Virus record (IMG/VR): IMGVR_UViG_3300020213_000027
Span: 1-64,000 of that record
Strand: one strand, 5' to 3'
DNA length: 64,000 nucleotides
Source of the DNA: a virus
How positions within the stretch are numbered: the first letter of the stretch is position 1; the number at the start of each line of letters is the position of its first letter. The translations under genes were made by a program, and so were the position numbers. The notes beneath the pieces were generated by a model. The model was not told the DNA's origin and ran no database searches. It worked only from the letters and a program-made list of their open reading frames with translations. This document shows positions 1 through 64,000 of this stretch, in pieces.

Positions 1-69
1 TGGAGAAATACCCTTCTGTTTGGCAGTTAAAGTATGAAAAAATTTACGTTGGGCGTCCGATTTGTACAT
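1..69 (-). CDS. small phage protein, 5' part only (MYKSDAQRKFFH...), runs off the window
   Basis: ATG at 69-67 follows the stop of the upstream ORF; frame is open to position 1; read manually. Confidence 0.55.
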   Translation of the reverse strand, partial: MYKSDAQRKFFHTLTAKQKGISP

Positions 70-71
70 TT

Positions 72-260
72 TTATATTCCGTATGATTTTTTAGGTTTAA
101 CATGAGCTAAGGATTTACCCGAATGAGCTGCCTTCATCATTTTTTCTTTACCATACTTTTTCATGCCAATTTTGGCAGCAACTGCAGCAGGATTTTTAGC
201 TCCAGATTTCTCTACTTTTTCTTTTAGTTTTTTAAATCCCATGTACATATTAATTTCCAA
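72..260 (-). CDS. small basic hypothetical phage protein
   Basis: ORF in the late operon; true start probably at MGFKKL. Confidence 0.6.
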   Translation of the reverse strand: MEINMYMGFKKLKEKVEKSGAKNPAAVAAKIGMKKYGKEKMMKAAHSGKSLAHVKPKKSYGI

Positions 261-2946
261 CTCTATTTACATTAATATTTGAGAAAGAAGCTCCATTGGG
301 AGTCGCATTAAGAGATCCACCTGAATCTTGGAAGAGATAGACTTTTAACTTATCTCCTGCCAAAAGAGGTAAGCTAATTATTCCTTGAACTATTTGGTTA
401 GAAACTGGTCCACCAATACCATTAGAATTTGCAAAATTATAAAAATCAGAACCATTTTTGTTAAGTGTGAATTGTCTTCTACCAGTAGCATTTTGATCCA
501 TTTCAAGCATGGAAGAGATTGTATATATCCCACTTACAGGAATAGTGATCTCACCTGTTGACGTATTCATAGAATTATGAGTATCATGATATTTAGAAGT
601 CCATATTATATATGTAGGAGTAATATTAGAAATAGATTGAGATGCTGTTCTTGAATAAGATAAAGCTACTGTTTCTACTGAGCTAATATTAGATGGACCT
701 TGAACTTGTTCAACAGCAAATACATTAGTTCCAGTACCTGTCAATAATGTTCTTGATCCTCCAGAACTTTGCGCAACATAAACCCCTGCATATTCACCTG
801 CATTCAGTTTAATCGTTTGTGATAAAGTCTGTGACCACGATAATCCAGTAGAAGTCTGCGGATATAGCAATGTTCGAGCAACAACGGTAGAACCATTCTT
901 TTTGAACATTAAGTCTAACACAACATTCAGAAAATTGGCACTATCCCAAGTTTGGGTCGTTGTTAGTCTGTAATAACCACTGACTGGAGCTGTAAAGCTA
1001 CTTCCAGAAAAAGCCGAGTGAGTATCGTAAGTAGTAGTTGCATAAGGAACCGCTGTATCTGTACCAGTAGGAATAGAAGTTCCTGCTGTATTAGCTACGC
1101 TAGCTGCAACAACTCTAGTAGCAGCATCATTACTAAATAAAACATTAGCTCCGTTATAAAATTCTTCTACGATTAAATACCCTGAACCACCAGCATAACC
1201 AGCTACACCAGTTCCTGCTGCACCTGCTGCACCAGCAGCTCCTACACCGTAAGAATATGTTGCACTTGGAGAAGTAATAATTTGTTCAAAATAGCTACCT
1301 GAAGCTCCACCACCACCAGCAAATCTAGTTGCAGTATCGCCAATAGCTCCTCCACCTCCGCCGCCAGTATTAGTAGATCCAGTAAAAGTACCAGCAGATG
1401 CAGGTGTTCCACCAGCTCCACCACCACCAAAAACACCATTACCTCCAGATCCACCAACTGGAGTAGTAGTGCTAGCTGTAGCATAAACTGCTGTTCCTCC
1501 TGGTCCACCTAGTAATGAAACACTAGGAGAACCAGAATTAGCATTCGGTGTACCACCACCACCTGATCCAGAACTTCCTGTACCTACAGCTCCGCCGCCG
1601 CCACCACTTGCAGTATAACTACTAAAAGTTGTATCGCCGCCAGTACCACCATTACCACCGCCACTCGTTGCACTTCCACCACCACCACCGCCAGCTCCAA
1701 TTGCAATAACTCTAATTGCCAAAACATTACTTGGAGTTGTGTAAGTACCAGAACCAGATGAAAATATTTGTTTAGTATTAGCTTTAGGAATTACACCATT
1801 TGCAACAACTTGTGGACCAACAGAAAAATTATCAAATTTAACAGTAAAATTATTAGTAGTAGCTGTTGCTGTGTGAATAATTAATCTATAACTAGTTGAA
1901 TTTGGAGCAGTTTGAAAAATAGCTTTGAAGGTAGATGGAGTTGTAGAACTGTTAGAAATAAGAACTGCAGGAGATATAGGAATTAATGCTGCATTAGTTA
2001 CATCATAAAGAAATGCTTCTAAATCAGAATTACCAGCATTTGTGGAAGTTGTTCCATCATTAAGAGGAGCAGTACTTGCATTTGAAGCTGTAAATGTTCC
2101 GGTATCAATTAAATAATCAAAAGAAACTGACAATACTTTTGCTTTGTCTGCTGCATCAATTGTAAAAGCGTAACCAACACCTTCACCTTGTCTATTTGCT
2201 GCTCCTGATTTAGTCCAAAGAAATGATCCTGTTCCTCGTAATGGAGTAGTAGGAGTTCTAGTCCAAGTACTATTTGGTGCTCCACCAGTTCCATCGACTG
2301 GAATATTTTGAGCCGCATCTGCATAAGTCGACCAACCAGTTGTGTCTACTTCAGCATTTGGATTTGAACTGAGATAGTTAACTCCTCCAGCAGATTCAAC
2401 TTGCCAAGAAGGAATTCCACCTACAGTTTTTAAAACTTGATTAGCAGTACCAGCAGGAAGTTTAGAAAGAGTATTTGAAGCAGATGCATAAAGGGTATCG
2501 CCAGTTGTATAAGTAGATTGAGCAGTTCCACCATTTGTAGCTGGAAGAGTTCCAGTTACTCCAGTAGTGAGAGAAACATTTGTAACTGTATTTGTTGAAC
2601 CAGAAATTGATTTATTAGTTAAAATATCTGTAGTATCTTTACCAACTAATGTATCAGTAGCATTTGGAACAGTGGTCGTGCCAGAGGTATTAAGAGTAAG
2701 AGTTCCTGCTCCACTAACCAAAGTAGCAGCTGTTGCACCACTAAGAGTATTGTTAGAGTTTCCTAAATTTTTATTAGTAAGAGTAGAAGTTTTAGCTTCT
2801 TGAACAATAGGATCAGCAGAAGAAGTGTATCCTTCATATTTATCAGTTGCGACATTATAAGCGATTTCTCCTTTTTCAGAAACAACTGAACCTGCTTGTG
2901 GATCAACCACTACTGATTTTTTAATTTTAAAACTATTTGTACTCAT
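250..2946 (-). CDS. tail fibre / receptor-binding-like virion protein with Gly-rich segment and two C-terminal C1q-like beta domains
   Basis: 898 aa, Thr/Ser/Gly-rich; TLTNK repeats; GAGGGGGG Gly-rich domain; FTAPVSGYY and ITIPVSGIY C1q-like motifs. Confidence 0.75.
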   Translation of the reverse strand: MSTNSFKIKKSVVVDPQAGSVVSEKGEIAYNVATDKYEGYTSSADPIVQEAKTSTLTNKNLGNSNNTLSGATAATLVSGAGTLTLNTSGTTTVPNATDTLVGKDTTDILTNKSISGSTNTVTNVSLTTGVTGTLPATNGGTAQSTYTTGDTLYASASNTLSKLPAGTANQVLKTVGGIPSWQVESAGGVNYLSSNPNAEVDTTGWSTYADAAQNIPVDGTGGAPNSTWTRTPTTPLRGTGSFLWTKSGAANRQGEGVGYAFTIDAADKAKVLSVSFDYLIDTGTFTASNASTAPLNDGTTSTNAGNSDLEAFLYDVTNAALIPISPAVLISNSSTTPSTFKAIFQTAPNSTSYRLIIHTATATTNNFTVKFDNFSVGPQVVANGVIPKANTKQIFSSGSGTYTTPSNVLAIRVIAIGAGGGGGGSATSGGGNGGTGGDTTFSSYTASGGGGGAVGTGSSGSGGGGTPNANSGSPSVSLLGGPGGTAVYATASTTTPVGGSGGNGVFGGGGAGGTPASAGTFTGSTNTGGGGGGAIGDTATRFAGGGGASGSYFEQIITSPSATYSYGVGAAGAAGAAGTGVAGYAGGSGYLIVEEFYNGANVLFSNDAATRVVAASVANTAGTSIPTGTDTAVPYATTTYDTHSAFSGSSFTAPVSGYYRLTTTQTWDSANFLNVVLDLMFKKNGSTVVARTLLYPQTSTGLSWSQTLSQTIKLNAGEYAGVYVAQSSGGSRTLLTGTGTNVFAVEQVQGPSNISSVETVALSYSRTASQSISNITPTYIIWTSKYHDTHNSMNTSTGEITIPVSGIYTISSMLEMDQNATGRRQFTLNKNGSDFYNFANSNGIGGPVSNQIVQGIISLPLLAGDKLKVYLFQDSGGSLNATPNGASFSNINVNRVGN

Positions 2947-2973
2947 ATATTATATTCTTTCTATATTCCAGAA

Positions 2974-3447
2974 TTAAGTTTGAAGAAACGATTTTGCTGT
3001 AAATTTAAGTTTTCCAACATAACTTGCGCCGCTAAGGTTAGAAGAGGTATATTGAACTTGCCCAGCGTTTGTAATGCTAAATACAACTCCTGATAATCCA
3101 GTAAAATTTTGGGCAATAGTCCAAGTTGCAGCTGTGCTCAAATAAGTCACATAGATTTGACCGCATTCAGATAATTCTGATGATGCTGTTGATCGATATA
3201 AACTATAGGAAATTATTGCAGATCTTACTACTGTAGAATCAAAAGATAAACCAGTAATGTCAGCAACTGAAGCTTGATTATTAGCTACTGTAAAATTTGT
3301 AAGTAATATGTCCGAAAGTCCAACAGTAAAATTTAAAACATTAGTAATTGCTACTAATAAGTCAGAAAGGTCAGATCCCCAAGCTGGATTTTGACCCTGA
3401 ACAGGTATAGAATAAGTAGAACCATCTATTATTACGGATATAGCCAT
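2974..3447 (-). CDS. putative virion structural protein
   Basis: beta-rich 157 aa, upstream of the tail fibre, GGAG RBS, preceded by the AATTAACAAG motif. Confidence 0.55.
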   Translation of the reverse strand: MAISVIIDGSTYSIPVQGQNPAWGSDLSDLLVAITNVLNFTVGLSDILLTNFTVANNQASVADITGLSFDSTVVRSAIISYSLYRSTASSELSECGQIYVTYLSTAATWTIAQNFTGLSGVVFSITNAGQVQYTSSNLSGASYVGKLKFTAKSFLQT

Positions 3448-3472
3448 GAAACTCCTAGGATCTCTATATATA

Positions 3473-3482
3473 CTTGTTAATT
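3473..3482 (-). promoter_or_regulatory. AATTAACAAG repeated motif (putative late promoter), copy 1
   Basis: exact 10-mer about 25 bp upstream of the 3447 start. Confidence 0.6.
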
Positions 3483-3531
3483 TATTGGGGAATTTTTTAA
3501 AATAATCAGAATAAATCTAAGTTATTAGAAC

Positions 3532-3951
3532 TTAAGGTATAAAGATTCTTTTTTTAGATTTAGGAGGATTTCCTTGTAAATGGCACCAACCTTCAGTATG
3601 ATCTGGAGATTCTAGCCACAATCCTATTTTTTCTAATATATTTAAGTTATTAAGACACCACTCATCTAGTTTGCCGTCTGTATCTTCTAAATCAACAGCA
3701 AACGCATTAAGATGCTGAGAACCCATAGGCACCTTAGAAATAGCATAATTCGAACCTAATTTTTCTTTATAGATTCGAATATGATCTTCCATTTTTCTAA
3801 ATCCACTAGTTATGGATCTATATGATCCAAATTTTTCCAATAAGTCATTAACTTTAGGAATAAGGGTGTTCATATTTTGAATTTGTTTATCATTCAATTC
3901 ATCATACTTAGTTTGACCTAAGTACTCTAATACACTAATATATTTCATCAT
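3532..3951 (-). CDS. peptidase M15-like (Zn D-Ala-D-Ala peptidase), candidate endolysin
   Basis: ITSGFR...SQHLNAFAVDL...WCHLQ metal-binding motifs. Confidence 0.75.
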   Translation of the reverse strand: MMKYISVLEYLGQTKYDELNDKQIQNMNTLIPKVNDLLEKFGSYRSITSGFRKMEDHIRIYKEKLGSNYAISKVPMGSQHLNAFAVDLEDTDGKLDEWCLNNLNILEKIGLWLESPDHTEGWCHLQGNPPKSKKRIFIP

Positions 3952-4157
3952 TTTCTATATGCTTTTTTTAATTCAGGACAATGAAAGGACCAATCCTTGA
4001 TATTCCAACTATTTGACTCTTTTCGATAAGCTTTACCATTTTGTGGAGCTTCATCTTCGGGTTTGTTTCTGACAGCTCGATTTGCTTTTCTTTTAGGAAA
4101 TTTCGTACTTCCATTTTGTTGATCAGTAAAATAGGGTTTTTTTCTACTTCTACTCAT
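3948..4157 (-). CDS. hypothetical basic protein
   Basis: ORF overlapping both neighbours. Confidence 0.6.
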   Translation of the reverse strand: MSRSRKKPYFTDQQNGSTKFPKRKANRAVRNKPEDEAPQNGKAYRKESNSWNIKDWSFHCPELKKAYRK

Positions 4158-4347
4158 CTTCTGATCTAAAAATATTAGTAACTACTTCAAAATGTCTATA
4201 ATCTTCCCAAATCATAGAAACAAAGACCTGTATACAAATAGAATTTTCGAATACATCTAATACAAAATAATAATTAGAATCTAGATCTTTATATCTTGCT
4301 TGAACAATATCACCACGTTTAATGTACATGTTTATTAAGTGGTTCAA
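4150..4347 (-). CDS. small protein of the GD[IL][IV]...[ST]xxFR family
   Basis: IKRGDIV start and EVVTNIFR end shared with several other small ORFs. Confidence 0.55.
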   Translation of the reverse strand: MNHLINMYIKRGDIVQARYKDLDSNYYFVLDVFENSICIQVFVSMIWEDYRHFEVVTNIFRSEDE

Positions 4348-4687
4348 TTTTATCTAAATTAATTAGATCTATATCCCATCTATCATAGGCTTCTTCATTA
4401 AAATAGGTTCTACCATCTGAGGAAATATAAAAAACATCGCTTAATAAAACTTTATACATATTAGAAATATTAATTATGCATTGAGCTACATTTATACTAT
4501 TTGAGTAATTAATAGATAAACTTAATAAAACTTCATCTGGATAATGCTCATCTATTATTAAGTAAGCAAAAGGAAGAACAGTTTTATCTTCTGCTACTAC
4601 TAAGATATTATCATGCTTAAAATAAGTAAAATATTCAGCAGATAATATTTTTTGGATATCTAAAAGAATGGGTTGTTCCATAATCAC
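4319..4687 (-). CDS. hypothetical protein
   Basis: 122-aa ORF directly after an AATTAACAAG motif. Confidence 0.55.
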   Translation of the reverse strand: MIMEQPILLDIQKILSAEYFTYFKHDNILVVAEDKTVLPFAYLIIDEHYPDEVLLSLSINYSNSINVAQCIINISNMYKVLLSDVFYISSDGRTYFNEEAYDRWDIDLINLDKIEPLNKHVH

Positions 4688-4688
4688 A

Positions 4689-4698
4689 CTTGTTAATT
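4689..4698 (-). promoter_or_regulatory. AATTAACAAG motif, copy 2
   Basis: exact 10-mer immediately upstream of ORF 4319..4687. Confidence 0.55.
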
Positions 4699-4707
4699 AT
4701 AGCACAA

Positions 4708-6108
4708 CTAGATATCAAATTTCCACACATATCCTTTATAAGATCTCTTATATTTAATAGCTTGTCCAATATTACTATTTTGAAATCCGGCCTCTTTAGC
4801 TTTAATAGCTGAGTTAAATTTAATAACTTCATTAGTTTCATTATGGGTGCCAATTACGGCTTTAGAATTCATTTTGGAAGTCTGTAGGCGTCTTTCAGGA
4901 CGTTTAGAAGCTTCACCACCAGCTATTGCACCAGGAAGTCTAGAAGCGTTATATTCCGCTTCTGGAAGAAGAGGAGAGGGATTTTCTTGTTTCCATATAG
5001 TAGATATGACATATCGACATTTTTTGCAATAGCAATCAAAAACATTTCTATCCTCTAAAAAAGTATAATTTTGTAGTTCTTTATATTTGAAACACTTAGA
5101 ACACTCTCTATTTTCTATATTATCAATAAGTTTATTAATTTTTGGTATTTTCATTCCAATAGGAAGTTTTTGAGGATTTATTTTGTGGTATTGTGCTCTA
5201 ATTTGCGATAATTTTTCTTTTGTTTCTTCTGAATGGATGTAACCTTGCGTTCCTTCGCCTCCTTCTGTTTCGTTTGTTAGATCATTTCCAAGATCATTAT
5301 AGTATTTAATCCAAAATGTTTCTTTATCATTTAATAAATCATAATTAAATACGTTCTCTATCACTATAACTTTAGGTTTTAGTTGTTGATTATATAAGGA
5401 TTTAATCCAATTTTGTTTTCTATTGTGCCCTTCTAAAGAAGAAGGTTTAAAATGTTCATAAGGTCTATTTAAACCTGTTGTAGATTTGCCGACATATCTA
5501 ATCACAGATGTTAAAGGATCTTGTAATCCGTATATTATATTTAATGAAGTTTCTTTTAAATAAAAGACAAACTTATATTTTTGTAACTCTAGTATTTTAA
5601 GGAGGTTTTCTAACTTTGCTTGTTCTATTTCTTTTCTATTATTCTTTTTTGCCCTGTCCCAAACTTGTTTTTTATGTATTCTATTTTTATCTACATCTTC
5701 ATAATGATAATTTTCTGGAGTTTTTCCCAAATACTTAAAATTACTAGCTTTATAAACTGTTCCGACATGATTTTGAGTAGGATCTGCAAAAGTAACAATT
5801 GAATCATAATCTGTATTTATTTTAAGCCATCTTAGACATTTAGAAATAAAATAGGATTCAGAATTTTTTGGTGTGTCATCTATCAATACTAGTCTATTTA
5901 ATTCAATAGTTTTATATCCTTTAGGAACACGAATATTTTGTCTAGAAGGATTAGAAAAAGTACATACACCAAGTACTTGATTATTTAATTTTAATAAAAA
6001 ACCATAGCGTATAGACCCAGATTTTTTAGTATAGTGATTCTGTTTAATAAAATCTCTACAAATATTTTTGTTCGTGTCTAATTCAATTATAAAATCTTTT
6101 ATCTTCAT
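4708..6108 (-). CDS. Mom-like (GNAT) adenine-modification domain fused to GIY-YIG endonuclease, NUMOD3, Zn finger and NUMOD1-type HTH
   Basis: NHY...GVCTF...ELNRL...PKNSESYFIS...TFADPTQNHVGTVYKASNF (Mom-like); IIYGLQDP...IRYVGKS (GIY-YIG); GGEG..G..HSEETKEKLS (NUMOD3); CSKC/CKKC; FNSAIKA...KGYVWKF. Confidence 0.75.
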   Translation of the reverse strand: MKIKDFIIELDTNKNICRDFIKQNHYTKKSGSIRYGFLLKLNNQVLGVCTFSNPSRQNIRVPKGYKTIELNRLVLIDDTPKNSESYFISKCLRWLKINTDYDSIVTFADPTQNHVGTVYKASNFKYLGKTPENYHYEDVDKNRIHKKQVWDRAKKNNRKEIEQAKLENLLKILELQKYKFVFYLKETSLNIIYGLQDPLTSVIRYVGKSTTGLNRPYEHFKPSSLEGHNRKQNWIKSLYNQQLKPKVIVIENVFNYDLLNDKETFWIKYYNDLGNDLTNETEGGEGTQGYIHSEETKEKLSQIRAQYHKINPQKLPIGMKIPKINKLIDNIENRECSKCFKYKELQNYTFLEDRNVFDCYCKKCRYVISTIWKQENPSPLLPEAEYNASRLPGAIAGGEASKRPERRLQTSKMNSKAVIGTHNETNEVIKFNSAIKAKEAGFQNSNIGQAIKYKRSYKGYVWKFDI

Positions 6109-6115
6109 ATTATTT

Positions 6116-6144
6116 ATATTAAGCTAAATTTGTTTATTTGTCAA
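6116..6144 (-). promoter_or_regulatory. sigma70-like promoter for the Mom/GIY-YIG gene
   Basis: TTGACA-17 nt-TAATAT on the minus strand just upstream of 6108. Confidence 0.5.
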
Positions 6145-6184
6145 ATAGTTTTTTAAAATGGCTTTATTATGTATTATAAGAAAT

Positions 6185-6214
6185 AAAAAAGGGAGCCGAT
6201 TTCTCAGCTCCCCT
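6185..6214 (-). terminator. Rho-independent terminator after the major capsid gene
   Basis: GGGAGC/GCTCCC hairpin followed by a T-run on the minus strand. Confidence 0.75.
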
Positions 6215-6244
6215 CTTAATTTTTATTAGTTATTAACTAACTAA

Positions 6245-7471
6245 TTATGAATTTACGATTGCTGTTATAATGACATTTCTTCCAGGAGCCGCACAGAAGA
6301 GGGCCATGTCTGAGAATGCTCGGAGTTCAACCCCTGCGCTATTTTCAAGCTCACGGAAGAAGTTTCCTTCCATTCCAGGTCTCTTGAAAGTAACATCAGT
6401 GCTGCCTACTCTTGCAAATTCCTTAAGATCAAGGATATAAGCATAACCTTCTTTGACATAAATAGAAGGTTCGATAGTAACCATACCATTTTGTCCATAG
6501 AACTTGATGGATTTTCCACCGTTGTTCATTTCAGAAGGACCGTATGATTGATCATATCGTCTAAGAGCAGCTTGTTCAGAAAGAAGATCTGCCCAAGTTT
6601 TCGGGTTAACCATCACAGTTACATCACTGTCCAAGCCCTTTGCTACTGCAGAAGCAATAGCTCTTTCAATTTTAGCAAGAGAAAGAGAAGCTGAACCAGC
6701 AGAGTAAGTATTTCCAGACCAGAGCGAGAACGCACTAGCAGAAATGTTGAAAAGAGTTCCAGTGTTTGTCAAGATTTTATGAACACCAGCAAACTCATTG
6801 CCGTAAGCACCTTTATGCCAAATAACGTCAGTACCGGTAGTTCCAGCAGGAAGCAAATCAACAGTGACAGTTCTAGCAGAAAGATCTACAGAGCTAACAT
6901 TAGCATTACCACGAGAAGTGGTACCAGCAGAATCACGAATTTCGATTGGCATATTTTCAGCGCCAGCCCAAATTCCAGGAGCGAATTCTGTAGTAGTAAT
7001 AGTAATAACATTACCAGCTGTAGAAGCTACTGTGCCATAACCCATTTGACCATAAAGAAGCTCAATTTCAAGCTTTTTGGTGATCGAACGAAGCATGTTT
7101 GCAACCAAGAACTTGGTAGCATCCATAAATGCTTTAGAGCCGCCTTGAGCAGCACGTGAAGCAGCAGTATATCCAAGAACAGATCTTAGAACTACTGGGT
7201 TACCACGAACTTGAGCATCTTTAATCTGTCCAGCTACAGGAGCGTTAAGATTAAAAGCGTCATCATCGCTAGAAGCGAAGGTAACACCATGTTCATGTCC
7301 AAGAATAACTGGTTGATGGTAAAGATTACCAGGTTGTTTTTCTTTAGAAATAAACTCGATCATACGATAAAGTTTAAGTCCTTCAGGAATAAGATTTTCC
7401 AATTTGTCAGCATACGTCTCTTTGAAAAGACCGTTAAGTGTATCTGAGAAAGTATTTGCACTATTTGCCAT
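6245..7471 (-). CDS. major capsid protein
   Basis: 408 aa; LNGLFKETY N-terminus; downstream of scaffold-like gene; strong RBS (GAGG); followed by a terminator. Confidence 0.8.
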   Translation of the reverse strand: MANSANTFSDTLNGLFKETYADKLENLIPEGLKLYRMIEFISKEKQPGNLYHQPVILGHEHGVTFASSDDDAFNLNAPVAGQIKDAQVRGNPVVLRSVLGYTAASRAAQGGSKAFMDATKFLVANMLRSITKKLEIELLYGQMGYGTVASTAGNVITITTTEFAPGIWAGAENMPIEIRDSAGTTSRGNANVSSVDLSARTVTVDLLPAGTTGTDVIWHKGAYGNEFAGVHKILTNTGTLFNISASAFSLWSGNTYSAGSASLSLAKIERAIASAVAKGLDSDVTVMVNPKTWADLLSEQAALRRYDQSYGPSEMNNGGKSIKFYGQNGMVTIEPSIYVKEGYAYILDLKEFARVGSTDVTFKRPGMEGNFFRELENSAGVELRAFSDMALFCAAPGRNVIITAIVNS

Positions 7472-7502
7472 ATAAAATATCCTCTATTTATTAAATTAGT
7501 TT

Positions 7503-7946
7503 TTAAGCTTTAGAAACGCGATAATCAACAATCAATGTAGCTGTAAGACTAGTTGAAGAAAGATCTCCAGACCAATCAACAGATACTGCAATATTTCCAC
7601 TAGCGGTAACACCAGTAGTAGAAGCACCTTTTCTGGTAACTGTAGCAGTTCCAGAAGAAAGATTGACCAACTGAACATCAAGCAACTTTTCAACAGTTCC
7701 TAGACTAGACATCAACACACCAAAAATACCATTAGCATCTACAGGAGTAGTAAAAGTAGTGCCGGTATCAATAGCTGTTGCTGCAGCAGTAAGACCTTCT
7801 GTAGCAAGAGTCATAGCAGCTGAAAGATCAGAAGCATGAGTTTTGCTAGCAGGGGTAGCGTTAAAGGTGATTGTAAAAGGGACAGCTAGGCGTTTTTCTC
7901 GAAGCTTATAATCTTCAACACCTGAATTTTTATCTCTATGAGACAT
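7503..7946 (-). CDS. putative capsid decoration/cement protein
   Basis: Thr/Ala/Ser-rich 147 aa directly upstream of the MCP, GGAG RBS. Confidence 0.5.
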   Translation of the reverse strand: MSHRDKNSGVEDYKLREKRLAVPFTITFNATPASKTHASDLSAAMTLATEGLTAAATAIDTGTTFTTPVDANGIFGVLMSSLGTVEKLLDVQLVNLSSGTATVTRKGASTTGVTASGNIAVSVDWSGDLSSTSLTATLIVDYRVSKA

Positions 7947-8100
7947 GTTTATTCTCCATTCAAATTAAAGTTAGTTATTAAAATTAAAATACCATTTTTG
8001 GTTCTTTAATCTTTAATTCTCATGGCAGGTAGGGTAGACTATCGCTTTTGGTAGATAGCATCCCCTGAAGGGAAATAAAGTAGAGGACCACTTAATACTA

Positions 8101-8110
8101 CTTGTTAATT
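8101..8110 (-). promoter_or_regulatory. AATTAACAAG motif, copy 3 (capsid operon)
   Basis: exact 10-mer about 155 bp upstream of 7946. Confidence 0.6.
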
Positions 8111-8169
8111 TTTACACTTCCTTGTGTAAATAATTATTGACTTTTATAAGTTATTGATTTTATTGACTA

Positions 8170-9108
8170 TTAAACTTTCAGAAAATCTCTAATAGTCTGT
8201 TTTTTAACGGGTTCTTTAGATTCAGCTTTTTTTGATTCTGAAGTTCCAGTAGATTTTACCGAACTAGAAGTTTCTACAGCTTTAGCTTTAGCAACATTCT
8301 TCTTTCTTAGTCTTCCTATGATTTCTTTACCAATGAAATCTTCTAATTGATCATCACTTAGAGCATTCATGAGCTCTTTAAATTCAGAAATATTAGTATT
8401 TTTGATAATAGGAGCAATTTCTTGAGCAGAAAGTTCAATTCCATGTTCAAGAGCAATCATCATCATTTCAGCCATACCTTTAACCGTACGCGCAGTTTTA
8501 GGTAGACCGCTCACATCAAGAGCAGATGAAATTTCACTTTCAAGATTACGTTCATGTTCTGCCTGAAGACGTTCCATCTCTTTAGCATTAAAAGATTTCT
8601 TTTCATCTTCTCGTTGTTGTTTTAGATCTTCAAGCTCTTTTACTAGTTTATCATGAGCACGTTGTTCAGGAGATTTTTCCATATCCTGAATAGTTTCGTT
8701 CATGATTTCCTCAGCAAATTTCTTAAGATCTACGCCAATATTTGGATCAGAAAGAACTTTTCTAGGATTTTTTTTAAGTTCTTCGATAAATTGAATAGCA
8801 GCTTTTCTAACTTCAGCTGCTTCTTGAAACTTGCTATCAGAAGCTTCAGCTTTTTGAAGATAACGAACTACATCCTCATCATTAGAAAGATCTAGTTTAA
8901 TAGATTTTTCACGTCCATTAACCTTAAGTTTATATTCTTTAAGGACTTTTTCTTCTTTTTTTGTGAGTTTTTCTCCATCTTCTTTCTTAGCTTCTAGAAC
9001 TTCAGCTTCAGTATCAGGAGGAGTTTCTACTAGATTGTCAGTATGGTTAGTGGAATTAAGAACTTCGGCAGCAGCTGCAGGAGCTGCATTTGACATTGCA
9101 TCAGACAT
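8170..9108 (-). CDS. capsid scaffolding-like protein
   Basis: acidic N-terminus, YKLKVNGRE motif, coiled coil; located upstream of the capsid genes. Confidence 0.7.
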   Translation of the reverse strand: MSDAMSNAAPAAAAEVLNSTNHTDNLVETPPDTEAEVLEAKKEDGEKLTKKEEKVLKEYKLKVNGREKSIKLDLSNDEDVVRYLQKAEASDSKFQEAAEVRKAAIQFIEELKKNPRKVLSDPNIGVDLKKFAEEIMNETIQDMEKSPEQRAHDKLVKELEDLKQQREDEKKSFNAKEMERLQAEHERNLESEISSALDVSGLPKTARTVKGMAEMMMIALEHGIELSAQEIAPIIKNTNISEFKELMNALSDDQLEDFIGKEIIGRLRKKNVAKAKAVETSSSVKSTGTSESKKAESKEPVKKQTIRDFLKV

Positions 9109-9171
9109 AATATATCCTTTATAGGGGTAATTTCTCCCATGCTTTATTGCGTAGGGAGGTTTATATCTACA

Positions 9172-9181
9172 CTTGTTAATT
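9172..9181 (-). promoter_or_regulatory. AATTAACAAG motif, copy 4
   Basis: exact 10-mer about 63 bp upstream of the scaffold start. Confidence 0.6.
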
Positions 9182-9222
9182 TTTTATAAAGTCAAGCAAA
9201 ATTTATACAAATTATTATAATT

Positions 9223-9549
9223 TTACTGATACCCTAAAGTTCCAGTAAAATCCGCGTTAGTTAAAATGGCGTTTGTTAGATTAATTCCGGTTAAAATTGC
9301 CCCAAACATCCGGCAACCAGTTAGATTTGCTCCCGATAGATTAGCTCCATCTAGCATTGCTCCAGTTAGATCTGCTTCAACTAAGCTAGCTCCAGCTAGA
9401 TTTGCATTAATGAGGATTTTTCCAGCTAGATCTGCGTACTGTAAAGAAACTGCTTGGGCCACTGCTAGCTCAACTGCCATTTTCATCGAATCTGCTGTGC
9501 ATTCAAAAATTACTGAGGAAGTCCATCTGTTCTTAATCTGTATTCTCAT
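9223..9549 (-). CDS. pentapeptide-repeat protein
   Basis: tandem A[DN]LxG pentapeptides. Confidence 0.85.
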   Translation of the reverse strand: MRIQIKNRWTSSVIFECTADSMKMAVELAVAQAVSLQYADLAGKILINANLAGASLVEADLTGAMLDGANLSGANLTGCRMFGAILTGINLTNAILTNADFTGTLGYQ

Positions 9550-9557
9550 ATAATCTC

Positions 9558-10592
9558 CTATGCTAGGATAAAGCTGCCGCCAGTTATAGCTATTGCTCCA
9601 ACTTGAGTCATCAAACTTCCTTCTACTGTACAGCCTGCTCCTACTGATATCGCTCCGGCAGAAGTGAGAGCAAGGCCTCTGTAGATGCTACCTGCTCCAA
9701 TTGAAAAAGCTCCTGAACAAGCTATAAATACATGTGATGCCAATGCTCCATTGAGCAATACTACAGATGCGACTGCCCCAATAGCAAAAGCGCCAGCAAC
9801 TTGAAAAACAAAAATAGAATCGGGATTACCCTGAGCATCAAGATAGAGAGTGCCGCCGATTGATGCTGCTCCTGCTATTGAATAAACTCCAGGCAATAGA
9901 GTTTCTCCTGTGCCAAAAGCTGGAGCGTGAATTGCGTTCGTTATAGCCATTATCATTACATTGTTAAATAAGACAGGTAGGTATGCAGCAACTGAGGAAC
10001 TAACAAAATCAGCGTTATGTATGACCACTGTCATAGGAAAACCAGAAACTACTCCCAAATTTGATCCAACTTCTATGGGATCAGTACCCAACGGCGTAAA
10101 TTTGTTTACACCGGAGGCATCAACAGCACCTGAAGATGAAAAAAGTAGGTATGGCTTTGAAGATCCTCGATTGAAAGGATCTGTAATTATTTCTACCATA
10201 TAAAGACCTTGGTATACGTTTGTAGACCCTACCTGCTCTATATATGCATTGGATAACTGTCCTTTAATTCTATATGTTTTAGAAATAGAGTTCAGAGTAG
10301 TTCCAGAAGAAATAAAGGCAACTCTTCCAGTTCCTTGTTGAATAAAATTAGTACTAAATAGATTAGGTAGGCCTGCAGGTATAGTAATGCTTATGTTCAC
10401 AGCTAAATTATTAACTAGAATAGTTGAATTGTTGTCTGAAGATAAAAGAGTATAATCGCCCGTTATTATTTTTTGTGCGTGTTTAAGATAATCAAGAATT
10501 GTTTGAACATCTGATGCTCCAGATATCGCTCCTTGTATAGAATCATCATATGGAATAGCTGCGGCTACTGGAGTTATGATTACGTGACTCAT
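9558..10592 (-). CDS. virion-associated protein with C-terminal ice-binding-like (DUF3494) beta-solenoid
   Basis: TLLPGVY...GTLYLDAQGNPDSIFVFQ...VVLLNGALASHVF, characteristic of DUF3494. Confidence 0.7.
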   Translation of the reverse strand: MSHVIITPVAAAIPYDDSIQGAISGASDVQTILDYLKHAQKIITGDYTLLSSDNNSTILVNNLAVNISITIPAGLPNLFSTNFIQQGTGRVAFISSGTTLNSISKTYRIKGQLSNAYIEQVGSTNVYQGLYMVEIITDPFNRGSSKPYLLFSSSGAVDASGVNKFTPLGTDPIEVGSNLGVVSGFPMTVVIHNADFVSSSVAAYLPVLFNNVMIMAITNAIHAPAFGTGETLLPGVYSIAGAASIGGTLYLDAQGNPDSIFVFQVAGAFAIGAVASVVLLNGALASHVFIACSGAFSIGAGSIYRGLALTSAGAISVGAGCTVEGSLMTQVGAIAITGGSFILA

Positions 10593-11125
10593 TATGAACT
10601 CTCTGTTATTCTAGCGGTTTTACTGTTGGCAGAAGCCACTAACCAGACTTGAAAGGTGCCATATGGATTTATTGAAAATAAAATCTGTTGATTTTTATAA
10701 AGAGGGGTTCCTGTTGAGGTAGTTACAGCATTATCATATCCCCAATATATATTATCTAGGGCAGTTATGGTAAGAAATTTTCTATTGCTAAGTTTAGAAA
10801 CTCCAACTTTTGCTTCATATGCAATGTTTGCAGTTGTTAAGGCTAGACTTCCATATACACCATTATCCCCTAATCCGATATAGACAGGGAATACAGAATT
10901 TGCGACTGCTTCAAGGTACTTTAATGCATCTCCATATATATATTCATTTATTCCATCAGACAATAAAACATTTCCATAATTACAATCTGATACTAATTGC
11001 GCATCTCTTGAAATTTGAAAAATCTGGGAAGAAGTAACTGTGTAGTTTGCACTTTGAGCAATTAAAACTGTACTGCTTAAATAACTACGTTGACCACTAC
11101 TTTTATTATATATTATTAAAATCAT
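10592..11125 (-). CDS. putative virion protein (member of the paralogous beta-sandwich cluster)
   Basis: C-terminal RKFLTI...IYWG...TGTPL domain resembles its neighbours. Confidence 0.55.
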   Translation of the reverse strand: MILIIYNKSSGQRSYLSSTVLIAQSANYTVTSSQIFQISRDAQLVSDCNYGNVLLSDGINEYIYGDALKYLEAVANSVFPVYIGLGDNGVYGSLALTTANIAYEAKVGVSKLSNRKFLTITALDNIYWGYDNAVTTSTGTPLYKNQQILFSINPYGTFQVWLVASANSKTARITESS

Positions 11126-11126
11126 T

Positions 11127-12482
11127 TTAAACCTCCACCCAAATTGCAGTAATCGCTACTAGCCTATTATTAGATGATGGATTTGCTACTATGATAATAT
11201 TATTATTAGGTTGAACTGCTATAGTAAACTCATCTCCAAATACTACAGAGTTATTATTTTGCCCATTTTCAAAAGCAGATATTTGATTGCCTAAAACAGA
11301 TAGTGTAGGCAAAGTAAAAGCTGTTATAGAACCACTAGCAGGGGAATTTCCTATATTTCTTTGTCTAGTTGTTAATGAAGTTCCATTTAGTGTGATAGTA
11401 GGGTTAGAATATATCTTACATTCTATAGATACATTAGTTACAGAAGCACCTAATGATATCTTAGAAATATACATGACTCTTCCACTACCAGATGGATTTT
11501 TTAATAACAATATAGGATTATCAGTTCCTGATAAAGCTGCATTAATAGAAGCGCTAGCAGAAAAAGTTTGATTATTCGTTAAATAACTAAAACTGGCAGG
11601 GGCAACAGTTCCCGTAATTCGTAATGATCCGGCAGTGTCTAAAGACAAAGGATTAGTTTGTGCTGTAGTATAGGTAGGTGCTGCTGTAGTGACTGCTCCT
11701 AAAGTAAGAGACCCAGTTTGACCAGAAGTAGTGCTTCCTTGAGCCAAGGTAAGAGTACTTGCAATCGTAGATAAAGAAGTATTTGCTGTTGTTTGATTAG
11801 CTGAGGTTGAAGCACCTGAAGGCAATGGTAGTGATACTGCTGATATGGGTTGTGTAACTGCGCTACCATCTACTTTCCATGCTGTAGTGTTAGCTGTATT
11901 TCCTGGTTGTACTGTCCAAGTTCCACTTTGTGTAGCAGCGACTGTACCTGAATCGATGACAGTATGTAAATTGGTGCCGGTAGCTTGAGTAACTGTTACT
12001 GTTGTTAATGGAGTAAGTGTTGTAAGTTGAGCAGCAGTAAGTACCACAGGGCTTGAAGCGGCGGCTAAGGCTTGTCCTAAAGCTGGGGTCTTTGAATCTA
12101 TACTTGATAATGAGGAATTACCTGTAGTTTGAAGAGATGAGGTAGAAGCTCCAGTTGGTAGAGAAACTGTACCCGTAATGTTTCCTAATGTAGTGACTGC
12201 AGCTAATGTGCTAGCAGGTTTTAAAAGAGTATTTATTGAGGCGTCTTGAGTAGTTTGAAGAGCTGCTGTTGCCGCACCAGTAGGTAATGGCAAAGATGTA
12301 GCATCTACAGTTATACTATTACCACCATCCTGAATATTAACAGCCAAAGCTCCAGTTGAATTAGTTACATTAGCTTTAATAGAATCAGATACATTACCAA
12401 TAGGAGTATTATCTAAAGCTCTAAGTTCAACTAATTCATTATCAAATGCTGATGTTGAATTACTGTCAGTTAAATCAGCCAT
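11127..12482 (-). CDS. Thr/Ser/Ala-rich fibre/spike-like virion protein
   Basis: repeated SLPLPTGA[AS]T units; C-terminal beta domain. Confidence 0.6.
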   Translation of the reverse strand: MADLTDSNSTSAFDNELVELRALDNTPIGNVSDSIKANVTNSTGALAVNIQDGGNSITVDATSLPLPTGAATAALQTTQDASINTLLKPASTLAAVTTLGNITGTVSLPTGASTSSLQTTGNSSLSSIDSKTPALGQALAAASSPVVLTAAQLTTLTPLTTVTVTQATGTNLHTVIDSGTVAATQSGTWTVQPGNTANTTAWKVDGSAVTQPISAVSLPLPSGASTSANQTTANTSLSTIASTLTLAQGSTTSGQTGSLTLGAVTTAAPTYTTAQTNPLSLDTAGSLRITGTVAPASFSYLTNNQTFSASASINAALSGTDNPILLLKNPSGSGRVMYISKISLGASVTNVSIECKIYSNPTITLNGTSLTTRQRNIGNSPASGSITAFTLPTLSVLGNQISAFENGQNNNSVVFGDEFTIAVQPNNNIIIVANPSSNNRLVAITAIWVEV

Positions 12483-12768
12483 TTTTCTTCCTAGATTTTT
12501 TAGGTTTTGGTTCTTCTTTAGAAACTTCAGGAGCTGAAGTAATAGTATTTTTCTCTTCTACAGGCTGTAAAGGCATAGGAGCTTTTGATGGAATTTGTTG
12601 AACAATTGATTGAATAGGTTCAATAGACTCTTTTAAAATAAACTCTAACCAATGATAAGCACGAGCTAAAGCAAGAGCTTCAAGACCTTCCATTTCACTA
12701 AATTTGGAACGTCGAATTAACTTTAACAAATTTTGAACTTCTAGTTTTTCTTTATTATCTAACTTCAT
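12475..12768 (-). CDS. hypothetical protein
   Basis: 97-aa ORF in the operon. Confidence 0.55.
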   Translation of the reverse strand: MKLDNKEKLEVQNLLKLIRRSKFSEMEGLEALALARAYHWLEFILKESIEPIQSIVQQIPSKAPMPLQPVEEKNTITSAPEVSKEEPKPKKSRKKNG

Positions 12769-12775
12769 AACATTT

Positions 12776-12807
12776 AAAAAAGGGGAGGAATTACTCCCTC
12801 CCCCTCC
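12776..12807 (-). terminator. Rho-independent terminator
   Basis: GGGGAGG/CCTCCCC hairpin plus T-run on the minus strand after ORF 12815..13957. Confidence 0.7.
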
Positions 12808-12814
12808 TATTTAA

Positions 12815-13957
12815 TTAAGCTAATTCAAAAATCCGAACGGCATTACCAGCACTACCAGCAATAGCAAAGAAATTGATAGCTTGTCCAGCTTCAAGAGAGA
12901 GAGTAGCTCCCTTTTCAATTTTAAGGCCAGTAGTAGATAAAACTCCAGTTGGACCAACATAGATCGGATTAGAAGAAGAATTTTGAACCATAATTCTTCG
13001 TCTTCCTGCAAGAGCTGCTGGAAATGCAATTTCAGTTGCTCCAACAGTTAGTACTTGAGAATTAAGATCAATATTTGGACTATCATTGATAAAAATTCGT
13101 CGATACATATCTGATAATAGATCAGCTCTATTGCCAGTAGCAGAAACAGCAGCAAGTGCACCACTAACAGCCCTAGATCCAATTTTAGCTGGATTTTCAG
13201 TATCAGCGATGTTATCAGCAACAGTGCCTACTGGCGCTGTCCACAATGCTCCACGTGCATTTTGTTTCAAGTTACCATAGTCACCATCTGCAGAAGTGCT
13301 AGAAGCAAGAGTGTCTTGTCTTACACCACCAACAGATGCTAATTGATCTGCATCAGCTGAAGCGCTATCTTCAGCATAAACAAAATCAGAAGTGACATTA
13401 AAATCAGCTGCGACTATAACACGACCTTTATTATCAACTGCAATAGGACTATAATCCCCATTGGCAGAAGTTAAAGTTGTAGCAGCAGAATCATTTCTAA
13501 CGGCCAACATAAATTGACCATTATCACCTGATGTATGTGCAGCATCTTCAGCAAAGATTCCACTAGTTGCACTTAATACAACATTAGCTTCACCAGCCGC
13601 TGAAATAAGCATAAAATCAGCGCCATCACCAATTTTAATACTATCTTGTGTATGAGAAAGATCTCTAATATCTAGATCTGTAGCAGAAACAGTTGCAGTG
13701 CCGCTAATAACCCAAGGACTAGTTCCTTGATACGCAGTTACTGAATCTGTAGCAAATGCTAAATCTCTAATATCAAGATTAGTTGCTGTTACATTAACAT
13801 CATTAATGACATTAACGTCTAATCCCTCTTTACCACTAACAAGAGTAGATGAAAGTAAATCACCATCACTACCAGCTCTTAAATAAGCACCAATATTATC
13901 TGAATCAGCAGCATCTGCTGGATCAAAAATTAGCTTATCTTTTGTTAAACTACCCAT
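12815..13957 (-). CDS. putative virion (head spike/decoration-like) protein
   Basis: ATxLDIRDL and AEDxAxxxxD repeats; C-terminal RRRIMVQN..PIYVG domain. Confidence 0.6.
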   Translation of the reverse strand: MGSLTKDKLIFDPADAADSDNIGAYLRAGSDGDLLSSTLVSGKEGLDVNVINDVNVTATNLDIRDLAFATDSVTAYQGTSPWVISGTATVSATDLDIRDLSHTQDSIKIGDGADFMLISAAGEANVVLSATSGIFAEDAAHTSGDNGQFMLAVRNDSAATTLTSANGDYSPIAVDNKGRVIVAADFNVTSDFVYAEDSASADADQLASVGGVRQDTLASSTSADGDYGNLKQNARGALWTAPVGTVADNIADTENPAKIGSRAVSGALAAVSATGNRADLLSDMYRRIFINDSPNIDLNSQVLTVGATEIAFPAALAGRRRIMVQNSSSNPIYVGPTGVLSTTGLKIEKGATLSLEAGQAINFFAIAGSAGNAVRIFELA

Positions 13958-13971
13958 TTTTTATTCCTATT

Positions 13972-14289
13972 CTAAACCCACTCTAGTATTTCTACTATTT
14001 GAGCAGGTTTATTTGTTTGAAAATATAACGTTCCTGTAAAATTAACGCCTTCAACTGTATAACTAGAACCAGCGGAGATTGTTATGTAATTAGTACTACT
14101 TTGAGTAGCTATAAAGGCTAGTTTTAAACTAGCAGTTCCTCTAACTTTAATAGTCAACATTTTAGTGCTATCTGTTAAAATCTGAGATACTTCTGTATTA
14201 GCTAAAGTAACAACAACATTATATATTGTAGGAAATTGTGATTGCTCAACTGTTGCCCTACCACGTATAGTGCCTGATACATTACTCAA
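13972..14289 (-). CDS. small beta-rich putative virion protein
   Basis: jelly-roll-like alternating pattern, within the structural cluster. Confidence 0.5.
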   Translation of the reverse strand: MSNVSGTIRGRATVEQSQFPTIYNVVVTLANTEVSQILTDSTKMLTIKVRGTASLKLAFIATQSSTNYITISAGSSYTVEGVNFTGTLYFQTNKPAQIVEILEWV

Positions 14290-14846
14290 GCTAACTCCAT
14301 TATTTTAACTCTAACAGTTTTACCAACTTCGGTAATACCATATATAACAATATTATCTTTAATATCTAAGTTAAAACCTTCATTGGGACCAACTTCCCAT
14401 CCTGCATTTGACCCAAGTGCTCTATCTGCAGTAACGCTCGCTGTAAAACCGACATATAATATATCTACAAGTGATAAATTAGTTAAAGATAGACTATTTC
14501 TCATACTTAGAGCAGTAGCAGGAATAGCTATTGCTGTGCTTGAAATATCTAAAGTTTTAACAGATCCAGCAACCGTTAATCCGCTAGGAGTAAATGTGCC
14601 TGTTATAGAACCTGCTATAATATTTACATCTAACCCAACATCAGGACCTATTACAGTGGCTGTTACTAAATTAGTCCCATCTCCAATTCGAATGCTATCG
14701 TCTGTATGAGAAATAGCTACTTCAACAGGACCTGGAATTACGGCAGTAACTGCAGCATCGACGCGTATTCTATCATTTAAAGGATCAAATACTCTATTGG
14801 GTATCTGACCTGGATCTAAATGTGATAAATTTGGATTTTGGGCCAC
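14286..14846 (-). CDS. putative virion protein, paralog of 12815..13957
   Basis: shares SHTxDSI[RK]IGDG and GLDVN[IV]I motifs and the C-terminal domain. Confidence 0.6.
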   Translation of the reverse strand: MAQNPNLSHLDPGQIPNRVFDPLNDRIRVDAAVTAVIPGPVEVAISHTDDSIRIGDGTNLVTATVIGPDVGLDVNIIAGSITGTFTPSGLTVAGSVKTLDISSTAIAIPATALSMRNSLSLTNLSLVDILYVGFTASVTADRALGSNAGWEVGPNEGFNLDIKDNIVIYGITEVGKTVRVKIMELA

Positions 14847-14870
14847 AACTATTTTTTAACGTTCTAACGG

Positions 14871-15080
14871 TTAATAAAGCAAATCTTTTAGTTGTTCTAT
14901 AAGAGTTTTATATTTTATCAAACCACTATTATTAAATTCTAATTTATATTTAGTCCACTCATCATCAGTAATATCAAAAAAATATCTACCTTTTCCTCTA
15001 GATATCACTTCATACTTTGCAATTTTAATATCTTTCGACATTAAAAAAGCACTGAACCATAAATCGGTGCCGCTCTTCAT
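14871..15080 (-). CDS. hypothetical protein (DUF5659-like)
   Basis: TDLWFSAFL...G..YFF pattern. Confidence 0.5.
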   Translation of the reverse strand: MKSGTDLWFSAFLMSKDIKIAKYEVISRGKGRYFFDITDDEWTKYKLEFNNSGLIKYKTLIEQLKDLLY

Positions 15081-15223
15081 AATCTCTCAACTATCAAAAT
15101 ACTTAATAGGACTGTTTTAATAACTAAACCTACAATAAACAATCTTTTATATTTATGAGCTTTGGATTTAACGTCTGCTCTTTTAATTTCTTGTCCAGGT
15201 TGCCTAAAAATCATCTTTGCCAT
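15077..15223 (-). CDS. 48-aa hypothetical protein with C-terminal hydrophobic segment (not in ORF track)
   Basis: MAKMIFRQ...LFIVGLVIKTVLLSILIVERL; start follows the previous stop; stop overlaps the next ATG. Confidence 0.55.
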   Translation of the reverse strand: MAKMIFRQPGQEIKRADVKSKAHKYKRLFIVGLVIKTVLLSILIVERL

Positions 15224-15373
15224 TTAAGTTCTCTTTAATTTCTTTTTTAAAAACTTAAATTTTTCTTCTTTTCCTGGCTTCTTATGAGTTTTCATAGCTT
15301 TTGAAGTAGCATCTGAATAACTTTCTTTATATAAAGGTAAAAGTGATAGAAAAGTATTTGCAGATTCAGCCAT
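15224..15373 (-). CDS. 49-aa microprotein resembling the MCP N-terminus, with Lys-rich tail (not in ORF track)
   Basis: MAESANTFLSLLPLYKESYSD versus MCP MANSANTFSDTLNGLFKETYAD; fills the gap between neighbours exactly. Confidence 0.7.
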   Translation of the reverse strand: MAESANTFLSLLPLYKESYSDATSKAMKTHKKPGKEEKFKFLKKKLKRT

Positions 15374-15374
15374 A

Positions 15375-15926
15375 CTATTTCATTCGTCCTTTTGTAATCT
15401 CTTCTAAAAGTTTTCTTTTTTCTTCATCTCTCATTGCAGTTTGAGCTACTGATTCTGCTGCCTTAGATGTGGATCTTCCAGCTGCTTGAGTTGCCATTCC
15501 TAAGTCATGTCCTGTCATTTGTCCAGTTTCAGCACCACGTTGAGTTATATTCATAAGTTCATTATTAATAACTGACTCATCTGCAAATTTACCAGCACCT
15601 TGTCCAATAGCCTTTTTTTCTTGAAGCATAGGAATAAGTTTTTCTTTTAAAGCTGCAAATCTAGCTGCTGTAGGAGTAAGATTTTCAATAGGTTGTGCAG
15701 TCTTTGCCATAATATTACTACCAACAGCTCCAAGCTCATTACCAATAATACCAGCAGCATCTCTTGCCATTGCGCCGCCTAATTTAGCTCCAGCAGCTCC
15801 AGCTACATAATCAATAGGTGAATCTGTAGGTTCAATAGAATCTTGAGTTTCTTTATCGCCCGCTATTTTATCTAAAAAATTTCTTATAGTTAACTCATTA
15901 GTCGATTTTAAATCATATTTAGGCAT
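15375..15926 (-). CDS. hypothetical (possibly internal virion) protein
   Basis: Ala/Gly-rich, directly downstream of the portal. Confidence 0.5.
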   Translation of the reverse strand: MPKYDLKSTNELTIRNFLDKIAGDKETQDSIEPTDSPIDYVAGAAGAKLGGAMARDAAGIIGNELGAVGSNIMAKTAQPIENLTPTAARFAALKEKLIPMLQEKKAIGQGAGKFADESVINNELMNITQRGAETGQMTGHDLGMATQAAGRSTSKAAESVAQTAMRDEEKRKLLEEITKGRMK

Positions 15927-15927
15927 A

Positions 15928-17979
15928 TTATCCTTTTACGTTGCCTAGAGCCTGCTGTTGCAGTTCTGGATTTGGGAGTAAACCCGCATTAACTTTAGCT
16001 GGTTGTGGAATTCTAATTGGTCCTTGTAATCCAGGACCTTCAATATGTCCACCTTGTACTCCTGGTCCCATAAGTCCTTGTTCTGGAGGCATCATTTGAC
16101 CAGAAGGAGAAGCTCCAGGAGGACCTTGTGGAGAAGGAGCAGCACCTTGTGGAGGAGCTAAAGGAGGTAATGGAGCTTGTTTTAGCATTTGAAGTGTGCC
16201 AGGATCAGTAGTTCGTAATAATTCAATGTGTTCTTGAATATGGTGTTGAACTCTTAAAACTAAATCTGCATCTTTTTTAAGTTCTGGATCAAATAATACT
16301 GATCTATGTCCATCAATATGTTTTTGGTGATCTTCAGTAAAAATAGCTTGCTGAGGTTCACCATCAATTAGAGCTTCATTTTCTGCTCTAATAAGTAAAC
16401 TCTCATGTACAATATTTTCAGTAATTGCGTTTAAGTTACCAGTATTAATAAGATTTACATACTGAGCAGCATCAATTTGTTGATATTGAAGAAGTTGTTC
16501 TGCCATTTGAACACGGCCTGCGGTCGTTCTAGCGAGCGGATTACCTATATCAACTACAACTCTAGAGATATTAGAAATATCTTGAGATGTAAATTCTTTC
16601 ATATAAGCACGATTAGTTTTACCAGCAATAGCAACAATACGAGGAGTGTGCGCAAAATCTTGAAGCATCTTAATAATAGCAGTTCCAATAGATTCAACTA
16701 ATTCTACATAGGATTGTTGAAGTCCAGACATGAATTGTAATGCCATTGATTGAACTAGAGCCAAAGCAGTACCAGATTTAAGACTTGCTTCTGGTTGACC
16801 TCTAGCTACACTATTAACTCCTGAAAGAGTTTCCATAGATTGTTCGATCATTTGAATAAATTTAAAAACTTCAGCTGGAGTACTAGTAAGATTTAAAGGT
16901 TCTGGTTTTCCTGCAGCAGCATTGTAATCAATAATATTTAATCCGCCTGCTAATTGATTAACTGCGATGTCAGTTCCTCTAGGATTTAATACGTTTTGAA
17001 CACCAAAAGCATTTTGATTTGTAGCCACTGTACTATATAAACTATTAAGAATTTCTTGAAGAGGAAGTAGATCAAACATTGGAGTATAGCCATGAGGGGT
17101 GCCATGAATATTTGAAGGAGCAATTCTAAATACTGGAAGAGTTCTATAAGGCATTGCAACATCTTGTAGAACAATGTCAGATGATACAAACATCATATAT
17201 CGACCATCGGGCATACAATCTGTTCTATTATGATAGAATTCCATAATAGCGACATCATCAGTAGTATCTAAAAGTGTAGAAATTCCTAAACGAAATCTTT
17301 GCAATTCAGATTTAGTTTGTAAAGACTTAATTTCATCTGCAAATTCAGGATATTTTGCTGCTAGGTCATATTTATTTTTCCAACGTCTAATAAGAACCCA
17401 ATCATGATTTCCTGTTTCTTTGGTTCCATCAAACATAACATCAAAAGGAGATAAATTTTCAAATATAATATCTCCTTCAAAGATTTTGGTTTTAGTTTCT
17501 TCAATATAATCTACTATTTCACCTTTTGTTGCATCCCATTCCATGACAACAAAACCACTACCATAAACAATAGCATATTCAACTGCTTGTTTAAGGTAGC
17601 CTTCTACTTTTTTCTCTCTAAGATAGTAATCTAAAATACTATTAGCTAAATAGGTTTGAACTAAAGACTTATAATCTGTATTTGTTGCTCTACAATCAAG
17701 CGCAGGACGATTTGAAACCGTCATTACGAGCATATGTGTTGCAATATTACGCCATTGATTTACTGGGAGATTTACTAATTCACCTTGTTCACCAGCAAAA
17801 GTTACTTGGTGTCCTGATCCCGTATCACTATAATAAGCACCATGGTACGCCATGAAACAACTTCTTAGTTTTTCTAAAAAGCCATTAGATTCAATAGAAT
17901 TGGACCAGTTTTGTACTTTAGAATCTAAAATTGAAGCAACAGCGTTGCTATCTTTGGCAGCAAAATATTGGTTATCCAT
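15928..17979 (-). CDS. portal protein
   Basis: 683 aa directly after the terminase; ETLSGVNSVARG...SGTA motif; Pro/Gln/Gly-rich tail. Confidence 0.85.
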   Translation of the reverse strand: MDNQYFAAKDSNAVASILDSKVQNWSNSIESNGFLEKLRSCFMAYHGAYYSDTGSGHQVTFAGEQGELVNLPVNQWRNIATHMLVMTVSNRPALDCRATNTDYKSLVQTYLANSILDYYLREKKVEGYLKQAVEYAIVYGSGFVVMEWDATKGEIVDYIEETKTKIFEGDIIFENLSPFDVMFDGTKETGNHDWVLIRRWKNKYDLAAKYPEFADEIKSLQTKSELQRFRLGISTLLDTTDDVAIMEFYHNRTDCMPDGRYMMFVSSDIVLQDVAMPYRTLPVFRIAPSNIHGTPHGYTPMFDLLPLQEILNSLYSTVATNQNAFGVQNVLNPRGTDIAVNQLAGGLNIIDYNAAAGKPEPLNLTSTPAEVFKFIQMIEQSMETLSGVNSVARGQPEASLKSGTALALVQSMALQFMSGLQQSYVELVESIGTAIIKMLQDFAHTPRIVAIAGKTNRAYMKEFTSQDISNISRVVVDIGNPLARTTAGRVQMAEQLLQYQQIDAAQYVNLINTGNLNAITENIVHESLLIRAENEALIDGEPQQAIFTEDHQKHIDGHRSVLFDPELKKDADLVLRVQHHIQEHIELLRTTDPGTLQMLKQAPLPPLAPPQGAAPSPQGPPGASPSGQMMPPEQGLMGPGVQGGHIEGPGLQGPIRIPQPAKVNAGLLPNPELQQQALGNVKG

Positions 17980-17998
17980 CGTAAACTTCCTATATATA

Positions 17999-18008
17999 CT
18001 TGTTAATT
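17999..18008 (-). promoter_or_regulatory. AATTAACAAG motif, copy 5 (portal)
   Basis: exact 10-mer about 20 bp upstream of the portal start. Confidence 0.6.
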
Positions 18009-18027
18009 TTTAAAGATAAGAGTATAA

Positions 18028-19176
18028 TTATCTTTTTTTAGGAGTTAGTAGGTCTACAAGTTGCTTATTTGATTCAGATGAAGATTTTCGTGTGTTAAAA
18101 ATCTTACTAAATTCATGGTGTTGTGAGTTTTTATAGCCGGGCCTCTCAAAATGACTTTCATTATATTTATCTAAATAGCCTTTTGGATAAGGATTTTTAC
18201 TAATCTGAACATTTCTTATTAAATATTTTAAACTATCGATAGCATCAAAGTGGCCATTATCTGCAGATCGATCAAAACTTGTTTTAGCTTTATTCCAAAT
18301 ACCAGCTTCTAAATGAGTTATTAAAGTTTTACATCTAGGATTAATAAGTATTTGTTCATTTTCAAGCATCACTCTTACTTTATTAAGTGCTGCGTCAGCA
18401 TCATCTTTTCTAGTAGGTAAAAATCTTAAACCATGCAAATCCCACAAATCTTTAATAACAATTAAATTATTATCGCTAATTCTAAGAAATGGAATACGCT
18501 GTTCTCCAGTTATTTTGTCTGTAAATACTTCAGCCTCTTTTTGTTTAATTCCATCGGCTAAAGTACTAGTATTAAATTTTTGTCCGTGAATAACAAATTC
18601 ATCCTCAACAATAAGTTTTGCTTTAAGAAAATCATACCAGCCAAATAACACAACAGTTAAATCTTTCATACCTATGTCCATACCAACATAAGCATCATAA
18701 AAAGGAGCTCTATCAGTTTCTTTCACAATTATTTTTTTAAGTTCTTCATTAAACTCAGGTATGATCGCGTAATTACTATCTTTAATTATGTGACAATTAT
18801 GATTAACTATATCATTACCTAAAAATACATTTCCATTTTTAACATCTAATATGTCATATACGTGTCTTTTTCCTGGAAATTTATTAATTTGTATTATTTT
18901 TTCTATACCATCTATAGTTAATAAGACATCACCAATTTTGTATTCTTTTGCTAGTTTCTCTTCATTAAATTTATGTTTTGTACTTACAAGAATTTTTTTA
19001 TTATTTTCCGTAATAAATTCTAGGCATTGGACTAAACCATTATAACTAACACCATCAAAATCTTGAAATCCTGTTGGAGTTAATATCTGATAACCTTGTT
19101 TATTAAAAGCAGTTTTATTACCTTTTTTTCTGCTTTCAGAAAAACGTTTATTCTTATGTATTTTTAGATAATTCAT
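18028..19176 (-). CDS. terL: terminase large subunit, nuclease half, preceded by the C-terminal split-intein fragment (aa 1-127)
   Basis: YQILTPTGF...STKHKF...VYDILDV...IVNHN|C intein blocks; then YVGMDIG and GHFDAIDSLKY RNase H-like terminase motifs. Confidence 0.85.
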   Translation of the reverse strand: MNYLKIHKNKRFSESRKKGNKTAFNKQGYQILTPTGFQDFDGVSYNGLVQCLEFITENNKKILVSTKHKFNEEKLAKEYKIGDVLLTIDGIEKIIQINKFPGKRHVYDILDVKNGNVFLGNDIVNHNCHIIKDSNYAIIPEFNEELKKIIVKETDRAPFYDAYVGMDIGMKDLTVVLFGWYDFLKAKLIVEDEFVIHGQKFNTSTLADGIKQKEAEVFTDKITGEQRIPFLRISDNNLIVIKDLWDLHGLRFLPTRKDDADAALNKVRVMLENEQILINPRCKTLITHLEAGIWNKAKTSFDRSADNGHFDAIDSLKYLIRNVQISKNPYPKGYLDKYNESHFERPGYKNSQHHEFSKIFNTRKSSSESNKQLVDLLTPKKR

Positions 19177-19255
19177 ATTTTAATTCTTTTATTGTTAATT
19201 GTCTAATTTTACCTTCAGGATCTTTTATAGTTAAGAGAGTATTAGCTTCAACACA
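18796..19255 (-). mobile_element. atypically split intein in TerL (IntN 33 aa at 19255-19157; IntC 127 aa at 19176-18796)
   Basis: FRREYL|CVEANTLL... ends the upstream ORF; ...HN|C lies in the downstream ORF; no endonuclease domain. Confidence 0.85.
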
Positions 19256-19969
19256 CAAATATTCTCTTCGAAAATCGACGCTATCAAGACCACCAGATTC
19301 TTCTACTAATTTGTCAAATTCCTCTTTATCAATATTTGGATTATCGTAAATTGTTTTGGTTACTAAATTACCTTCAATCCTAGCTTTATTAAGATATTTA
19401 GTAATAAAAGGATGAATTGGGGATTTAGGAGGAGTGCTTGCTAAAATAATCTTACCTTTGGTAGTTGCAGTAGTTGGCAAAATAATACTTGTAACAATAT
19501 AAGGAAGATCCCCAACTAAGCCAGCCTCGTCAATAATAGCGAGATTTGAGCTACCACCTCGATTACTTTCAGCTCTTCCACCATCTAAGCCAATAAGTTC
19601 AATACGAGAACCATTAGGAAATACCCAAGCACCTTCTTGGGTCTTATACTCAGGCTTAAGTTCTATTGGACAGGTCTCAATGATCTCTCTAATAAGAGGT
19701 CTAATTATGTTTCTAGCATCTTTTTGCTTAGCGCAACAATACTTAACTAAAGAATTTGACTTTTTTAAACAAGTTTCTAGCGCTATTATACATAACGTAT
19801 AGGACTTTCCTAAACGTCTCGCACAATTCCAGACAACTATTTTCTCTTTACAATCAATATAGCTATTATAAAGTTCTTTTTGGACAGGCTTTAGTTGCCA
19901 ATGCAAAATGCCTTGATTCCACAACATGGCTCTAGCAGATTCTGGAGATATTTTATTTTGGTTTTCCAT
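19154..19969 (-). CDS. terL: terminase large subunit, ATPase half, ending in the N-terminal split-intein fragment
   Basis: ARRLGKS Walker A, IIDEAG Walker B, ASTP motif, FRREYL|C. Confidence 0.9.
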   Translation of the reverse strand: MENQNKISPESARAMLWNQGILHWQLKPVQKELYNSYIDCKEKIVVWNCARRLGKSYTLCIIALETCLKKSNSLVKYCCAKQKDARNIIRPLIREIIETCPIELKPEYKTQEGAWVFPNGSRIELIGLDGGRAESNRGGSSNLAIIDEAGLVGDLPYIVTSIILPTTATTKGKIILASTPPKSPIHPFITKYLNKARIEGNLVTKTIYDNPNIDKEEFDKLVEESGGLDSVDFRREYLCVEANTLLTIKDPEGKIRQLTIKELKYELSKNT

Positions 19970-20135
19970 TTATAATCCGATGTAAAGGATTTATCTCTTT
20001 TTTAATTTCTCTAGTAAATCCACAAAAATAGCACTTAAATAAGATATTTGAATCACTATACTTTTCTAAAAATCCTATATGACAATGTGGACATAAATGA
20101 TTTTTAAGAAATTCCTCGTAATTTTTATAAGACAT
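19953..20135 (-). CDS. small Zn-ribbon protein
   Basis: CPHC...CYFCG. Confidence 0.5.
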   Translation of the reverse strand: MSYKNYEEFLKNHLCPHCHIGFLEKYSDSNILFKCYFCGFTREIKKEINPLHRIINGKPK

Positions 20136-20555
20136 TTATTTTTTTGCTAACTCTAAAAGCTGTGAATTTGAATAGGGTAATTGCTTAGATCTACCTTCTA
20201 AGGTATTCCCAGCATTATCTTTTTTAATGAGTATTTTATTTTTTAAGAGTAGGTCTAATTTTTTAACTTCTTCAAGAGATAGTTCTTGTCCTAAACTCCT
20301 AGATTGCAAAATTTCAATTTGACCATCAATTAAAGCTTCTTCTGGGGTTTTTATAATTCTTTCTATTCTATTTTCCCCAATAATTTGTGTGGTATTGGTT
20401 AATAATAGTTGAAGATGCTTTATTTCTTCTTCTTGCTTGGATATTTTATTATTAAGTTCGATTATAGTTTTATTTTGAACTTCTAAGAATTTATTTTTTT
20501 CAGCTTCTTCTTTGAATTCTTTATGTAAATTCTTTATGTCGATAATATTGCTCAT
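20136..20555 (-). CDS. hypothetical coiled-coil protein
   Basis: 139-aa ORF upstream of terL. Confidence 0.55.
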   Translation of the reverse strand: MSNIIDIKNLHKEFKEEAEKNKFLEVQNKTIIELNNKISKQEEEIKHLQLLLTNTTQIIGENRIERIIKTPEEALIDGQIEILQSRSLGQELSLEEVKKLDLLLKNKILIKKDNAGNTLEGRSKQLPYSNSQLLELAKK

Positions 20556-20558
20556 AAT

Positions 20559-20819
20559 TTATTTTTTTAAATTAAATCCAAAATTTAATGAACTTACTTT
20601 ATCTTTCAATAGTTTATGTTGTTCTTCCATTTCGACTAGCCTATTTTTTAGATCTTTATTTACTTCAGGCTCTTTTTTATTGTGTAAAAAATGAAAGAAG
20701 CCATAAAGACAAGAAAGTGCAATGATTACAATAGCTTCACCTATGTTTGCACCTGTAAATAGTAGACGAACAAGAAAAGAAAGGAGTAAAAAGAAGGGAA
20801 GAGGCAAATATTTATCCAT
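20559..20819 (-). CDS. small membrane protein (2 TM)
   Basis: two hydrophobic stretches then a charged tail. Confidence 0.55.
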   Translation of the reverse strand: MDKYLPLPFFLLLSFLVRLLFTGANIGEAIVIIALSCLYGFFHFLHNKKEPEVNKDLKNRLVEMEEQHKLLKDKVSSLNFGFNLKK

Positions 20820-20960
20820 TAAATTAATCCTTTAAAGGGTATAATTATCAATAAAATCAACAAGTTAAAAAAAAATAAGTAGAGTGTGTGAACAGCTAGT
20901 TTTATTATATTTCCTTATTTAAGGATGTCTGCCTTACGACTCAAATATTCTCTATATACA

Positions 20961-20970
20961 CTTGTTAATT
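20961..20970 (-). promoter_or_regulatory. AATTAACAAG motif, copy 6, at the divergence point of the late and early arms
   Basis: exact 10-mer heading the whole minus-strand arm. Confidence 0.6.
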
Positions 20971-20976
20971 TTATAA

Positions 20977-21360
20977 ATGTCTGGTATAATATATATTATG
21001 AGCGCAAAAATATCTAAAAATGATAAGAGTTGGCTTTTAAACGTCATTAAGACTACAAGACCTCTAAATGATCTTGAATCAGCCCTTGTATTTACCACAT
21101 TTGATTCTGAAACAAATCAAGATATTACTATAATTGAGAAAGAGATTGAAAATGAGAAATTCTTAAAAAAAGTTTGTCTATACAAGCTATTAACTTTCAT
21201 CCCTGAAATTGGTTTTATAACTTTACTTTTTGATAAAAAGGTAAAAAAATCAAAAATGGAAGTGACTTCTTTATATTATAAATACTATCGTAATAAAATA
21301 AATTTAACAGACTTTCAAAATAAGTTGAAAATCTTACTAAAAGAAGGTAATATAGTATAA
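20977..21360 (+). CDS. hypothetical protein with FxxKL-type C-terminus
   Basis: ends DFQNKLKILLKE. Confidence 0.5.
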   Translation: MSGIIYIMSAKISKNDKSWLLNVIKTTRPLNDLESALVFTTFDSETNQDITIIEKEIENEKFLKKVCLYKLLTFIPEIGFITLLFDKKVKKSKMEVTSLYYKYYRNKINLTDFQNKLKILLKEGNIV

Positions 21361-21575
21361 TGAAAGCAATTTTAGAGTTTACACTTCCCGAAGAGAATGA
21401 AGAATTTAAAACAGCACAAAATGGAGCCAACTATTCCATTGCATTGTGGGATTTAGACCAATACTTGCGTTCTAAATTGAAATATGAAGAGCTTTCAGAA
21501 GAACAACACCAAGCATATCAGGATATTCGCGGCAAATTGTACGAATTAATGCAAGAAAGAGATATAGATTTTTAA
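21360..21575 (+). CDS. phage hypothetical protein
   Basis: MKAILEFTLPEE... ORF coupled to the upstream stop. Confidence 0.6.
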   Translation: MKAILEFTLPEENEEFKTAQNGANYSIALWDLDQYLRSKLKYEELSEEQHQAYQDIRGKLYELMQERDIDF

Positions 21576-21578
21576 AAG

Positions 21579-21655
21579 TTTTGGATCGTCTACGTCGGTT
21601 AGGATAGCTAGGTCGACAGAACCAGCAGAAAAAGGTTCGACTCCTTTTCCAAAAT
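21579..21655 (+). tRNA. tRNA-like element / pseudo-tRNA with aberrant anticodon arm
   Basis: acceptor TTTTGGA/TCCAAAA; D-arm GTCTA..GGTTAGGAT; T-arm AAAGG-TTCGACT-CCTTT; bulged anticodon stem, loop CGACAGA lacks U33. Confidence 0.6.
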
Positions 21656-21672
21656 CCCTTTATGAGGCCCAT

Positions 21673-21882
21673 ATGAAAAAAGAAGAAGCATTAAAAAGAA
21701 TTGAAACGGTGATTACCCAACTTGAGGGTATTTGTACTAATAAACTCATCGCTCAAATGATTATGACAGAGCTTGAATTTCTAGGTATGCTGCCTCCAAA
21801 AATCTCTAAAGTCAAAAAATATACAACTAATGGAAACATGTTTGAATCTATTGAGTATACAAATGAGTGGGAAAATACATGA
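21673..21882 (+). CDS. hypothetical protein
   Basis: ORF with GAGG RBS. Confidence 0.55.
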   Translation: MKKEEALKRIETVITQLEGICTNKLIAQMIMTELEFLGMLPPKISKVKKYTTNGNMFESIEYTNEWENT

Positions 21883-22259
21883 TTCAATTTTTTCACTTAA
21901 ATAAAGATTCTATTTTCTATTCTGGAATTGAATGTACTCTAGCTATTAATACTCCCACAAAATCAGAACTTGAGAAATTTCTCGAAAATCACTTAGAAAG
22001 TTTATATCTTCCAGTTGGAATTACTGTCAAATCTCCAAAAGATGTGTTTATTAAAAAAATTGGAAGAGAAGAGTCATTAAAAAATATACAATCTAGAGAG
22101 TGTTTTTTTGATAATCTTTCCCAAGATGGAACAAAACATGTCTATAGATTTAGAGCCTCTATTGCCCATGCAAGACATCATTTTATAGCCCATCTAATAT
22201 TTACCACAGTATTGGAAAGTGACAATGTTCAAATGATTACTGCAGAAATTTATCTATGA
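21867..22259 (+). CDS. hypothetical protein
   Basis: ORF in operon. Confidence 0.55.
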   Translation: MGKYMIQFFHLNKDSIFYSGIECTLAINTPTKSELEKFLENHLESLYLPVGITVKSPKDVFIKKIGREESLKNIQSRECFFDNLSQDGTKHVYRFRASIAHARHHFIAHLIFTTVLESDNVQMITAEIYL

Positions 22260-22513
22260 TTATTAATGATATGCCAGTTCTTGAAACTTTTAAAGATTTG
22301 ATGAATGAAATAGCTTATAATTGGAATTATCCAATTAATGCTATTATTAAAACAGAAGATGGTTGCTATGTAGTAGATAAACTATATATTCAAAAAGATG
22401 TGGTGTCCTATAAAACAAACCATTGGTATTTAGCTCCAGGAGTTTATGAACAATTTGAGATCTTCTATGGTCTTTTACATCCTATTAACTATCACGAAAT
22501 ACGAGAATTTTAA
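22256..22513 (+). CDS. hypothetical protein
   Basis: ORF in operon, ATGA overlap. Confidence 0.5.
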   Translation: MIINDMPVLETFKDLMNEIAYNWNYPINAIIKTEDGCYVVDKLYIQKDVVSYKTNHWYLAPGVYEQFEIFYGLLHPINYHEIREF

Positions 22514-23147
22514 CTTGAAAATAGTAGCAATTTCCGATACACATTCAATGCTAAATAAAGTATCCTTACCTGATGGAGATCTATTAATCCATTCTGGAGA
22601 TGCGACTTCTGTTGGTCAAATTATAGATATTGTAAAATTTAATCAGGAACTAGGCGGCATCAAAACCAAATATAAGCATGGTATTATCTTTATTCCTGGA
22701 AATCATGACTTTCTTTTTGAAAGAAATCAACAATTAGCTAGAGATATAATGACCAATGCTAAAGTTCTTATAGATGAGTCAGTTGAAATTGAAGGAATTA
22801 AGATCTATGGATCTCCTTGGCAACCAGAATTCAATAATTGGGCATTTAATCTGCCTAGAGGAGAAGCTTTGAAACAAAGATGGTCTACCATTCCTGATGA
22901 TACAAACATATTAGTGACGCATGGCCCTCCTTATGGTATATTAGATAAATGTCCTGATGGTTCTTTAGTTGGATGTGAAGAACTTTATAAAAGAGTTTTT
23001 GAATTGAAACAACTTAAGCTGCATCAGTTTGGCCATATTCACCATGCATGGGGAACTAAACAAATAGATAATATTACATTTATAAATGCATCCATTTGTA
23101 CTGAAAACTATAAACCGACGAATAAACCCTGGATAATTAATATATGA
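22446..23147 (+). CDS. metallophosphoesterase (calcineurin-like)
   Basis: ISDTH, HSGD, PGNHD, THGPP and FGHIH motifs; true start likely near 22514. Confidence 0.9.
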   Translation: MNNLRSSMVFYILLTITKYENFNLKIVAISDTHSMLNKVSLPDGDLLIHSGDATSVGQIIDIVKFNQELGGIKTKYKHGIIFIPGNHDFLFERNQQLARDIMTNAKVLIDESVEIEGIKIYGSPWQPEFNNWAFNLPRGEALKQRWSTIPDDTNILVTHGPPYGILDKCPDGSLVGCEELYKRVFELKQLKLHQFGHIHHAWGTKQIDNITFINASICTENYKPTNKPWIINI

Positions 23148-23347
23148 CAAGAACAATGCTTATTTTAGAAGATGCTTATGGTGATAAAGTTAGAGTTTCT
23201 CTTGATTCTATTCAAGGCTATAGAGCTTATCAAGCAGATATGACAGAAGTATATTTTCCAAATGTTTCAACAATTTTTAAGATTTCTGTTGAACAACTTG
23301 ATGCTATTTTGATTGAATGTTTATTTATGGTTAAAAAGGTACATTAA
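23144..23347 (+). CDS. hypothetical protein
   Basis: ORF in operon. Confidence 0.5.
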   Translation: MTRTMLILEDAYGDKVRVSLDSIQGYRAYQADMTEVYFPNVSTIFKISVEQLDAILIECLFMVKKVH

Positions 23348-23549
23348 TATGTTTACTCGTGGAGCCTTCTATAGGCATAAAAGCACTCTTGATACTGATA
23401 TATATGTAGTTAAAGTACAATATAGAGGAACAAATTATATTAAAATGAAAGTAAATTTTGTTGATAGAAAACATACAGGGATTTTTCAATTAAATTATCA
23501 TGCTAAAGTATTAAGAAAAGATTTTCATCTTTGGCAAAGAGTTCTATGA
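23313..23549 (+). CDS. hypothetical protein
   Basis: ORF in operon. Confidence 0.5.
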   Translation: MNVYLWLKRYINMFTRGAFYRHKSTLDTDIYVVKVQYRGTNYIKMKVNFVDRKHTGIFQLNYHAKVLRKDFHLWQRVL

Positions 23550-24097
23550 TATTTACAAGTCTAGATTTAGAGCTTAATAAAGAAGGAAATCAAACTACAG
23601 ACATAATCCAAATTGGAGCTGTCATTGGAAATATTTATACTGGGGAAATTCTAAAAAAACTTAGGCTTTATGTTAAGCCTTCAAAGCCTCTAGATCCTTT
23701 TATTATTACCCTTACTGGTATAAAGCAATCAGATATTGATGAAAAAGGAATAACTCTTCTAGAAGCTTACAATGAATTAAAGAAGTGCCATATTGATTTA
23801 AAGTCTCATCATAGCATTATTCAATGGGGTGGAGGAGATGAGAAGGAACTTAAAGAACAGCTGTTAAAACAAGGAATGCCTTTTTATGACTGGTGTTTTG
23901 GACGAACTTATTTTAATGTCAAATCTTTATGTCAATCTATCTCCAAAGCTAAGAAGCAAAAATTTCAAGGCGGATTAAAGAAATACTGCCAACGACATAA
24001 AGTAATTTTTGAAGGTCCAGCTCATGATGCGCTTCAGGATTCCCTTAATACCTTTAAACTATATGTAGATTTACTAAAGAAATTAGAAAAAATATGA
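23531..24097 (+). CDS. DEDDh 3'-5' exonuclease
   Basis: SLDLE, IIQIGAV, LTGI and HDALQDS motifs. Confidence 0.85.
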   Translation: MAKSSMIFTSLDLELNKEGNQTTDIIQIGAVIGNIYTGEILKKLRLYVKPSKPLDPFIITLTGIKQSDIDEKGITLLEAYNELKKCHIDLKSHHSIIQWGGGDEKELKEQLLKQGMPFYDWCFGRTYFNVKSLCQSISKAKKQKFQGGLKKYCQRHKVIFEGPAHDALQDSLNTFKLYVDLLKKLEKI

Positions 24098-24246
24098 GTA
24101 AATTAGATACTAAAAAGATTTATAAACGAGGAGTTCAAGCTCATGAATGGGCAGCAGACGTAAATCCCTCTAAAAAACAAAAAAAGCAAAAAGTAAAAGA
24201 GCGCCAAGACGGGAAGAAACAAATTAAGAAAGAGCAGTATGAGTGA
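24094..24246 (+). CDS. 50-aa basic hypothetical protein (not in ORF track)
   Basis: MSKLDTKK...; overlaps both neighbours. Confidence 0.4.
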   Translation: MSKLDTKKIYKRGVQAHEWAADVNPSKKQKKQKVKERQDGKKQIKKEQYE

Positions 24247-24558
24247 AGGAACAAAGCATGATCAAGGTAAGGAGCCAATTAGTTTGATTAGTTCAAAAGC
24301 TTTATTAGAATTGACCCGAGTTTTAGAGTTTGGTCAAAAAAATATGGAAGAGATAACTGGAGACAAGGCTTCAAATGGAGCCGTTGTTTTGATGCTACTA
24401 TGAGGCATCTTCTAGCCTATAATGATGGTCAGAGAGTTGATTCTGAAAGTGGGAGATCTCATCTAGGGCATGCTATGGCCAACATTATGTTCCTTATTGA
24501 AATGGAACAATCTCAAACTGGTGAAGATGATCTATGGAAAGGTTATAAAAAAGAATGA
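24239..24558 (+). pseudogene. dATP/dGTP diphosphohydrolase (DUF5664-like), frameshifted in an A7 run at 24336-24342
   Basis: KHDQGK..SLI...VLEFG-[shift]-KKYGRDNWRQG...MRHL...DSESGRSHLGHAMANIMFL; the -1 frame ends in an ATGA overlap with def. Confidence 0.8.
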
Positions 24559-25028
24559 CTTTAATTCATTATCCCAATCCTATATTAGAAACTCCTTGTA
24601 TTCCAATTAATAAAGAAGATAATATAGAACAACTTATTAAAGATATGACTGAAGTTATGATTAAACATAATGGTGTTGGACTTGCTGCTCCACAAGTAGG
24701 TCTTTCAAAACAACTCTTTATTATAAAAGATATTAAAGGTAATATTGTGCCTTTTATCAATCCTAAAATTATTGAAACTGATGGACAAACTATATTAAAT
24801 GAAGGGTGTTTATCTTTTCCAAATATATTTCTTCCTGTGGTAAGAGCTTCTTCTGTATTTATAGAAATAGATAGTATAGACTTATTAGAAAGAAGACGAA
24901 TAATGGCAGAAGGAATAGAAGCCAGAATCATTCTTCATGAGTTTCAACACCTAAAAGGTGAGACCTTTCTTAATAGTGTTAATAGACAATTAAGAAAATC
25001 TACTATAGCTAAAATGAGAAAGACATAA
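24555..25028 (+). CDS. def: peptide deformylase
   Basis: GVGLAAPQVG, EGCLS, HEFQHLKG. Confidence 0.95.
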   Translation: MTLIHYPNPILETPCIPINKEDNIEQLIKDMTEVMIKHNGVGLAAPQVGLSKQLFIIKDIKGNIVPFINPKIIETDGQTILNEGCLSFPNIFLPVVRASSVFIEIDSIDLLERRRIMAEGIEARIILHEFQHLKGETFLNSVNRQLRKSTIAKMRKT

Positions 25029-25029
25029 A

Positions 25030-25500
25030 ATGATTAAATACCTTGTATTGTTACTAGCTTCAGTTAATTGTAATGCTTATGAAGGCACTTTCTTCAAATA
25101 CGGCGTAGGATTAAATGAGGATATTAAGACAGTAAAGACATTTACTTTAGGATATCAAGCTCCTCTATTTGCTATTTTTGATTATCAACTAGAAGGTGGT
25201 ATGTTTAATGATAGTAGACAAACTCAAGGAATCATTGCATTTAGTAATATTTCTATAGGTGTGTCATCTTTTACTACATCTGGTATATACGCTAAAATAT
25301 TCTTTGGTCCGGCTTTAATAAGCCAAACAGATACAAGACTTAGCAGCATATTCGAATTCAATCATGACTTAGAATTTGGTTTTGTAGATAAAAAAGGTCT
25401 GTCAATTGGCGTTAACTATAAACATATGAGTAATGCTGGCATAGTTCTTCCTAATTATGGAAGAGACTTACTATTACTCAAAATTCAATTCCCTTGGTGA
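25030..25500 (+). CDS. PagL-like outer-membrane beta-barrel (lipid A 3-O-deacylase family)
   Basis: signal peptide; LSSIFEF; YKHMSNAGI..PNYG catalytic His-x-Ser motif; aromatic C-terminus. Confidence 0.7.
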   Translation: MIKYLVLLLASVNCNAYEGTFFKYGVGLNEDIKTVKTFTLGYQAPLFAIFDYQLEGGMFNDSRQTQGIIAFSNISIGVSSFTTSGIYAKIFFGPALISQTDTRLSSIFEFNHDLEFGFVDKKGLSIGVNYKHMSNAGIVLPNYGRDLLLLKIQFPW

Positions 25501-25503
25501 TTT

Positions 25504-25782
25504 ATGAAAGTAAAAATGAAGAAATATGAACAACTAGCAATAGAAAACTCTAATAAATATAAAGATTGGGCTCATGTTTGCATAGCAAAAGATGCATATT
25601 TAGAAGGATATAAACGAGCTCTTAAAAATGCTCAAGAATTTATAAATGAAAAGCGAATTGATTGTCAGTATTATTTGATGGAATTTGATGTTGGTACAGA
25701 AGAAGTTGAAATAGAATTTGAAGATGGGGATCATCAATTATCACAAAGAGCTTTAAATAAAATTGTTATTGACTCAAATTAA
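25504..25782 (+). CDS. hypothetical protein
   Basis: ORF in operon. Confidence 0.5.
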   Translation: MKVKMKKYEQLAIENSNKYKDWAHVCIAKDAYLEGYKRALKNAQEFINEKRIDCQYYLMEFDVGTEEVEIEFEDGDHQLSQRALNKIVIDSN

Positions 25783-25830
25783 ATAGTATGAGATTATTAT
25801 CTCAGATGCTTATTAAACAAGGAGAAATTA

Positions 25831-26886
25831 ATGACGCCTTCTAAGATATTTGATGTTCTTGATCTAGCCAAACGTGCTCGCAAACTTGGGGAAGTGTTTA
25901 ATCCTTTATTTGTAGGTCCTCCAGGCGTAGGAAAATCTCATATCGTTCAAGCTTGGGCTAAGAAGAATAATCTACCCTTTATTGATCTTCGAATCGCTTA
26001 TATGGAGGCACCAGATTTGATTGGCTTTCCTTCTATCGAAGTTAAGAATGGCCGACAAATTACAGTTCACAATCTTCCAGAATTTCTTCCATATGAAGGT
26101 GAAGGAGTTCTTCTTCTTGAAGAACCTAATAGAGGCACTTCAAGCGTTATGAATTGTCTCATGCAGCTTCTTACTGATCGCAAGCTTCATAAATATGAAC
26201 TTCCTGAAGGATGGATTATTGTTGGTTGTATTAATCCTGAAGGCGAGCATTACGATGTAAATACAATGGATGCTGCTCTTCGTGATCGATTTGAGATGTT
26301 TCAAGTAACGTATGATAAGCATACTTTTCTAGATTATATGAAATCTGCTAATTGGAATAAAGATATTATTAACTTTGTTGAAGCCGGACTTTGGACTTTT
26401 AAAACTCCCGAAGAACTTGGGAATTTGCCAGGAGCTAAGTACATTTCTCCTAGAACTAAATCTAAACTTAATGCAGCACTCAGAGCTGGATTTGCTCAAG
26501 AAGATGAACTTTTGATTTTTGAGACTGTTCTTGGAACAAATGTTGCAAAAGATTTTTATAACTTCAGACATAATGAATCTCCAGTAATGATGACAGATCT
26601 TAAAAAGAATCTAAAACAAGCTCTTGGACGTCTTAAAGTATTTTCAGATCCAAATAATTATAAAAATGGAATGATTTCTCTTACTGTTAAAGATATTCTT
26701 GAGGATAATACAATTACTGATGATATGCTTGCTGACGTAGTTAGAACAATTCCTGTAGAACAAGGAACAGTTCTTATTAGAGATCTAGAGCATAAACGAA
26801 ATGATGATAATATTCTCTCAAGAGTTTGTAAACAACATAAAGATGTAAAAGATCTCTTTAGATCTATTATGAAATATGGAAAATAG
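25831..26886 (+). CDS. MoxR/dynein-related AAA+ ATPase
   Basis: GPPGVGKS, LLLEEPNR, INP, MDAALRDRF. Confidence 0.9.
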   Translation: MTPSKIFDVLDLAKRARKLGEVFNPLFVGPPGVGKSHIVQAWAKKNNLPFIDLRIAYMEAPDLIGFPSIEVKNGRQITVHNLPEFLPYEGEGVLLLEEPNRGTSSVMNCLMQLLTDRKLHKYELPEGWIIVGCINPEGEHYDVNTMDAALRDRFEMFQVTYDKHTFLDYMKSANWNKDIINFVEAGLWTFKTPEELGNLPGAKYISPRTKSKLNAALRAGFAQEDELLIFETVLGTNVAKDFYNFRHNESPVMMTDLKKNLKQALGRLKVFSDPNNYKNGMISLTVKDILEDNTITDDMLADVVRTIPVEQGTVLIRDLEHKRNDDNILSRVCKQHKDVKDLFRSIMKYGK

Positions 26887-26931
26887 ATTATAAAAATTAT
26901 CTTTTTAAAAAGAAATTAGAGGGTATGGTCA

Positions 26932-28221
26932 ATGAGTGAACAAGAAGTTCCAATTTCAGATGATGAGAAAAAGAAAGCTTTACAATCAGCTATATTTCAT
27001 CTTAGTAATCAACAACCATTCTATGGAAGTTTAGTTCAAGAAATAACTGTAAAATATACTACTTTTATTCCAACTGCTGGCATAACTTATAATGTAAAAC
27101 AGCATCAATATGAAATTTATATCAATCCTTATTTTTTTCATAGTCTAACTACTGAGGAAAGAGTTGCTGTTTTTCACCATGAGATCCTCCATTTCACTAA
27201 TAAACACCTATTTCGATTACCTTTTACTGATGGGACAATTAGTAATGAAGATAAAAAGCTATATAACATAGCTGGTGATATGGCTATTAACCAATATATT
27301 ACAGGACTTCCAAAAGGTGGTGTTGAGGTAAAAGATTGGAAAATGAGTAATGGTTCCCCATTTGAACAGTACCAAAATATGGAATATTATTATGACTTGA
27401 TCAAAGAAGAATCAAAGAAGCAGCAGAAGAATAAAGATGGTGATGAACCTGGTGAGCAATCAAAAGACGGTAATGAAGAATCTAAAGGAACTAAAGGCAA
27501 CGTTCATGAGCAGTTAGATAAATATAAAGAATTTGATAGACATTTCTGGGATAGTTTGGATGAAGAAACTAAAAAGAAGATGTTAGAAGAAGCTAAGAAG
27601 ATTATTAAGCGTACTATAGAAAAGACTTCTTTTAGTCATAGTGTAGTTCCTGATAGTATTAAAGATCTATTATCTGAAATTGATTCTCTATCAGCCTCTA
27701 TTAACTATAAACAAATTCTTAAAAATACTATTAAACGAACTATATCTTGTGTTGATAGAGAAAGAACATGGAAGAAACCTAATAAGCGATATGGAGCTTA
27801 TAGTCCTGGAACCAAGGTAGGATCTCTTCCTAAATGCGCATTCTTTAATGATAGCAGTGGAAGTATTTCTATTAAAGAACAAAATGAATATCTTAGAATG
27901 ATGGATGAATTCCTAAAAGTAGGAACTAGAAGTTGTACTCTAGGATTTTGGCATACTTCTCTTTATTATAAAAAACCATATAAACGTGGAATAGAGCTTG
28001 ATCAAGAGGCTTTACAATCAGGTGGAACTGATGTAAGATGTGTATTGGAAGACATTAAAAAGAATAATTATAATCTTTCAATTATTTTTACAGACGGTTA
28101 TTATGATAATGTTGATATTAAATTAACTAATGAAATTATATGGATCATATCAAAAGATGGAAATTTAGATCATCCTTTAAAACATTTAGGTAAAACTATA
28201 GAATTGGATAAAATTAAATGA
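26932..28221 (+). CDS. putative metallopeptidase + VWA-like protein (DUF2201-type), partner of the AAA ATPase
   Basis: HHEILH, NIAGDMAIN, DSSGSI, GGTD, FTDGY. Confidence 0.85.
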   Translation: MSEQEVPISDDEKKKALQSAIFHLSNQQPFYGSLVQEITVKYTTFIPTAGITYNVKQHQYEIYINPYFFHSLTTEERVAVFHHEILHFTNKHLFRLPFTDGTISNEDKKLYNIAGDMAINQYITGLPKGGVEVKDWKMSNGSPFEQYQNMEYYYDLIKEESKKQQKNKDGDEPGEQSKDGNEESKGTKGNVHEQLDKYKEFDRHFWDSLDEETKKKMLEEAKKIIKRTIEKTSFSHSVVPDSIKDLLSEIDSLSASINYKQILKNTIKRTISCVDRERTWKKPNKRYGAYSPGTKVGSLPKCAFFNDSSGSISIKEQNEYLRMMDEFLKVGTRSCTLGFWHTSLYYKKPYKRGIELDQEALQSGGTDVRCVLEDIKKNNYNLSIIFTDGYYDNVDIKLTNEIIWIISKDGNLDHPLKHLGKTIELDKIK

Positions 28222-28508
28222 GTGACACACATACGTTTCAAGATTCAAGAAAGAAATTCACATTAACTGTTAAGATTGAATTTCTTAAAAAATGTGAGAA
28301 ACCTATTGAATATGATGCATACGATTTAAATAATAAGTTCTATATGTTTAAGTTTCTTCATAATCCAGCTGGACCCGCACTTATTCGACATGAAGATAAC
28401 TATGAAGAGTATTGGATTGACGGTAAAAATCTAGCCCATGCGAACCCTGAACTTAATAAAAAAATGAAACATACCAATAAATTTAATAAAAAATTAGAAG
28501 ATCTATGA
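28218..28508 (+). CDS. hypothetical protein with FxxKL tag
   Basis: LHNPAGPA...EYWIDG repeat-like unit; ends KFNKKLEDL. Confidence 0.6.
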   Translation: MSDTHTFQDSRKKFTLTVKIEFLKKCEKPIEYDAYDLNNKFYMFKFLHNPAGPALIRHEDNYEEYWIDGKNLAHANPELNKKMKHTNKFNKKLEDL

Positions 28509-28690
28509 ATGACAAATTTACGGGAATCATCCCACTAGATAGCCATTCTTCTGATATAAGATTTTGGGTTTATTATATTAATGGTATAGAAGTTACAAAA
28601 GAAGTATATACGATTCATATGGATGAACTTATTAAAAGATATAAGTTCAATAAAAAACTAAAGGAGATAGTCAATGAGGACGATAAATAA
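28505..28690 (+). CDS. hypothetical protein with FxxKL tag
   Basis: ends KFNKKLKEIVNE. Confidence 0.55.
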   Translation: MNDKFTGIIPLDSHSSDIRFWVYYINGIEVTKEVYTIHMDELIKRYKFNKKLKEIVNEDDK

Positions 28691-28820
28691 GGTAACTACT
28701 AGAGAATTTTGGGAAAATGAGACTGTCGTGCTTAGCGCACTCCGAAAGCTTGACCCAAATTGGGAATACATTGGCCAAATAGGGCGACTAAAATACTTTA
28801 AGCTTTATAGAGAAGAATAA
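28674..28820 (+). CDS. 48-aa hypothetical protein (not in ORF track)
   Basis: AAGGAG RBS, MRTINKV... Confidence 0.45.
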   Translation: MRTINKVTTREFWENETVVLSALRKLDPNWEYIGQIGRLKYFKLYREE

Positions 28821-28825
28821 AAAAT

Positions 28826-29035
28826 TTGAGCAGCAGCGTGGAAAGCTGTGGATAATCAGGCAAGGAAACCTTTCAAGGAAACCTTTCAATGAGTTGCCGT
28901 GAGACTCGGCCAACCTGAAATCCCACTGGAGACACGCACCTTGCCTCCGAACGGTATTCGGAAGGTTTGCACCGGGATTATATAGTTCGACTCCTATACG
29001 TGTGCATCAGTAGGATTAGCACCCTACCTGCTCAA
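28826..29035 (+). ncRNA. tRNA-shaped structured RNA, copy A (unknown family)
   Basis: TTGAGCAG/CTGCTCAA closing stem, GCGTG/CACGC, GTAGG/CCTAC arm; same architecture as copy B. Confidence 0.7.
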
Positions 29036-29043
29036 TACTTTCT

Positions 29044-29316
29044 CTAAGTACTCAATTTCTCATAACAACTAGGACTACACACACGTTGTCTATGTGCCTT
29101 CTTTGGAACCTCAAGATCACAAACCTCACACCTAGTGTTACCCAAAGGCTTCTTCCCTGACTTCTTCTTAACATATGCGGAGAAGCAACTATAGCAGCAC
29201 CTTCCATGCCATATGTTGCCAGCATCATCTTTATAAATAGATCTACTTTGAGTATTCAAAGTGAAATATTCAAATATCTTCTCTTCTTTACAAACTTTAC
29301 AAATTCTTTTATCCAT
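29044..29316 (-). CDS. Cys-rich Zn-finger protein, inverted between the two ncRNAs
   Basis: CKVC, CCYSC, CEVC, CSPSC; has its own AATTAACAAG motif. Confidence 0.65.
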   Translation of the reverse strand: MDKRICKVCKEEKIFEYFTLNTQSRSIYKDDAGNIWHGRCCYSCFSAYVKKKSGKKPLGNTRCEVCDLEVPKKAHRQRVCSPSCYEKLST

Positions 29317-29370
29317 AAGTGTCGCTTTCGTAAACTCAAGCTTCTCAGTCGCTGAGCTCCTTCTATTACC

Positions 29371-29380
29371 CTTGTTAATT
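29371..29380 (-). promoter_or_regulatory. AATTAACAAG motif, copy 7
   Basis: exact 10-mer about 55 bp upstream of 29316. Confidence 0.55.
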
Positions 29381-29403
29381 CCTACAATGCCCTACGATTA
29401 CGA

Positions 29404-29432
29404 TTTACAACGCAAGGCAATCATAGTATAAT
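29404..29432 (+). promoter_or_regulatory. sigma70-like promoter of ncRNA copy B
   Basis: TTTACA-17 nt-TATAAT; predicted +1 near 29439 coincides with the RNA 5' end. Confidence 0.65.
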
Positions 29433-29439
29433 AGAAGAC

Positions 29440-29593
29440 AGAAGAGAGGCGTGGAAATGCTGTGGGGTGGATAGGAAAGGCCTAGAGAGTGCGACTACCG
29501 GCACAGAAACCCACTGGAGACACGCAAAGGGTTGTTGAGCCCTTGATTACATTCAACACCGTAATCTAGTAGGAGTAGCGCCCTACCTCTTCT
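29440..29593 (+). ncRNA. tRNA-shaped structured RNA, copy B (unknown family)
   Basis: AGAAGAG/CTCTTCT closing stem, GCGTG/CACGC, GTGGG/CCCAC, GTAGG/CCTAC; followed by a T-run. Confidence 0.7.
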
Positions 29594-29772
29594 ATTTTTT
29601 AGGAATGTATACTATAGTGATCATTAGAGGATCTTATGGTAAGCAGAGTTAACAAAAGGATACCTATGAAGTTAATAAAGATATTCTATAATACATACTT
29701 AGCCAAACCTCAGTTTGAATCTTCTCGCATGCAAGCTATCAGAAAAATCTATAAAATCCTAATGAGTAATAA

Positions 29773-29958
29773 ATGAAGTTTGCTGTAGGAGATATAATCT
29801 GTGCTGAGCATGCAAATGTTTGTTTTTATGTCTTTATAATATCTCCACCTTATTATGGACTTAATAACAATTATGGAACTATCTATGAAGAAATAACTCT
29901 TGTAGATGATCAGTCAATCTTATATAGTAAGATATTTAGAAGATCTAATGAAAGCTAA
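29773..29958 (+). CDS. small protein of the GD[IL][IV]...[ST]xxFR family
   Basis: KFAVGDII ... LYSKIFR. Confidence 0.6.
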   Translation: MKFAVGDIICAEHANVCFYVFIISPPYYGLNNNYGTIYEEITLVDDQSILYSKIFRRSNES

Positions 29959-30136
29959 ATTCAAAGTGGGAGACATAATTTATCATGCAAGGACCAACGC
30001 TATTTTATATGTTTATCTCACAGATTATAATCATTATGGACTTTGCAACGGTTGGGGTCCATTTTTTGAGTGGATGATTATTGTGGATAAAGAATCAACT
30101 CTGCATAGTGAGGCCTTTAGGAATGAAAACAAGTAA
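29906..30136 (+). CDS. small protein of the GD[IL][IV]...[ST]xxFR family
   Basis: KFKVGDII ... LHSEAFR; start likely at MKAKF. Confidence 0.6.
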   Translation: MISQSYIVRYLEDLMKAKFKVGDIIYHARTNAILYVYLTDYNHYGLCNGWGPFFEWMIIVDKESTLHSEAFRNENK

Positions 30137-30320
30137 GTTAATAAAGCTAATTATGGACATCCTTAAAACAACACAGATTACAACGCATTCAAAGAAGAGA
30201 CTATTATCTAGACTTCAGGATCTTGCTCCCCTGCCCCCAGAACTATCTAGGAAGGCCAGAGAAGTGCTTGAGAAGAGAAAACAAAAGGTAGAGCAGACTC
30301 CTAAAAGGAAAATGAAATGA
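30081..30320 (+). CDS. hypothetical basic protein
   Basis: ORF in operon. Confidence 0.45.
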   Translation: MWIKNQLCIVRPLGMKTSKLIKLIMDILKTTQITTHSKKRLLSRLQDLAPLPPELSRKAREVLEKRKQKVEQTPKRKMK

Positions 30321-30592
30321 GTGACATATTAAAACAAGTTGACGAAAGAATTGTCATACATAAGAAAACAATGGTAGAATGTGAACAAAAGATTGAAAGA
30401 CTCCTAGAGATTAGAACTCTATTATTAAATGTGTCTCCAACTACCTATGTGATATTTGATAAAATTAGCAACTTCGCTGCTTCAAAGCAATATGTTAGTG
30501 TGGAAGAACTTACCAATGCTCTAATTAGTATAGATAAGGATATTAAGTCAGTACAATTTACAACAAAGCTAGAGAAAGAAATAGAGTCATAG
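30317..30592 (+). CDS. hypothetical protein with FxxKL tag
   Basis: ends QFTTKLEKEIES. Confidence 0.55.
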   Translation: MSDILKQVDERIVIHKKTMVECEQKIERLLEIRTLLLNVSPTTYVIFDKISNFAASKQYVSVEELTNALISIDKDIKSVQFTTKLEKEIES

Positions 30593-30593
30593 A

Positions 30594-30818
30594 ATGAAGC
30601 CTATGTTATTAGAAATCTACAAAGGTTACCACATATATTGGGACATCTGCGTTATATATTGGGACATCTGCGTTGAAAGGAATAAGGCCTATTTTATGGA
30701 GAAGAAAATAGTTCATATACCATCTACTGATACTAGCAATATTAAACTAATCATAAATGCTTGGGAGAAACCTAAGGAATTCCAAGATAAACTAGAGAAG
30801 TTAATAAATGAAACCTAA
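30594..30818 (+). CDS. hypothetical protein with FxxKL tag
   Basis: ends EFQDKLEKLINET. Confidence 0.55.
   Translation: MKPMLLEIYKGYHIYWDICVIYWDICVERNKAYFMEKKIVHIPSTDTSNIKLIINAWEKPKEFQDKLEKLINET
30633..30674 (+). repeat. perfect 21-bp tandem duplication (IYWDICV x2)
   Basis: ATATATTGGGACATCTGCGTT twice. Confidence 0.9.
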
Positions 30819-31005
30819 ATTTGAAGTGGGAGAAATAGTATTGAATAACTTAACTCAACAACTATGGTTTATAGAGTTTGTGAGTAGCTCTTTTTATACA
30901 ATAAGAGGATTAGCTCATTCCAGAGGTTTCCTAGAAGTTAATTACTCATCCCATTCTAAAGCTTTTAATAAGGTTCGTTTCCTAGCTGATGCATATGAAG
31001 TTTAA
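30808..31005 (+). CDS. small KF.VG[DE] family protein
   Basis: MKPKFEVGEIV. Confidence 0.55.
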   Translation: MKPKFEVGEIVLNNLTQQLWFIEFVSSSFYTIRGLAHSRGFLEVNYSSHSKAFNKVRFLADAYEV

Positions 31006-31201
31006 AATAGGAGACTTAATAATATTCAAAAGTCTACCTTATCCTAATACTATTAGATTCGTTGCTTCCATATTCATATCAGAAACCGAGACTGAATACG
31101 GCTTAGTTGCACCATACACAAGTACTAATGACTTAGTTGCAATGGTTGATTGTATTTTTGTAGATAATAACTATGAATTGTATTCTTCTGCTTTTAGTTA
31201 G
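30989..31201 (+). CDS. small protein of the GD[IL][IV]...[ST]xxF family
   Basis: KFKIGDLI ... LYSSAFS. Confidence 0.55.
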   Translation: MHMKFKIGDLIIFKSLPYPNTIRFVASIFISETETEYGLVAPYTSTNDLVAMVDCIFVDNNYELYSSAFS

Positions 31202-31829
31202 GAAATCACTGTTTACAACGCTAATAAGACTTGTGTGTGTGCAGATGTATATAAAGAGTGCAGTCAGCTCTGAGTCATCATACCCCCCTACCTTAGGCCT
31301 GCCTTTCTCTAATGAATTCAATAGGATGCACTAGCTACCCTTAGGATACATTCATGAAACAAAATGCTATTATGTTTCATCTTGGTTAGCTTGTGAATGA
31401 ATAGAAGTGCAATAAGTATGTGATGTTATTCAGGATTATGTGCATCAGTGAATGATAAATTGTATGGTCCTCTCAAGGTGGACTTAATAATTTTTTACTA
31501 ATCCAGATTGAACTTTATAAGTTATACTCTCTACATCAATCTTGAACTTATTAACTTGTATTAAGTTCAGCTTGTGTTATACCTTATAAGTATGATCACT
31601 TTATATATCGTTATCTGTTTCTTAGTAGGATTAGTTGTGAATGAAGGAGATCTTCTTCTAGCAGCATTATCACCATTGACTCTTCCAATGGCTATCCTTT
31701 ATAAGATATTCAACTAACAAGACGCAAGTATAGCTTATCTGTATAAAATGAGATACAGATGACTTCCTAGGTAAGTTACTTTAAGATTCACTTAGATAGT
31801 TGTGTTCATTTAAGAACCTATTGTCCCTG

Positions 31830-32045
31830 GAGACTAGTAATGCTCTACCCATTACTAATCATTAACTGGCCTTCCGCTTAACCCTTAAGAGTTAAGTGCT
31901 ATTTTCGCAGCTCTGTCCCATCTATTCTTAATTAAGCTTTAGAACCTGCTTAATAAGGTGTTTGCCCAACACTGTGTCACCTTAGTGGTTTGACACTTTT
32001 CATTAGATGATGGATTTTTTAACGATCCAGTTAATTCCAATGCTC
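31830..32045 (-). ncRNA. candidate structured ncRNA downstream of an AATTAACAAG motif
   Basis: ATTAACTGG/CCAGTTAAT closing helix with nested hairpins; G-U wobbles form only on the minus strand; no ORF in the track. Confidence 0.5.
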
Positions 32046-32053
32046 TATACATA

Positions 32054-32063
32054 CTTGTTAATT
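32054..32063 (-). promoter_or_regulatory. AATTAACAAG motif, copy 8
   Basis: exact 10-mer pointing into an ORF-free structured region. Confidence 0.55.
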
Positions 32064-32182
32064 TATCGTCTTTTCTATTCAAAAATAGTTGAACATGTAT
32101 ATCCTATAGTCAAAGCATAGTTCTTATACAGTTTGTTGTAGTTGACACACTTAATAACTACTACTCAATTACCATTCATTCC

Positions 32183-32199
32183 TTGGCACGTGCTATGCA
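32183..32199 (+). promoter_or_regulatory. sigma54-type promoter candidate
   Basis: TTGGCACG-TGCT-ATGCA, GG-N10-GC spacing; GGAG RBS and ATG (32232) downstream. Confidence 0.5.
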
Positions 32200-32331
32200 T
32201 TTATATAGCAACAGACGGAGTGAAACGACATATGAGACTACTTATTAAACTAGGAATACATGGCAAGAGACACAAGATTAGAATCCAAAGGCTACTCAAT
32301 TGGATGCATGACAACGGATTAGGAGCATAGT

Positions 32332-32826
32332 ATGTTTAAACTAGCTATCTTAATATCCTTAATTATAATCAAGCCAACCATGGCCGAAGTAAAGATTACC
32401 CCTAAACATGTAGCAGTCATTCAAGCTATAGTGAATGCTGCAGACGTAGCAGAAGTGCCACGTGAGCTCATGCTAGCCATATGTTGGAATGAGTCAAGCT
32501 TTAGGACTAGTAAACGCATCTCTAGAATGGATGGCAGTAGTGTTTCTTATGGTATTTGTCAAGTAAAGTTGATCACTGCACTCTATATGGACAAGGTCTA
32601 TAAGCATAAACATGTTGCCACATCGTCCAGATTGAACCAGGTTGATATAAATGCCTTCTATGCGGCCAAGGTCCTTAAGTTTCAATTGAAGCGCTACAAA
32701 GGCAACTGGAAGAGAGCTATTGATGCTTATAACAAAGGCCATGCCGTATCAAGTAAGAGTGTGTATGTGAATAGAGTGATGGACCATTATAAGAGTTTTA
32801 AAGTCTTGACTAAAGTACATAACTAA
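32332..32826 (+). CDS. lytic transglycosylase (SLT domain) with signal peptide
   Basis: AICWNESSF, SYGICQV, AIDAYNKG. Confidence 0.85.
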   Translation: MFKLAILISLIIIKPTMAEVKITPKHVAVIQAIVNAADVAEVPRELMLAICWNESSFRTSKRISRMDGSSVSYGICQVKLITALYMDKVYKHKHVATSSRLNQVDINAFYAAKVLKFQLKRYKGNWKRAIDAYNKGHAVSSKSVYVNRVMDHYKSFKVLTKVHN

Positions 32827-32995
32827 GTAATTATTAAGTAGAGGAGAACATATGAGAACGAATAAATTGAATAATTCAGATGAGGCTAATCATGAATAAA
32901 AAAGAACGAGAGGAAGTTAAAACAATGCTTATAGTTTATAGTCTACTTCTCATGAGTATTATAACTAACTTTTTATTTAAAATCTACGGATAGGA

Positions 32996-33199
32996 GTGCA
33001 CATGAAACGAACTGAATTAGAATCCTTTTTAAAAGAACATGGCTACTACTTCTCTAGAGATAGTAAACACTGTTTATATACGAATGGTATAATCACTGTA
33101 GCGGTACCGCATCATAGAGAAGTTAATAAGTTTCTAGCCAAGAAGATAATGAAGACCGTGCTAGAAAATAATAACTATCACATGAGGATAGCAGCATGA
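32996..33199 (+). CDS. hicA: HicA-like mRNA interferase
   Basis: L..HGY...R.SKH.......VAVPHH.EV...LAKKI dsRBD-like HicA pattern. Confidence 0.7.
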   Translation: MHMKRTELESFLKEHGYYFSRDSKHCLYTNGIITVAVPHHREVNKFLAKKIMKTVLENNNYHMRIAA

Positions 33200-33411
33200 T
33201 GATTTATAAAGTATGGACAGTATATGAGAATGAAAGTAAACAAGGCGTAAAGTATATTACTTTCAAATACTATGTGATCAATACAACTACTAGTTCATTT
33301 CAATCTAGTTGGCCTACATTGAATGAAGCGGGAATAGTATGTAGAGATCTCAATGCGCTTATACGTAAACAAGCTTTTATCGAACGATCTCATAAAAGGA
33401 TAGAAATATGA
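33196..33411 (+). CDS. hypothetical protein
   Basis: ORF in operon. Confidence 0.5.
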   Translation: MMIYKVWTVYENESKQGVKYITFKYYVINTTTSSFQSSWPTLNEAGIVCRDLNALIRKQAFIERSHKRIEI

Positions 33412-33620
33412 AAGTTGAATCGATTGGGTCTAGTTCTGGAATTGAATTAGATAATACTAAAACCATTGAATATATAAAGAATCAATTACAAGGACTAGCC
33501 GATAAACAAAACATTAGTGTTGATCAGTTGCTCGAGGACGTCTCTAGTTTAAATAGTTCTAATCCATCTAAAGAACGCATACTAAATTTAAAACGAAGAT
33601 TGGAGGTTCTATCTAAATGA
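33408..33620 (+). CDS. hypothetical protein (possible RHH-like helix pair)
   Basis: LQGLADKQNISVDQLL. Confidence 0.45.
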   Translation: MKVESIGSSSGIELDNTKTIEYIKNQLQGLADKQNISVDQLLEDVSSLNSSNPSKERILNLKRRLEVLSK

Positions 33621-33976
33621 ATATACTTAAATGGCCATCTAAAATCATACTACTTAGTATTATACTAGTTAATTGTGGTGAGTCTGTAGATAGTAGAGAT
33701 ATTAATTGTATAGGTACTTCAGGAAACACTTTACGTTGTAGTACTGGAAGTTGTTCTAAAGTTGGAGGAGTGGGTTGTAGTGCAAAAGTTGATGGTGTAG
33801 CTTGCTGCAATACTACCATAACAAACGATGGTACTAATAAGTGTTCTCTTGGATATTGTTGGACCCGTGAAAATATATGTTGTGCTCGAAGTACTCCCTA
33901 TCCTTGCAAGGGATATTGTTATGCAACTAATGTATGTAACTACACAAGTCTAACTACAGCTTGTCATGATTGGTAA
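33617..33976 (+). CDS. Cys-rich putative lipoprotein
   Basis: hydrophobic leader + LVNC, many Cys. Confidence 0.55.
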   Translation: MNILKWPSKIILLSIILVNCGESVDSRDINCIGTSGNTLRCSTGSCSKVGGVGCSAKVDGVACCNTTITNDGTNKCSLGYCWTRENICCARSTPYPCKGYCYATNVCNYTSLTTACHDW

Positions 33977-34393
33977 TATATAAAGGATTGATGAATATGC
34001 TAAATACTCTATGTGAAATGTGTGGAATTCAACTGAAACGATTACTAGAGAATCTTATGACTTACTATGCTCATCTTTCTTTCTTTTAACGCAATTTTTC
34101 TTTCTTTCTCAGGAATATGAATGCAATATTCGTACCAATCTATCAATATCTTATTGCTTGTATTTTTTTGTTATTTAAACCAAGCCAAAAGTATTATTTG
34201 GCAAAAATACACTTGTAACCATTTATTTTACAAAACGCTTTCTCGTATTTGACTCGAACGCTTTACAGTATGTAAATCTTAGTGTTCACTAAAGTGAATC
34301 AAAGTATATTCTATATTTATCATATTTTGATCCAGAAGTAAATAGAAAAGAATAAGGCTTGCTTTTTATTTAATAAGGAGTTAATATTTATAT

Positions 34394-34828
34394 ATGAGCA
34401 TTAAATTACTATCAAGTCTAATATTTCTTTTAGCAGGATGTGGACAAAGCATTAATACTTCATATCAAGATCCTAATGTTATGCTTCAAGTTCTTAAATT
34501 TGAAGGCTACTATAAAGTTAGCACTAAAGAAATTGAGATTGTATTCACAAATAGTTTAGATCACATACACGTAAAGAATTCAATAGGTGTATGTTTTTAT
34601 GGACCAAGAAGAATAGAACTATTGAAACCTTTTTGGGACATAGCTAGTGAAAAAGTTAGAGAGGCTTTAGTGTTTCATGAATTAGGACATTGTCTATTAA
34701 ATCTTGAGCATAGGAATGAAAACTATGCAGATGGGTGTGCTAAATCATTCATGAGATCTGAAACTTCAAATAGAGAAGAATGTTATGACAAGCATTATGA
34801 GGAGATGGTGAAAGAATTATGGACTTAA
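34394..34828 (+). CDS. lipoprotein with HExxH zinc-metallopeptidase motif
   Basis: LAGC lipobox; VFHELGHCLLNLEH...SFM. Confidence 0.7.
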   Translation: MSIKLLSSLIFLLAGCGQSINTSYQDPNVMLQVLKFEGYYKVSTKEIEIVFTNSLDHIHVKNSIGVCFYGPRRIELLKPFWDIASEKVREALVFHELGHCLLNLEHRNENYADGCAKSFMRSETSNREECYDKHYEEMVKELWT

Positions 34829-35061
34829 AGAAAAAATTTGCTTTGCTAATATTAATTTTGCTACCCTATTTAATGATTGCTGTTTTTATCAATGACTTCA
34901 TTAAGCATCTTGAAGGATTACAGATTAACTTTGACAATACAATGGAACATGTCTATTATTTAGGATGCATTGATACAAAATCAATAGATAAGATTCAATG
35001 CAAGATACGTGCTAAACTTGTTACATTTGAAATTAAGAGAGGATTTAATGAAAAAAATTAA
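34819..35061 (+). CDS. hypothetical membrane-anchored protein
   Basis: N-terminal TM. Confidence 0.5.
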   Translation: MDLKKKFALLILILLPYLMIAVFINDFIKHLEGLQINFDNTMEHVYYLGCIDTKSIDKIQCKIRAKLVTFEIKRGFNEKN

Positions 35062-35178
35062 TTGTGAGAAGCATGGAGAAGTGATTGCAGTTTGTACTGA
35101 TTCTATTCTTTTAAGATATAATTGTGTTGACTGTGAACAAGAGAAGAATGATAATAAAGATAAGGATGGAAACATTAT

Positions 35179-35373
35179 ATGAACTATAAGCACGATGAAG
35201 TTATTTATTTTTTTACAGAAGATTTTTCTCATAAAAATGAACACAAAATGAAAAAGTGTCCTTGTGATGATCCTGATTGTAAATTAGTAATCTTTGATAA
35301 TGGATTTAATAAAGATATTAATTTACCAGCAAATGTTCTTCAAGTAGATTTTATAAACAAAAGGAAAATTTAA
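35179..35373 (+). CDS. hypothetical protein
   Basis: ORF in operon. Confidence 0.5.
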   Translation: MNYKHDEVIYFFTEDFSHKNEHKMKKCPCDDPDCKLVIFDNGFNKDINLPANVLQVDFINKRKI

Positions 35374-35663
35374 TGATTACTTCTAAAAAACAATTATCAA
35401 TTTTACATTTAAAAAATAAAAAAGCAAAAGATTTTAGGCTTATAGCCAACAATTATAAAGAGCTAAGAACTTTTGAACAAATTTTAGAAGGAATAACTGT
35501 ATTTTCTATAATAGGTTTCAATAACATGGGAGTCACATTTCCAAAAACTTCTGATGGAATTAAAAAAGCAAATCGAATGGCTAAAAAACTACAAACATTA
35601 GATTTCTATGCTGAAGTAGATGTTAAAACTTTGTCAAAAGCTCTTTTAGAGATTCAATGGTAA
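35373..35663 (+). CDS. hypothetical protein
   Basis: ORF in operon. Confidence 0.5.
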   Translation: MITSKKQLSILHLKNKKAKDFRLIANNYKELRTFEQILEGITVFSIIGFNNMGVTFPKTSDGIKKANRMAKKLQTLDFYAEVDVKTLSKALLEIQW

Positions 35664-36040
35664 ATATGAAATTTAAATGTAGAACTTGTTTCAAATTTAG
35701 AGATAGAATACGTAATGGAAACATGTTTGTTAATAAAAAGAATAAAAAATGGAAGAGTTTACAATGTCCAGATTGTATAGCATCAAATAATTCTAAAATA
35801 GCTAAAGAGGCGAGACTTAAAGCGAAACTAGAAGAAGAACTGGAAGAGGCTATGTATGGATCTTTAAATATGTTTCATGATCACAGGACTTGTAGGAATT
35901 GTAAAAATAAGCTAGAGACAAGCAGATGGTGGTATTGTTCTCTTTGTAAACCCTTCACTGTTAGTGATGCTTGGGATGATTATATTTATACAAATTCTAT
36001 TGATAATCTATCTGAAATGAACTATTTTACGAGCATATGA
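35657..36040 (+). CDS. Zn-finger protein, related to 29044..29316
   Basis: CRTC...KWKSLQCPDC; CRNC...CSLC. Confidence 0.55.
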   Translation: MVNMKFKCRTCFKFRDRIRNGNMFVNKKNKKWKSLQCPDCIASNNSKIAKEARLKAKLEEELEEAMYGSLNMFHDHRTCRNCKNKLETSRWWYCSLCKPFTVSDAWDDYIYTNSIDNLSEMNYFTSI

Positions 36041-36052
36041 AAAGGATTAAAA

Positions 36053-36769
36053 ATGCTTAAAGAAGAAATAAAACTTTATAAAGATAATCAAGGATACGTA
36101 AATCCCTATTTAGTTAATACAAGTCAAGGACGTCAATCTGATAATGGAACAATGTTTTCTTCTGAATATTATATCATGCTATCTAAAAGACAAGAAGACA
36201 CTGAAAGGGATGCTGATGAGTGGGAGGTTTTAATTGCTAAGTGTATGCCTATTCCTGGTCTTACTGTACGTTATCCTGGTGATATTGCTATAGATGCTCC
36301 AGATAACATTTATGCCATACTAGCAGCTTCTAAAGTATTAAATAGGCCTCATGTTGCAAAATCTATGCTAGATTATGGATTTAAACATAGAGGATATTAT
36401 AATATTGAAACTCCAACTTGGAATTGGGCTGGACTTCAATGGAGACAGCTCCAAATGATATTTGCAATGCTTTGTGCTTCAAATACTTATAAATGGTGGA
36501 AGTTTTGGTATTGGCCTTTGGAACTATATTCAGCATTAGCTATTGCTATTTCTTGTATGAACACTCCTACTTATGAAACTGACCCAAGACGATTGAATTG
36601 GCTATTTATTCAATCCGTAAAAGAAGATTCTTTGCTTTGTCGATTAGCTGCTAAAGTATGGTTTAAACGACTAAAAAAAGATTATGATGTAACAGAAAAT
36701 GCAATGAGAGTAGTTGCAAAAACTTATTACCAAGACGATCACCCATTTGCTAAATTTTGGATGGATTAA
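36053..36769 (+). CDS. hypothetical protein
   Basis: 238-aa ORF with RBS. Confidence 0.65.
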   Translation: MLKEEIKLYKDNQGYVNPYLVNTSQGRQSDNGTMFSSEYYIMLSKRQEDTERDADEWEVLIAKCMPIPGLTVRYPGDIAIDAPDNIYAILAASKVLNRPHVAKSMLDYGFKHRGYYNIETPTWNWAGLQWRQLQMIFAMLCASNTYKWWKFWYWPLELYSALAIAISCMNTPTYETDPRRLNWLFIQSVKEDSLLCRLAAKVWFKRLKKDYDVTENAMRVVAKTYYQDDHPFAKFWMD

Positions 36770-36908
36770 TATGATTGACAAACTATTAAAAGGCTTATTT
36801 ATTTTAGTTATTTGCTTTCTAATCTATTTTACTGGTTGGTGTCAAGGATTTAATCGAGGCTACGATGTTGGAGAACAGATTACTAAGCAGACTTATAGGA
36901 TACAATAA
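36714..36908 (+). CDS. small membrane protein
   Basis: TM segment; likely start at MIDKLL. Confidence 0.45.
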   Translation: MQKLITKTITHLLNFGWINMIDKLLKGLFILVICFLIYFTGWCQGFNRGYDVGEQITKQTYRIQ

Positions 36909-37141
36909 TGTTTAAAAATAATTTCATACAAATATTAGATGTTAATGATAGATCAGTTTGGATAGATTATACAAAGATTATATGTTTACATAAAGATGAA
37001 GGCAACCCAAATCAAATTAGAATCTTCCTGGAAGGTAAACAAATCTGGCTTGATATAAGTATAGATAGCTTTTTTGATATAATAAACAAGCATGAGCATA
37101 ACTTAAAATTTAATAAGTCTTTAGAAGAGATTATTAGTTGA
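36908..37141 (+). CDS. hypothetical protein with FxxKL-like tag
   Basis: ends KFNKSLEEIIS. Confidence 0.55.
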   Translation: MFKNNFIQILDVNDRSVWIDYTKIICLHKDEGNPNQIRIFLEGKQIWLDISIDSFFDIINKHEHNLKFNKSLEEIIS

Positions 37142-37171
37142 CTTTTAATAAAATATAGGTAATATGAATAT

Positions 37172-37414
37172 ATGAGAATTGAAGAATACATTGAGAATCT
37201 AAAACGTGGTGTAGGAATTGCAAAGGCTTTGAGAATTGCAGAAACTAGGATGAAAGAAACCAATCCTAAAAATTGGGAAGGAATTCCTAGAAGTGTAGTT
37301 TACTTTGTAAAAGATAAGAGACAAAAAGACCAACTAGATGTAAAACATCTTACTTATCTACATAACTGGTGGACAGCGGTTTATTTTAATATGAAAAAGA
37401 AATATGGTAACTAA
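37172..37414 (+). CDS. hypothetical protein
   Basis: ORF after TTGACT..TAATAT. Confidence 0.55.
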   Translation: MRIEEYIENLKRGVGIAKALRIAETRMKETNPKNWEGIPRSVVYFVKDKRQKDQLDVKHLTYLHNWWTAVYFNMKKKYGN

Positions 37415-37567
37415 TTTAATATTGACTCTAATTTGGTCTGTGATTATAAGTATTCTTGGTAATATTTATGGTCTATCTTTCTCTACAAGATTACTAATGG
37501 TTGTTGTTGGTGGTTCAATTGTAGGAATTCTATTACCTATTAAACCTAAGAAATAAAGGAAAAACTT

Positions 37568-37828
37568 GTGAATTTTAATGATGAATTCGAATATGAAGCT
37601 AATGACGATCAACTTTTTTATGTAGAAGTTCAAGGTGAAGTTTCAGATGGTGAAACTCATATCCAAGAAGTTACTATTTCTGATGGAGTAAATAAGATCG
37701 AATCTGATCATCCTTTGTTTGAAGAAATTTATGCAGAGGCTTTGAATAGGGAATATGAACCAGAAGTTCATGGACGAGATTTTGATTATTATGATTCTGA
37801 TTTTAATAATTTTCTAAAAGAGACGTGA
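37568..37828 (+). CDS. highly acidic small protein
   Basis: D/E-rich 86 aa, AAGGA RBS. Confidence 0.55.
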   Translation: MNFNDEFEYEANDDQLFYVEVQGEVSDGETHIQEVTISDGVNKIESDHPLFEEIYAEALNREYEPEVHGRDFDYYDSDFNNFLKET

Positions 37829-38005
37829 TTGGAAATTAAAAAAGAGGATATAGTAAAAACACATTTAAGACCTGGAGATTATTTCTTTGTCTTAAAAAGA
37901 AAAAAAGACATGATCTTAATTTCTACATATAATTTAGGAAATCATTGGATTAGAGATATATTTTTTGAGCTTGTGACTTCCATTTTCCGAAGGAGAAAAT
38001 CTTGA
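37829..38005 (+). CDS. 58-aa member of the ..DIV...[ST]xxFR family (not in ORF track)
   Basis: EIKKEDIV...FELVTSIFR; fills the gap exactly. Confidence 0.55.
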   Translation: MEIKKEDIVKTHLRPGDYFFVLKRKKDMILISTYNLGNHWIRDIFFELVTSIFRRRKS

Positions 38006-38472
38006 CTTTATTATCTTTTGTATTAATGACTTATGCCATGGCTTATGATAAACCTTCAATTTCAAACATGCTTAAAGCTGCAGAGATCAAATATGAGATA
38101 CCTGAAGGACTATTGGTAGCTATAGCTGAAGTTGAGTCGGGAGGTAATCCTAGGGCATTTGTGGCAGAGGATGGCAACTCAGGATTAGCTTCTCATGGAT
38201 TGTTACAAGTTCAATTAGCATCAGCCAAAACAGTTGGATTTAAAGGTAAATCAAAAGAGTTGATGAGACCTGATGTTAATATTGAATATGGAGCTGCTTA
38301 TTTTAAATGGTTATTAGAAACTCATAATAAAGACTTGTCATGGGCATTAACTTGTTATAATGTAGGTGTAGGACATAGAATGTGCAAGAATAAGAAATAT
38401 TCAAATTATCCTGCAAAAGTTCTAAATGCCTATGTTAAGTATAACCTAAGGAGTTTAAATGTATCTAATTAA
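38002..38472 (+). CDS. lytic transglycosylase (SLT domain), second copy
   Basis: AIAEVESGG, SHGLLQV, NIEYGAAYF, ALTCYNVG. Confidence 0.85.
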   Translation: MTLLSFVLMTYAMAYDKPSISNMLKAAEIKYEIPEGLLVAIAEVESGGNPRAFVAEDGNSGLASHGLLQVQLASAKTVGFKGKSKELMRPDVNIEYGAAYFKWLLETHNKDLSWALTCYNVGVGHRMCKNKKYSNYPAKVLNAYVKYNLRSLNVSN

Positions 38473-38694
38473 TAAAGATTTTAGTGACCAACCAATTTCA
38501 GTTATTAAACTACCAAATGGTGGATATAGATTTTATCCAATGAATATTGAAGCAATTACAGTCTTTCTTGAATTTGAAAGAGAAAAAAAGACTAAAAAAG
38601 AACTTAATCATTGTGGTGCGGTTTAAAATTTGTGATATTAGCAATATTCGTAGTTGTAGTTATTTTACTTCTATTATGGTTTTAAAAGGATTAT

Positions 38695-39108
38695 ATGACA
38701 CCTGAATATGAAAAAGAGATTCGAGATTTATTGTCAGAAGACTGGTTTATTGATAATCCAAATAGTGAGGTAAATGAATTCATTCAAGAGCTTTTTGTTG
38801 AAATCGATAGATTGAGAGAAGAGTTATTAGAAAATAAATCACTAGATGATGCCGTTAAATATCTACAAAAATCTACAGCTCAAGCAAATTATAGTCAAAA
38901 ATTAGAAACTAAACTTGATATCCTTTCTACAGACTTAGTCAACAGAGAAGCTATTATAGGTACGCTTAAGTATAAGCTCGATTTGGCCGTGGCGGCCGCA
39001 GAAACCATTATATCATGGTGTGAAGATCCTGATCGCTGTAAAATTGCTGAATGTCAAATAGCAAGAGATGCCCTATTAAAGATTCGAGATGTTCATGGAA
39101 AAGATTAA
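38695..39108 (+). CDS. hypothetical protein
   Basis: ORF with RBS. Confidence 0.55.
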   Translation: MTPEYEKEIRDLLSEDWFIDNPNSEVNEFIQELFVEIDRLREELLENKSLDDAVKYLQKSTAQANYSQKLETKLDILSTDLVNREAIIGTLKYKLDLAVAAAETIISWCEDPDRCKIAECQIARDALLKIRDVHGKD

Positions 39109-39331
39109 ATATAAGGAAGGAGATAGAGTTATCATTGATGGAATAGAAGCCGAAGTTTGCGCGATTTCTAGGAGTGGGTATGCTTATCTAGTTCCTTTAA
39201 ATGATGGAGATCTTTATCATTCTGAGTACACTTTAAAAGGTGTAGTATTTGCAATTTTAAATACTAAGGGTAAAGATAGATATGGAAAAAGGGCTCAATC
39301 AATGATTAAAACTAATTGTGGAGCAGTATGA
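39089..39331 (+). CDS. hypothetical protein (KYKEGDRV start)
   Basis: ORF in operon. Confidence 0.5.
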   Translation: MFMEKIKYKEGDRVIIDGIEAEVCAISRSGYAYLVPLNDGDLYHSEYTLKGVVFAILNTKGKDRYGKRAQSMIKTNCGAV

Positions 39332-39912
39332 ATAAACTTTATTATTTTCTTCCAGCTTTCTTTTTATTAACTTGTGCACCCCAAATATTGAATAGTTGTT
39401 TAGTAACAAAGATCAATGGTGTTTATATGGTAAAATGTCCAGATGGATCTTCTACTGAATTTAAGGATGGACAGAATGGCCACTCAGTAGTATTTAATAT
39501 TGCTTCTGCTGCAAAAACTCAATGTGTTAATGGTGGATCTATTCTTCTTATTGCAACAGATAAGAATGATAATGCTATATATGATAATGAAGATACCAAT
39601 GTACAATCTGCAGTTATTTGTAATGGTGCTAATGGATCAGATGGCACTAATGGAACAAATGGTACTAATGCTCCCCCAACCCCCTTCACTCCTGTAGGAC
39701 TTATAGATCCTTGTGGTAATGCTCCAAATATCTATGATGAGGTGTTTCTTAAATTGGCAGATGGAACTTTACTAGCCAGTTTTTCAGATAACGCAAATGG
39801 GAAAAATACTAGATTTAGTATTATTACTTCTGGAAACTATATGACAACAGATGGATCAAACTGTTATTTTTCTGTAGACAATAATGGAAATATTTATAAT
39901 GAACATTACTAA
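39316..39912 (+). CDS. putative lipoprotein with short collagen-like GxN repeat
   Basis: LLTC lipobox-like; CNGANGSDGTNGTNGTN. Confidence 0.6.
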   Translation: MWSSMNKLYYFLPAFFLLTCAPQILNSCLVTKINGVYMVKCPDGSSTEFKDGQNGHSVVFNIASAAKTQCVNGGSILLIATDKNDNAIYDNEDTNVQSAVICNGANGSDGTNGTNGTNAPPTPFTPVGLIDPCGNAPNIYDEVFLKLADGTLLASFSDNANGKNTRFSIITSGNYMTTDGSNCYFSVDNNGNIYNEHY

Positions 39913-40285
39913 AAAATCCTTTCAAGAAATAGCTGATGATGTATTAGAAACACACAAAGAACTATTTGAAAACTTAGCCTCTATAGAAAGACTTGAAAAA
40001 ACTAACCCCTCTCAAAAGGAATTAGAAATAGCTCGATGGCTTCTTGATAACAAAAAAGAGTTATCAGAGAAAGTACAAGAGCACCATAATAAGGCCTATC
40101 ACTTACTTCCTGATTCATTAATTGATATTTATATGGATAATTTTAGTAATAAAGGCGTTGATATTATTAAAAATGAAATACAAGATATTTTTAACTTGAC
40201 TCCAGAAGAGATGTGTAGTATTTTAACTAAAGAGTTCATAAAAACTGTTCTGGGTAAAGAATTTCTAGAACCAACAAAAGGATAA
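39884..40285 (+). CDS. hypothetical protein
   Basis: ORF in operon. Confidence 0.5.
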   Translation: MEIFIMNITKKSFQEIADDVLETHKELFENLASIERLEKTNPSQKELEIARWLLDNKKELSEKVQEHHNKAYHLLPDSLIDIYMDNFSNKGVDIIKNEIQDIFNLTPEEMCSILTKEFIKTVLGKEFLEPTKG

Positions 40286-40289
40286 TAAA

Positions 40290-40577
40290 ATGGCTGAACG
40301 AGTAAGATATAAAAAGATGAGTGATAGTTTGCTAGAATCTGTGAGAGTATTTTCGCATCCAACTAATGGTGCACAATATAAAGTATTGATCAATAAAGCA
40401 GAAGATCAATGGCTAGTAGTTGATGCTGAAACTGAAATAGTTGCAGCAAGCGGAAGAAACACTAATGTTAATAAGCTTCAGCTAGCAGCTAGAGAAGCTC
40501 TTGTAAATTTGGGAGTTACTCTTCATACAGAGAAGAGACGAGAAAGAACTAAAAAGACTGCTACCGCTTCAGTATAA
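40290..40577 (+). CDS. hypothetical protein
   Basis: ORF with RBS. Confidence 0.55.
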   Translation: MAERVRYKKMSDSLLESVRVFSHPTNGAQYKVLINKAEDQWLVVDAETEIVAASGRNTNVNKLQLAAREALVNLGVTLHTEKRRERTKKTATASV

Positions 40578-40585
40578 GGTCGCGT

Positions 40586-43309
40586 ATGTTTCAACCAACA
40601 GGATTTGCTCAAGAGATATTTCGAGATCGTTATGCATTCACTCCAACGGAAACATGGGAACAATGTGCCCTTCGTGTTGCGGAACAAATGGCAAGAGCAG
40701 AAGTTCCAGAGAAACAAAAGATTTACTTAGATAAGTTTTATAATATTTTAGTAAATAACTTCTTTGTTCCTGGAGGAAGAATATTATATAACTCTGGAAG
40801 AAATAATCCTCAACTTTTAAATTGCTTTGTATTAGGTGATAAACTTGATAGTAAAGAAGGTTGGGGAAATGTAGCCAAAGAAATGGTTATCACAAGTATG
40901 ACGGGCGGCGGATGTGGCATTGATTATTCAGATGTGCGTCCTAAAGGTGCTTCTATAACTGGACAGAAAGGCGAATGTCCTGGTCCAGTTGAGCTTATGA
41001 AGCTTGTAGATGGTTGTGCAAAGCCTGTACGTGCAGGAGGCCAAAGGCGAGTCGCCTTAATGTTTAGTCTAGATTTAGACCATCCTGATGTGTTAGAATT
41101 CCTAGATGCCAAATTAGAAAAAGGTATGCTAACTCATGCCAACGTATCTGTACGATCTAAAAAAACTTCCAAATTTATTAAAGCAATTAAGGAAGATGGA
41201 GATTGGGAATTGTCATGGAAAGGCAAATACAAAAAAACTATTAAAGCTAAAGAACTTTGGAATAAAATTGTCCAAAATGCTTATGATTCTGCTGAACCAG
41301 GATTTCTTAATTGGGAATTAGTTTCTAATGAATCAAATATTGGATATGTTGAAGATTTGGTTACTACTAATCCATGTGTTATAGGGGAAACAGAAATATT
41401 AACTAAAGATGGATATACTAGAATTGATAGTCTAGTTAATCAAGAAGTTGAAATTTGGAATGGATTTGAATGGAGTAAAGTTACACCCAAAATTACAGGA
41501 AAAAATCAATCGGTAGTAACTGTTTTATTAAGTAATGGTTTGAGCTTAACTTGCACAGATTACCATAGATTTGAGATAGCTACTAATTATACAGGAAATC
41601 AAAAATCTATCTTAGCAAAAGATTTAGAGCCTGGAATGAAACTTATTAAACATAATTTTCCTATTATAGAACATGGGGCTAATTTACGAGATGCTTATAC
41701 TCAAGGATTTGTGGCAGCAGAAGGAATGGAACTAAATAAAACCTTGTATGTTTATAAACCTAAAGAGATCTGTATAAGTAGATTAGAAGGTATTAAAAAA
41801 TCTAGTTGGGAAGAAAATAATAAAAGATTCAGAATTATATTAAAAGAAATTCCCTATTCTAAAAATTTTGTACCAATTGAATATAATCTAAAATCAAAAT
41901 TAGATTGGCTTGCCGGATTGTTTGATGGTGATGGGTGTGAGCTAAAAGAAGGAGGACTACAATTAGTATCAGTTAATAGATCTTTTTTACTAAATTTACA
42001 AAAATTACTTACTACAGTTGGAATTTCTTCAAAAATATTACTATTTCATTCTGAAGGTATGCGAATGATGCCTAATCATAAGGGAGGCAATCAAGAATAC
42101 TTTTGTAAAGAATCATATAGAATATGTATAGGAGCATTTCAAATACAAGAACTTAAAAAATTAGGATTTAAATGTGAGAGACTAAAATTTGAAAAATCTC
42201 CTAATAGAGACGCTTCTCAATTTGTTACTGTAGTAGATGTTACTGATTCTGGTATAGCCGACACAGTTTATTGTTTCAATGAGCCCTTAAAACATTTAGG
42301 CATTTTTAATGGGATTATAACTGGTCAATGTGGAGAAATTGCTTTATCTTCTTATGATTGTTGTTGTCTTGGCCATCTTGTTTTACCTCGTTTTATTACC
42401 AATTCTAGTATTGATTATGCTTTGCTTGCTGATGTTATTCGTGCTTCAGTTAGATTCTTAGACAATGTCTTAACCGTTAATTCTTATCCTCTTCAAGAAA
42501 TGAGAGATAAATCTCATAAACTTAGAAGAATCGGGCTTGGAACAACAGGACTAGCTGATACGTTAACAATGTTAGGACTTCAATATGGAAGTGAAGAAGG
42601 TAATAAGTTTTTAGATAAACTTTATAGATTCATTTCCAAAATTGCTTATGAGACTTCTGTAATGCTCGCAGTTGAAAAAGGTATGTTTCCGGCATGTGAT
42701 CCCGATAAGCATGTAGAATCTGATTTTATGAGAAGAATGCCTAATAAGATTAGATCTTTAGTTCGTGAACATGGGATTAGAAATTGTGCTATATTAACTC
42801 AAGCTCCAACAGGAACAGTTAGCATTCTTTCAGGAAACTGTAGCTCAGGAATTGAGCCTATGTTTGCTCCAGTATATGAACGTAGATTTTGGAAAGATAA
42901 TGAAAGAAAAATTGAACTTGTATTTCATCCTTTATTTGAACAATATATGAAGCAAGGAAAAGATGTCAGGCATTTTATTGGTTCACACAATCTTTCTGTG
43001 AAGGATCACCTAGAAGTACAGCGTATTGTACAAAACCATGTTGATAATGCAGTTTCAAAAACGATAAATATTCCTAACACTTATTTAATAGAAGATATGG
43101 AAAGACTTTGGTTAAAATATTTGCCATATTTAAAGGGCACCACTTTTTATAGAGAAGGAACTAGAGGATATATTGATGAGAAAGGGGTAGAACACCTACC
43201 TCCATTAACCCCACTTTCTTTAGAAGAAGGTGTTGCCAGATTTAAAGAGTCGCATAAAATCAATTCTGAAACTGTTGATGATTGTATTTCTGGAATTTGT
43301 GAAATATGA
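40586..43309 (+). CDS. nrdJ: class II (B12-dependent) ribonucleotide reductase with intein
   Basis: PGGRIL, LLNCFV, GGGCG, TNP[intein]CGE, RRIGLG, APTGT, SSGIEP, C-terminal CISGIC; no NrdB in the window. Confidence 0.9.
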   Translation: MFQPTGFAQEIFRDRYAFTPTETWEQCALRVAEQMARAEVPEKQKIYLDKFYNILVNNFFVPGGRILYNSGRNNPQLLNCFVLGDKLDSKEGWGNVAKEMVITSMTGGGCGIDYSDVRPKGASITGQKGECPGPVELMKLVDGCAKPVRAGGQRRVALMFSLDLDHPDVLEFLDAKLEKGMLTHANVSVRSKKTSKFIKAIKEDGDWELSWKGKYKKTIKAKELWNKIVQNAYDSAEPGFLNWELVSNESNIGYVEDLVTTNPCVIGETEILTKDGYTRIDSLVNQEVEIWNGFEWSKVTPKITGKNQSVVTVLLSNGLSLTCTDYHRFEIATNYTGNQKSILAKDLEPGMKLIKHNFPIIEHGANLRDAYTQGFVAAEGMELNKTLYVYKPKEICISRLEGIKKSSWEENNKRFRIILKEIPYSKNFVPIEYNLKSKLDWLAGLFDGDGCELKEGGLQLVSVNRSFLLNLQKLLTTVGISSKILLFHSEGMRMMPNHKGGNQEYFCKESYRICIGAFQIQELKKLGFKCERLKFEKSPNRDASQFVTVVDVTDSGIADTVYCFNEPLKHLGIFNGIITGQCGEIALSSYDCCCLGHLVLPRFITNSSIDYALLADVIRASVRFLDNVLTVNSYPLQEMRDKSHKLRRIGLGTTGLADTLTMLGLQYGSEEGNKFLDKLYRFISKIAYETSVMLAVEKGMFPACDPDKHVESDFMRRMPNKIRSLVREHGIRNCAILTQAPTGTVSILSGNCSSGIEPMFAPVYERRFWKDNERKIELVFHPLFEQYMKQGKDVRHFIGSHNLSVKDHLEVQRIVQNHVDNAVSKTINIPNTYLIEDMERLWLKYLPYLKGTTFYREGTRGYIDEKGVEHLPPLTPLSLEEGVARFKESHKINSETVDDCISGICEI
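41375..42328 (+). mobile_element. 318-aa intein with LAGLIDADG domain, inserted before the RNR active-site Cys, ending in Gln
   Basis: CVIGETEILT...CTDYHRF...WLAGLFDGDG...VYCFNEP...IITGQ|CGE. Confidence 0.9.
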
Positions 43310-43578
43310 TTTACAAAGGCTTACAGCTCAAAGTAAAAGATAATCATGGATATTTTAGATCCGCAACAGTTCTAGATCCTGTAGATCTATCTCATTCTGA
43401 AGAATGTTTATGGTGGGTTCAATACAGTGTAGATGATAATACAGAAGTCACTGTAGTAAGTGAAAATGACTTAATAAATTGGAATAGAGTATTTCACTGT
43501 GTTTGTGGCTCTGAAAAAGTAGGAATTTCAAATAGACATTCCTATTGGTGTGCCAAATATGAAAAATTTAGAGTATAA
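43306..43578 (+). CDS. hypothetical protein
   Basis: CVCG...HSYWC C-terminal motif. Confidence 0.5.
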   Translation: MIYKGLQLKVKDNHGYFRSATVLDPVDLSHSEECLWWVQYSVDDNTEVTVVSENDLINWNRVFHCVCGSEKVGISNRHSYWCAKYEKFRV

Positions 43579-43699
43579 ATCTAAGGATAATGTTCTATAT
43601 CCTGAATTTAAAAAGAAAAAAGTCTCTAATTTTATTATAAATGTCTATATGGCATTTGTATTCATTTTTACTTTCATATTACCATTTATTATTATCTAT

Positions 43700-43729
43700 T
43701 TGACATTGTAGTTATTAAAGTGCTATAAT
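43700..43729 (+). promoter_or_regulatory. sigma70-like promoter upstream of the recombination genes
   Basis: TTGACA-18 nt-TATAAT with TG extension. Confidence 0.55.
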
Positions 43730-43898
43730 CATATTTTATGAAAGAATTTAGTTTTATTTGTTTATATTGTAATCATAAATGGAAAGAGTACTTATATATA
43801 CTTCTTTCCAGTAGAAAATGTCCAATTTGTACAGATAAGAATTTAATCATAAAAGAAGTAAATGATGATAAAACAGTGGACTATTATGGAAAGAAAAA

Positions 43899-45002
43899 AT
43901 GACACAAAAACTATCATTTAGTGCAATAAATACATATACACAATGCGGTAGAAAATATGAGCTTCGTTATAAGAAGAATCTAAGAGGTAAGTATTTTCAT
44001 GCAGCTTTAGCATTTGGATCTGCAATTGATTCTTCTCTCAATGAGCTTCTATTAACTAAGGATTTATCTAAAGCAAAATTAGTATTTGACAAACAATGGA
44101 ATTTTCAATTTATTAATAAGAAATATACGTCTTTACCAAGTTATACGGACATAGTTTATGCTGAAGCTGATTTTGATGAAGAATTATTAACTGATGCTGA
44201 TAAGAATGATTTGCATGTAACTCTTTTAAATTTAAATGTTGATGGAACTTATTTAGAAATATATAATAATGTTCTAGAAGAGAAAAAAAGCAAAGGCTGG
44301 GATAATTTAACTCTAGAAAAAAGAAAATTCTTTAATTATACTAATTGGCTATCCTTAAGACAAAAAGGATATATAATGCTAGAAAGCTATAATAAAAAAG
44401 TTATGCACCAAATAGAAGAGGTCCTTGCTGTTCAAAAGGAAAATTATCTTCAAAACTCAGATGGTGATAAGGTAGTTCAATATTTAGATTTAATTGTAAG
44501 GTGGAAAGATGGACAAAGCATATTATTTGACAATAAAACTAGCGCTAGGGACTATGACATGGATAGCGCTGCACGCAGCCCGCAGCTCATCAGCTATTAT
44601 CATGGCGCTAAAGAAGAATATGGATTAAATGCCATAGGCTTCATAGTTTTAAAGAAAAATATACTTAAAAATAGACAAAAGATATGCAGCATTTGTATCA
44701 ATGATGGAAGTGGAGGTCGTCATAAGACTTGTGATGCTACTATCAATGGAAAACGTTGTAATGGTAAATGGAATGAAAGAATCGACCCAGAAGCTAGCAT
44801 CCAAATTGTTATTAATAAAGTAACAGACGTAGCTGAAAATTTAGTACTTGAAACCTTTAATGAAGCTAATGATGGAATTAAAAAAGGTAATTTTTATAGG
44901 AATTTATCAGCATGTCAAAATGGACCTATAATTTGTGAGTATAAGAATCTTTGTTGGAAGAATGATTCTAGTGAAATTGTAGATATGAGTAATGAAAAAT
45001 GA
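43899..45002 (+). CDS. PD-(D/E)XK exonuclease (RecB/Cas4-like)
   Basis: LSFSAINTYTQC, YLDL...FDNKT, QLISY, C-terminal C..C....C. Confidence 0.8.
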   Translation: MTQKLSFSAINTYTQCGRKYELRYKKNLRGKYFHAALAFGSAIDSSLNELLLTKDLSKAKLVFDKQWNFQFINKKYTSLPSYTDIVYAEADFDEELLTDADKNDLHVTLLNLNVDGTYLEIYNNVLEEKKSKGWDNLTLEKRKFFNYTNWLSLRQKGYIMLESYNKKVMHQIEEVLAVQKENYLQNSDGDKVVQYLDLIVRWKDGQSILFDNKTSARDYDMDSAARSPQLISYYHGAKEEYGLNAIGFIVLKKNILKNRQKICSICINDGSGGRHKTCDATINGKRCNGKWNERIDPEASIQIVINKVTDVAENLVLETFNEANDGIKKGNFYRNLSACQNGPIICEYKNLCWKNDSSEIVDMSNEK

Positions 45003-45325
45003 ATAAACTAATTTGGTATCCAATTACTAAAAAAACATACACTCATAAAAAAGCTTTAAATTATGCTAAAGCTAGAGGATTAAGATTACCAACTGTTGAA
45101 GAAATTAAAGAAGCTATTAAAAATAAAGAAGATTTAGGTAAAGTTTCATTCTGGTCATCGGAGGTTCATCCAGATGGTCCCGAATTCGCCTTCGTCTTCT
45201 TGGACGATGGCTATATTCTCAGCGACAATCGTGACTTTGGCTTATCGGTGCGCTGCGTGGAGACTGAGAAAGAAAAGTATAATAAAGAATTTAAAAATAA
45301 GCTTGATAATTTAATAAATGAATAG
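44999..45325 (+). CDS. DUF1566/C-type-lectin-like protein with DGR-type variable region and FxxKL tag
   Basis: RLPTVEE, FWSS, SVRCV; GC-rich 45149-45260; ends EFKNKLDNLINE. Confidence 0.65.
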   Translation: MNKLIWYPITKKTYTHKKALNYAKARGLRLPTVEEIKEAIKNKEDLGKVSFWSSEVHPDGPEFAFVFLDDGYILSDNRDFGLSVRCVETEKEKYNKEFKNKLDNLINE

Positions 45326-45746
45326 TATAATAAACATATTAGAACGACTGATAGGATTTTTAAGGAGAATATCGATGGCCAGACCTAAAACAATAACACT
45401 TGAGCATGGAACAGTTTCACTTCAAGGATTTCCAAAAGAAGTATCCGAAGCTCTTGCTGAACATATTAAGAACTATGGAAAACCTGCTTCAACAGAAGCA
45501 ACTACATCTACAGTTTCTATTCCCACTTCTTCTGTAACAACACCAATCCCTGTCAATCAAGTTAGTTCTGAACTAACTGACACAGCTGTGGGAGTTAGAC
45601 AGATTGGTAATAAATATGAACTAGTTCTAGTAAAATATAATGCACAGACTAAAGATGCCAGTGTGCTAACTGTAGAGCCCTATGAATTTAGAAGAGAGGC
45701 TATTATGAAGTTTAAGATGAAAGCTTCTGAATTGAATTTTGTTTAA
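45318..45746 (+). CDS. hypothetical protein
   Basis: ORF; likely start at MARPK after AAGGAG. Confidence 0.55.
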   Translation: MNSIINILERLIGFLRRISMARPKTITLEHGTVSLQGFPKEVSEALAEHIKNYGKPASTEATTSTVSIPTSSVTTPIPVNQVSSELTDTAVGVRQIGNKYELVLVKYNAQTKDASVLTVEPYEFRREAIMKFKMKASELNFV

Positions 45747-45750
45747 TTTC

Positions 45751-45882
45751 GTGAATATTATTAAAGATATAATAGAATTAAGAAAAATAGGATGCAAATT
45801 AATTGATATAGCCAATAGCTATAAAATTAATAGGTCTTATTTAAGTAGAATTATTAAAAGACAAGTTAGAAGGGATATATAA
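45751..45882 (+). CDS. 43-aa HTH-like peptide, possible homing-endonuclease remnant (not in ORF track)
   Basis: IIELRKIG...DIANSYKINRSYLSRIIK. Confidence 0.35.
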   Translation: MNIIKDIIELRKIGCKLIDIANSYKINRSYLSRIIKRQVRRDI

Positions 45883-46538
45883 TGAGCGGTTTAATTTATA
45901 AAAAAATGGCAAGTGTTATGCAAGAAATTGGTCCTGTGACAAAGGATCAAAAAAATGTAGCTCAAGGATTTAAATTTCGAGGAATTGATCAATTTGTTAA
46001 TGCTCTTCATCCAGCTTTAGTTAAACATGGAGTTTTTATGGCACCAAGAGCAACTTCATATACACAAGAACTTAAAGAAGTACAAAGAAGTAGCGGAAAA
46101 AATGGCATTGATAAACATGTTAGTATTATGATGGAATATGATTTTTTTGCTGAAGATGGAAGTAAAGTTACTATTGGGCCTATTCCAGCAGAGGGTCTCG
46201 ATAGTGGAGATAAAGCAACAAACAAAGCTCTTTCTGCAGCTTTGAAATATGCGCTTATTCAAACATTTGCTGTACCTACAGAAGATATGGAAGAAGCTGA
46301 TAAAACTAGTCCAGAAATAAATTCATTCACTAAGACTAAACCAACAGCAAAACAAGAAGAACCAACTTCAATTACAGTAATTAATGGAATAGGGACAGTA
46401 GGAAAAGTTACTCTTGATACTACACTTTCTGGACCAAATACACCAGCTACCCCAGTCTCTTCTCCTAAATCAGGATTTGCTAGCTTTAAAGCAAATGGAT
46501 CAGCTGGACCAGCTAAAACTTCTAACGGAATATTTTAA
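45882..46538 (+). CDS. ERF-family single-strand annealing protein
   Basis: FKFRGID, EGLDSGDKATNKALSAALKYAL. Confidence 0.85.
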   Translation: MSGLIYKKMASVMQEIGPVTKDQKNVAQGFKFRGIDQFVNALHPALVKHGVFMAPRATSYTQELKEVQRSSGKNGIDKHVSIMMEYDFFAEDGSKVTIGPIPAEGLDSGDKATNKALSAALKYALIQTFAVPTEDMEEADKTSPEINSFTKTKPTAKQEEPTSITVINGIGTVGKVTLDTTLSGPNTPATPVSSPKSGFASFKANGSAGPAKTSNGIF

Positions 46539-46547
46539 GGAATTTTT

Positions 46548-46856
46548 ATGAATGCAGCAGATGCCAAAAAAGCAGCTTTAACAAATAAGAAACAAATGGA
46601 AGATAATCTTAAGCTTAAACAACAAAAAGCTAAAAATGCTGATGTTATTCTTTTATTGAACCATTTCAATACTAAAATTGAAGAAGCAGTTAATAAAGGA
46701 AGACTTAGCATTGATGTTGTTGAATTTCCTATAGATAGATTTTCAGATGATATTGTTAGGGAAGTAGCCGAGCATCTTCAGATTGAAGGCTACCGTCTTA
46801 GTATGGAGAAGCATAATGCATATCATACAATTAAATTCAATATTGGATGGGCATAA
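46548..46856 (+). CDS. hypothetical protein
   Basis: ORF with RBS. Confidence 0.55.
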   Translation: MNAADAKKAALTNKKQMEDNLKLKQQKAKNADVILLLNHFNTKIEEAVNKGRLSIDVVEFPIDRFSDDIVREVAEHLQIEGYRLSMEKHNAYHTIKFNIGWA

Positions 46857-47293
46857 TGGAAGAAATTAAGATAGAAACACAAACTGAAGAAAATAAGCCG
46901 CTCACTGAAGAGCAGCATGCAATGCTCGCTTTTGAGCATTTCACTGGTCTATTTCTTCAAAAGCTTAATAATTACTCTGGATCAAGAAAACAGATCATGC
47001 GAGCTATGTCTCATGGTATGGTTGCACCTCTTTCTAAAGAAGAGCCTAGATTTAGTTATGTTGAAGAAAAAGAACTTTTTGATTTGTATACTGAAGCAAA
47101 CAGTGCTAAGCTTATTTTGATGGTTCATGGTCTTATTAAGTCAGGAGCTTTGCAGCAATTGAAGCCTTTGATGTCTGTTGGAGGTTTGACAGAATCAGAG
47201 CAGCAGTTAGCAAATATGACTTATGGTGATCAAAAACTTGAAGGTGAAGTAACTGTAGATGAGCTTAAAGAAGCTAATGTTGTTAGTGAATAA
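46847..47293 (+). CDS. hypothetical protein
   Basis: ORF in operon. Confidence 0.55.
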   Translation: MGIMEEIKIETQTEENKPLTEEQHAMLAFEHFTGLFLQKLNNYSGSRKQIMRAMSHGMVAPLSKEEPRFSYVEEKELFDLYTEANSAKLILMVHGLIKSGALQQLKPLMSVGGLTESEQQLANMTYGDQKLEGEVTVDELKEANVVSE

Positions 47294-47304
47294 AGGAAAA
47301 TAAA

Positions 47305-47628
47305 ATGGCAAAGAATGTACAAATTGGTAGTGTGATGGTTTCTGATGATAAGAATGGTAATAAACGAATTTCTATTGGACTAGGTAGAAAGAATAAACCG
47401 CCTTATCAAAATAATGATGTGACTGTTGAAGTTCTTGTAAAAGATTCTACAGGAAAAGTTTTAGCTAGACAAACTGATGGATTTCTTAATCTAGTTGATC
47501 CACGTACTCAACCTGACGAACTCCTAAAACTAGGTCTTGTATCTGAAGAAACAGCAGGGAAGATGCGTGCATCAGCTGCTAAACTTCCAGAAAAAATTAA
47601 ATATCAGGTAGTTTTGCCGAGAAGCTAA
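47305..47628 (+). CDS. hypothetical protein (possibly ssDNA-binding, by context only)
   Basis: RBS; lies between ERF and primase; followed by a terminator. Confidence 0.45.
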   Translation: MAKNVQIGSVMVSDDKNGNKRISIGLGRKNKPPYQNNDVTVEVLVKDSTGKVLARQTDGFLNLVDPRTQPDELLKLGLVSEETAGKMRASAAKLPEKIKYQVVLPRS

Positions 47629-47663
47629 GTTTACCCCCTTATAACTTAGTTGTGTTCCTGAAT

Positions 47664-47707
47664 GCCCGAGATAACATATTCCCCTATGCTTGTCTCGGGT
47701 TTTTTTA
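47664..47707 (+). terminator. Rho-independent terminator
   Basis: CCCGAGA.../...TCTCGGG hairpin plus T7 run. Confidence 0.75.
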
Positions 47708-47920
47708 TTTATGAAGATCAAAAAAACTATTAAAGCAACAGTTGGAAATATAATAAAACATAAATCTGAATACTTTTATAAAAGGTTTGGATATGGGTTT
47801 ATTATTGAAATCGTTAAAGATGAAATATCAGTAATTTGGGGAATACTCGAATCTAGATCTCTTTATACTAAAACATATTTAAACAATATGGAATTAATAA
47901 CAGATGTATTCAAAGTTTAA
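47690..47920 (+). CDS. small protein of the G[DN]II...[ST]xxF family
   Basis: TVGNII ... ELITDVFK; start likely 47711. Confidence 0.5.
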   Translation: MSRVFLFMKIKKTIKATVGNIIKHKSEYFYKRFGYGFIIEIVKDEISVIWGILESRSLYTKTYLNNMELITDVFKV

Positions 47921-48098
47921 AAAAGGTGATATAGTAATTACAATGAATGATCAATATGAATTTCTTATGGATAAACCAATCTACGATAAAGATTATTATG
48001 GGAAATATAAAATTCAAGTTGGACCAACAGCTCATATTTCAGCAAAAATTGCTAAGTTAGTAACAAAAGTTTTTAGAGAGGAAGATAATGGAATATAG
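47904..48098 (+). CDS. small protein of the GDIV...[ST]xxFR family
   Basis: KFKKGDIV ... KLVTKVFREE. Confidence 0.55.
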   Translation: MYSKFKKGDIVITMNDQYEFLMDKPIYDKDYYGKYKIQVGPTAHISAKIAKLVTKVFREEDNGI

Positions 48099-50016
48099 AC
48101 GATTAACTGAAGGACTAAATGATAAAGGAAAACTTATACCGGCTCATTCTGATATATTTAGTTATATTTCAGATAGAAATAAGGATTACTATTTAAGCAC
48201 GTATAAATATACCGAAAAACATAGAGAGCAGTTCTTAGAACATGGAACAATCGCAGGAATTACAGACGTAGTTACGGAGAAAATTTGGTGGGATTTTGAT
48301 AGTGAGTTTGATCCAGACACCGCAAAAGCGGATACCATAAAACTAGTTAATAAACTTATCCTAAAGGGCATTGAAAAAGAAGATATTTTTATTGCTTTTT
48401 CAGGAAATAAAGGTTTTGGAGTAGAAGTAAATCTATTGGAAACCTACACACCAAAACAGATTAAAAGCATAGCATTCGAGCTAGCTGAAAATCTATCTAC
48501 ATTTGATACAAAGATGTATAATGCTTCTAGAGTATTTAGAGTATATGGAACAAGACACAATAAAACAGGACTGTTTAAAACTCCTTTAACTTTTAATCAG
48601 TTAAATGAGCTATCTTCAGATAACATTATGAAATTGGCTAGTTCATTTCCTAAATGGGACAATGAATTTAGATGGGATGCTGTGACATCTCCTTTTATTG
48701 TAAATAAAGAACATGAATCAATAATTGAAGAAAGAGTTGAAAATTTAATTCCAACTTTAGATTATTCAATGAAACCCAAATTTCTAAGTAATTGTAGATG
48801 GGCTATCCAAAATGGATATTTTAAACAAGGAGATAGAAATATTGCTTTACTTTGTTTAGGATCTACATATAAAAATATGGGATTTACAATTGAGCATGTA
48901 TATCGACTTTTAAAGGGAGTTGCAGAACTGCAATCTAAATACAGCCAAACAGAAAGATTTTCAGATAGTGAACTATTTAATAATATTATTAAAGTAGTAT
49001 TTGCTGCAACTTGGAATAATGGACAATACACATGCCGAGAAGATAAAAACTGGCTTCATACTTTTTGTTCAAAGCTAGAACATCCTTGTAATCATAAAAC
49101 TGAAGATGAACTAAAGCCTAGAACATTTATGGATCTTAAGGATGATTTTAAACATTATGTTAAGAATATTCATAAGAACACAATCCTAACTGGATTGCCT
49201 AGCATTGATAAGAATGTATTTCTTTCAACTGGAGCTAACGTCGGAATTATTGGAGCAGCTGGATCGGGAAAAACTACAGTAGCTCTTGAAATCCTAAATC
49301 ATACTTCTAAAGCCGGAGTAAGGTCTGTATGTGCAAGTTTGGATATGGCAAAGAATCGTATTTTTGAAAAGATTCTTTATCGTCTAACTGGTCATGATAG
49401 AACAGAACTTTATAGGATATTTCAAGATAATGAAGAAGAACCAATACTAAATCAACTTAAAGAAGAATTTGGTAATGTACAATTCTTTAAGAAGAGTTCT
49501 CCCACTGTTCAAGATATTAAAGATTATATTATTAAATGTAATGAAGTGAGTGATGAAAAGATCAAACTAGTTGTGATTGATTATTTTGAACGAGTATCAT
49601 CTGATTTTAGTGATGATACCCAAGCTAGTAAGAAAGTAGCTGGCGAACTTCAGGATTTAGTAGATGATCTAGATGTGTGTCTTATAACTCTTGTTCAACC
49701 TAATAAATTTGCACTAGTTGGTGGACCAGATCAACCTATTTATGATTACACTAAAATTAAGGGTAGTAGTTTTGTTTACCAAGCTTTTCGAATCATTATT
49801 TCTTGTTGGAGACCTTTCTTTAATCCTAAAACATTTATGAATGATAAATATATGCAAATGGCAGTGCTAAAGAATGATCTAGGAGAACTTGCCGAATTTG
49901 AATTTAATTGGGAAGGTAAACGTGGCATAATCAGTGAAATGGAAGATTTTCAACATGCCGAATTTGAAGAACTTTTAAGACAAAAAGTAGAAACTAAGAA
50001 AGACACTCTTTTTTAA
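48088..50016 (+). CDS. primase-helicase (AEP-type primase + DnaB-like SF4 helicase)
   Basis: WWDFD, FSGNKGF, RVFR; GAAGSGKT, SLDM, VVIDY, LVQPN. Confidence 0.85.
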   Translation: MEYRRLTEGLNDKGKLIPAHSDIFSYISDRNKDYYLSTYKYTEKHREQFLEHGTIAGITDVVTEKIWWDFDSEFDPDTAKADTIKLVNKLILKGIEKEDIFIAFSGNKGFGVEVNLLETYTPKQIKSIAFELAENLSTFDTKMYNASRVFRVYGTRHNKTGLFKTPLTFNQLNELSSDNIMKLASSFPKWDNEFRWDAVTSPFIVNKEHESIIEERVENLIPTLDYSMKPKFLSNCRWAIQNGYFKQGDRNIALLCLGSTYKNMGFTIEHVYRLLKGVAELQSKYSQTERFSDSELFNNIIKVVFAATWNNGQYTCREDKNWLHTFCSKLEHPCNHKTEDELKPRTFMDLKDDFKHYVKNIHKNTILTGLPSIDKNVFLSTGANVGIIGAAGSGKTTVALEILNHTSKAGVRSVCASLDMAKNRIFEKILYRLTGHDRTELYRIFQDNEEEPILNQLKEEFGNVQFFKKSSPTVQDIKDYIIKCNEVSDEKIKLVVIDYFERVSSDFSDDTQASKKVAGELQDLVDDLDVCLITLVQPNKFALVGGPDQPIYDYTKIKGSSFVYQAFRIIISCWRPFFNPKTFMNDKYMQMAVLKNDLGELAEFEFNWEGKRGIISEMEDFQHAEFEELLRQKVETKKDTLF

Positions 50017-50186
50017 TGAGATTAGGAGATATTGTACAACATAATATATTAAGAGAGTATGGATTTGTTTATAAAGTCCAATCTGAGAAATATTTTGTAC
50101 GATTTCCTGGTAGATCTTTTGCTTATGTTTATACATATCAAAGTCCTCAAATGTTAAAAATTATAAGTAAGGCATTTAGAGAATGA
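50016..50186 (+). CDS. 56-aa member of the GDIV...[ST]xxFR family (not in ORF track)
   Basis: MRLGDIV...KIISKAFRE; coupled to the helicase stop and polymerase start. Confidence 0.6.
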   Translation: MRLGDIVQHNILREYGFVYKVQSEKYFVRFPGRSFAYVYTYQSPQMLKIISKAFRE

Positions 50187-52399
50187 ATTCTCATTTAATA
50201 ACTACATTTGAAGATTTTGAGAAACTTAAAGAGTATGTTTCTATTCAATCTTATGAATATGTAGTTCTCGATACTGAAACTGATGGTGTGATTGAAAGAA
50301 AAGCTAAACTGTACGGCATTGGAATATGTTTCACAAATGAAGAAGCCTTTTACATTCCCATTCGTAATTCGCGAACTGAAAAATGGTGGACAGTTGAGCA
50401 AGAAGAAGCTATTAAACAATTCATCTATGATTTAGCTATTAAATATAAACTCATAGGCCACAATATAATATACGATATTCTTGTTCTTCAAAATAATTGG
50501 GGATATGATCTTACAAGTAGTATCTTCAGTGATACTATCTTATTAAAGCATACTTTAGATGAAGAACGGCCTCATGGACTAAAAGAAACATCAGTAAAGT
50601 ATTTAGGAGCATGGGCGGATAAAGCTCAGGAGGCTCTACATACAAATATCATAAAGAATGGTGGCAAAGCTACAAAGAATCATATGGAGATGTGGCGCGC
50701 TGATTCAGAGGTATTAGGAGTGTATTGCTGCTGGGATGTATTATTGACTCGCAAATTATTTGATCTATTCAATCCTAAACTTATAGCAGAAGGACTTCAT
50801 GATCTATTTTATATAGACGAAATCATGCCTCTTTATAAAGAAGTGACTATTCCAATGAAGCAACATGGATTTCCAATAGATGTTCCTTATTTTAGTACCC
50901 TAAATGAAAATATCACTAAAGAGATTGAAAATTTAGAAAAGAAAATACTTATTGAGATTAGACCTTTAATTCTAAATTATGAACAAGAACTACTAAATGA
51001 AATGTATCCTGTAAAGAAAACTGGCCTATTTCCAAAACATTGTGCACAAGTTATTAACTTTGACTTACCTAAGAATAAAAATGGAGATATTACTTTATCC
51101 AAAAAAGAACTATTAAAGATTAATCAAGAAAATAGAACGCCAGCACAAATGCAGTATTTAGATTGGATTTTAGGAGATGGGGAATTAGATAAAGATTTGA
51201 TTCTAGAAACTAGACTACTTTGGCACAATGCCCCAATTTTTAATCTAAAATCTAATGATGACTTGAAATATCTATTTTTTAATAAATTGGGATATGAACC
51301 TATCGGTCATACTGAAAAAGGCGAACCTCAAATTGATGATGAATTCTTAGAAAGTATTAAATCTCAACAAAGTTGGATTCAACTATTAGTTGATATTAAA
51401 AAACTTAACAAACTAAAAGCAACATATATAGAAGGAATTTTAGAAAGACAAATTGATGGAGTGATTTATACGAGCATGTTACAGTTTGGAACAACTTCTG
51501 GAAGATATAGTAGTAAAGATCCTAATCTTCAAAATCTACCTAGGGTAAAAGAAGATGATAGTGGTTTATCTGAATTAGTACTAATATATGTAAATAGCAT
51601 CAAAAAAGGATTTATAGCTGGTCCTGGTAAAAAAATTATAAATGCAGACTATAGCCAACTTGAACCTAGAGCATTTGCTGAAGCTTCTAATGATAAACTT
51701 CTACAGCAATCATTTATCAATGGAGAAGATCTATATGGATCTATTGCAGTTAATGTTTGGCATCTAGATTGCAAACCAAATGAAGTTAAAAAGAAATACC
51801 CAGAATATCGACAGCAAGCCAAAATAATCGCTTTAGCAGTTGTTTATGGAGCCGAAGCCGGGCGCATATCGAAATTAATGGGGATTGATTATAAAGAAGC
51901 TCAACAAGTTATAGACGACTATTTAAATGCTTATCCTGGACTTAGAACTTATATGTCAGAGTGTAATAAGGAAGTTTGCACTAAAGGCGAAATTAGAACT
52001 AAATATGGACGCATCAGACATCTTCCTGAAGCAAAACGACTATTCAATGCTTATGGTTTAAAATTATTAGATAAACAATGGGCTAAAAAGCAAGGACTAG
52101 ATGAAACTCGTTGGAAATTTAAAAATATGCTCAATTTAGCCAAAAATCATAAGATTCAAGGTTTAGCAGCTAGAATCGTTAATAGTGCTTCTATCGCTGT
52201 AAATAGGGAATTTAAAAGACAAAATATTAATGCACTAATGATAATGAATCTTCATGATGAGATAACTGTAATAGCAGATGAAAATCAATCAGAAAAAGTT
52301 AAAACTATTTTAAAAGATTGTATGGAAAATACTATAAAACTATCGGTACCACTTAAAGCAGATCCTATTATAGCAAATAATTGGTCAGAGGCTAAATAG
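50183..52399 (+). CDS. polA: family A DNA polymerase with 3'-5' exonuclease (Leu at the Phe762-equivalent position)
   Basis: LDTET, GHNIIYD, TTSGRYSS..PNLQN, ADYSQLE, RQQAKIIALAVVYG, HDE. Confidence 0.95.
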   Translation: MNSHLITTFEDFEKLKEYVSIQSYEYVVLDTETDGVIERKAKLYGIGICFTNEEAFYIPIRNSRTEKWWTVEQEEAIKQFIYDLAIKYKLIGHNIIYDILVLQNNWGYDLTSSIFSDTILLKHTLDEERPHGLKETSVKYLGAWADKAQEALHTNIIKNGGKATKNHMEMWRADSEVLGVYCCWDVLLTRKLFDLFNPKLIAEGLHDLFYIDEIMPLYKEVTIPMKQHGFPIDVPYFSTLNENITKEIENLEKKILIEIRPLILNYEQELLNEMYPVKKTGLFPKHCAQVINFDLPKNKNGDITLSKKELLKINQENRTPAQMQYLDWILGDGELDKDLILETRLLWHNAPIFNLKSNDDLKYLFFNKLGYEPIGHTEKGEPQIDDEFLESIKSQQSWIQLLVDIKKLNKLKATYIEGILERQIDGVIYTSMLQFGTTSGRYSSKDPNLQNLPRVKEDDSGLSELVLIYVNSIKKGFIAGPGKKIINADYSQLEPRAFAEASNDKLLQQSFINGEDLYGSIAVNVWHLDCKPNEVKKKYPEYRQQAKIIALAVVYGAEAGRISKLMGIDYKEAQQVIDDYLNAYPGLRTYMSECNKEVCTKGEIRTKYGRIRHLPEAKRLFNAYGLKLLDKQWAKKQGLDETRWKFKNMLNLAKNHKIQGLAARIVNSASIAVNREFKRQNINALMIMNLHDEITVIADENQSEKVKTILKDCMENTIKLSVPLKADPIIANNWSEAK

Positions 52400-52403
52400 A
52401 GGA

Positions 52404-52646
52404 TTGATTATGATTACTACAGGTAGTATTATTTCAGGTACTTTATTTGTAAATTGCGATTCAGGAGCTCTTGCTATAGACAAACTTGAAAATCTATTAA
52501 AACTCCGTGGCGCCAATACATTTTGTGATAGCAATAATTCAGATAAATATTATATCTTAATTGAAAAGATTGAACTTGACGCTCTAAAAGCAGAATTACA
52601 TAGACTGCAGTTCCAATTAAAACTTGATAATCTTATAAAAGAGTGA
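52404..52646 (+). CDS. hypothetical protein with FxxKL tag
   Basis: ends QFQLKLDNLIKE. Confidence 0.5.
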   Translation: MIMITTGSIISGTLFVNCDSGALAIDKLENLLKLRGANTFCDSNNSDKYYILIEKIELDALKAELHRLQFQLKLDNLIKE

Positions 52647-52658
52647 GATAATAATTGT

Positions 52659-53081
52659 ATGAAAGCAATAGTCGAAATTCCTAAAGGTTCTATATATAAA
52701 TATGAACTTAAGCATGGTGTGCTTATTTTAGATAGGGTATTATCTATTCCTTATCCAGCAAATTATGGATTCATTCCTAACACTCTAAGTGAAGATGGGG
52801 ATGAGCTGGATATCTTTGTATATAGTGAAACGCCAATTCACCCTTTATCTCAAGTAAAGCTCGAAGTGCTAGGAGTAATTGAAATGCTTGATGGAGGAGT
52901 GAATGATGACAAACTTATCTGTAGGTTGGAAAACAGCTTTCACCCTGTTGATAATAGCTTTAGTCAAATTATTTATTTTTTACGTAATTACAAGGTCGGC
53001 ACGGTAATGGGCGATATTGGAAATAAAGACAAAGCTTTACAAATTTTAGAACAAGCTAAAGTTAGGTTTAATACTAAATGA
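52659..53081 (+). CDS. ppa: inorganic pyrophosphatase (family I)
   Basis: EIPKGS..KYE, YPANYGFIPNTLSEDGDELD, DDKL. Confidence 0.95.
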   Translation: MKAIVEIPKGSIYKYELKHGVLILDRVLSIPYPANYGFIPNTLSEDGDELDIFVYSETPIHPLSQVKLEVLGVIEMLDGGVNDDKLICRLENSFHPVDNSFSQIIYFLRNYKVGTVMGDIGNKDKALQILEQAKVRFNTK

Positions 53082-53446
53082 ACCACACCCACCTATTGAT
53101 TCGAGCCAAAGTTAATAAACCTCCAACGGATGCCATACAGCTAAATGATTGGTTAGCAAATTTAGTAAGTTTGATAGATATGAAAATTCTTATGGGTCCT
53201 TACTCTAAATATTTAGACGTTGAAGGGAATAGAGGCATTACTGGAATCGTTGTTATTGAAACATCACATATCAGTTGTCATTTTTGGGATGAAGAAAAGC
53301 CTGGTCTTTTGCAGATGGATGTTTATTCTTGCAAAGAGTTTGATAGTTCTATAGTAGAAAAAGCTTTACAAGCATTTGAACCTATTTTAATTAAAACTAT
53401 TTTAATAGATAGAAATGATGGATTGACAATATGCAAGTCAAATTAA
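53078..53446 (+). CDS. speD: S-adenosylmethionine decarboxylase proenzyme
   Basis: GITG..VIETSHISCHFW..E, MDVYSC. Confidence 0.85.
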   Translation: MNHTHLLIRAKVNKPPTDAIQLNDWLANLVSLIDMKILMGPYSKYLDVEGNRGITGIVVIETSHISCHFWDEEKPGLLQMDVYSCKEFDSSIVEKALQAFEPILIKTILIDRNDGLTICKSN

Positions 53447-54075
53447 TATCTACAACTCAAGGTATGAATGAAATGTCAGCTGAAGAGCTTATCGCTTATA
53501 CAGCTCGTGTTTCTAATCTTATTAACCAAAACAATACAGAAACTGCCCCTAAGCTTATTAAATATCTTATTAAAAATAAACATTGGTCACCCTTTGAAAT
53601 GGCTCATATGACTCTAGAAATTTCTACTTCTAGAGCTATTGCCCAACAAATTTTAAGACACAGATCATTCTCATTTCAAGAATTTAGTCAACGTTATGCA
53701 GAATCATCTTCATTTATTGTTTACCCTGCAAGACGTCAAGATAACAAAAATAGACAAAATAGTATAGATGATTTATCCGAAGAAGATAAGTTGTGGTTTA
53801 TAAATAGACAAATGGAAATTCACCAACATTCAAATGATTTATATAGGCAAGCTTTAAATAAAGGAATTGCTAAAGAGCAAGCTCGATTTCTTTTACCTCT
53901 TAGTACTGAAACTAAACTTTATATGTGTGGATCAATAAGAAGTTGGGTACATTATCTAGAATTGAGATGTGATAAAGGAACTCAATTAGAACATCAAGAT
54001 ATTGCTAATCAATGTAAAAAAATATTTATAGAACAATTTCCTAATATAGGAAAAGCTTTAGAATGGGAGATATAA
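53431..54075 (+). CDS. thyX: flavin-dependent thymidylate synthase
   Basis: HWSPFE, RHRSFSFQEFSQRY, ARFLLP. Confidence 0.95.
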   Translation: MQVKLISTTQGMNEMSAEELIAYTARVSNLINQNNTETAPKLIKYLIKNKHWSPFEMAHMTLEISTSRAIAQQILRHRSFSFQEFSQRYAESSSFIVYPARRQDNKNRQNSIDDLSEEDKLWFINRQMEIHQHSNDLYRQALNKGIAKEQARFLLPLSTETKLYMCGSIRSWVHYLELRCDKGTQLEHQDIANQCKKIFIEQFPNIGKALEWEI

Positions 54076-54372
54076 ATGGAAAAACAAGAAAAGAAATCAG
54101 AAGATAAAGTAGAACCCCCAAATTTGGGGCCTTTAATAATTTTATTATCAATTTTAATGTGCATTTTAGTAATTTCTACATCTCCTACATTCAAAGTAGG
54201 ATCTTGTGTGCGTCTAAAAGATTCAAAATCAGATCCAAGACCTACTTGTAAGATTTTAGCTTTAGAAGATAATGTTTATACTTATGATTGTCATTCTAAT
54301 AAACTAACAGAAGATAGAGTTGTATTAGAAGCAGAATTTGAACTTACTCCTTGTTTGGAAGGAAAACTATGA
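54076..54372 (+). CDS. membrane-anchored small Cys protein (FKVGSCV family)
   Basis: TM + FKVGSCV...YDC...TPC. Confidence 0.5.
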   Translation: MEKQEKKSEDKVEPPNLGPLIILLSILMCILVISTSPTFKVGSCVRLKDSKSDPRPTCKILALEDNVYTYDCHSNKLTEDRVVLEAEFELTPCLEGKL

Positions 54373-54635
54373 ATAAAGGAAATATTATTCTTATATTGGG
54401 ATGTTTAATATCTATTGTAGGATTGTCTATTTTAGCTCTTTATGGTTTTACTCCCAAATTTAAACCCGGAGATTGTATTACATTGAAAAATCTTGAAGAA
54501 TGGGATAACTTTAAATGTAAAGTATTAAAAGTAGGAAAATATAAATATCTTCTAGATTGTCCTGGTTTTTCAAATAAAAAAGATCCTTACATAAATGATA
54601 CAGATTCTGAATATGGAAAAGTAGCTTGTGAATAG
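54351..54635 (+). CDS. membrane-anchored small Cys protein (FKPGDCI family)
   Basis: TM + KFKPGDCI...KVAC. Confidence 0.5.
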   Translation: MFGRKTMNKGNIILILGCLISIVGLSILALYGFTPKFKPGDCITLKNLEEWDNFKCKVLKVGKYKYLLDCPGFSNKKDPYINDTDSEYGKVACE

Positions 54636-54894
54636 GATATCTGCTTTGTATTTTGCATTTAAATTATATCTACAAGTTAGATATATGCTTTATAAGCATA
54701 ACATTCCTTGGAAATATGTTCATGAGGAGTTAATTTTATATCTTATGGAATTAGATACTTTTTATCTACCTAAAAATATGATACCCTCATTTATATTATT
54801 TCATATTGAAAACACATTTATAATAGAAGTCATTAAAACAAATCTAGTTTATAGAAAAAGATTTGAAGAAAAGTTAAATAGGATTATTAAATGA
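54628..54894 (+). CDS. hypothetical protein with FxxKL tag
   Basis: ends [11 protein letters not shown]. Confidence 0.5.
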   Translation: MNRISALYFAFKLYLQVRYMLYKHNIPWKYVHEELILYLMELDTFYLPKNMIPSFILFHIENTFIIEVIKTNLVYRKRFEEKLNRIIK

Positions 54895-55994
54895 AAATTG
54901 CTTTATCATTCAATGATGTTCTTCTAATTCCCAAATTTAGTACAATCAAAACTCGAAAAGATGTGCTAACTAAAGTTTTATTTCTAGGAGAAGAAATCCT
55001 TCCAATTATTAGTAGTAATATGGACGCTGTTACAGGACCAGAAATGATTAAAGCTATGACTGATCTAGGAGCTAGGGCTTGCCTTCATAGATTTCAATCT
55101 ATTGAAGATAATGTTAAACAGTTTGTTGAATCAGGTAAAACAGCCTATGTATCTATTGGATTAGGTGAAAATGAACTAGAAAGAGCTAAAGCTCTTGTTA
55201 TAGCTGGTGCTAAGCGACTAGTTATAGATGTAGCTCATGGCGCATCCTTAGCTGTTATAGAACAAGTTGCAGCTCTTAGAGATGCTTATGGATCTTCTAT
55301 TTATCTCATTGTAGGTAATTTTGCTGATATAAAAAGTATAGACAGGTTTAAGTATCATTTAAATCCTTATAAAGTAGACGCTTGGAAGGTAGGAATTGGA
55401 GGAGGATCGGCTTGTACAACTCGCATAGTAACTGGAGTAGGACTTCCAACTTTTCAAAGTATATTAGATTGTTCTAAAGTAGAAGAGCCTATTATTGCAG
55501 ATGGTGGTATTAAAAATAGTGGAGATTTTGTTAAAGCTTTAGCAGCTGGAGCTACTGCAGTAATGATTGGTGGGATGCTCGCTGGAACAGATGAGAGTTC
55601 GGGAAATAGTATTATGAGAAATCTATCAATGTATCCAGGAACTGAAATACTTCCCGGTGACAAAGTGTTTGTGCCTACTGGTCAAGAACCTTTTACTCAG
55701 GGATGCCTAATTCAGCGTCCAACTCATAAACGATATAGAGGATCAGCTTCTCAAGAATCTTATGAAGCTCAAGGTAAAACTTCTGAGTGGAGAACCGCTG
55801 AGGGTGAATCATTTCTAGTTCCTTATACAGGACCTGTCGCAAATATTATTCAACAACTAGAAGCAGGGTTACGAAGCAGCATGTCTTATTTAGGAGCTAA
55901 TAATCTTTTAGATTTTAAAAGAAATGCAGAATTTGTTCAAATTACAAATAATGGAGTAAGAGAAAATGAAGCCCATGGAAAAAATCATAGCTAG
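54891..55994 (+). CDS. guaB: IMP dehydrogenase / GMP reductase family enzyme (no CBS domains)
   Basis: [39 protein letters not shown]. Confidence 0.85.
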
Positions 55995-56256
55995 TCTATT
56001 TCTAATACTCACAAGTTGTGCAACTATTCCTAAACATAGATTTGAATTAGGAGATTGTATTATTTATTATAAGAGAACGCCACACCCTTTGATGCATTTT
56101 CCTGAAGAAGTTATTGATATCAATAAAGAAGGATATGTTACTAGAATAGTTCCAATGTGGCATTTTACTAGGCCAAGACTAAATAATATTCCTTTTAATA
56201 ATGAAGAAGACTATCTTAAAGTTGGTTGTCCAGTTCTAATGAAAGAATACGATTAA
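55966..56256 (+). CDS. putative lipoprotein (FELGDCI family)
   Basis: LTSC lipobox; RFELGDCI...KVGC. Confidence 0.5.
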   Translation: MKPMEKIIASLFLILTSCATIPKHRFELGDCIIYYKRTPHPLMHFPEEVIDINKEGYVTRIVPMWHFTRPRLNNIPFNNEEDYLKVGCPVLMKEYD

Positions 56257-56339
56257 TGAAGTTTCATTATTTAAGAAGTTTGGGCTATCCTAATAAGGTA
56301 TTTAATGCTAAACTAGAAAAGTTAGCAGATGATGAGTAA
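56256..56339 (+). CDS. 27-aa peptide consisting largely of the FxxKL tag (not in ORF track)
   Basis: MKFHYLRSLGYPNKVFNAKLEKLADDE; TAATG coupling. Confidence 0.5.
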   Translation: MKFHYLRSLGYPNKVFNAKLEKLADDE

Positions 56340-56559
56340 TATACATGATCTTAAAAGATACAAAGAGGCACTAGCAATTTATCCGCATTTAGAGAAGATT
56401 CTTAAAATACTTAGTTTTACAGAAAAATCTTTATCCTATTTTGGAACGTATATTCCTGTAGCAAAAATCCTTATGGTTATTAAGTCAGAAAGGTACGTAC
56501 TTGAATCTTATAAGAAAACTTATGAAGATATAAAGAATACTAAAGGATTAAAGAAATGA
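56329..56559 (+). CDS. hypothetical protein
   Basis: ORF in operon. Confidence 0.5.
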   Translation: MMSNIHDLKRYKEALAIYPHLEKILKILSFTEKSLSYFGTYIPVAKILMVIKSERYVLESYKKTYEDIKNTKGLKK

Positions 56560-56595
56560 CGACTATTTAACAAGTGTATAAAAGGGACAAAATTA

Positions 56596-56790
56596 ATGAA
56601 AAAACTAACCGAAGAAGATTTTATTCAAGGTCTTGACTATAGCAATGTGATGCTAGTTGCTTTTACAAATACAATGGAATCCTGTGAAATTTTAAAGAAC
56701 AAAAAGATTAAAAAAGCTTATGAAAAAGTAGTAGAAGCAATGGCTGAATTTTATCAAGTAATTGGTAAAGAAAGTGATAATGATGAGTAA
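56596..56790 (+). CDS. hypothetical protein
   Basis: ORF in operon. Confidence 0.5.
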   Translation: MKKLTEEDFIQGLDYSNVMLVAFTNTMESCEILKNKKIKKAYEKVVEAMAEFYQVIGKESDNDE

Positions 56791-57580
56791 GAAACCTGCT
56801 GGACCAAAAGTACTTATATTCGACGTTGAGACAGCTCCAATTTTAGCTTATGTTTGGAAATTATGGGATAATGACGTTGCTTTAAATCAAATTCATTCTG
56901 ATTGGCATATCCTTTCCTGGAGTGCAAAATGGTTAGGTTCTTCAGAAGTTATGTACGCTGATCAAAGAAAAGCAAGAAATATCGAAGATGATAAAGTACT
57001 TCTAAAAGGAATTTGGAAACTCTTAAATGAAGCTGATGTAGTGATTACTCAAAACGGAAAAAAGTTCGATGTTAAAAAATTAAATGCAAGATTTATTCTT
57101 AATGGATTTCAACCACCTAGTTCCTTTAAGCATATTGACACTCTTGTGATTGCAAAGAAACATTTTGCATTTACTAGCAACAAATTAGCTTATATGACTG
57201 ACAAGTTAAATACTAAATATAAAAAATTAGATCATAAGAAATTTGCAGGGTTTGAACTTTGGAAAGAATGCTTAGCTGGAAATATAGATGCTTGGAAAGA
57301 AATGGAAACTTATAATAAGCATGATGTGCTATCTTTAGAAGAACTTTACTACAAACTTATTCCTTGGGACACAAGTATTAACTTTAATCTTTATACGCAT
57401 AGTTTACAAAATACTTGTACTTGTGGAGAAACAGAAGTTATTAGAAATGGATATTGTTACACTCCTACAGGAAGATATCAAAGATACAGATGTAAGAAAT
57501 GTGGAGCAGAAACTAAGGATAGAAAGAATCTTCTATCTAAAGAAAAACTTGAATTTTTACGAGTTGGTACAAAACGGTGA
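56762..57580 (+). CDS. RNase H-like (DnaQ/YprB-type) exonuclease with C-terminal Zn ribbon
   Basis: IFDVET, QNGKKFD, HIDTL, YNKHDV, CTCG...CKKCG. Confidence 0.8.
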   Translation: MVKKVIMMSKKPAGPKVLIFDVETAPILAYVWKLWDNDVALNQIHSDWHILSWSAKWLGSSEVMYADQRKARNIEDDKVLLKGIWKLLNEADVVITQNGKKFDVKKLNARFILNGFQPPSSFKHIDTLVIAKKHFAFTSNKLAYMTDKLNTKYKKLDHKKFAGFELWKECLAGNIDAWKEMETYNKHDVLSLEELYYKLIPWDTSINFNLYTHSLQNTCTCGETEVIRNGYCYTPTGRYQRYRCKKCGAETKDRKNLLSKEKLEFLRVGTKR

Positions 57581-57897
57581 AGGCAAAAGATTTTAATAAA
57601 ATTATTCCTTCTCATGTAAGGATTACTAAAGACATTACCTATGAAGTCGTCTGGCTTGATGATTTTATTGATAAAAAACAATTAGGTGAATGTCGATATA
57701 ATGAGAAGCAAATAGTTATCAAGAAAAATCAATCCAATTCAGAGAGTATGTCGACCTTCATTCATGAGGCTCTACACGCCGTTTCCTTTGAAACTAAAGG
57801 TTTGAATCTTACAGAAGGACAAGTGTATAAATTAGAAAGATCTTTATTTAGAATGCTAAAATTAAATAATATATTTGATTTGTTTGATAGAAAGTAG
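57577..57897 (+). CDS. small HExxH protein
   Basis: LGEC, TFIHEALHA. Confidence 0.65.
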   Translation: MKAKDFNKIIPSHVRITKDITYEVVWLDDFIDKKQLGECRYNEKQIVIKKNQSNSESMSTFIHEALHAVSFETKGLNLTEGQVYKLERSLFRMLKLNNIFDLFDRK

Positions 57898-58849
57898 TAA
57901 AATATTTAATATGAATTCAGAATGTCCTATTTGTAAAACTTTAATCATTAATAAACCTTCAATATGGAAAAAACTTAAAGGTTTATCAACGTGCTCAAGA
58001 AAATGTCGAGGAGAATACCTTAGAAGTTACTATAGAGGAAATAAAAATCCCAATAGTAAATATCAAACTAATATTGCTAAGTTTTTTGGTTATAAAACTC
58101 TTGAAATACGATCTTCAGCAAAAAAAAGAAAATTAGAATGTAATATAACAGACAATTTCTTAGAATTGCTGTTTAATAAGCAAAATGGTTTATGTTATTA
58201 TACTAGTGTCCCATTAAAATTGGTATCTAATAAAGAAACTTTTAAAGGACTTAATCAGCCAGATTTGGATGTACTTTCTGTAGATAGAATTAATAGTAGT
58301 TTAGGATATTTAGAAAATAATGTAGTATTAGCTTGTAATGCTGTTAATAAAATGAAAGGTAGTTCTTCAGAAATTGATTTTAAAAATTTTCTTAATTTTA
58401 CAAATTTACAAAAAAGTGGGTGTCTTTTACAAGTTAAAAAATTAACAAGTGATGCTCTATTACCCCAAAAAAATAAATTGGGGGATGTAGGTTATGATTT
58501 ATTTGTACATAAAGTTGAAGATTGTGGAACTTATATTAAAGTTTATTCGGGGATATCAATTCAGCCTACCATAGGATTTTATTTGCAGATGTACCCTAGA
58601 TCTTCAATTTACAAAAGAAATTTATTTTTGGCTAATAGTGTTGGGATATGTGATAATTTATATACTGGAGAATATATGGGTATTTTTTATAAAACAAAAG
58701 ATTATGATCCAGAAAAAGATATTTTTATTAAAGGTGAAAGATTTGCCCAAGTTGTAGTAGCTAAATATGAATTAGTAGAAATTGAAGAAGTCAATAGTCT
58801 TTGGGAAGGTGGAAGAGGCTCTTTAGGTTTCGGTTCTTCGGGAGCTTAA
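57875..58849 (+). CDS. dut: dUTPase fused to an N-terminal Zn-finger/HNH-like endonuclease domain
   Basis: CPIC/CSRKC; LCYYT...SVDRINSSLGYLENNVVLAC..VN.MK; then GYDL, PRSS, NSVGICD, GERFAQ, RGSLGFGSSG; start likely 57911. Confidence 0.85.
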   Translation: MICLIESSKIFNMNSECPICKTLIINKPSIWKKLKGLSTCSRKCRGEYLRSYYRGNKNPNSKYQTNIAKFFGYKTLEIRSSAKKRKLECNITDNFLELLFNKQNGLCYYTSVPLKLVSNKETFKGLNQPDLDVLSVDRINSSLGYLENNVVLACNAVNKMKGSSSEIDFKNFLNFTNLQKSGCLLQVKKLTSDALLPQKNKLGDVGYDLFVHKVEDCGTYIKVYSGISIQPTIGFYLQMYPRSSIYKRNLFLANSVGICDNLYTGEYMGIFYKTKDYDPEKDIFIKGERFAQVVVAKYELVEIEEVNSLWEGGRGSLGFGSSGA

Positions 58850-58850
58850 T

Positions 58851-59129
58851 GTGGCTAAATCTAAAGGTAAAAGTGAAGTTGAAGAACTAAAAGGATTAGT
58901 TAGGTCTTTGCAAAAAGAGGTCAAACGCACTAAAAAGAGACAACATCTTTATGAAGATCTAGAAATTAAACAAGCTGAAGAAATGATTAAAGAAGAGATC
59001 GAAGAAAAACAAACACTTAAAGATGAGCGATGCCCAAAATGTCAGGGAAATCTTGAAATAATTGATGGAGCTCGGATTAAAGTATTTTTCTGCTCAGATT
59101 GTGATTATCGAAAAAGTAAACGTGTATAA
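58851..59129 (+). CDS. coiled-coil + Zn-ribbon protein
   Basis: CPKC...CSDC. Confidence 0.55.
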   Translation: MAKSKGKSEVEELKGLVRSLQKEVKRTKKRQHLYEDLEIKQAEEMIKEEIEEKQTLKDERCPKCQGNLEIIDGARIKVFFCSDCDYRKSKRV

Positions 59130-59516
59130 ATGGCTAAAAAATTTAATAGAGATGCATGGCTTATGCACCAACTTCGTAGGCTATCCTTAAAATACCCGCC
59201 ACGTATTAGAGCCCTTAATAAGACAAAGACTACTTATTATATCACCTCTAAAAAAGGTACACAAGTTAAACGTGTTTCCTTTACTTGTGAATCTTGTGGA
59301 AAGTCTGGACTAAAGAGTACAGAAAAACAGATGGATCATCACCATCCCGTTTCTGATGAAAGAGGGTTTGTTGATTGGAATTTGTTTCTCATAAATCTTT
59401 TCTGTGAAGAAGATAACTGGTGTACCCTTTGCATACCTTGCCATGAAAAGAAAACTTTAGAAGAAAATACTGAAAGATTTCTTTTCAATAAAAAAACAGT
59501 TGACAAAACTAAATAG
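59130..59516 (+). CDS. HNH endonuclease
   Basis: CESC...MDHHHP...N..TLCIPCHEKKT. Confidence 0.8.
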   Translation: MAKKFNRDAWLMHQLRRLSLKYPPRIRALNKTKTTYYITSKKGTQVKRVSFTCESCGKSGLKSTEKQMDHHHPVSDERGFVDWNLFLINLFCEEDNWCTLCIPCHEKKTLEENTERFLFNKKTVDKTK

Positions 59517-59528
59517 ATCTTATATACT
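59500..59528 (+). promoter_or_regulatory. sigma70-like promoter
   Basis: TTGACA-17 nt-TATACT. Confidence 0.55.
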
Positions 59529-59534
59529 ATTTAC

Positions 59535-59819
59535 ATGATCGAAAAGCTTAAATTACTTTTTCAAAAATTAAATGAAAAAGGCATACCAATCCCATTATTG
59601 ACAGATCCACGAACTAAAATAGGAAGTGTTTCTCTAACTATGTTAGTGATATCATTCAATATTGTTTTAATAGGATTAGTTGGTAAATGGTCAAAATATT
59701 TAGATATTGATTTACAGCAAGCTATTTATTGGTTTATGGTTTGTTCTGGTCTTTACTTTGGAAGAGCTGTTTCTAAGAATGGCAATAATACTCAATTAGA
59801 TAATAAGGAAATTAAATGA
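59535..59819 (+). CDS. 2-TM membrane protein (holin-like size)
   Basis: two hydrophobic helices. Confidence 0.5.
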   Translation: MIEKLKLLFQKLNEKGIPIPLLTDPRTKIGSVSLTMLVISFNIVLIGLVGKWSKYLDIDLQQAIYWFMVCSGLYFGRAVSKNGNNTQLDNKEIK

Positions 59820-60574
59820 ATTTTAAGATATTAAGTTTTGTTGGTGTAAGTGTGTTGGCAATGGTAACTAGTGTGGGTTGGATGTTTAATAATGTAGCAA
59901 CTAGTAAAGAAGTGCTTATTCCTTCTACAAACCTTGAAAACAAAGTTATAAAACTCCAACCAGTTCCTTCTAACAACAGTTCTGTGTTACGTCTAAATCT
60001 TCTTTCAGAACAAGTTGTCCAACTTAAAGGACCTATTTTTGAAAATGCAGAATTTGTAGTTGAAGAGCTAAAACAAAAAGCCAAGACCCAAAAGGAACTA
60101 TTTCTTTTGATTGATAGTCCTGGAGGTAGTGTGATGGCTGGAGCAATGATCCTATCAGCAATGGAGGCATCACCTGCATTAGTCCATACTGTTTGTATGG
60201 GACTTTGTGCAAGTATGGCTTTTGTTATTCATCAATATGGACACTCAAGACTAGCTCTTAATAGAGCTATTCTTATGGCACATCCAGCTGCTGGAGGAGT
60301 AGAAGGAACACTTGGGCAAATGAGTGCTAGACTATCTACTATTACTAGATATGTAGATAAAATGGATGCACATATTGCTAAACGAGCTAAGATTAGTTTT
60401 GAAGACTTTAAAGCTCTTACTGTATCTGAATTTTGGATTGATTCAGAAGATGCCCTTGAAAAACATTTTCTTGATAAAATTGTAGATATTAATGTTGATG
60501 CCTCTGGTACGGTATTTATTATGAAACAACAATCAGATGACAATCTTTATAAACATATGGATTTGGTTTGGTAA
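59816..60574 (+). CDS. ClpP-family protease with N-terminal signal/anchor
   Basis: IDSPGGSV, CASMA, MAHP. Confidence 0.85.
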   Translation: MNFKILSFVGVSVLAMVTSVGWMFNNVATSKEVLIPSTNLENKVIKLQPVPSNNSSVLRLNLLSEQVVQLKGPIFENAEFVVEELKQKAKTQKELFLLIDSPGGSVMAGAMILSAMEASPALVHTVCMGLCASMAFVIHQYGHSRLALNRAILMAHPAAGGVEGTLGQMSARLSTITRYVDKMDAHIAKRAKISFEDFKALTVSEFWIDSEDALEKHFLDKIVDINVDASGTVFIMKQQSDDNLYKHMDLVW

Positions 60575-61228
60575 ATGATAAAGAGAATTTTGTTCTACAC
60601 ACTCCTAATAACCATTGGCTTTATTTCTTTTGCTCCTCATAAAAAGCAGGTGGTATCTCCAGATCTAAATATTGCATTTGGGCTAAAGTTTAATAATAGG
60701 GGTTTTTATCCCATAGTTAGATTAGTAGATCCTATATTAAAATATAGTTGTACAGCTTTTATTATCGATACAAATTATGCAATAACAGCTGCTCATTGTT
60801 TAAATTCTCAAGGATCATTACCTACCCATGATTTACAAGTATTTTTGAATCAAACTAATCAATATGTTCCAGTAAGAGCTATGGGATATGATGAAGATTT
60901 AGATACTGGTCTTGTTATGGGAGACTTTCATTTATTTAGATCGCTAAATACAGACTTTAAAAATGAGATGGATGATTCTTCTGATTTTTTAGCTTGTGGC
61001 TATCCAAGAAATCAAAAAAGAATGATTTGTAATAAATTTACACCAGAAACTAGATCTTTTGATATAGTTAAAGGTAGAGGACAATTTTATCATGGTATGT
61101 CTGGTGGTCCAGTTATTAACACTTACACAAATAAGGTAATAGGAATAGTCGATGCAATGGATGGAGAAGGCTATGCTTATGTAGTTCCTCTTCAAGCATT
61201 CTTTGGTATATTTCCTCAAATTGAATGA
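60575..61228 (+). CDS. trypsin-like serine protease with N-terminal anchor
   Basis: ITAAHC, DTGL, GMSGGP. Confidence 0.85.
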   Translation: MIKRILFYTLLITIGFISFAPHKKQVVSPDLNIAFGLKFNNRGFYPIVRLVDPILKYSCTAFIIDTNYAITAAHCLNSQGSLPTHDLQVFLNQTNQYVPVRAMGYDEDLDTGLVMGDFHLFRSLNTDFKNEMDDSSDFLACGYPRNQKRMICNKFTPETRSFDIVKGRGQFYHGMSGGPVINTYTNKVIGIVDAMDGEGYAYVVPLQAFFGIFPQIE

Positions 61229-61650
61229 ATATTGAACAAAATACAATTGAAGTTAATAAGATTATAAAAAATTTAAATGATCATCTGATTAAAGATAGTT
61301 TTAATAAATCCGGTCATGCGGTGCGGTATAATTTTTGGATTAGTGATATTTTTTATACCATAGAGCCTAACGTGAGGTATCTATTAATAAATATACCTTA
61401 TACAGTCTTTCTTAGACAAACTTGGCAATCTACATTATTAGCTCAATTTGAAATGGGTATAAATAAACTAAAGAAAAAATTGAAATTAGAATCTAATAAA
61501 TATATAGGTAATATTTATATTACTCAGATTTTTATCTCACCAAATTATAATGGGATAGAATGTAGCATTATTGCTAGAGCTGAAGATATATCTAAATTAT
61601 TAGATAACGAAAAATTTAAAAACAAATTAGAGGATCTTATAAATGAATGA
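61225..61650 (+). CDS. hypothetical protein with FxxKL tag
   Basis: ends KFKNKLEDLINE. Confidence 0.55.
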   Translation: MNIEQNTIEVNKIIKNLNDHLIKDSFNKSGHAVRYNFWISDIFYTIEPNVRYLLINIPYTVFLRQTWQSTLLAQFEMGINKLKKKLKLESNKYIGNIYITQIFISPNYNGIECSIIARAEDISKLLDNEKFKNKLEDLINE

Positions 61651-62137
61651 AGTATTGAAAAAAGGACTAATTATTATTAGTTTGGTAGGAATTGGTGTTG
61701 CAGCTGGCAGGTTTGCAGCACCAACCAAAACTATTGAAAAAGAAGTTATTAAAGAAGTAGAGAAGATTGTAGAAAAAAGAATAATCGTAAAAGATACTTC
61801 TGAGAAAAAGAACAAAGTTACAGTAAGGTTAGTAACTATCCATCCTGATGGTACTAAAACTATTGAAACACGAATTACTGATAAAAGTGAGATTGAAGTC
61901 ACACAAAACGAGAATTCTACTAAAACAGATGATAAATCTCTTGACAAGTCAATTGAAAAAGTGGTAGAGTATAGTAAAGATGATTACTATCTTGGTTTAG
62001 GAATTAAGACTAATTTGACTACTGGTGGACTTGCCTATGGACTTCATGCCCAACGTAGAATTTTAGGACCTATTCACCTAGGCATCTTTGGATATAGTGA
62101 TCTATCTCTTGGAGCAAATGCTGGCATAAGTTTTTAA
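61643..62137 (+). CDS. envelope protein (N-terminal TM, charged stalk, beta-rich C-terminus ending in F); possible spanin-like
   Basis: topology pattern only. Confidence 0.45.
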   Translation: MNEVLKKGLIIISLVGIGVAAGRFAAPTKTIEKEVIKEVEKIVEKRIIVKDTSEKKNKVTVRLVTIHPDGTKTIETRITDKSEIEVTQNENSTKTDDKSLDKSIEKVVEYSKDDYYLGLGIKTNLTTGGLAYGLHAQRRILGPIHLGIFGYSDLSLGANAGISF

Positions 62138-62466
62138 TGAAAATATCTATATCTGACTTAATAAAAATAGCTAACGAAGACAAGGATGAATTATCCTATA
62201 ATAGAATCACTACAAGTAATGATGTATTTAGATTTGTATTAGCTATGGATATTAGAGAAGGTAAGCACAAAGTAAGAACTACATTTATTTATAAAGCTTA
62301 TAAATCTTGGAGTTTAAAACCTTACCCTAAGATTTCTTTTTTTACGTATTTTTCAAGTATATTTCGTAATAATAGAATATCTGATGATAAAAGATATTAT
62401 GAGCTAAATTATACTGCAGTAAAACTTTTAAATAAAATTGATAATTTAAAGATAAGGATAAAATGA
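62137..62466 (+). CDS. hypothetical protein
   Basis: ORF in operon. Confidence 0.5.
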   Translation: MKISISDLIKIANEDKDELSYNRITTSNDVFRFVLAMDIREGKHKVRTTFIYKAYKSWSLKPYPKISFFTYFSSIFRNNRISDDKRYYELNYTAVKLLNKIDNLKIRIK

Positions 62467-62654
62467 GCACACTAGCTGAAATATTTAGAGAAATCTATTA
62501 TGATCCAATTGATAAGCTTATTGGCTATAATTGGATTGATTTAGAAGGAAACGATTTTAAATTTGAGTCGGAAATGGAAAGAGATAATTATATAAAATTA
62601 TATTATCACAATAAGAAATTTAATAAAAAACTAGAGGATATTATAAATGAGTAA
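62463..62654 (+). CDS. hypothetical protein with FxxKL tag
   Basis: ends KFNKKLEDIINE. Confidence 0.55.
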   Translation: MSTLAEIFREIYYDPIDKLIGYNWIDLEGNDFKFESEMERDNYIKLYYHNKKFNKKLEDIINE

Positions 62655-63082
62655 AAAGAAATATATGGGATTTTCAAAGAGAAGTGATTTAAAGATTAGA
62701 CAAGAACTTTATGATCAAGATTATATTGATAAGCTAACAGATACTGAAAAGCTGTTGGCTTAGTAATTTTAATCTAGAATATATTAGCGGTAATTTCGAC
62801 CATCCTGGTAAACGCTTACATAAAAAGAAACTTAAAGTTAAAAAGATAGTTTCTACAGGAAAAAAGAAAACAATTGATATTGGTAAAAAAGATGTCAATG
62901 ATAGAAATAATGCTAGAAATAGAGATGCATTTTCAATTTCTAAAGCTAGAAGAACTTTAGATGGCGAGAAAGAAATTAATAAAGGTTCGAATAATCTTAA
63001 GCATAGCAAGCCAGACGATATGGAAAATTATTTAATAACTTTGATTGATTTAAAAGCTAACGGAAAAATTCAATTGTCTTAA
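62647..63082 (+). pseudogene. hypothetical gene with an apparent one-base insertion near 62750-62756
   Basis: DYIDKLTDTEKL-[shift]-WLSNFNLEY...DRNNARNRD; the second frame stays open to 63082. Confidence 0.55.
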
Positions 63083-63353
63083 TAACAGCTTCAACAAATC
63101 CAGCTAACATTGCTAAAAAACCCACTAGTTTTAAAGCTCCGTTAATCATTTTAACATGAGTTTCTATAGGTTTGATTTGTTCTCTAAGAAGAGCTATATT
63201 TTCCTCTGCTAATTCTGTTCGATAAATATGATGAAAAATATCAGAAGCTTGTTTGGTTAACGTAGTACTTTGTTGATCCATCTTTAAATCTAAAGAGTCA
63301 ACTTTTTGTTCAATTTTATCAATTGAGTTTTTTAACCAATCTGAATTGTCCAT
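63057..63353 (-). CDS. coiled-coil protein with C-terminal TM (holin/XhlA-like topology)
   Basis: heptad pattern plus hydrophobic C-terminus; last gene of the converging arm. Confidence 0.5.
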   Translation of the reverse strand: MDNSDWLKNSIDKIEQKVDSLDLKMDQQSTTLTKQASDIFHHIYRTELAEENIALLREQIKPIETHVKMINGALKLVGFLAMLAGFVEAVIKTIEFFR

Positions 63354-63356
63354 ATA

Positions 63357-64000
63357 TTATTCTTTTTTAGATGATATATCTTTCATTAATTCGCGGTATT
63401 TGCTATTTTGCATTAAACTAAAAATAATAGCGTTTCTGCCAATTTCATCTTTTTCAGATGCTTCTACTAACATTCGCCCTAGTTGAGTTTTAAGTGCGTC
63501 ATCACTTTGGACAAGACTTTCACCAACTGATTTAAGAGCTTCAGGAGCTGAAGTAAATGCTTTATTTACACTTCTAAGCACATCAGCAGTTTTCTTATAT
63601 CCTGTTGCTGCAATTGAATTTCCATAAGTCTTTGCTAACTTATTAATTCCAGCTGCCGCCATTCCTGTAGGAGTACCATGTAATGCAGCCGCGCCTATGC
63701 CAGCCATATAATCAGTAATACCAAAATCTCTATTGGTAACTTCAGAAGCGGTTTTACCAACTAGAGCATTTTTAGCATCTTTGGCAGTTCTATACATATC
63801 TTTAGCTTGAACATATTTATTTAATAAATCAGAACTGTTTGTGGCTTTTGTAACTGCATCTGCTGACTGTTCAATTTCATTATTAACAACACTACGAACT
63901 TGTCCCATTAGTTGGTCTTCTAATTTGCCAGTTTCTCCATAAGAACTTTGACTTATTAATTGTTTAAGACGAGCAGCTTTAGTAAAATCTATAGGCTCAT
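63357..64000 (-). CDS. 3' part of a probable internal virion/ejection-like protein
   Basis: Ala/Gly-rich helical ORF; frame appears to continue past 63908 to the window edge. Confidence 0.45.
   Translation of the reverse strand, partial: EPIDFTKAARLKQLISQSSYGETGKLEDQLMGQVRSVVNNEIEQSADAVTKATNSSDLLNKYVQAKDMYRTAKDAKNALVGKTASEVTNRDFGITDYMAGIGAAALHGTPTGMAAAGINKLAKTYGNSIAATGYKKTADVLRSVNKAFTSAPEALKSVGESLVQSDDALKTQLGRMLVEASEKDEIGRNAIIFSLMQNSKYRELMKDISSKKE

Follow-up and report, generated by a model that had tools for sequence, protein, structure and literature searches.

A conserved small phage protein that copies the N-terminal arm of its own major capsid protein

Capsid protein arms and small head proteins in known systems

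In the procapsid of phage 80alpha, the helix-and-hook at the C-terminus of the scaffold binds mainly the N-terminal arm (N-arm) helix of the major capsid protein (MCP) (PMC5644958). The scaffold of SPP1 binds the N-terminal MCP helix alpha1*, and after scaffold release this helix unfolds to an extended N-arm that lies antiparallel to the N-arm of the next capsomer (PMC6813328). Here we describe a 49-residue phage protein (hereafter the microprotein) whose first 22 or so residues, the N-module, copy the N-terminal arm of the phage's own MCP.

In the internal proteins of T4, the capsid-targeting sequence is the only conserved part. It loads these proteins into the scaffolding core, and they end embedded in DNA (PMC3012670). 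IPI, IPII and IPIII of T4 resemble the microprotein in having a short conserved N-terminal tag on small basic, otherwise diverse proteins of the head module. The T4 sequence differs in its length of about 10 residues and in ending in a gp21 protease site, at which it is cut off. The tag of the microprotein, in contrast, is a copy of the MCP N-arm.

Like the microprotein, CpmB of SaPI1 is a small protein that copies half of the interface between scaffold and MCP N-arm, entering the assembly pathway (PMC5644958). CpmB is a parasite protein encoded by a satellite, copies the scaffold side and changes capsid size, whereas the phage described here copies its own MCP side and no role in size determination is suggested. 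PVP of P74-26 is located at the portal aperture, where its N-arm adds to a beta-sheet in the MCP P-domain from the interior and its Lys2 is inserted in the minor groove of the DNA (PMC12407722). As the microprotein would be in one of the less likely readings discussed below, PVP is an accessory protein with an interior MCP-binding N-arm at a penton-less vertex and a lysine on DNA (PMC12407722). Unlike the microprotein, PVP has a globular domain outside the capsid.

Cargo-loading peptides of encapsulins are short and terminal and dock cargo on the inner face of an HK97-fold shell. They are mostly C-terminal, unrelated in sequence to the shell protein, and carry enzymes. The N-module would resemble them as a short terminal docking peptide for the interior of an HK97-fold shell. 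The encapsulin cargo is an enzyme rather than a polybasic tail, and its peptide is not derived from the shell.

The locus and its likeness to the major capsid protein

The window, i.e. the whole stretch of 64,000 nt that was analysed, comprises positions 1-64,000 of a 79.8-kb IMG/VR virus record (IMGVR_UViG_3300020213_000027) with an estimated completeness of 95%. The record represents an uncultured phage of about 80 kb, and near-identical DNA was present in about 12 microbial-mat metagenome runs from 2018, and it may stem from several of these. Every listed holder of the microprotein region was a DNA contig of a microbial-mat metagenome. The structural module is located on the minus strand, from 20.8 kb to 0.2 kb of the window (Table 1). 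It runs from the terminase large subunit (two ORFs) and the portal protein through the 183-aa ORF, the microprotein and ORFs of 48 and 69 aa to about 6 kb of Ala/Thr/Ser/Gly-rich proteins, the scaffold-like protein of 312 aa, a 147-aa ORF and the MCP.

Table 1. Features of the microprotein locus and the head module (positions in the window)
Feature	Position	Strand	Basis
Portal protein gene	15928..17979	-	phrog_156, E 6e-24; Pfam P22_portal, SU10_portal
183-aa ORF between portal and microprotein, without family match	15375..15926	-	ORF call; PHROGs/Pfam search
Microprotein gene P0001, 49 aa plus stop	15224..15373	-	ORF translation
N-module, residues 1-22 (MAESANTFLSLLPLYKESYSDA), copy of MCP N-arm	15308..15373	-	BLASTP, hhalign, shuffles
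Polybasic tail, residues 23-49	15227..15307	-	12 K+R, 2 D+E; hypervariable across family
C-terminal amphipathic basic helix KFKFLKKKLK, version of RFxKIKxxLK	15233..15262	-	AF2 helix 40-46; family alignment
48-aa ORF with hydrophobic C-terminal segment, directly downstream of microprotein	15077..15223	-	ORF call
Putative scaffolding protein gene, 312 aa	8170..9108	-	Position between portal and MCP; composition
Major capsid protein gene, 408 aa, HK97 fold	6245..7471	-	phrog_14242 major head protein, E 1.8e-12
MCP N-arm, residues 1-22 (MANSANTFSDTLNGLFKETYAD), sequence copied	7406..7471	-	BLASTP; AF2 helix 12-20

The preliminary description of this locus had reported an unannotated 49-aa ORF two genes past the portal and about 8 kb from the MCP gene. 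The ORF was recovered with the translation quoted there. Downstream of the portal gene it comes second, after the 183-aa ORF, and the distance to the MCP gene is 7.9 kb from start to start. Packing around the ORF is gapless. Its ATG lies 1 nt past the upstream stop codon, to which it is coupled, and the next ORF begins directly after its own stop. A Shine-Dalgarno-like motif was found at the usual distance in about half of the orthologues described below; in the window, AAGGA is located somewhat far upstream. Two population SNPs were detected within the ORF in mat metagenomes (15275 and 15278), both synonymous and in third positions. The Lys-rich tail that had been described was also confirmed, with 12 Lys or Arg against 2 Asp or Glu in 28 residues. 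Searches with the single 49-aa sequence gave no match in cultured phage records or IMG/VR, the DNA of the microprotein region gave none in phage records, and P0001 matched no Pfam or PHROGs profile.

The 312-aa protein is probably the scaffold, judged by position and composition, and it had no family match in PHROGs or Pfam. It has an acidic N-terminus, a coiled-coil middle and a conserved basic-hydrophobic C-terminus, KKQTIRDFLKV. This composition recurred in 48 relatives, in which the C-terminal motif KKxS[FY][KR]DFFG[VF] was strongly conserved. No match to a protease family was found among ten ORFs scanned (portal, p183, micro, p48, p69, p186, p105, scaffold, p147 and MCP), and no cleavage site of the L/I-x-E type is conserved at the end of the N-module. 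The Ala/Thr/Ser/Gly-rich stretch at 9223-14846(-) consists of ORFs of 186, 105, 380, 97, 451, 177 and 344 aa and also holds a 108-aa pentapeptide-repeat protein; those of its ORFs that were scanned had no family match. Directly downstream of the MCP gene, at 4708-6108(-), a 466-aa ORF was read from sequence as a Mom-like acyltransferase-type N-terminal domain joined to a GIY-YIG endonuclease with NUMOD-like motifs.

An AF2 model of the MCP (31 sequences, pLDDT 75) showed the HK97 fold. Its best Foldseek matches were the capsids of VP1, SU10 and Pa223, and encapsulins were among the structural matches. In the model, the N-arm helix comprises residues 12-20 (LNGLFKETY). No solved structure related by sequence to the MCP or to the microprotein family was found.

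The MCP gene of the window is uninterrupted. The MCP genes of many relatives are split by 1-3 inserts of 0.2-2.4 kb with GIY-YIG or LAGLIDADG endonuclease ORFs (L036:9195-10001, L048:2019-3500, L051:8840-10001, L056:3556-5830, L043:5430-6970, L059:1570-4330). The inserts have the appearance of introns with homing endonucleases; in an Rfam search with the MCP-gene inserts of relatives, the gathering score was reached for no intron family. One insertion site recurs within the codons of the N-arm helix, after LNG[LF]F, and the first exon is therefore only about 22-26 residues long. A further variation is an 8-residue tandem duplication of the arm tip (ANTFG-TPNNTVG-TLNG...), which was observed in the MCPs of L006, L008, L011, L012, L014, L016-L018, L034, L036, L040, L048 and others. 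The microproteins of the same phages keep a single tip.

BLASTP aligned residues 1-21 of the microprotein with residues 1-22 of the MCP, both from the initiator Met, with 13 of 22 positions identical (E 5e-5). For the first 24 residues, the comparison was extended to every six-frame ORF N-terminus in the window (273 ORFs, each at least 40 aa long). The best score was that of the MCP, 54, and the runner-up scored 31. With shuffled queries, best scores were 29.5 +/- 3.1 and the highest was 45, and none of 2000 reached 54. The likeness to the MCP N-terminus proposed in the preliminary description is thus upheld. It ends at residue 22 or so, as neither BLASTP nor hhalign showed homology to the MCP past the N-arm, and the AF2 model of the 49 residues contained no HK97 fold (pTM 0.26).

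The codons of the two N-termini differ synonymously (GCT/GCA, TTT/TTC, GAA/GAG, GAT/GAC), and one Ser common to both is encoded by TCT in one and AGT in the other, which are separate codon families. These differences indicate that the likeness is old and was kept at the protein level, and that it did not arise by recent duplication or gene conversion.

The likeness is also present throughout the relatives. When a profile of 28 microproteins was compared by hhalign with one of residues 1-45 from 40 MCPs, residues 1-23 aligned with 1-24 (probability 95.9%, E 5e-9). A microprotein HMM run over 69 related loci found the orthologues first, and its only other significant matches were MCP N-termini. 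In the phage's own 79.8-kb genome and five related records, three of them complete, the family profile matched only the MCP and, where present, the microprotein.

The positions conserved in both families are Asn6, Lys16/17, Glu17/18 and Tyr19/20. In the microproteins the Asn of xNT[FY] never varies, and in the MCPs it hardly does; at the Lys-Glu and the Tyr of L..[FY]KE.Y, variation is absent or rare in both families. Within the microprotein family, N6 and Y19 are invariant and K16 nearly so. This coincidence of conserved positions suggests a common binding partner. Each family also has constraints of its own. LNG and Phe16 are constrained only in the MCPs, while the microproteins have an obligatory aromatic residue after NT and usually K-P where the MCP has N-G.

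Conservation, anatomy and distribution of the family

Relatives were fetched by their MCPs, which gave 69 IMG/VR loci with 41-73% MCP identity. A regular-expression scan followed by an HMM search over 31,732 six-frame segments of these loci identified small-ORF orthologues in 35 of the 69, of which 28 are distinct. L023 and L057 yielded two further, divergent copies. A search of public protein collections with the family profile retrieved 69 proteins at 90% clustering, and none of these 69 database homologues has a Pfam domain or a meaningful name. Public data hold at least 118 family representatives at 50% clustering, all of them intact short ORFs. PHROGs has no family for the group, and 140 members gave sporadic weak matches only.

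Conserved residues of the orthologues are encoded by synonymous codons: Asn by AAT/AAC, Thr by ACT/ACA/ACC, Pro by CCT/CCA/CCC, Tyr by TAT/TAC and Leu by five codons. The microprotein gene is therefore a real, conserved gene under protein-level selection, and the idea that the ORF might lack conservation does not hold.

Family members are 30-99 aa long (32-99 aa for the 118 representatives). The profile match starts within the first few residues in nearly all of the 118 representatives, and the invariant Asn of the N-module is found at residue 5-6 in 125 of 141 members. Longer, fused forms carrying the N-module were sought and none was found, which is weak evidence. Across 140 aligned members the N-module is conserved and the tails are hypervariable; Lys and Arg make up 0.33 of the tail, and its net charge has a median of +9. 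Of 141 members, 97 have an amphipathic motif that is semi-conserved, [KR]F-x-[KR]-[ILT]-[KR]-x-x-[LIM]-K, RF..I-like and represented by KFKFLKKKLK in the window. CxC clusters are optional, with at least three tail Cys in 20 of 141 members. Also optional is a conserved C-module of 33 residues (KATAELDASKDPMKALKDKSYLNLKGKKGVAV), which is fused to the microprotein in 57 of 141 members (e.g., L011:342-554). The C-module stands alone in three lineages as a separate small basic ORF (L051:4863-5045, L050:902-1066 and L032:5267-5437), where the microproteins are short-tailed, which indicates that the longer forms are fusions of two small units.

AF2 gave no fold for the window microprotein (140 sequences, pTM 0.26) and predicted only short helices at residues 9-15 and 40-46. 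An intramolecular pair of N-arm and scaffold-like segments was considered and is unsupported, since the model shows no hairpin of the N-module with the C-terminal helix.

Other terminal peptides were noticed in the window. About ten otherwise different plus-strand ORFs end in a common C-terminal peptide, roughly KFNKKLEDLINE. They are located at 28218-28508, 28505-28690, 30317-30592, 30594-30818, 36908-37141, 44999-45325, 52404-52646, 54628-54894, 61225-61650 and 62463-62654. This peptide was considered as kin of the tail motif and was rejected, as register and charge differ.

In the relatives the portal gene is usually followed by at least one variable ORF, then by the microprotein, the scaffold, in some cases a homologue of p147, and the MCP. 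The microprotein gene is immediately upstream of the scaffold gene in at least ten lineages; the gap from its end to the start of the scaffold gene is about 80-240 nt in L048, L051, L045, L052, L056, L017, L008, L011, L025 and L031. The Ala/Thr-rich block lies between the two genes in the window and in L003, and on the portal side in L015, L019 and L064. Small ORFs with a hydrophobic C-terminal segment, akin to the 48-aa ORF of the window, were observed in L023, L057, L027 and L029.

Three complete genomes lack the gene, those of L042 (the nearest relative by MCP, with 73-74% identity), L018 and L027, and so do several loci that span the whole interval between portal and scaffold. On the MCP tree its presence is patchy and well-supported branches force at least six changes, where some of the rows scored as lacking the gene are merely short contigs. 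Absence from complete genomes of close relatives indicates that the microprotein is not a required structural element but accessory, dispensable or replaceable. The gene is accessory and has been lost repeatedly. The type of scaffold C-terminus did not correlate with presence of the gene, and no compensating change was seen there. The only cultured MCP relative is Silvanigrella phage MWH-Nonnen-W8red 1 (31% identity), in which no member of the microprotein family was detectable.

In relatives without the microprotein, ORFs between portal and scaffold were observed to end in basic-hydrophobic sequences such as FNKVLKLFKG, NLFKLFKKNKL and PRFNKLFKK (L033:7173-7829, L035:2524-3213, L067:7396-8085, L013:1566-2255 and neighbours). 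One of these is a lysozyme-like protein of 218-229 aa. Judged by eye, these ends are reminiscent of the scaffold C-terminus, and they may serve as a tag that directs proteins to the head from the C-terminus.

Covariation with the cognate MCP, proposed in the preliminary description as a check, was weak overall. The likeness within 25 distinct cognate pairs did not significantly exceed that within shuffled pairs (permutation p 0.19 by BLOSUM and 0.12 by identity). Most positions shared by microprotein and MCP never vary among these pairs. A mild cognate excess was found at two positions, the Phe/Tyr of the tip (17 identical against 13.6 expected) and the Glu of K-E. Glu18 of the MCP is replaced by Gln only in L003 and L031, and the microproteins there have Gln or Pro for Glu; among the 23 other pairs, the acidic residue is lost from the microprotein in one. 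L042, which bears Glu, branches between L003 and L031 on the MCP tree, so that the coupled change either arose twice independently or arose once and was later reversed. The coupled Glu-to-Gln change is suggestive, as a comparison uncorrected for phylogeny.

Possible roles of the arm copy

The interpretation in the preliminary description, a free N-arm mimic with a basic tail in the head, is partly supported and is still the most economical reading of these data. It is possible, and we propose it tentatively, that the microprotein is a small disordered head accessory which is docked by N-arm mimicry and has a DNA-binding tail inside the head. The N-module would consist of an extended tip (xANTF) and an amphipathic helix (L..[FY]KE.Y) and act as a docking peptide for whatever normally receives the MCP N-arm; it probably docks where the MCP arm docks in the head. 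Docking would carry the hypervariable polycationic tail into the head interior, and the tail would most likely contact the packaged DNA as a counter-ion or condensing factor. The microprotein may leave the head by ejection with the DNA. Its closest functional likeness would be a capsid-targeting tag on a small basic internal protein, with the tag borrowed from the MCP itself. The sequences establish the mimicry, its conservation, selection on the protein, the place in the head module, the basic variable tail and dispensability, whereas head entry, the docking partner and DNA binding by the tail are inferred. Predicted disorder with only short helices fits a peptide that folds on binding, and the synteny portal-(X)-micro-scaffold-(p147)-MCP supports a role in head assembly.

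The contacts of the MCP N-arm in 80alpha and SPP1 indicate where a free copy of it would be expected, namely on the scaffold C-terminus or on an acceptor site in the MCP lattice. Such lattice sites would be vacant only around the portal. We judge the C-terminal helix of the scaffold, bound in the procapsid, to be a somewhat more likely partner than the vacant groove of a neighbouring MCP at the portal vertex. Two points speak for the scaffold route, the neighbouring scaffold gene and the T4-like pattern. The tip (NT[FY]) is conserved as strongly as the helix, which favours the lattice site, as known scaffold contacts involve the N-arm helix only and scaffold binding would leave the tip unexplained.

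Several observations argue against docking by N-arm mimicry or against the likeness to capsid targeting. In MCPs with the tip duplication, the spacing from tip to helix differs from that of the microprotein. Cognate covariation is not significant overall (p 0.12-0.19). Only one non-MCP protein per genome carries the tag, in the phage's own genome and five related ones, unlike capsid-targeting systems with several cargoes.

A broader claim would be that the family represents a previously unrecognised form of capsid addressing, in which self-mimicry of the N-arm places a polycationic DNA-contacting peptide in the head. This is doubtful at present. The arm copy would then capture the scaffold C-terminus or plug empty acceptor sites at the portal vertex, and the tail peptide would in some lineages probably bind Zn.

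A role as filler of N-arm sites at the portal vertex, the example given in the preliminary description, is unlikely, although several of the same facts suit it. The five hexons that surround the portal would be without the N-arms of the missing penton, and about 5-10 free copies per virion would fill these acceptor sites and stabilise the aperture, with the basic tail touching DNA or the portal wing. Copying of both tip and helix is as expected if a lattice site is occupied, PVP of P74-26 provides a published precedent (PMC12407722), the window gene is near the portal gene and a dispensable accessory suits a stabiliser. However, most relatives have the gene beside the scaffold gene and not the portal gene. 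It would be odd for a low-copy structural part to have a hypervariable tail that can bear clusters of Cys or an additional module, and a free peptide would be without the tethering that secures the real N-arm.

The place beside the scaffold gene, presumably with co-expression, would also suit an assembly modulator or decoy that is not kept in the virion. It would compete with the MCP for the scaffold C-terminus or for contacts between N-arms, and so buffer premature association of scaffold and MCP or aid scaffold release at DNA entry. Binding of the N-arm helix by the scaffold C-terminus in 80alpha and SPP1 and the strong conservation of this C-terminus agree with such competition, and SaPI1 CpmB sets the converse precedent, as its copy of the scaffold C-terminus competes for the MCP N-arm (PMC5644958). 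Towards its C-terminus the family has another amphipathic basic motif, which could in addition occupy the MCP site. This RFxKIKxxLK helix is, judged by eye, basic and amphipathic like the scaffold end KKxS[FY][KR]DFFG[VF] and resembles scaffold-type C-termini. Nevertheless, competition with an essential interaction is expected to be costly, scaffold C-termini are without compensating change in lineages with or without the gene, and neither the extreme positive charge nor the Cys clusters of the tails would be needed. We consider a decoy improbable.

A relic (a leftover 5' MCP fragment from a duplicated or intron-split gene) or selection on initiation at an mRNA 5' end is essentially excluded: MCP genes broken by endonuclease inserts, with a first exon of about 22-26 residues, do offer a route to a separate N-arm piece, but at least 118 clusters at 50% identity are all intact short ORFs, the likeness runs past the intron site after LNG[LF]F and through KE.Y.D, the place beside the scaffold gene is conserved, and an RNA-level explanation fails because amino acids are kept through synonymous codon change (Asn AAT/AAC, five Leu codons, Ser TCT versus AGT).

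Annotation and cryo-EM routinely overlook the small proteins of phage heads, and in this family at least 118 clusters carry no annotation. The family offers a concrete case, open to test, of a virus that mimics an interface of its own assembly pathway. From a 22-residue copy of the arm it should be possible to learn the partner of the arm, likely the scaffold or a neighbouring subunit, and the patchy distribution in close relatives provides natural comparisons with and without the gene. The family could explain how some phages gain peptides that neutralise DNA or stabilise a vertex. If capsid addressing by such self-mimicry is real, the 22 residues of the module would serve this phage group as a portable tag for capsid loading that can be predicted from sequence. 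The family would also supply a short natural tag with which cargo could be loaded into HK97-type shells.

What the first reader, a model, noticed from the sequence alone, without database searches (positions are those of the whole stretch)
20977..62654. About 12 otherwise unrelated small proteins share a C-terminal F-x-x-K-L-[ED]-x-[LI]-I-x-E tag
Seen in sequence, C-termini: FQNKLKILLKE (20977), FNKKLEDL (28218), FNKKLKEIVNE (28505), FTTKLEKEIES (30317), FQDKLEKLINE (30594), FNKSLEEIIS (36908), FKNKLDNLINE (44999), FQLKLDNLIKE (52404), [10 protein letters not shown] (54628), FNAKLEKLADDE (27-aa peptide at 56256), FKNKLEDLINE (61225), FNKKLEDIINE (62463). The N-terminal bodies are dissimilar, and one is a DUF1566 lectin-like domain. 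Codons vary synonymously (TTT/TTC, TTA/CTA/CTT/TTG, AAA/AAG), which points to selection on the peptide rather than a DNA repeat. Inference: a modular amphipathic-helix address tag that docks diverse cargo onto one partner. Candidates are capsid loading, a host complex, or the phage AAA/VWA-peptidase pair, which is directly followed by two tagged genes. Caveat: the final E-D-x-I-N-E residues may partly reflect the next gene's RBS and ATG overlap, but that does not explain the F..KL core.
Basis: partly seen in the sequence, partly recalled or inferred. Interest (0 to 1): 0.88.

Follow-up and report, generated by a model that had tools for sequence, protein, structure and literature searches.

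The report
Shared C-terminal helix on phage proteins
About a dozen small, mostly unrelated accessory proteins of an uncultured 80-kb phage end in the same short helix, which looks like a portable protein-binding module whose partner is still unknown.

Summary
Thirteen places on the + strand between 21 and 63 kb encode F-x-x-K-L-[EDKN]-x-[LI]-[IV]-x-E, each 8-15 codons before a stop. Composition-matched shuffles give 0.05-0.7 such C-termini, against 11 observed.

Selection acts on the peptide:
- F, K and L codons follow genome-wide synonymous usage.
- A related phage (polymerase 65% identical) carries the same tail on at least 6 ORFs, and three of these have no overlapping downstream gene.
- A metagenome-only family of 26 small proteins always ends in it, with F invariant.

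That family models as a Tad2-like domain followed by an extra C-terminal helix, and the helix is the tag. Profile comparison of three window proteins (T3, T7, T13) with that family aligns the tag only. One window protein (T8) has an Lcl_C-like body. Tagged genes are strain- and phage-variable accessory genes.

The N of the final N-E, the GAG bias at position 6 and the ATA bias at position 9 reflect the next gene's ribosome-binding site and embedded ATG.

My best reading is a modular interaction helix, for docking or co-assembly. The scan had noted this same stretch once before, with no follow-up.

The parts
20977..21360 (+). T1, 127-aa orphan ORF. The tag core is 21313-21345 and is followed by 4 more codons.
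   Evidence: The next gene's ATG lies 47 nt after the F codon, so this copy is not tied to the start of the next gene.
26904..26939 (+). Tag-coding stretch with no canonical start codon, lying between the AAA_5/MoxR gene (25831-26886) and the DUF2201 metallopeptidase-VWA gene (starts 26932). It is in the -1 frame relative to the AAA gene.
   Evidence: It is probably a remnant of a lost tagged gene. Alternatively it could be added to the AAA protein by a -1 slip at GGAAAATAG (26878-26886); this was not tested.
28218..28508 (+). T3, 96-aa ORF directly after the VWA-peptidase gene. The tag is 28482-28508 and is cut short after position 8.
   Evidence: In one search, hhalign aligns only the tail with the Tad2-like family.
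28505..28690 (+). T4, 61-aa ORF. The tag is 28646-28678 and is followed by 3 more codons. It is probably a truncated relative of the Tad2-like family.
   Evidence: HMM E = 0.0011, last strand plus tag; 25 aligned columns.
30317..30592 (+). T5, 91-aa orphan ORF. The tag is 30557-30592 and is the weakest match together with T10.
   Evidence: leave-one-out score 8.9.
30594..30818 (+). T6, 74-aa orphan ORF. The tag is 30780-30818.
   Evidence: The next ORF's ATG (30808) lies 28 nt after the F codon.
36908..37141 (+). T7, 77-aa orphan ORF. The tag is 37109-37141, with S in place of K at position 4.
   Evidence: The next gene starts 30 nt after the stop, so no ATG is embedded in this tag.
44999..45325 (+). 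T8, 108-aa ORF with an Lcl_C (DUF1566)-like body plus the tag (45290-45325).
   Evidence: ESM Atlas score 0.95 to Lcl_C clusters. In one search, the best sigma-70-like match of the 44-63 kb region (45303-45331) lies across the end of this tag.
52404..52646 (+). T9, 80-aa orphan ORF directly after the DNA polymerase gene. The tag is 52611-52646. The ORF body is present or absent between strains.
   Evidence: A co-occurring strain, and locus L013, lack the body. Homology resumes at 52609, leaving an untranslated remnant in which F has become S.
54628..54894 (+). T10, 88-aa orphan ORF. The tag is 54862-54894.
   Evidence: leave-one-out score 7.4, a weak match.
56256..56339 (+). T11, 27-aa ORF that is little more than the tag (56301-56339). 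Its ATG overlaps the stop codon of the upstream gene.
   Evidence: It may be a decayed 3' half of a Tad2-like-family gene.
61225..61650 (+). T12, 141-aa ORF after the ClpP-like and trypsin-like peptidase genes. The tag is 61615-61650.
   Evidence: A probable homologue of the same length (29% identity) in L011 sits at a different junction and also carries the tag.
62463..62654 (+). T13, 63-aa orphan ORF. The tag is 62619-62654 and is the closest to the consensus.
   Evidence: only 12 columns align with the family; the last 34 residues model as one helix, pLDDT 94.

Best explanation
The shared tail is a portable protein module selected at the amino-acid level. It is an amphipathic C-terminal alpha-helix of about 15-18 residues, with consensus [HY]-N-x-x-F-x-x-K-L-[ED]-x-[LIV]-[IL]-x-E.

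The helix is the native C-terminal extension of a metagenome-only family of about 80-residue phage proteins that have a Tad2-like domain. In this phage lineage it also sits on unrelated small accessory proteins: an Lcl_C-like domain, a 141-residue family and several orphans.

The tagged genes are variable accessory genes that sit at junctions between conserved replication genes.

Inferred, not shown: the helix most likely acts as a common protein-protein interaction element. It would either dock its carriers onto one shared partner or make them assemble with one another.

Shown: the last two or three codons are dual-use. Where the next gene overlaps, its ribosome-binding site and ATG are written into positions 6-11. 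This explains the N of N-E, but not the F..KL core.
For: C-terminal enrichment:
- 11 proteins against 0.05-0.7 in local shuffles.
- Leave-one-out ranks are 0-17 of 21,496 internal windows.

Peptide-level selection:
- Codons at F (TTT 10, TTC 3), K (AAA 8, AAG 4) and L (TTA 5, CTA 5, CTT 2, TTG 1) match genome-wide synonymous usage.
- 46 of the 54 overlapping + strand junctions have no tag, so an overlap alone does not create the motif.
- Four window copies lack the ATG at the fixed offset, and three copies in L011 have no overlapping downstream gene.

Conservation elsewhere:
- L011 (polymerase 65% identical) has six tagged ORFs within 22 kb.
- An exhaustive profile search finds 29 cluster representatives. 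The 26 single-domain members all end in the tag, with F invariant. Tandem-domain members have no helix between repeats.

Structure:
- The family model has pLDDT 91.8. Residues 1-62 match only Tad2 structures at the top of the list (Z 4.2-4.8, rmsd 2.4 A over 55 residues). Helix 62-78 is the tag and lies outside that match.
- The T13 tail models as one helix, pLDDT 94.
- 11 of 13 tags have a helical hydrophobic moment above their shuffle mean.

Modularity:
- hhalign of the family against T13, T3 and T7 aligns only 12-17 tail columns.
- The T8 body is Lcl_C-like.

The tag travels with the gene:
- At least 5 paralogues occupy different loci of L011.
- T12 and its L011 counterpart sit at different junctions.

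Genome-specific flavour: position 4 is K in 12 of 13 window copies but in 0 of 8 copies on the L011 contig. This fits co-evolution with a shared partner, or spread within one genome.
Against: - No partner was identified and no binding was tested.
- In the Tad2-like family model the helix has very high confidence, so it may simply pack on its own domain.
- Part of the motif is nucleotide-driven. Seven of 13 copies place the next ATG exactly 28 nt after F. GAG at position 6 (5 of 8 Glu) and ATA at position 9 (6 of 8 Ile) exceed genome usage of 21% and 34%.
- Two tag-coding stretches exist without a translatable ORF (26904 in the window; L013 after the polymerase gene). In the strain variant, homology resumes 2 nt before the F codon. 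The DNA itself may therefore have a role at junctions.
- T5 and T10 are weak matches.
- The homology of T12 with its L011 counterpart rests on 29% identity only.
Confidence: 0.55

Rival explanations
1. Fast-diverging paralogue family. All tagged ORFs descend from one small gene, and the C-terminal strand-plus-helix is simply the slowest-evolving part. The helix packs on its own domain or drives homo-oligomerisation. There is no shared external partner.
For: - The L011 contig has at least 5 clear paralogues.
- T4 aligns over the last strand plus the tag.
- The tail alignment hints at a hydrophobic strand followed by an acidic turn about 10 residues before F in many copies.
- The helix has high pLDDT in the monomer model.
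- Tad2 proteins are tetramers (bioRxiv 10.1101/2023.11.15.567273).
Against: - Carrier lengths range from 27 to 141 residues.
- The T8 body is Lcl_C-like.
- Profile-profile comparison aligns nothing but the tail for T13, T3 and T7.
- Tandem Tad2-like domains exist without the helix, so the domain folds without it.
Confidence: 0.25
2. Nucleotide-level junction element. The conserved stretch is the translation-initiation region or promoter of the downstream gene, and it is read through only because the genes overlap. New ORF bodies are swapped in upstream of a resident element.
For: - The ATG lies 28-29 nt after F in 8 of 13 copies, with ribosome-binding-site-like GAGGA at positions 6-7.
- ORF-less copies exist at 26904 and in L013.
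- The strain variant's breakpoint lies at the start of the tag.
- The same junction after the polymerase gene holds unrelated tagged bodies in the window and in L011.
- Sigma-70-like matches fall on the T8 and T9 tags.
Against: - The F, K and L columns vary exactly as silent sites do.
- Four window copies and three L011 copies are not aligned with a downstream start.
- 46 overlapping junctions lack the motif.
- Promoter-like sites are no more frequent than in shuffles, 97 against 98.
- The tag is invariant at F across a family of 23-50% identical proteins from many metagenomes.
- Paralogues carry the tag to new loci.
Confidence: 0.1
3. Timed-degradation signal. The helix is a degron read by a protease that the phage brings itself (the ClpP-like, trypsin-like or VWA-metallopeptidase genes), so that accessory proteins are cleared at a set stage of infection.
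For: - The phage encodes a ClpP-family protease (59816-60574) and a trypsin-like peptidase (60575-61228), directly upstream of T12.
- It encodes a MoxR-type ATPase and a metallopeptidase-VWA protein with intact HExxH and DxSxS motifs, directly upstream of T3 and T4.
- The location is strictly C-terminal, and most tags have an acidic residue at or near position 11.
Against: - Gene proximity is the only link.
- There is no resemblance to known ClpX, Lon or Tsp tags.
- The ClpP-like gene may simply be the head-maturation protease (PHROG matches).
- The residues after the helix vary, so a free C-terminus is probably not what is read.
Confidence: 0.07
4. Nascent-peptide effect. The last residues act inside the ribosome tunnel at termination to promote re-initiation on the overlapping gene.
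For: The position is always next to the stop codon, the downstream starts are often overlapping, and T11 resembles a leader peptide.
Against: - The distance from F to the stop varies from 8 to 15 codons, and the residues nearest the stop vary. This does not fit known arrest peptides (general knowledge of SecM and TnaC).
- Several copies have no overlapping gene.
Confidence: 0.03

Closest known systems
Tad2 / DUF2829 (PF11195), the Thoeris anti-defence sponge
   Same: The metagenomic family that natively carries the tag models as an N-terminal helix plus a five-stranded antiparallel sheet. This is the Tad2 protomer topology described in bioRxiv 10.1101/2023.11.15.567273. Tad2 structures are the only consistent top structural matches.
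   Different: - Sequence similarity is at noise level: one member of 26 matches, at E = 0.07.
- Z is only 4.2-4.8.
- Tad2 has no long C-terminal helix, so the tag lies outside the match.
- Ligand binding and tetramer formation were not tested.
- The window phage itself has no full-length member, only the truncated T4.
Terminal cargo-targeting peptides: encapsulin cargo-loading peptides, microcompartment encapsulation helices, and the T4 capsid targeting sequence
   Same: All are short terminal peptides, helical in the microcompartment case, shared by otherwise unrelated proteins of one system.
   Different: - There is no sequence resemblance.
- No shell-binding evidence exists.
- The carriers lie in the replication and accessory block rather than the structural block.
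- A Tad2-like sponge would gain little from being packaged.
- The T4 signal is N-terminal and is cleaved off.
Overlapping-gene junctions with translational coupling (ATGA and longer overlaps)
   Same: 54 of 91 + strand junctions overlap. In seven copies the next ATG is embedded in N-E, and positions 6-7 look like a ribosome-binding site.
   Different: A junction explains only positions 6-11. The F..KL core behaves as protein-coding sequence and also occurs where no gene overlaps.

Membership tests
Tad2 / DUF2829 (applies to the tag-bearing metagenomic family A5, not to the tag itself) | Significant match to Pfam PF11195 | tested here: not met
   one of 26 members matches, at E = 0.07; the L011 members have no Pfam match.
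Tad2 / DUF2829 | Fold: an N-terminal helix followed by a five-stranded antiparallel sheet | tested here: inconclusive
   One search gives the secondary-structure order H, E, E, E, E, E. In one search the seven best rows are all Tad2 (Z 4.2-4.8, rmsd 2.4 A, 55 residues), but Z below 8 may reflect only a common arrangement.
Tad2 / DUF2829 | Tetramer that binds gcADPR or cyclic dinucleotides | not testable with these tools
   Needs biochemistry.
Terminal cargo-targeting peptide (encapsulin, microcompartment or T4 type) | Short terminal peptide shared by unrelated proteins of one genome | tested here: met
Terminal cargo-targeting peptide | Amphipathic helix | tested here: met
   predict a helix with pLDDT of at least 94 over the tag. 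In one search the hydrophobic moment is above the shuffle mean in 11 of 13 tags.
Terminal cargo-targeting peptide | Binds a shell or capsid protein and causes encapsidation | not testable with these tools
   No binding test could be run (closed), and no virion proteome exists for this uncultured phage.
Pure nucleotide junction element (ribosome-binding site plus start codon) | Fixed distance to the downstream start codon in all copies | tested here: not met
   the distance is 28-29 nt in 8 of 13 copies and 23, 37, 47, 48 and 63 nt in the rest; three of six L011 copies are followed by 40-60 nt of spacer.
Pure nucleotide junction element | Conservation independent of codon position | tested here: not met
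   third positions of the F, K and L codons vary in genome-wide proportions. Only positions 6, 9 and 10 show a nucleotide-level bias.
Lcl_C / DUF1566 (body of T8) | Match to PF07603 | tested here: inconclusive
   E = 0.026, below the curated cut-off; the ESM Atlas features score 0.95 to clusters that carry PF07603.

The most novel reading that the evidence does not exclude
The helix is an address label of a phage-encoded sorting system. It recruits a changing set of accessory and probably anti-defence proteins, including Tad2-like sponge domains and a lectin-like domain, to one phage-encoded machine.

Candidate machines are the MoxR ATPase with the VWA-metallopeptidase, whose intact metal-binding site could take the tag's conserved acidic residue, or the ClpP-like protease.

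The tag-only 27-residue ORF, and a possible frameshift-tagged ATPase, would act as regulators of that machine.
Probability: 0.2. Interest if true: 0.85.

Novelty: new variant of a known kind. Interest (0 to 1): 0.63.

Why it matters
Most small early genes of phages have no known function and no handle for study. A shared terminal helix gives such a handle. It marks a set of accessory proteins that probably act through one interface. It also defines a previously undescribed Tad2-like family found only in metagenomes, and it offers a simple search key for further members.

If the helix proves to be a docking or assembly label, it would be a natural modular tag system in a tailed phage. Its partner could be found with a single peptide pull-down.

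The locus is also a clean worked example of how overlapping genes write ribosome-binding and start signals into the end of an upstream protein without erasing a peptide motif.

Tried and rejected
Searches that found no informative relatives:
- An IMG/VR scan for the full motif ending in I-N-E-stop gave 8 loci in 3 unrelated protein families: a baseplate-like protein of large phages and a glycosyltransferase-like protein. None has further tags, so these are consistent with chance.
- The polymerase gave no close relative in IMG/VR. The 41 distant relatives (34% identity or less) carry no tag.
- A family-based locus search and a second DNA pattern in IMG/VR found nothing related.
- GenBank phages have no match to a family member. 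The nearest cultured polymerase is from a Flavobacterium phage at 31% identity.
- T12 has no homologue except its L011 counterpart.
- Pfam and PHROGs give nothing significant for the tagged ORFs.
- The rest of the L011 contig could not be searched because the record is not held.

Tests that gave no usable result:
- No RNA holder was listed among the sequencing runs.
- Contig-level variants across 44.9-62.7 kb showed no listed difference inside any tag, but there are too few differences for a test.
- Literature searches found no prior description.

Ideas rejected:
- A membrane-targeting helix: the net charge is near zero for most tags.
- Clamp-binding, SSB-tail or ssrA-like motifs: no resemblance (general knowledge).

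- The look-up of encoding contigs, so the contigs of the other family members could not be inspected.
- Complex prediction, so no partner candidate was tested.

Full report
**Setting.** The window is the first 64 kb of a 79.8-kb IMG/VR virus record, about 31% G+C.
- Structural genes lie on the minus strand: portal, major head protein and tail genes.
- The + strand from 20.9 to 62.7 kb holds replication and accessory genes. These are a ribonucleotide reductase (annotation of the one GenBank phage match under it), a primase-helicase, a family A polymerase, an Erf-like annealing protein, thymidylate synthase, peptide deformylase, a MoxR-type ATPase, a DUF2201 metallopeptidase-VWA protein, a ClpP-like protease and a trypsin-like peptidase.
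- The same DNA is held by 11 microbial-mat metagenome runs.
- The nearest cultured polymerase is from a Flavobacterium phage at 31% identity.

**The observation.** The coordinates in the finding are ORF start codons.
- All twelve C-termini are there, plus a thirteenth copy at 26904.
- Every good match to the motif in six-frame translation lies on the + strand, 8-15 codons before a stop.
- Eleven of 142 called proteins carry F..KL in their last 16 residues. Shuffles of each protein's last 30 residues give 0.70 +/- 0.83, and 0.05 for the stricter pattern.
- With a leave-one-out scoring matrix, each copy ranks within the top 0-17 of 21,496 internal windows.

**Peptide or DNA?** Three lines of evidence point to the peptide.
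- Codon usage. At the conserved F, K and L columns the synonymous codons occur in genome-wide proportions: TTT 10 and TTC 3; AAA 8 and AAG 4; TTA 5, CTA 5, CTT 2 and TTG 1. A DNA or RNA element would not leave third positions free.
- Independence from the next gene's start. Fifty-four of 91 + strand junctions overlap, but only 8 of these follow a tagged gene. Four window copies are not aligned with a downstream ATG.
- Conservation elsewhere. A related phage contig (L011, polymerase 65% identical) has six ORFs in 22 kb that end in F-N-K-[EN]-L-[DEN]-x-[LVI]-L-[EDK]. Silent differences occur throughout. Three of the six are followed by 40-60 nt of spacer rather than an overlapping gene.

- In seven copies the next ATG starts exactly 28 nt after the F codon, inside AAT-GAR (N-E).
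- Glu at position 6 is GAG in 5 of 8 cases, against 21% genome-wide. Together with position 7 this forms a GAGGA-like ribosome-binding site.
- Ile at position 9 is ATA in 6 of 8 cases, against 34% genome-wide.
- Copies without an embedded ATG have K-E, E-S or I-S instead of N-E.

**Where the helix comes from.**
- Three of the L011 ORFs are paralogues (41-49% identical), and the same contig encodes two more.
- An exhaustive profile search of 1.84 billion representative proteins finds 29 clusters.
- The 26 single-domain members, 23-50% identical to the first, all end in the tag. F is invariant, and the helix is preceded by a conserved W-x-I-H-P-E-D.
- Two tandem three-domain members have no helix between domains.
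- The AlphaFold model has mean pLDDT 91.8. It shows an N-terminal helix, five strands, and then helix 62-78, which is the tag.
- Foldseek and VIA-align both put Tad2 structures, and only those, at the top: Z 4.2-4.8, rmsd 2.4 A over 55 residues, covering model residues 1-62.
- The published Tad2 protomer is an N-terminal helix plus a five-stranded sheet (bioRxiv 10.1101/2023.11.15.567273).
- I therefore read the family as Tad2-like with moderate support, because Pfam does not confirm it. The tag is an added C-terminal helix.

**Modularity.**
- hhalign of the family profile against T13, T3 and T7 aligns only 12-17 tail columns.
- T4 aligns over 25 columns and is probably a truncated member.
- The T8 body is Lcl_C-like.
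- T12 (141 aa) has a probable homologue of identical length in L011, at a different junction and also tagged.
- The T13 tail models as a single long helix, pLDDT 94.
- The hydrophobic residues F1, L5, L/I8 and I/L9 fall on one face of the helix. Eleven of 13 tags have a helical moment above their shuffle mean.

**The tagged genes are accessory.**
- The junction after the polymerase gene holds T9 in the window and an unrelated tagged ORF in L011.
- In L012 the same junction holds a 171-aa ORF (its C-terminus looks HNH/AP2-like by eye; no family search was run). In L013 (polymerase 82% identical) it holds nothing.
- L013 keeps an untranslated remnant of the tag in which F has become S.
- The mat metagenomes contain both forms. 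A contig variant replaces 52234-52608 with 171 nt and resumes homology at 52609, 2 nt before the F codon.
- The copy at 26904 likewise has no start codon. It is either a similar remnant or is added to the ATPase by a -1 slip at GGAAAATAG. The slip idea is only an inference.
- These ORF-less copies, and the strong sigma-70-like matches on the T8 and T9 tags, are the best evidence that the DNA also serves the downstream gene. I give the pure nucleotide reading about 10%.

**Mechanism.**
- Shown: a conserved, C-terminal, amphipathic helix under peptide-level selection, carried by unrelated small proteins.
- Inferred: it is an interaction surface.
- Position 4 is K in 12 of 13 window copies and in none of 8 copies on the L011 contig. 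This fits co-evolution with a genome-specific partner, or spread within a genome.
- I cannot say whether the partner is a phage protein, a host protein or the other tagged proteins.
- The metallopeptidase-VWA protein has intact HExxH and DxSxS motifs and is followed by T3 and T4. The ClpP-like and trypsin-like genes precede T12. These are leads only.

**Verdict.** The single-partner addressing model is plausible but untested. I found no prior description in the searchable literature. The scan had noted this same stretch once before, without follow-up.

Noticed in passing
L011:6272-6511, 8850-9080 and 18387-18632; proteins P0002-P0029: A metagenome-only family of about 75-95-residue phage proteins. 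They start M-T-F-K-E-A-L-x-T-G-Y-R, contain W-x-I-H-P-E-D, and model with a Tad2-like fold. At least 5 paralogues lie on one contig, and tandem three-domain forms exist (P0019, P0024). It is a candidate new anti-defence sponge family.
   Followed up: partly
window:52234-52608, and L013:430-485: Strain-level presence or absence of the T9 body in microbial-mat metagenomes. The variant resumes homology 2 nt before the tag's F codon and keeps an untranslated remnant of the tag.
   Followed up: partly
window:26878-26886: GGAAAATAG lies at the end of the MoxR-type ATPase gene. A -1 slip on the A run would read into the tag-coding frame and add about 18 residues ending in the tag. This could equally be a remnant or a homopolymer assembly error.
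   Followed up: no
window:45303-45331 and 52624-52652: The best sigma-70-like match of the 44-63 kb region (TTGATA, 17 nt, TATAAT) lies across the end of the T8 tag. A TTGATA, 17 nt, GATAAT match with an upstream TG lies across the end of the T9 tag, 6 nt before the pyrophosphatase ATG, which suggests a possible leaderless transcript.
   Followed up: partly
window, upstream of the genes starting at 3447(-), 6108(-), 17979(-) and 56596(+); genome 69347(-): A recurrent box, (A/T)TTAACAAGT-R-TATA, lies 15-25 nt before starts of structural genes and once on the + strand before 56596. It is a likely phage late promoter. If so, T12 and T13 would lie in a late transcription unit.
   Followed up: no
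window:25831-28221 and 59816-61228: There are two protease-related pairs in the replication block. One is a MoxR-type ATPase with a DUF2201 metallopeptidase-VWA protein (HExxH and DxSxS motifs intact). The other is a ClpP-family protease with a trypsin-like peptidase. No head-maturation protease was recognised in the structural block.
   Followed up: partly
window:4150-4347(-), 37829-38005, 47904-48098 and 50016-50186: A second set of 56-65-residue ORFs has similar C-termini (hydrophobic-F-R followed by acidic or basic residues). Two of them flank the primase-helicase gene. In L011 the matching junctions hold Tad2-like paralogues instead.
   Followed up: no
L004:5103-5915 and orthologues in L003 and L006-L010; L005:6361-7284: In unrelated large-phage contigs, a 270-residue virion-module protein and a 307-residue enzyme-like protein also end in F-x-x-K-[FL]-E-x-[LI]-I-N-E, with the next ATG embedded. 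These are single occurrences per locus and are probably coincidence produced by the same junction style.
   Followed up: partly
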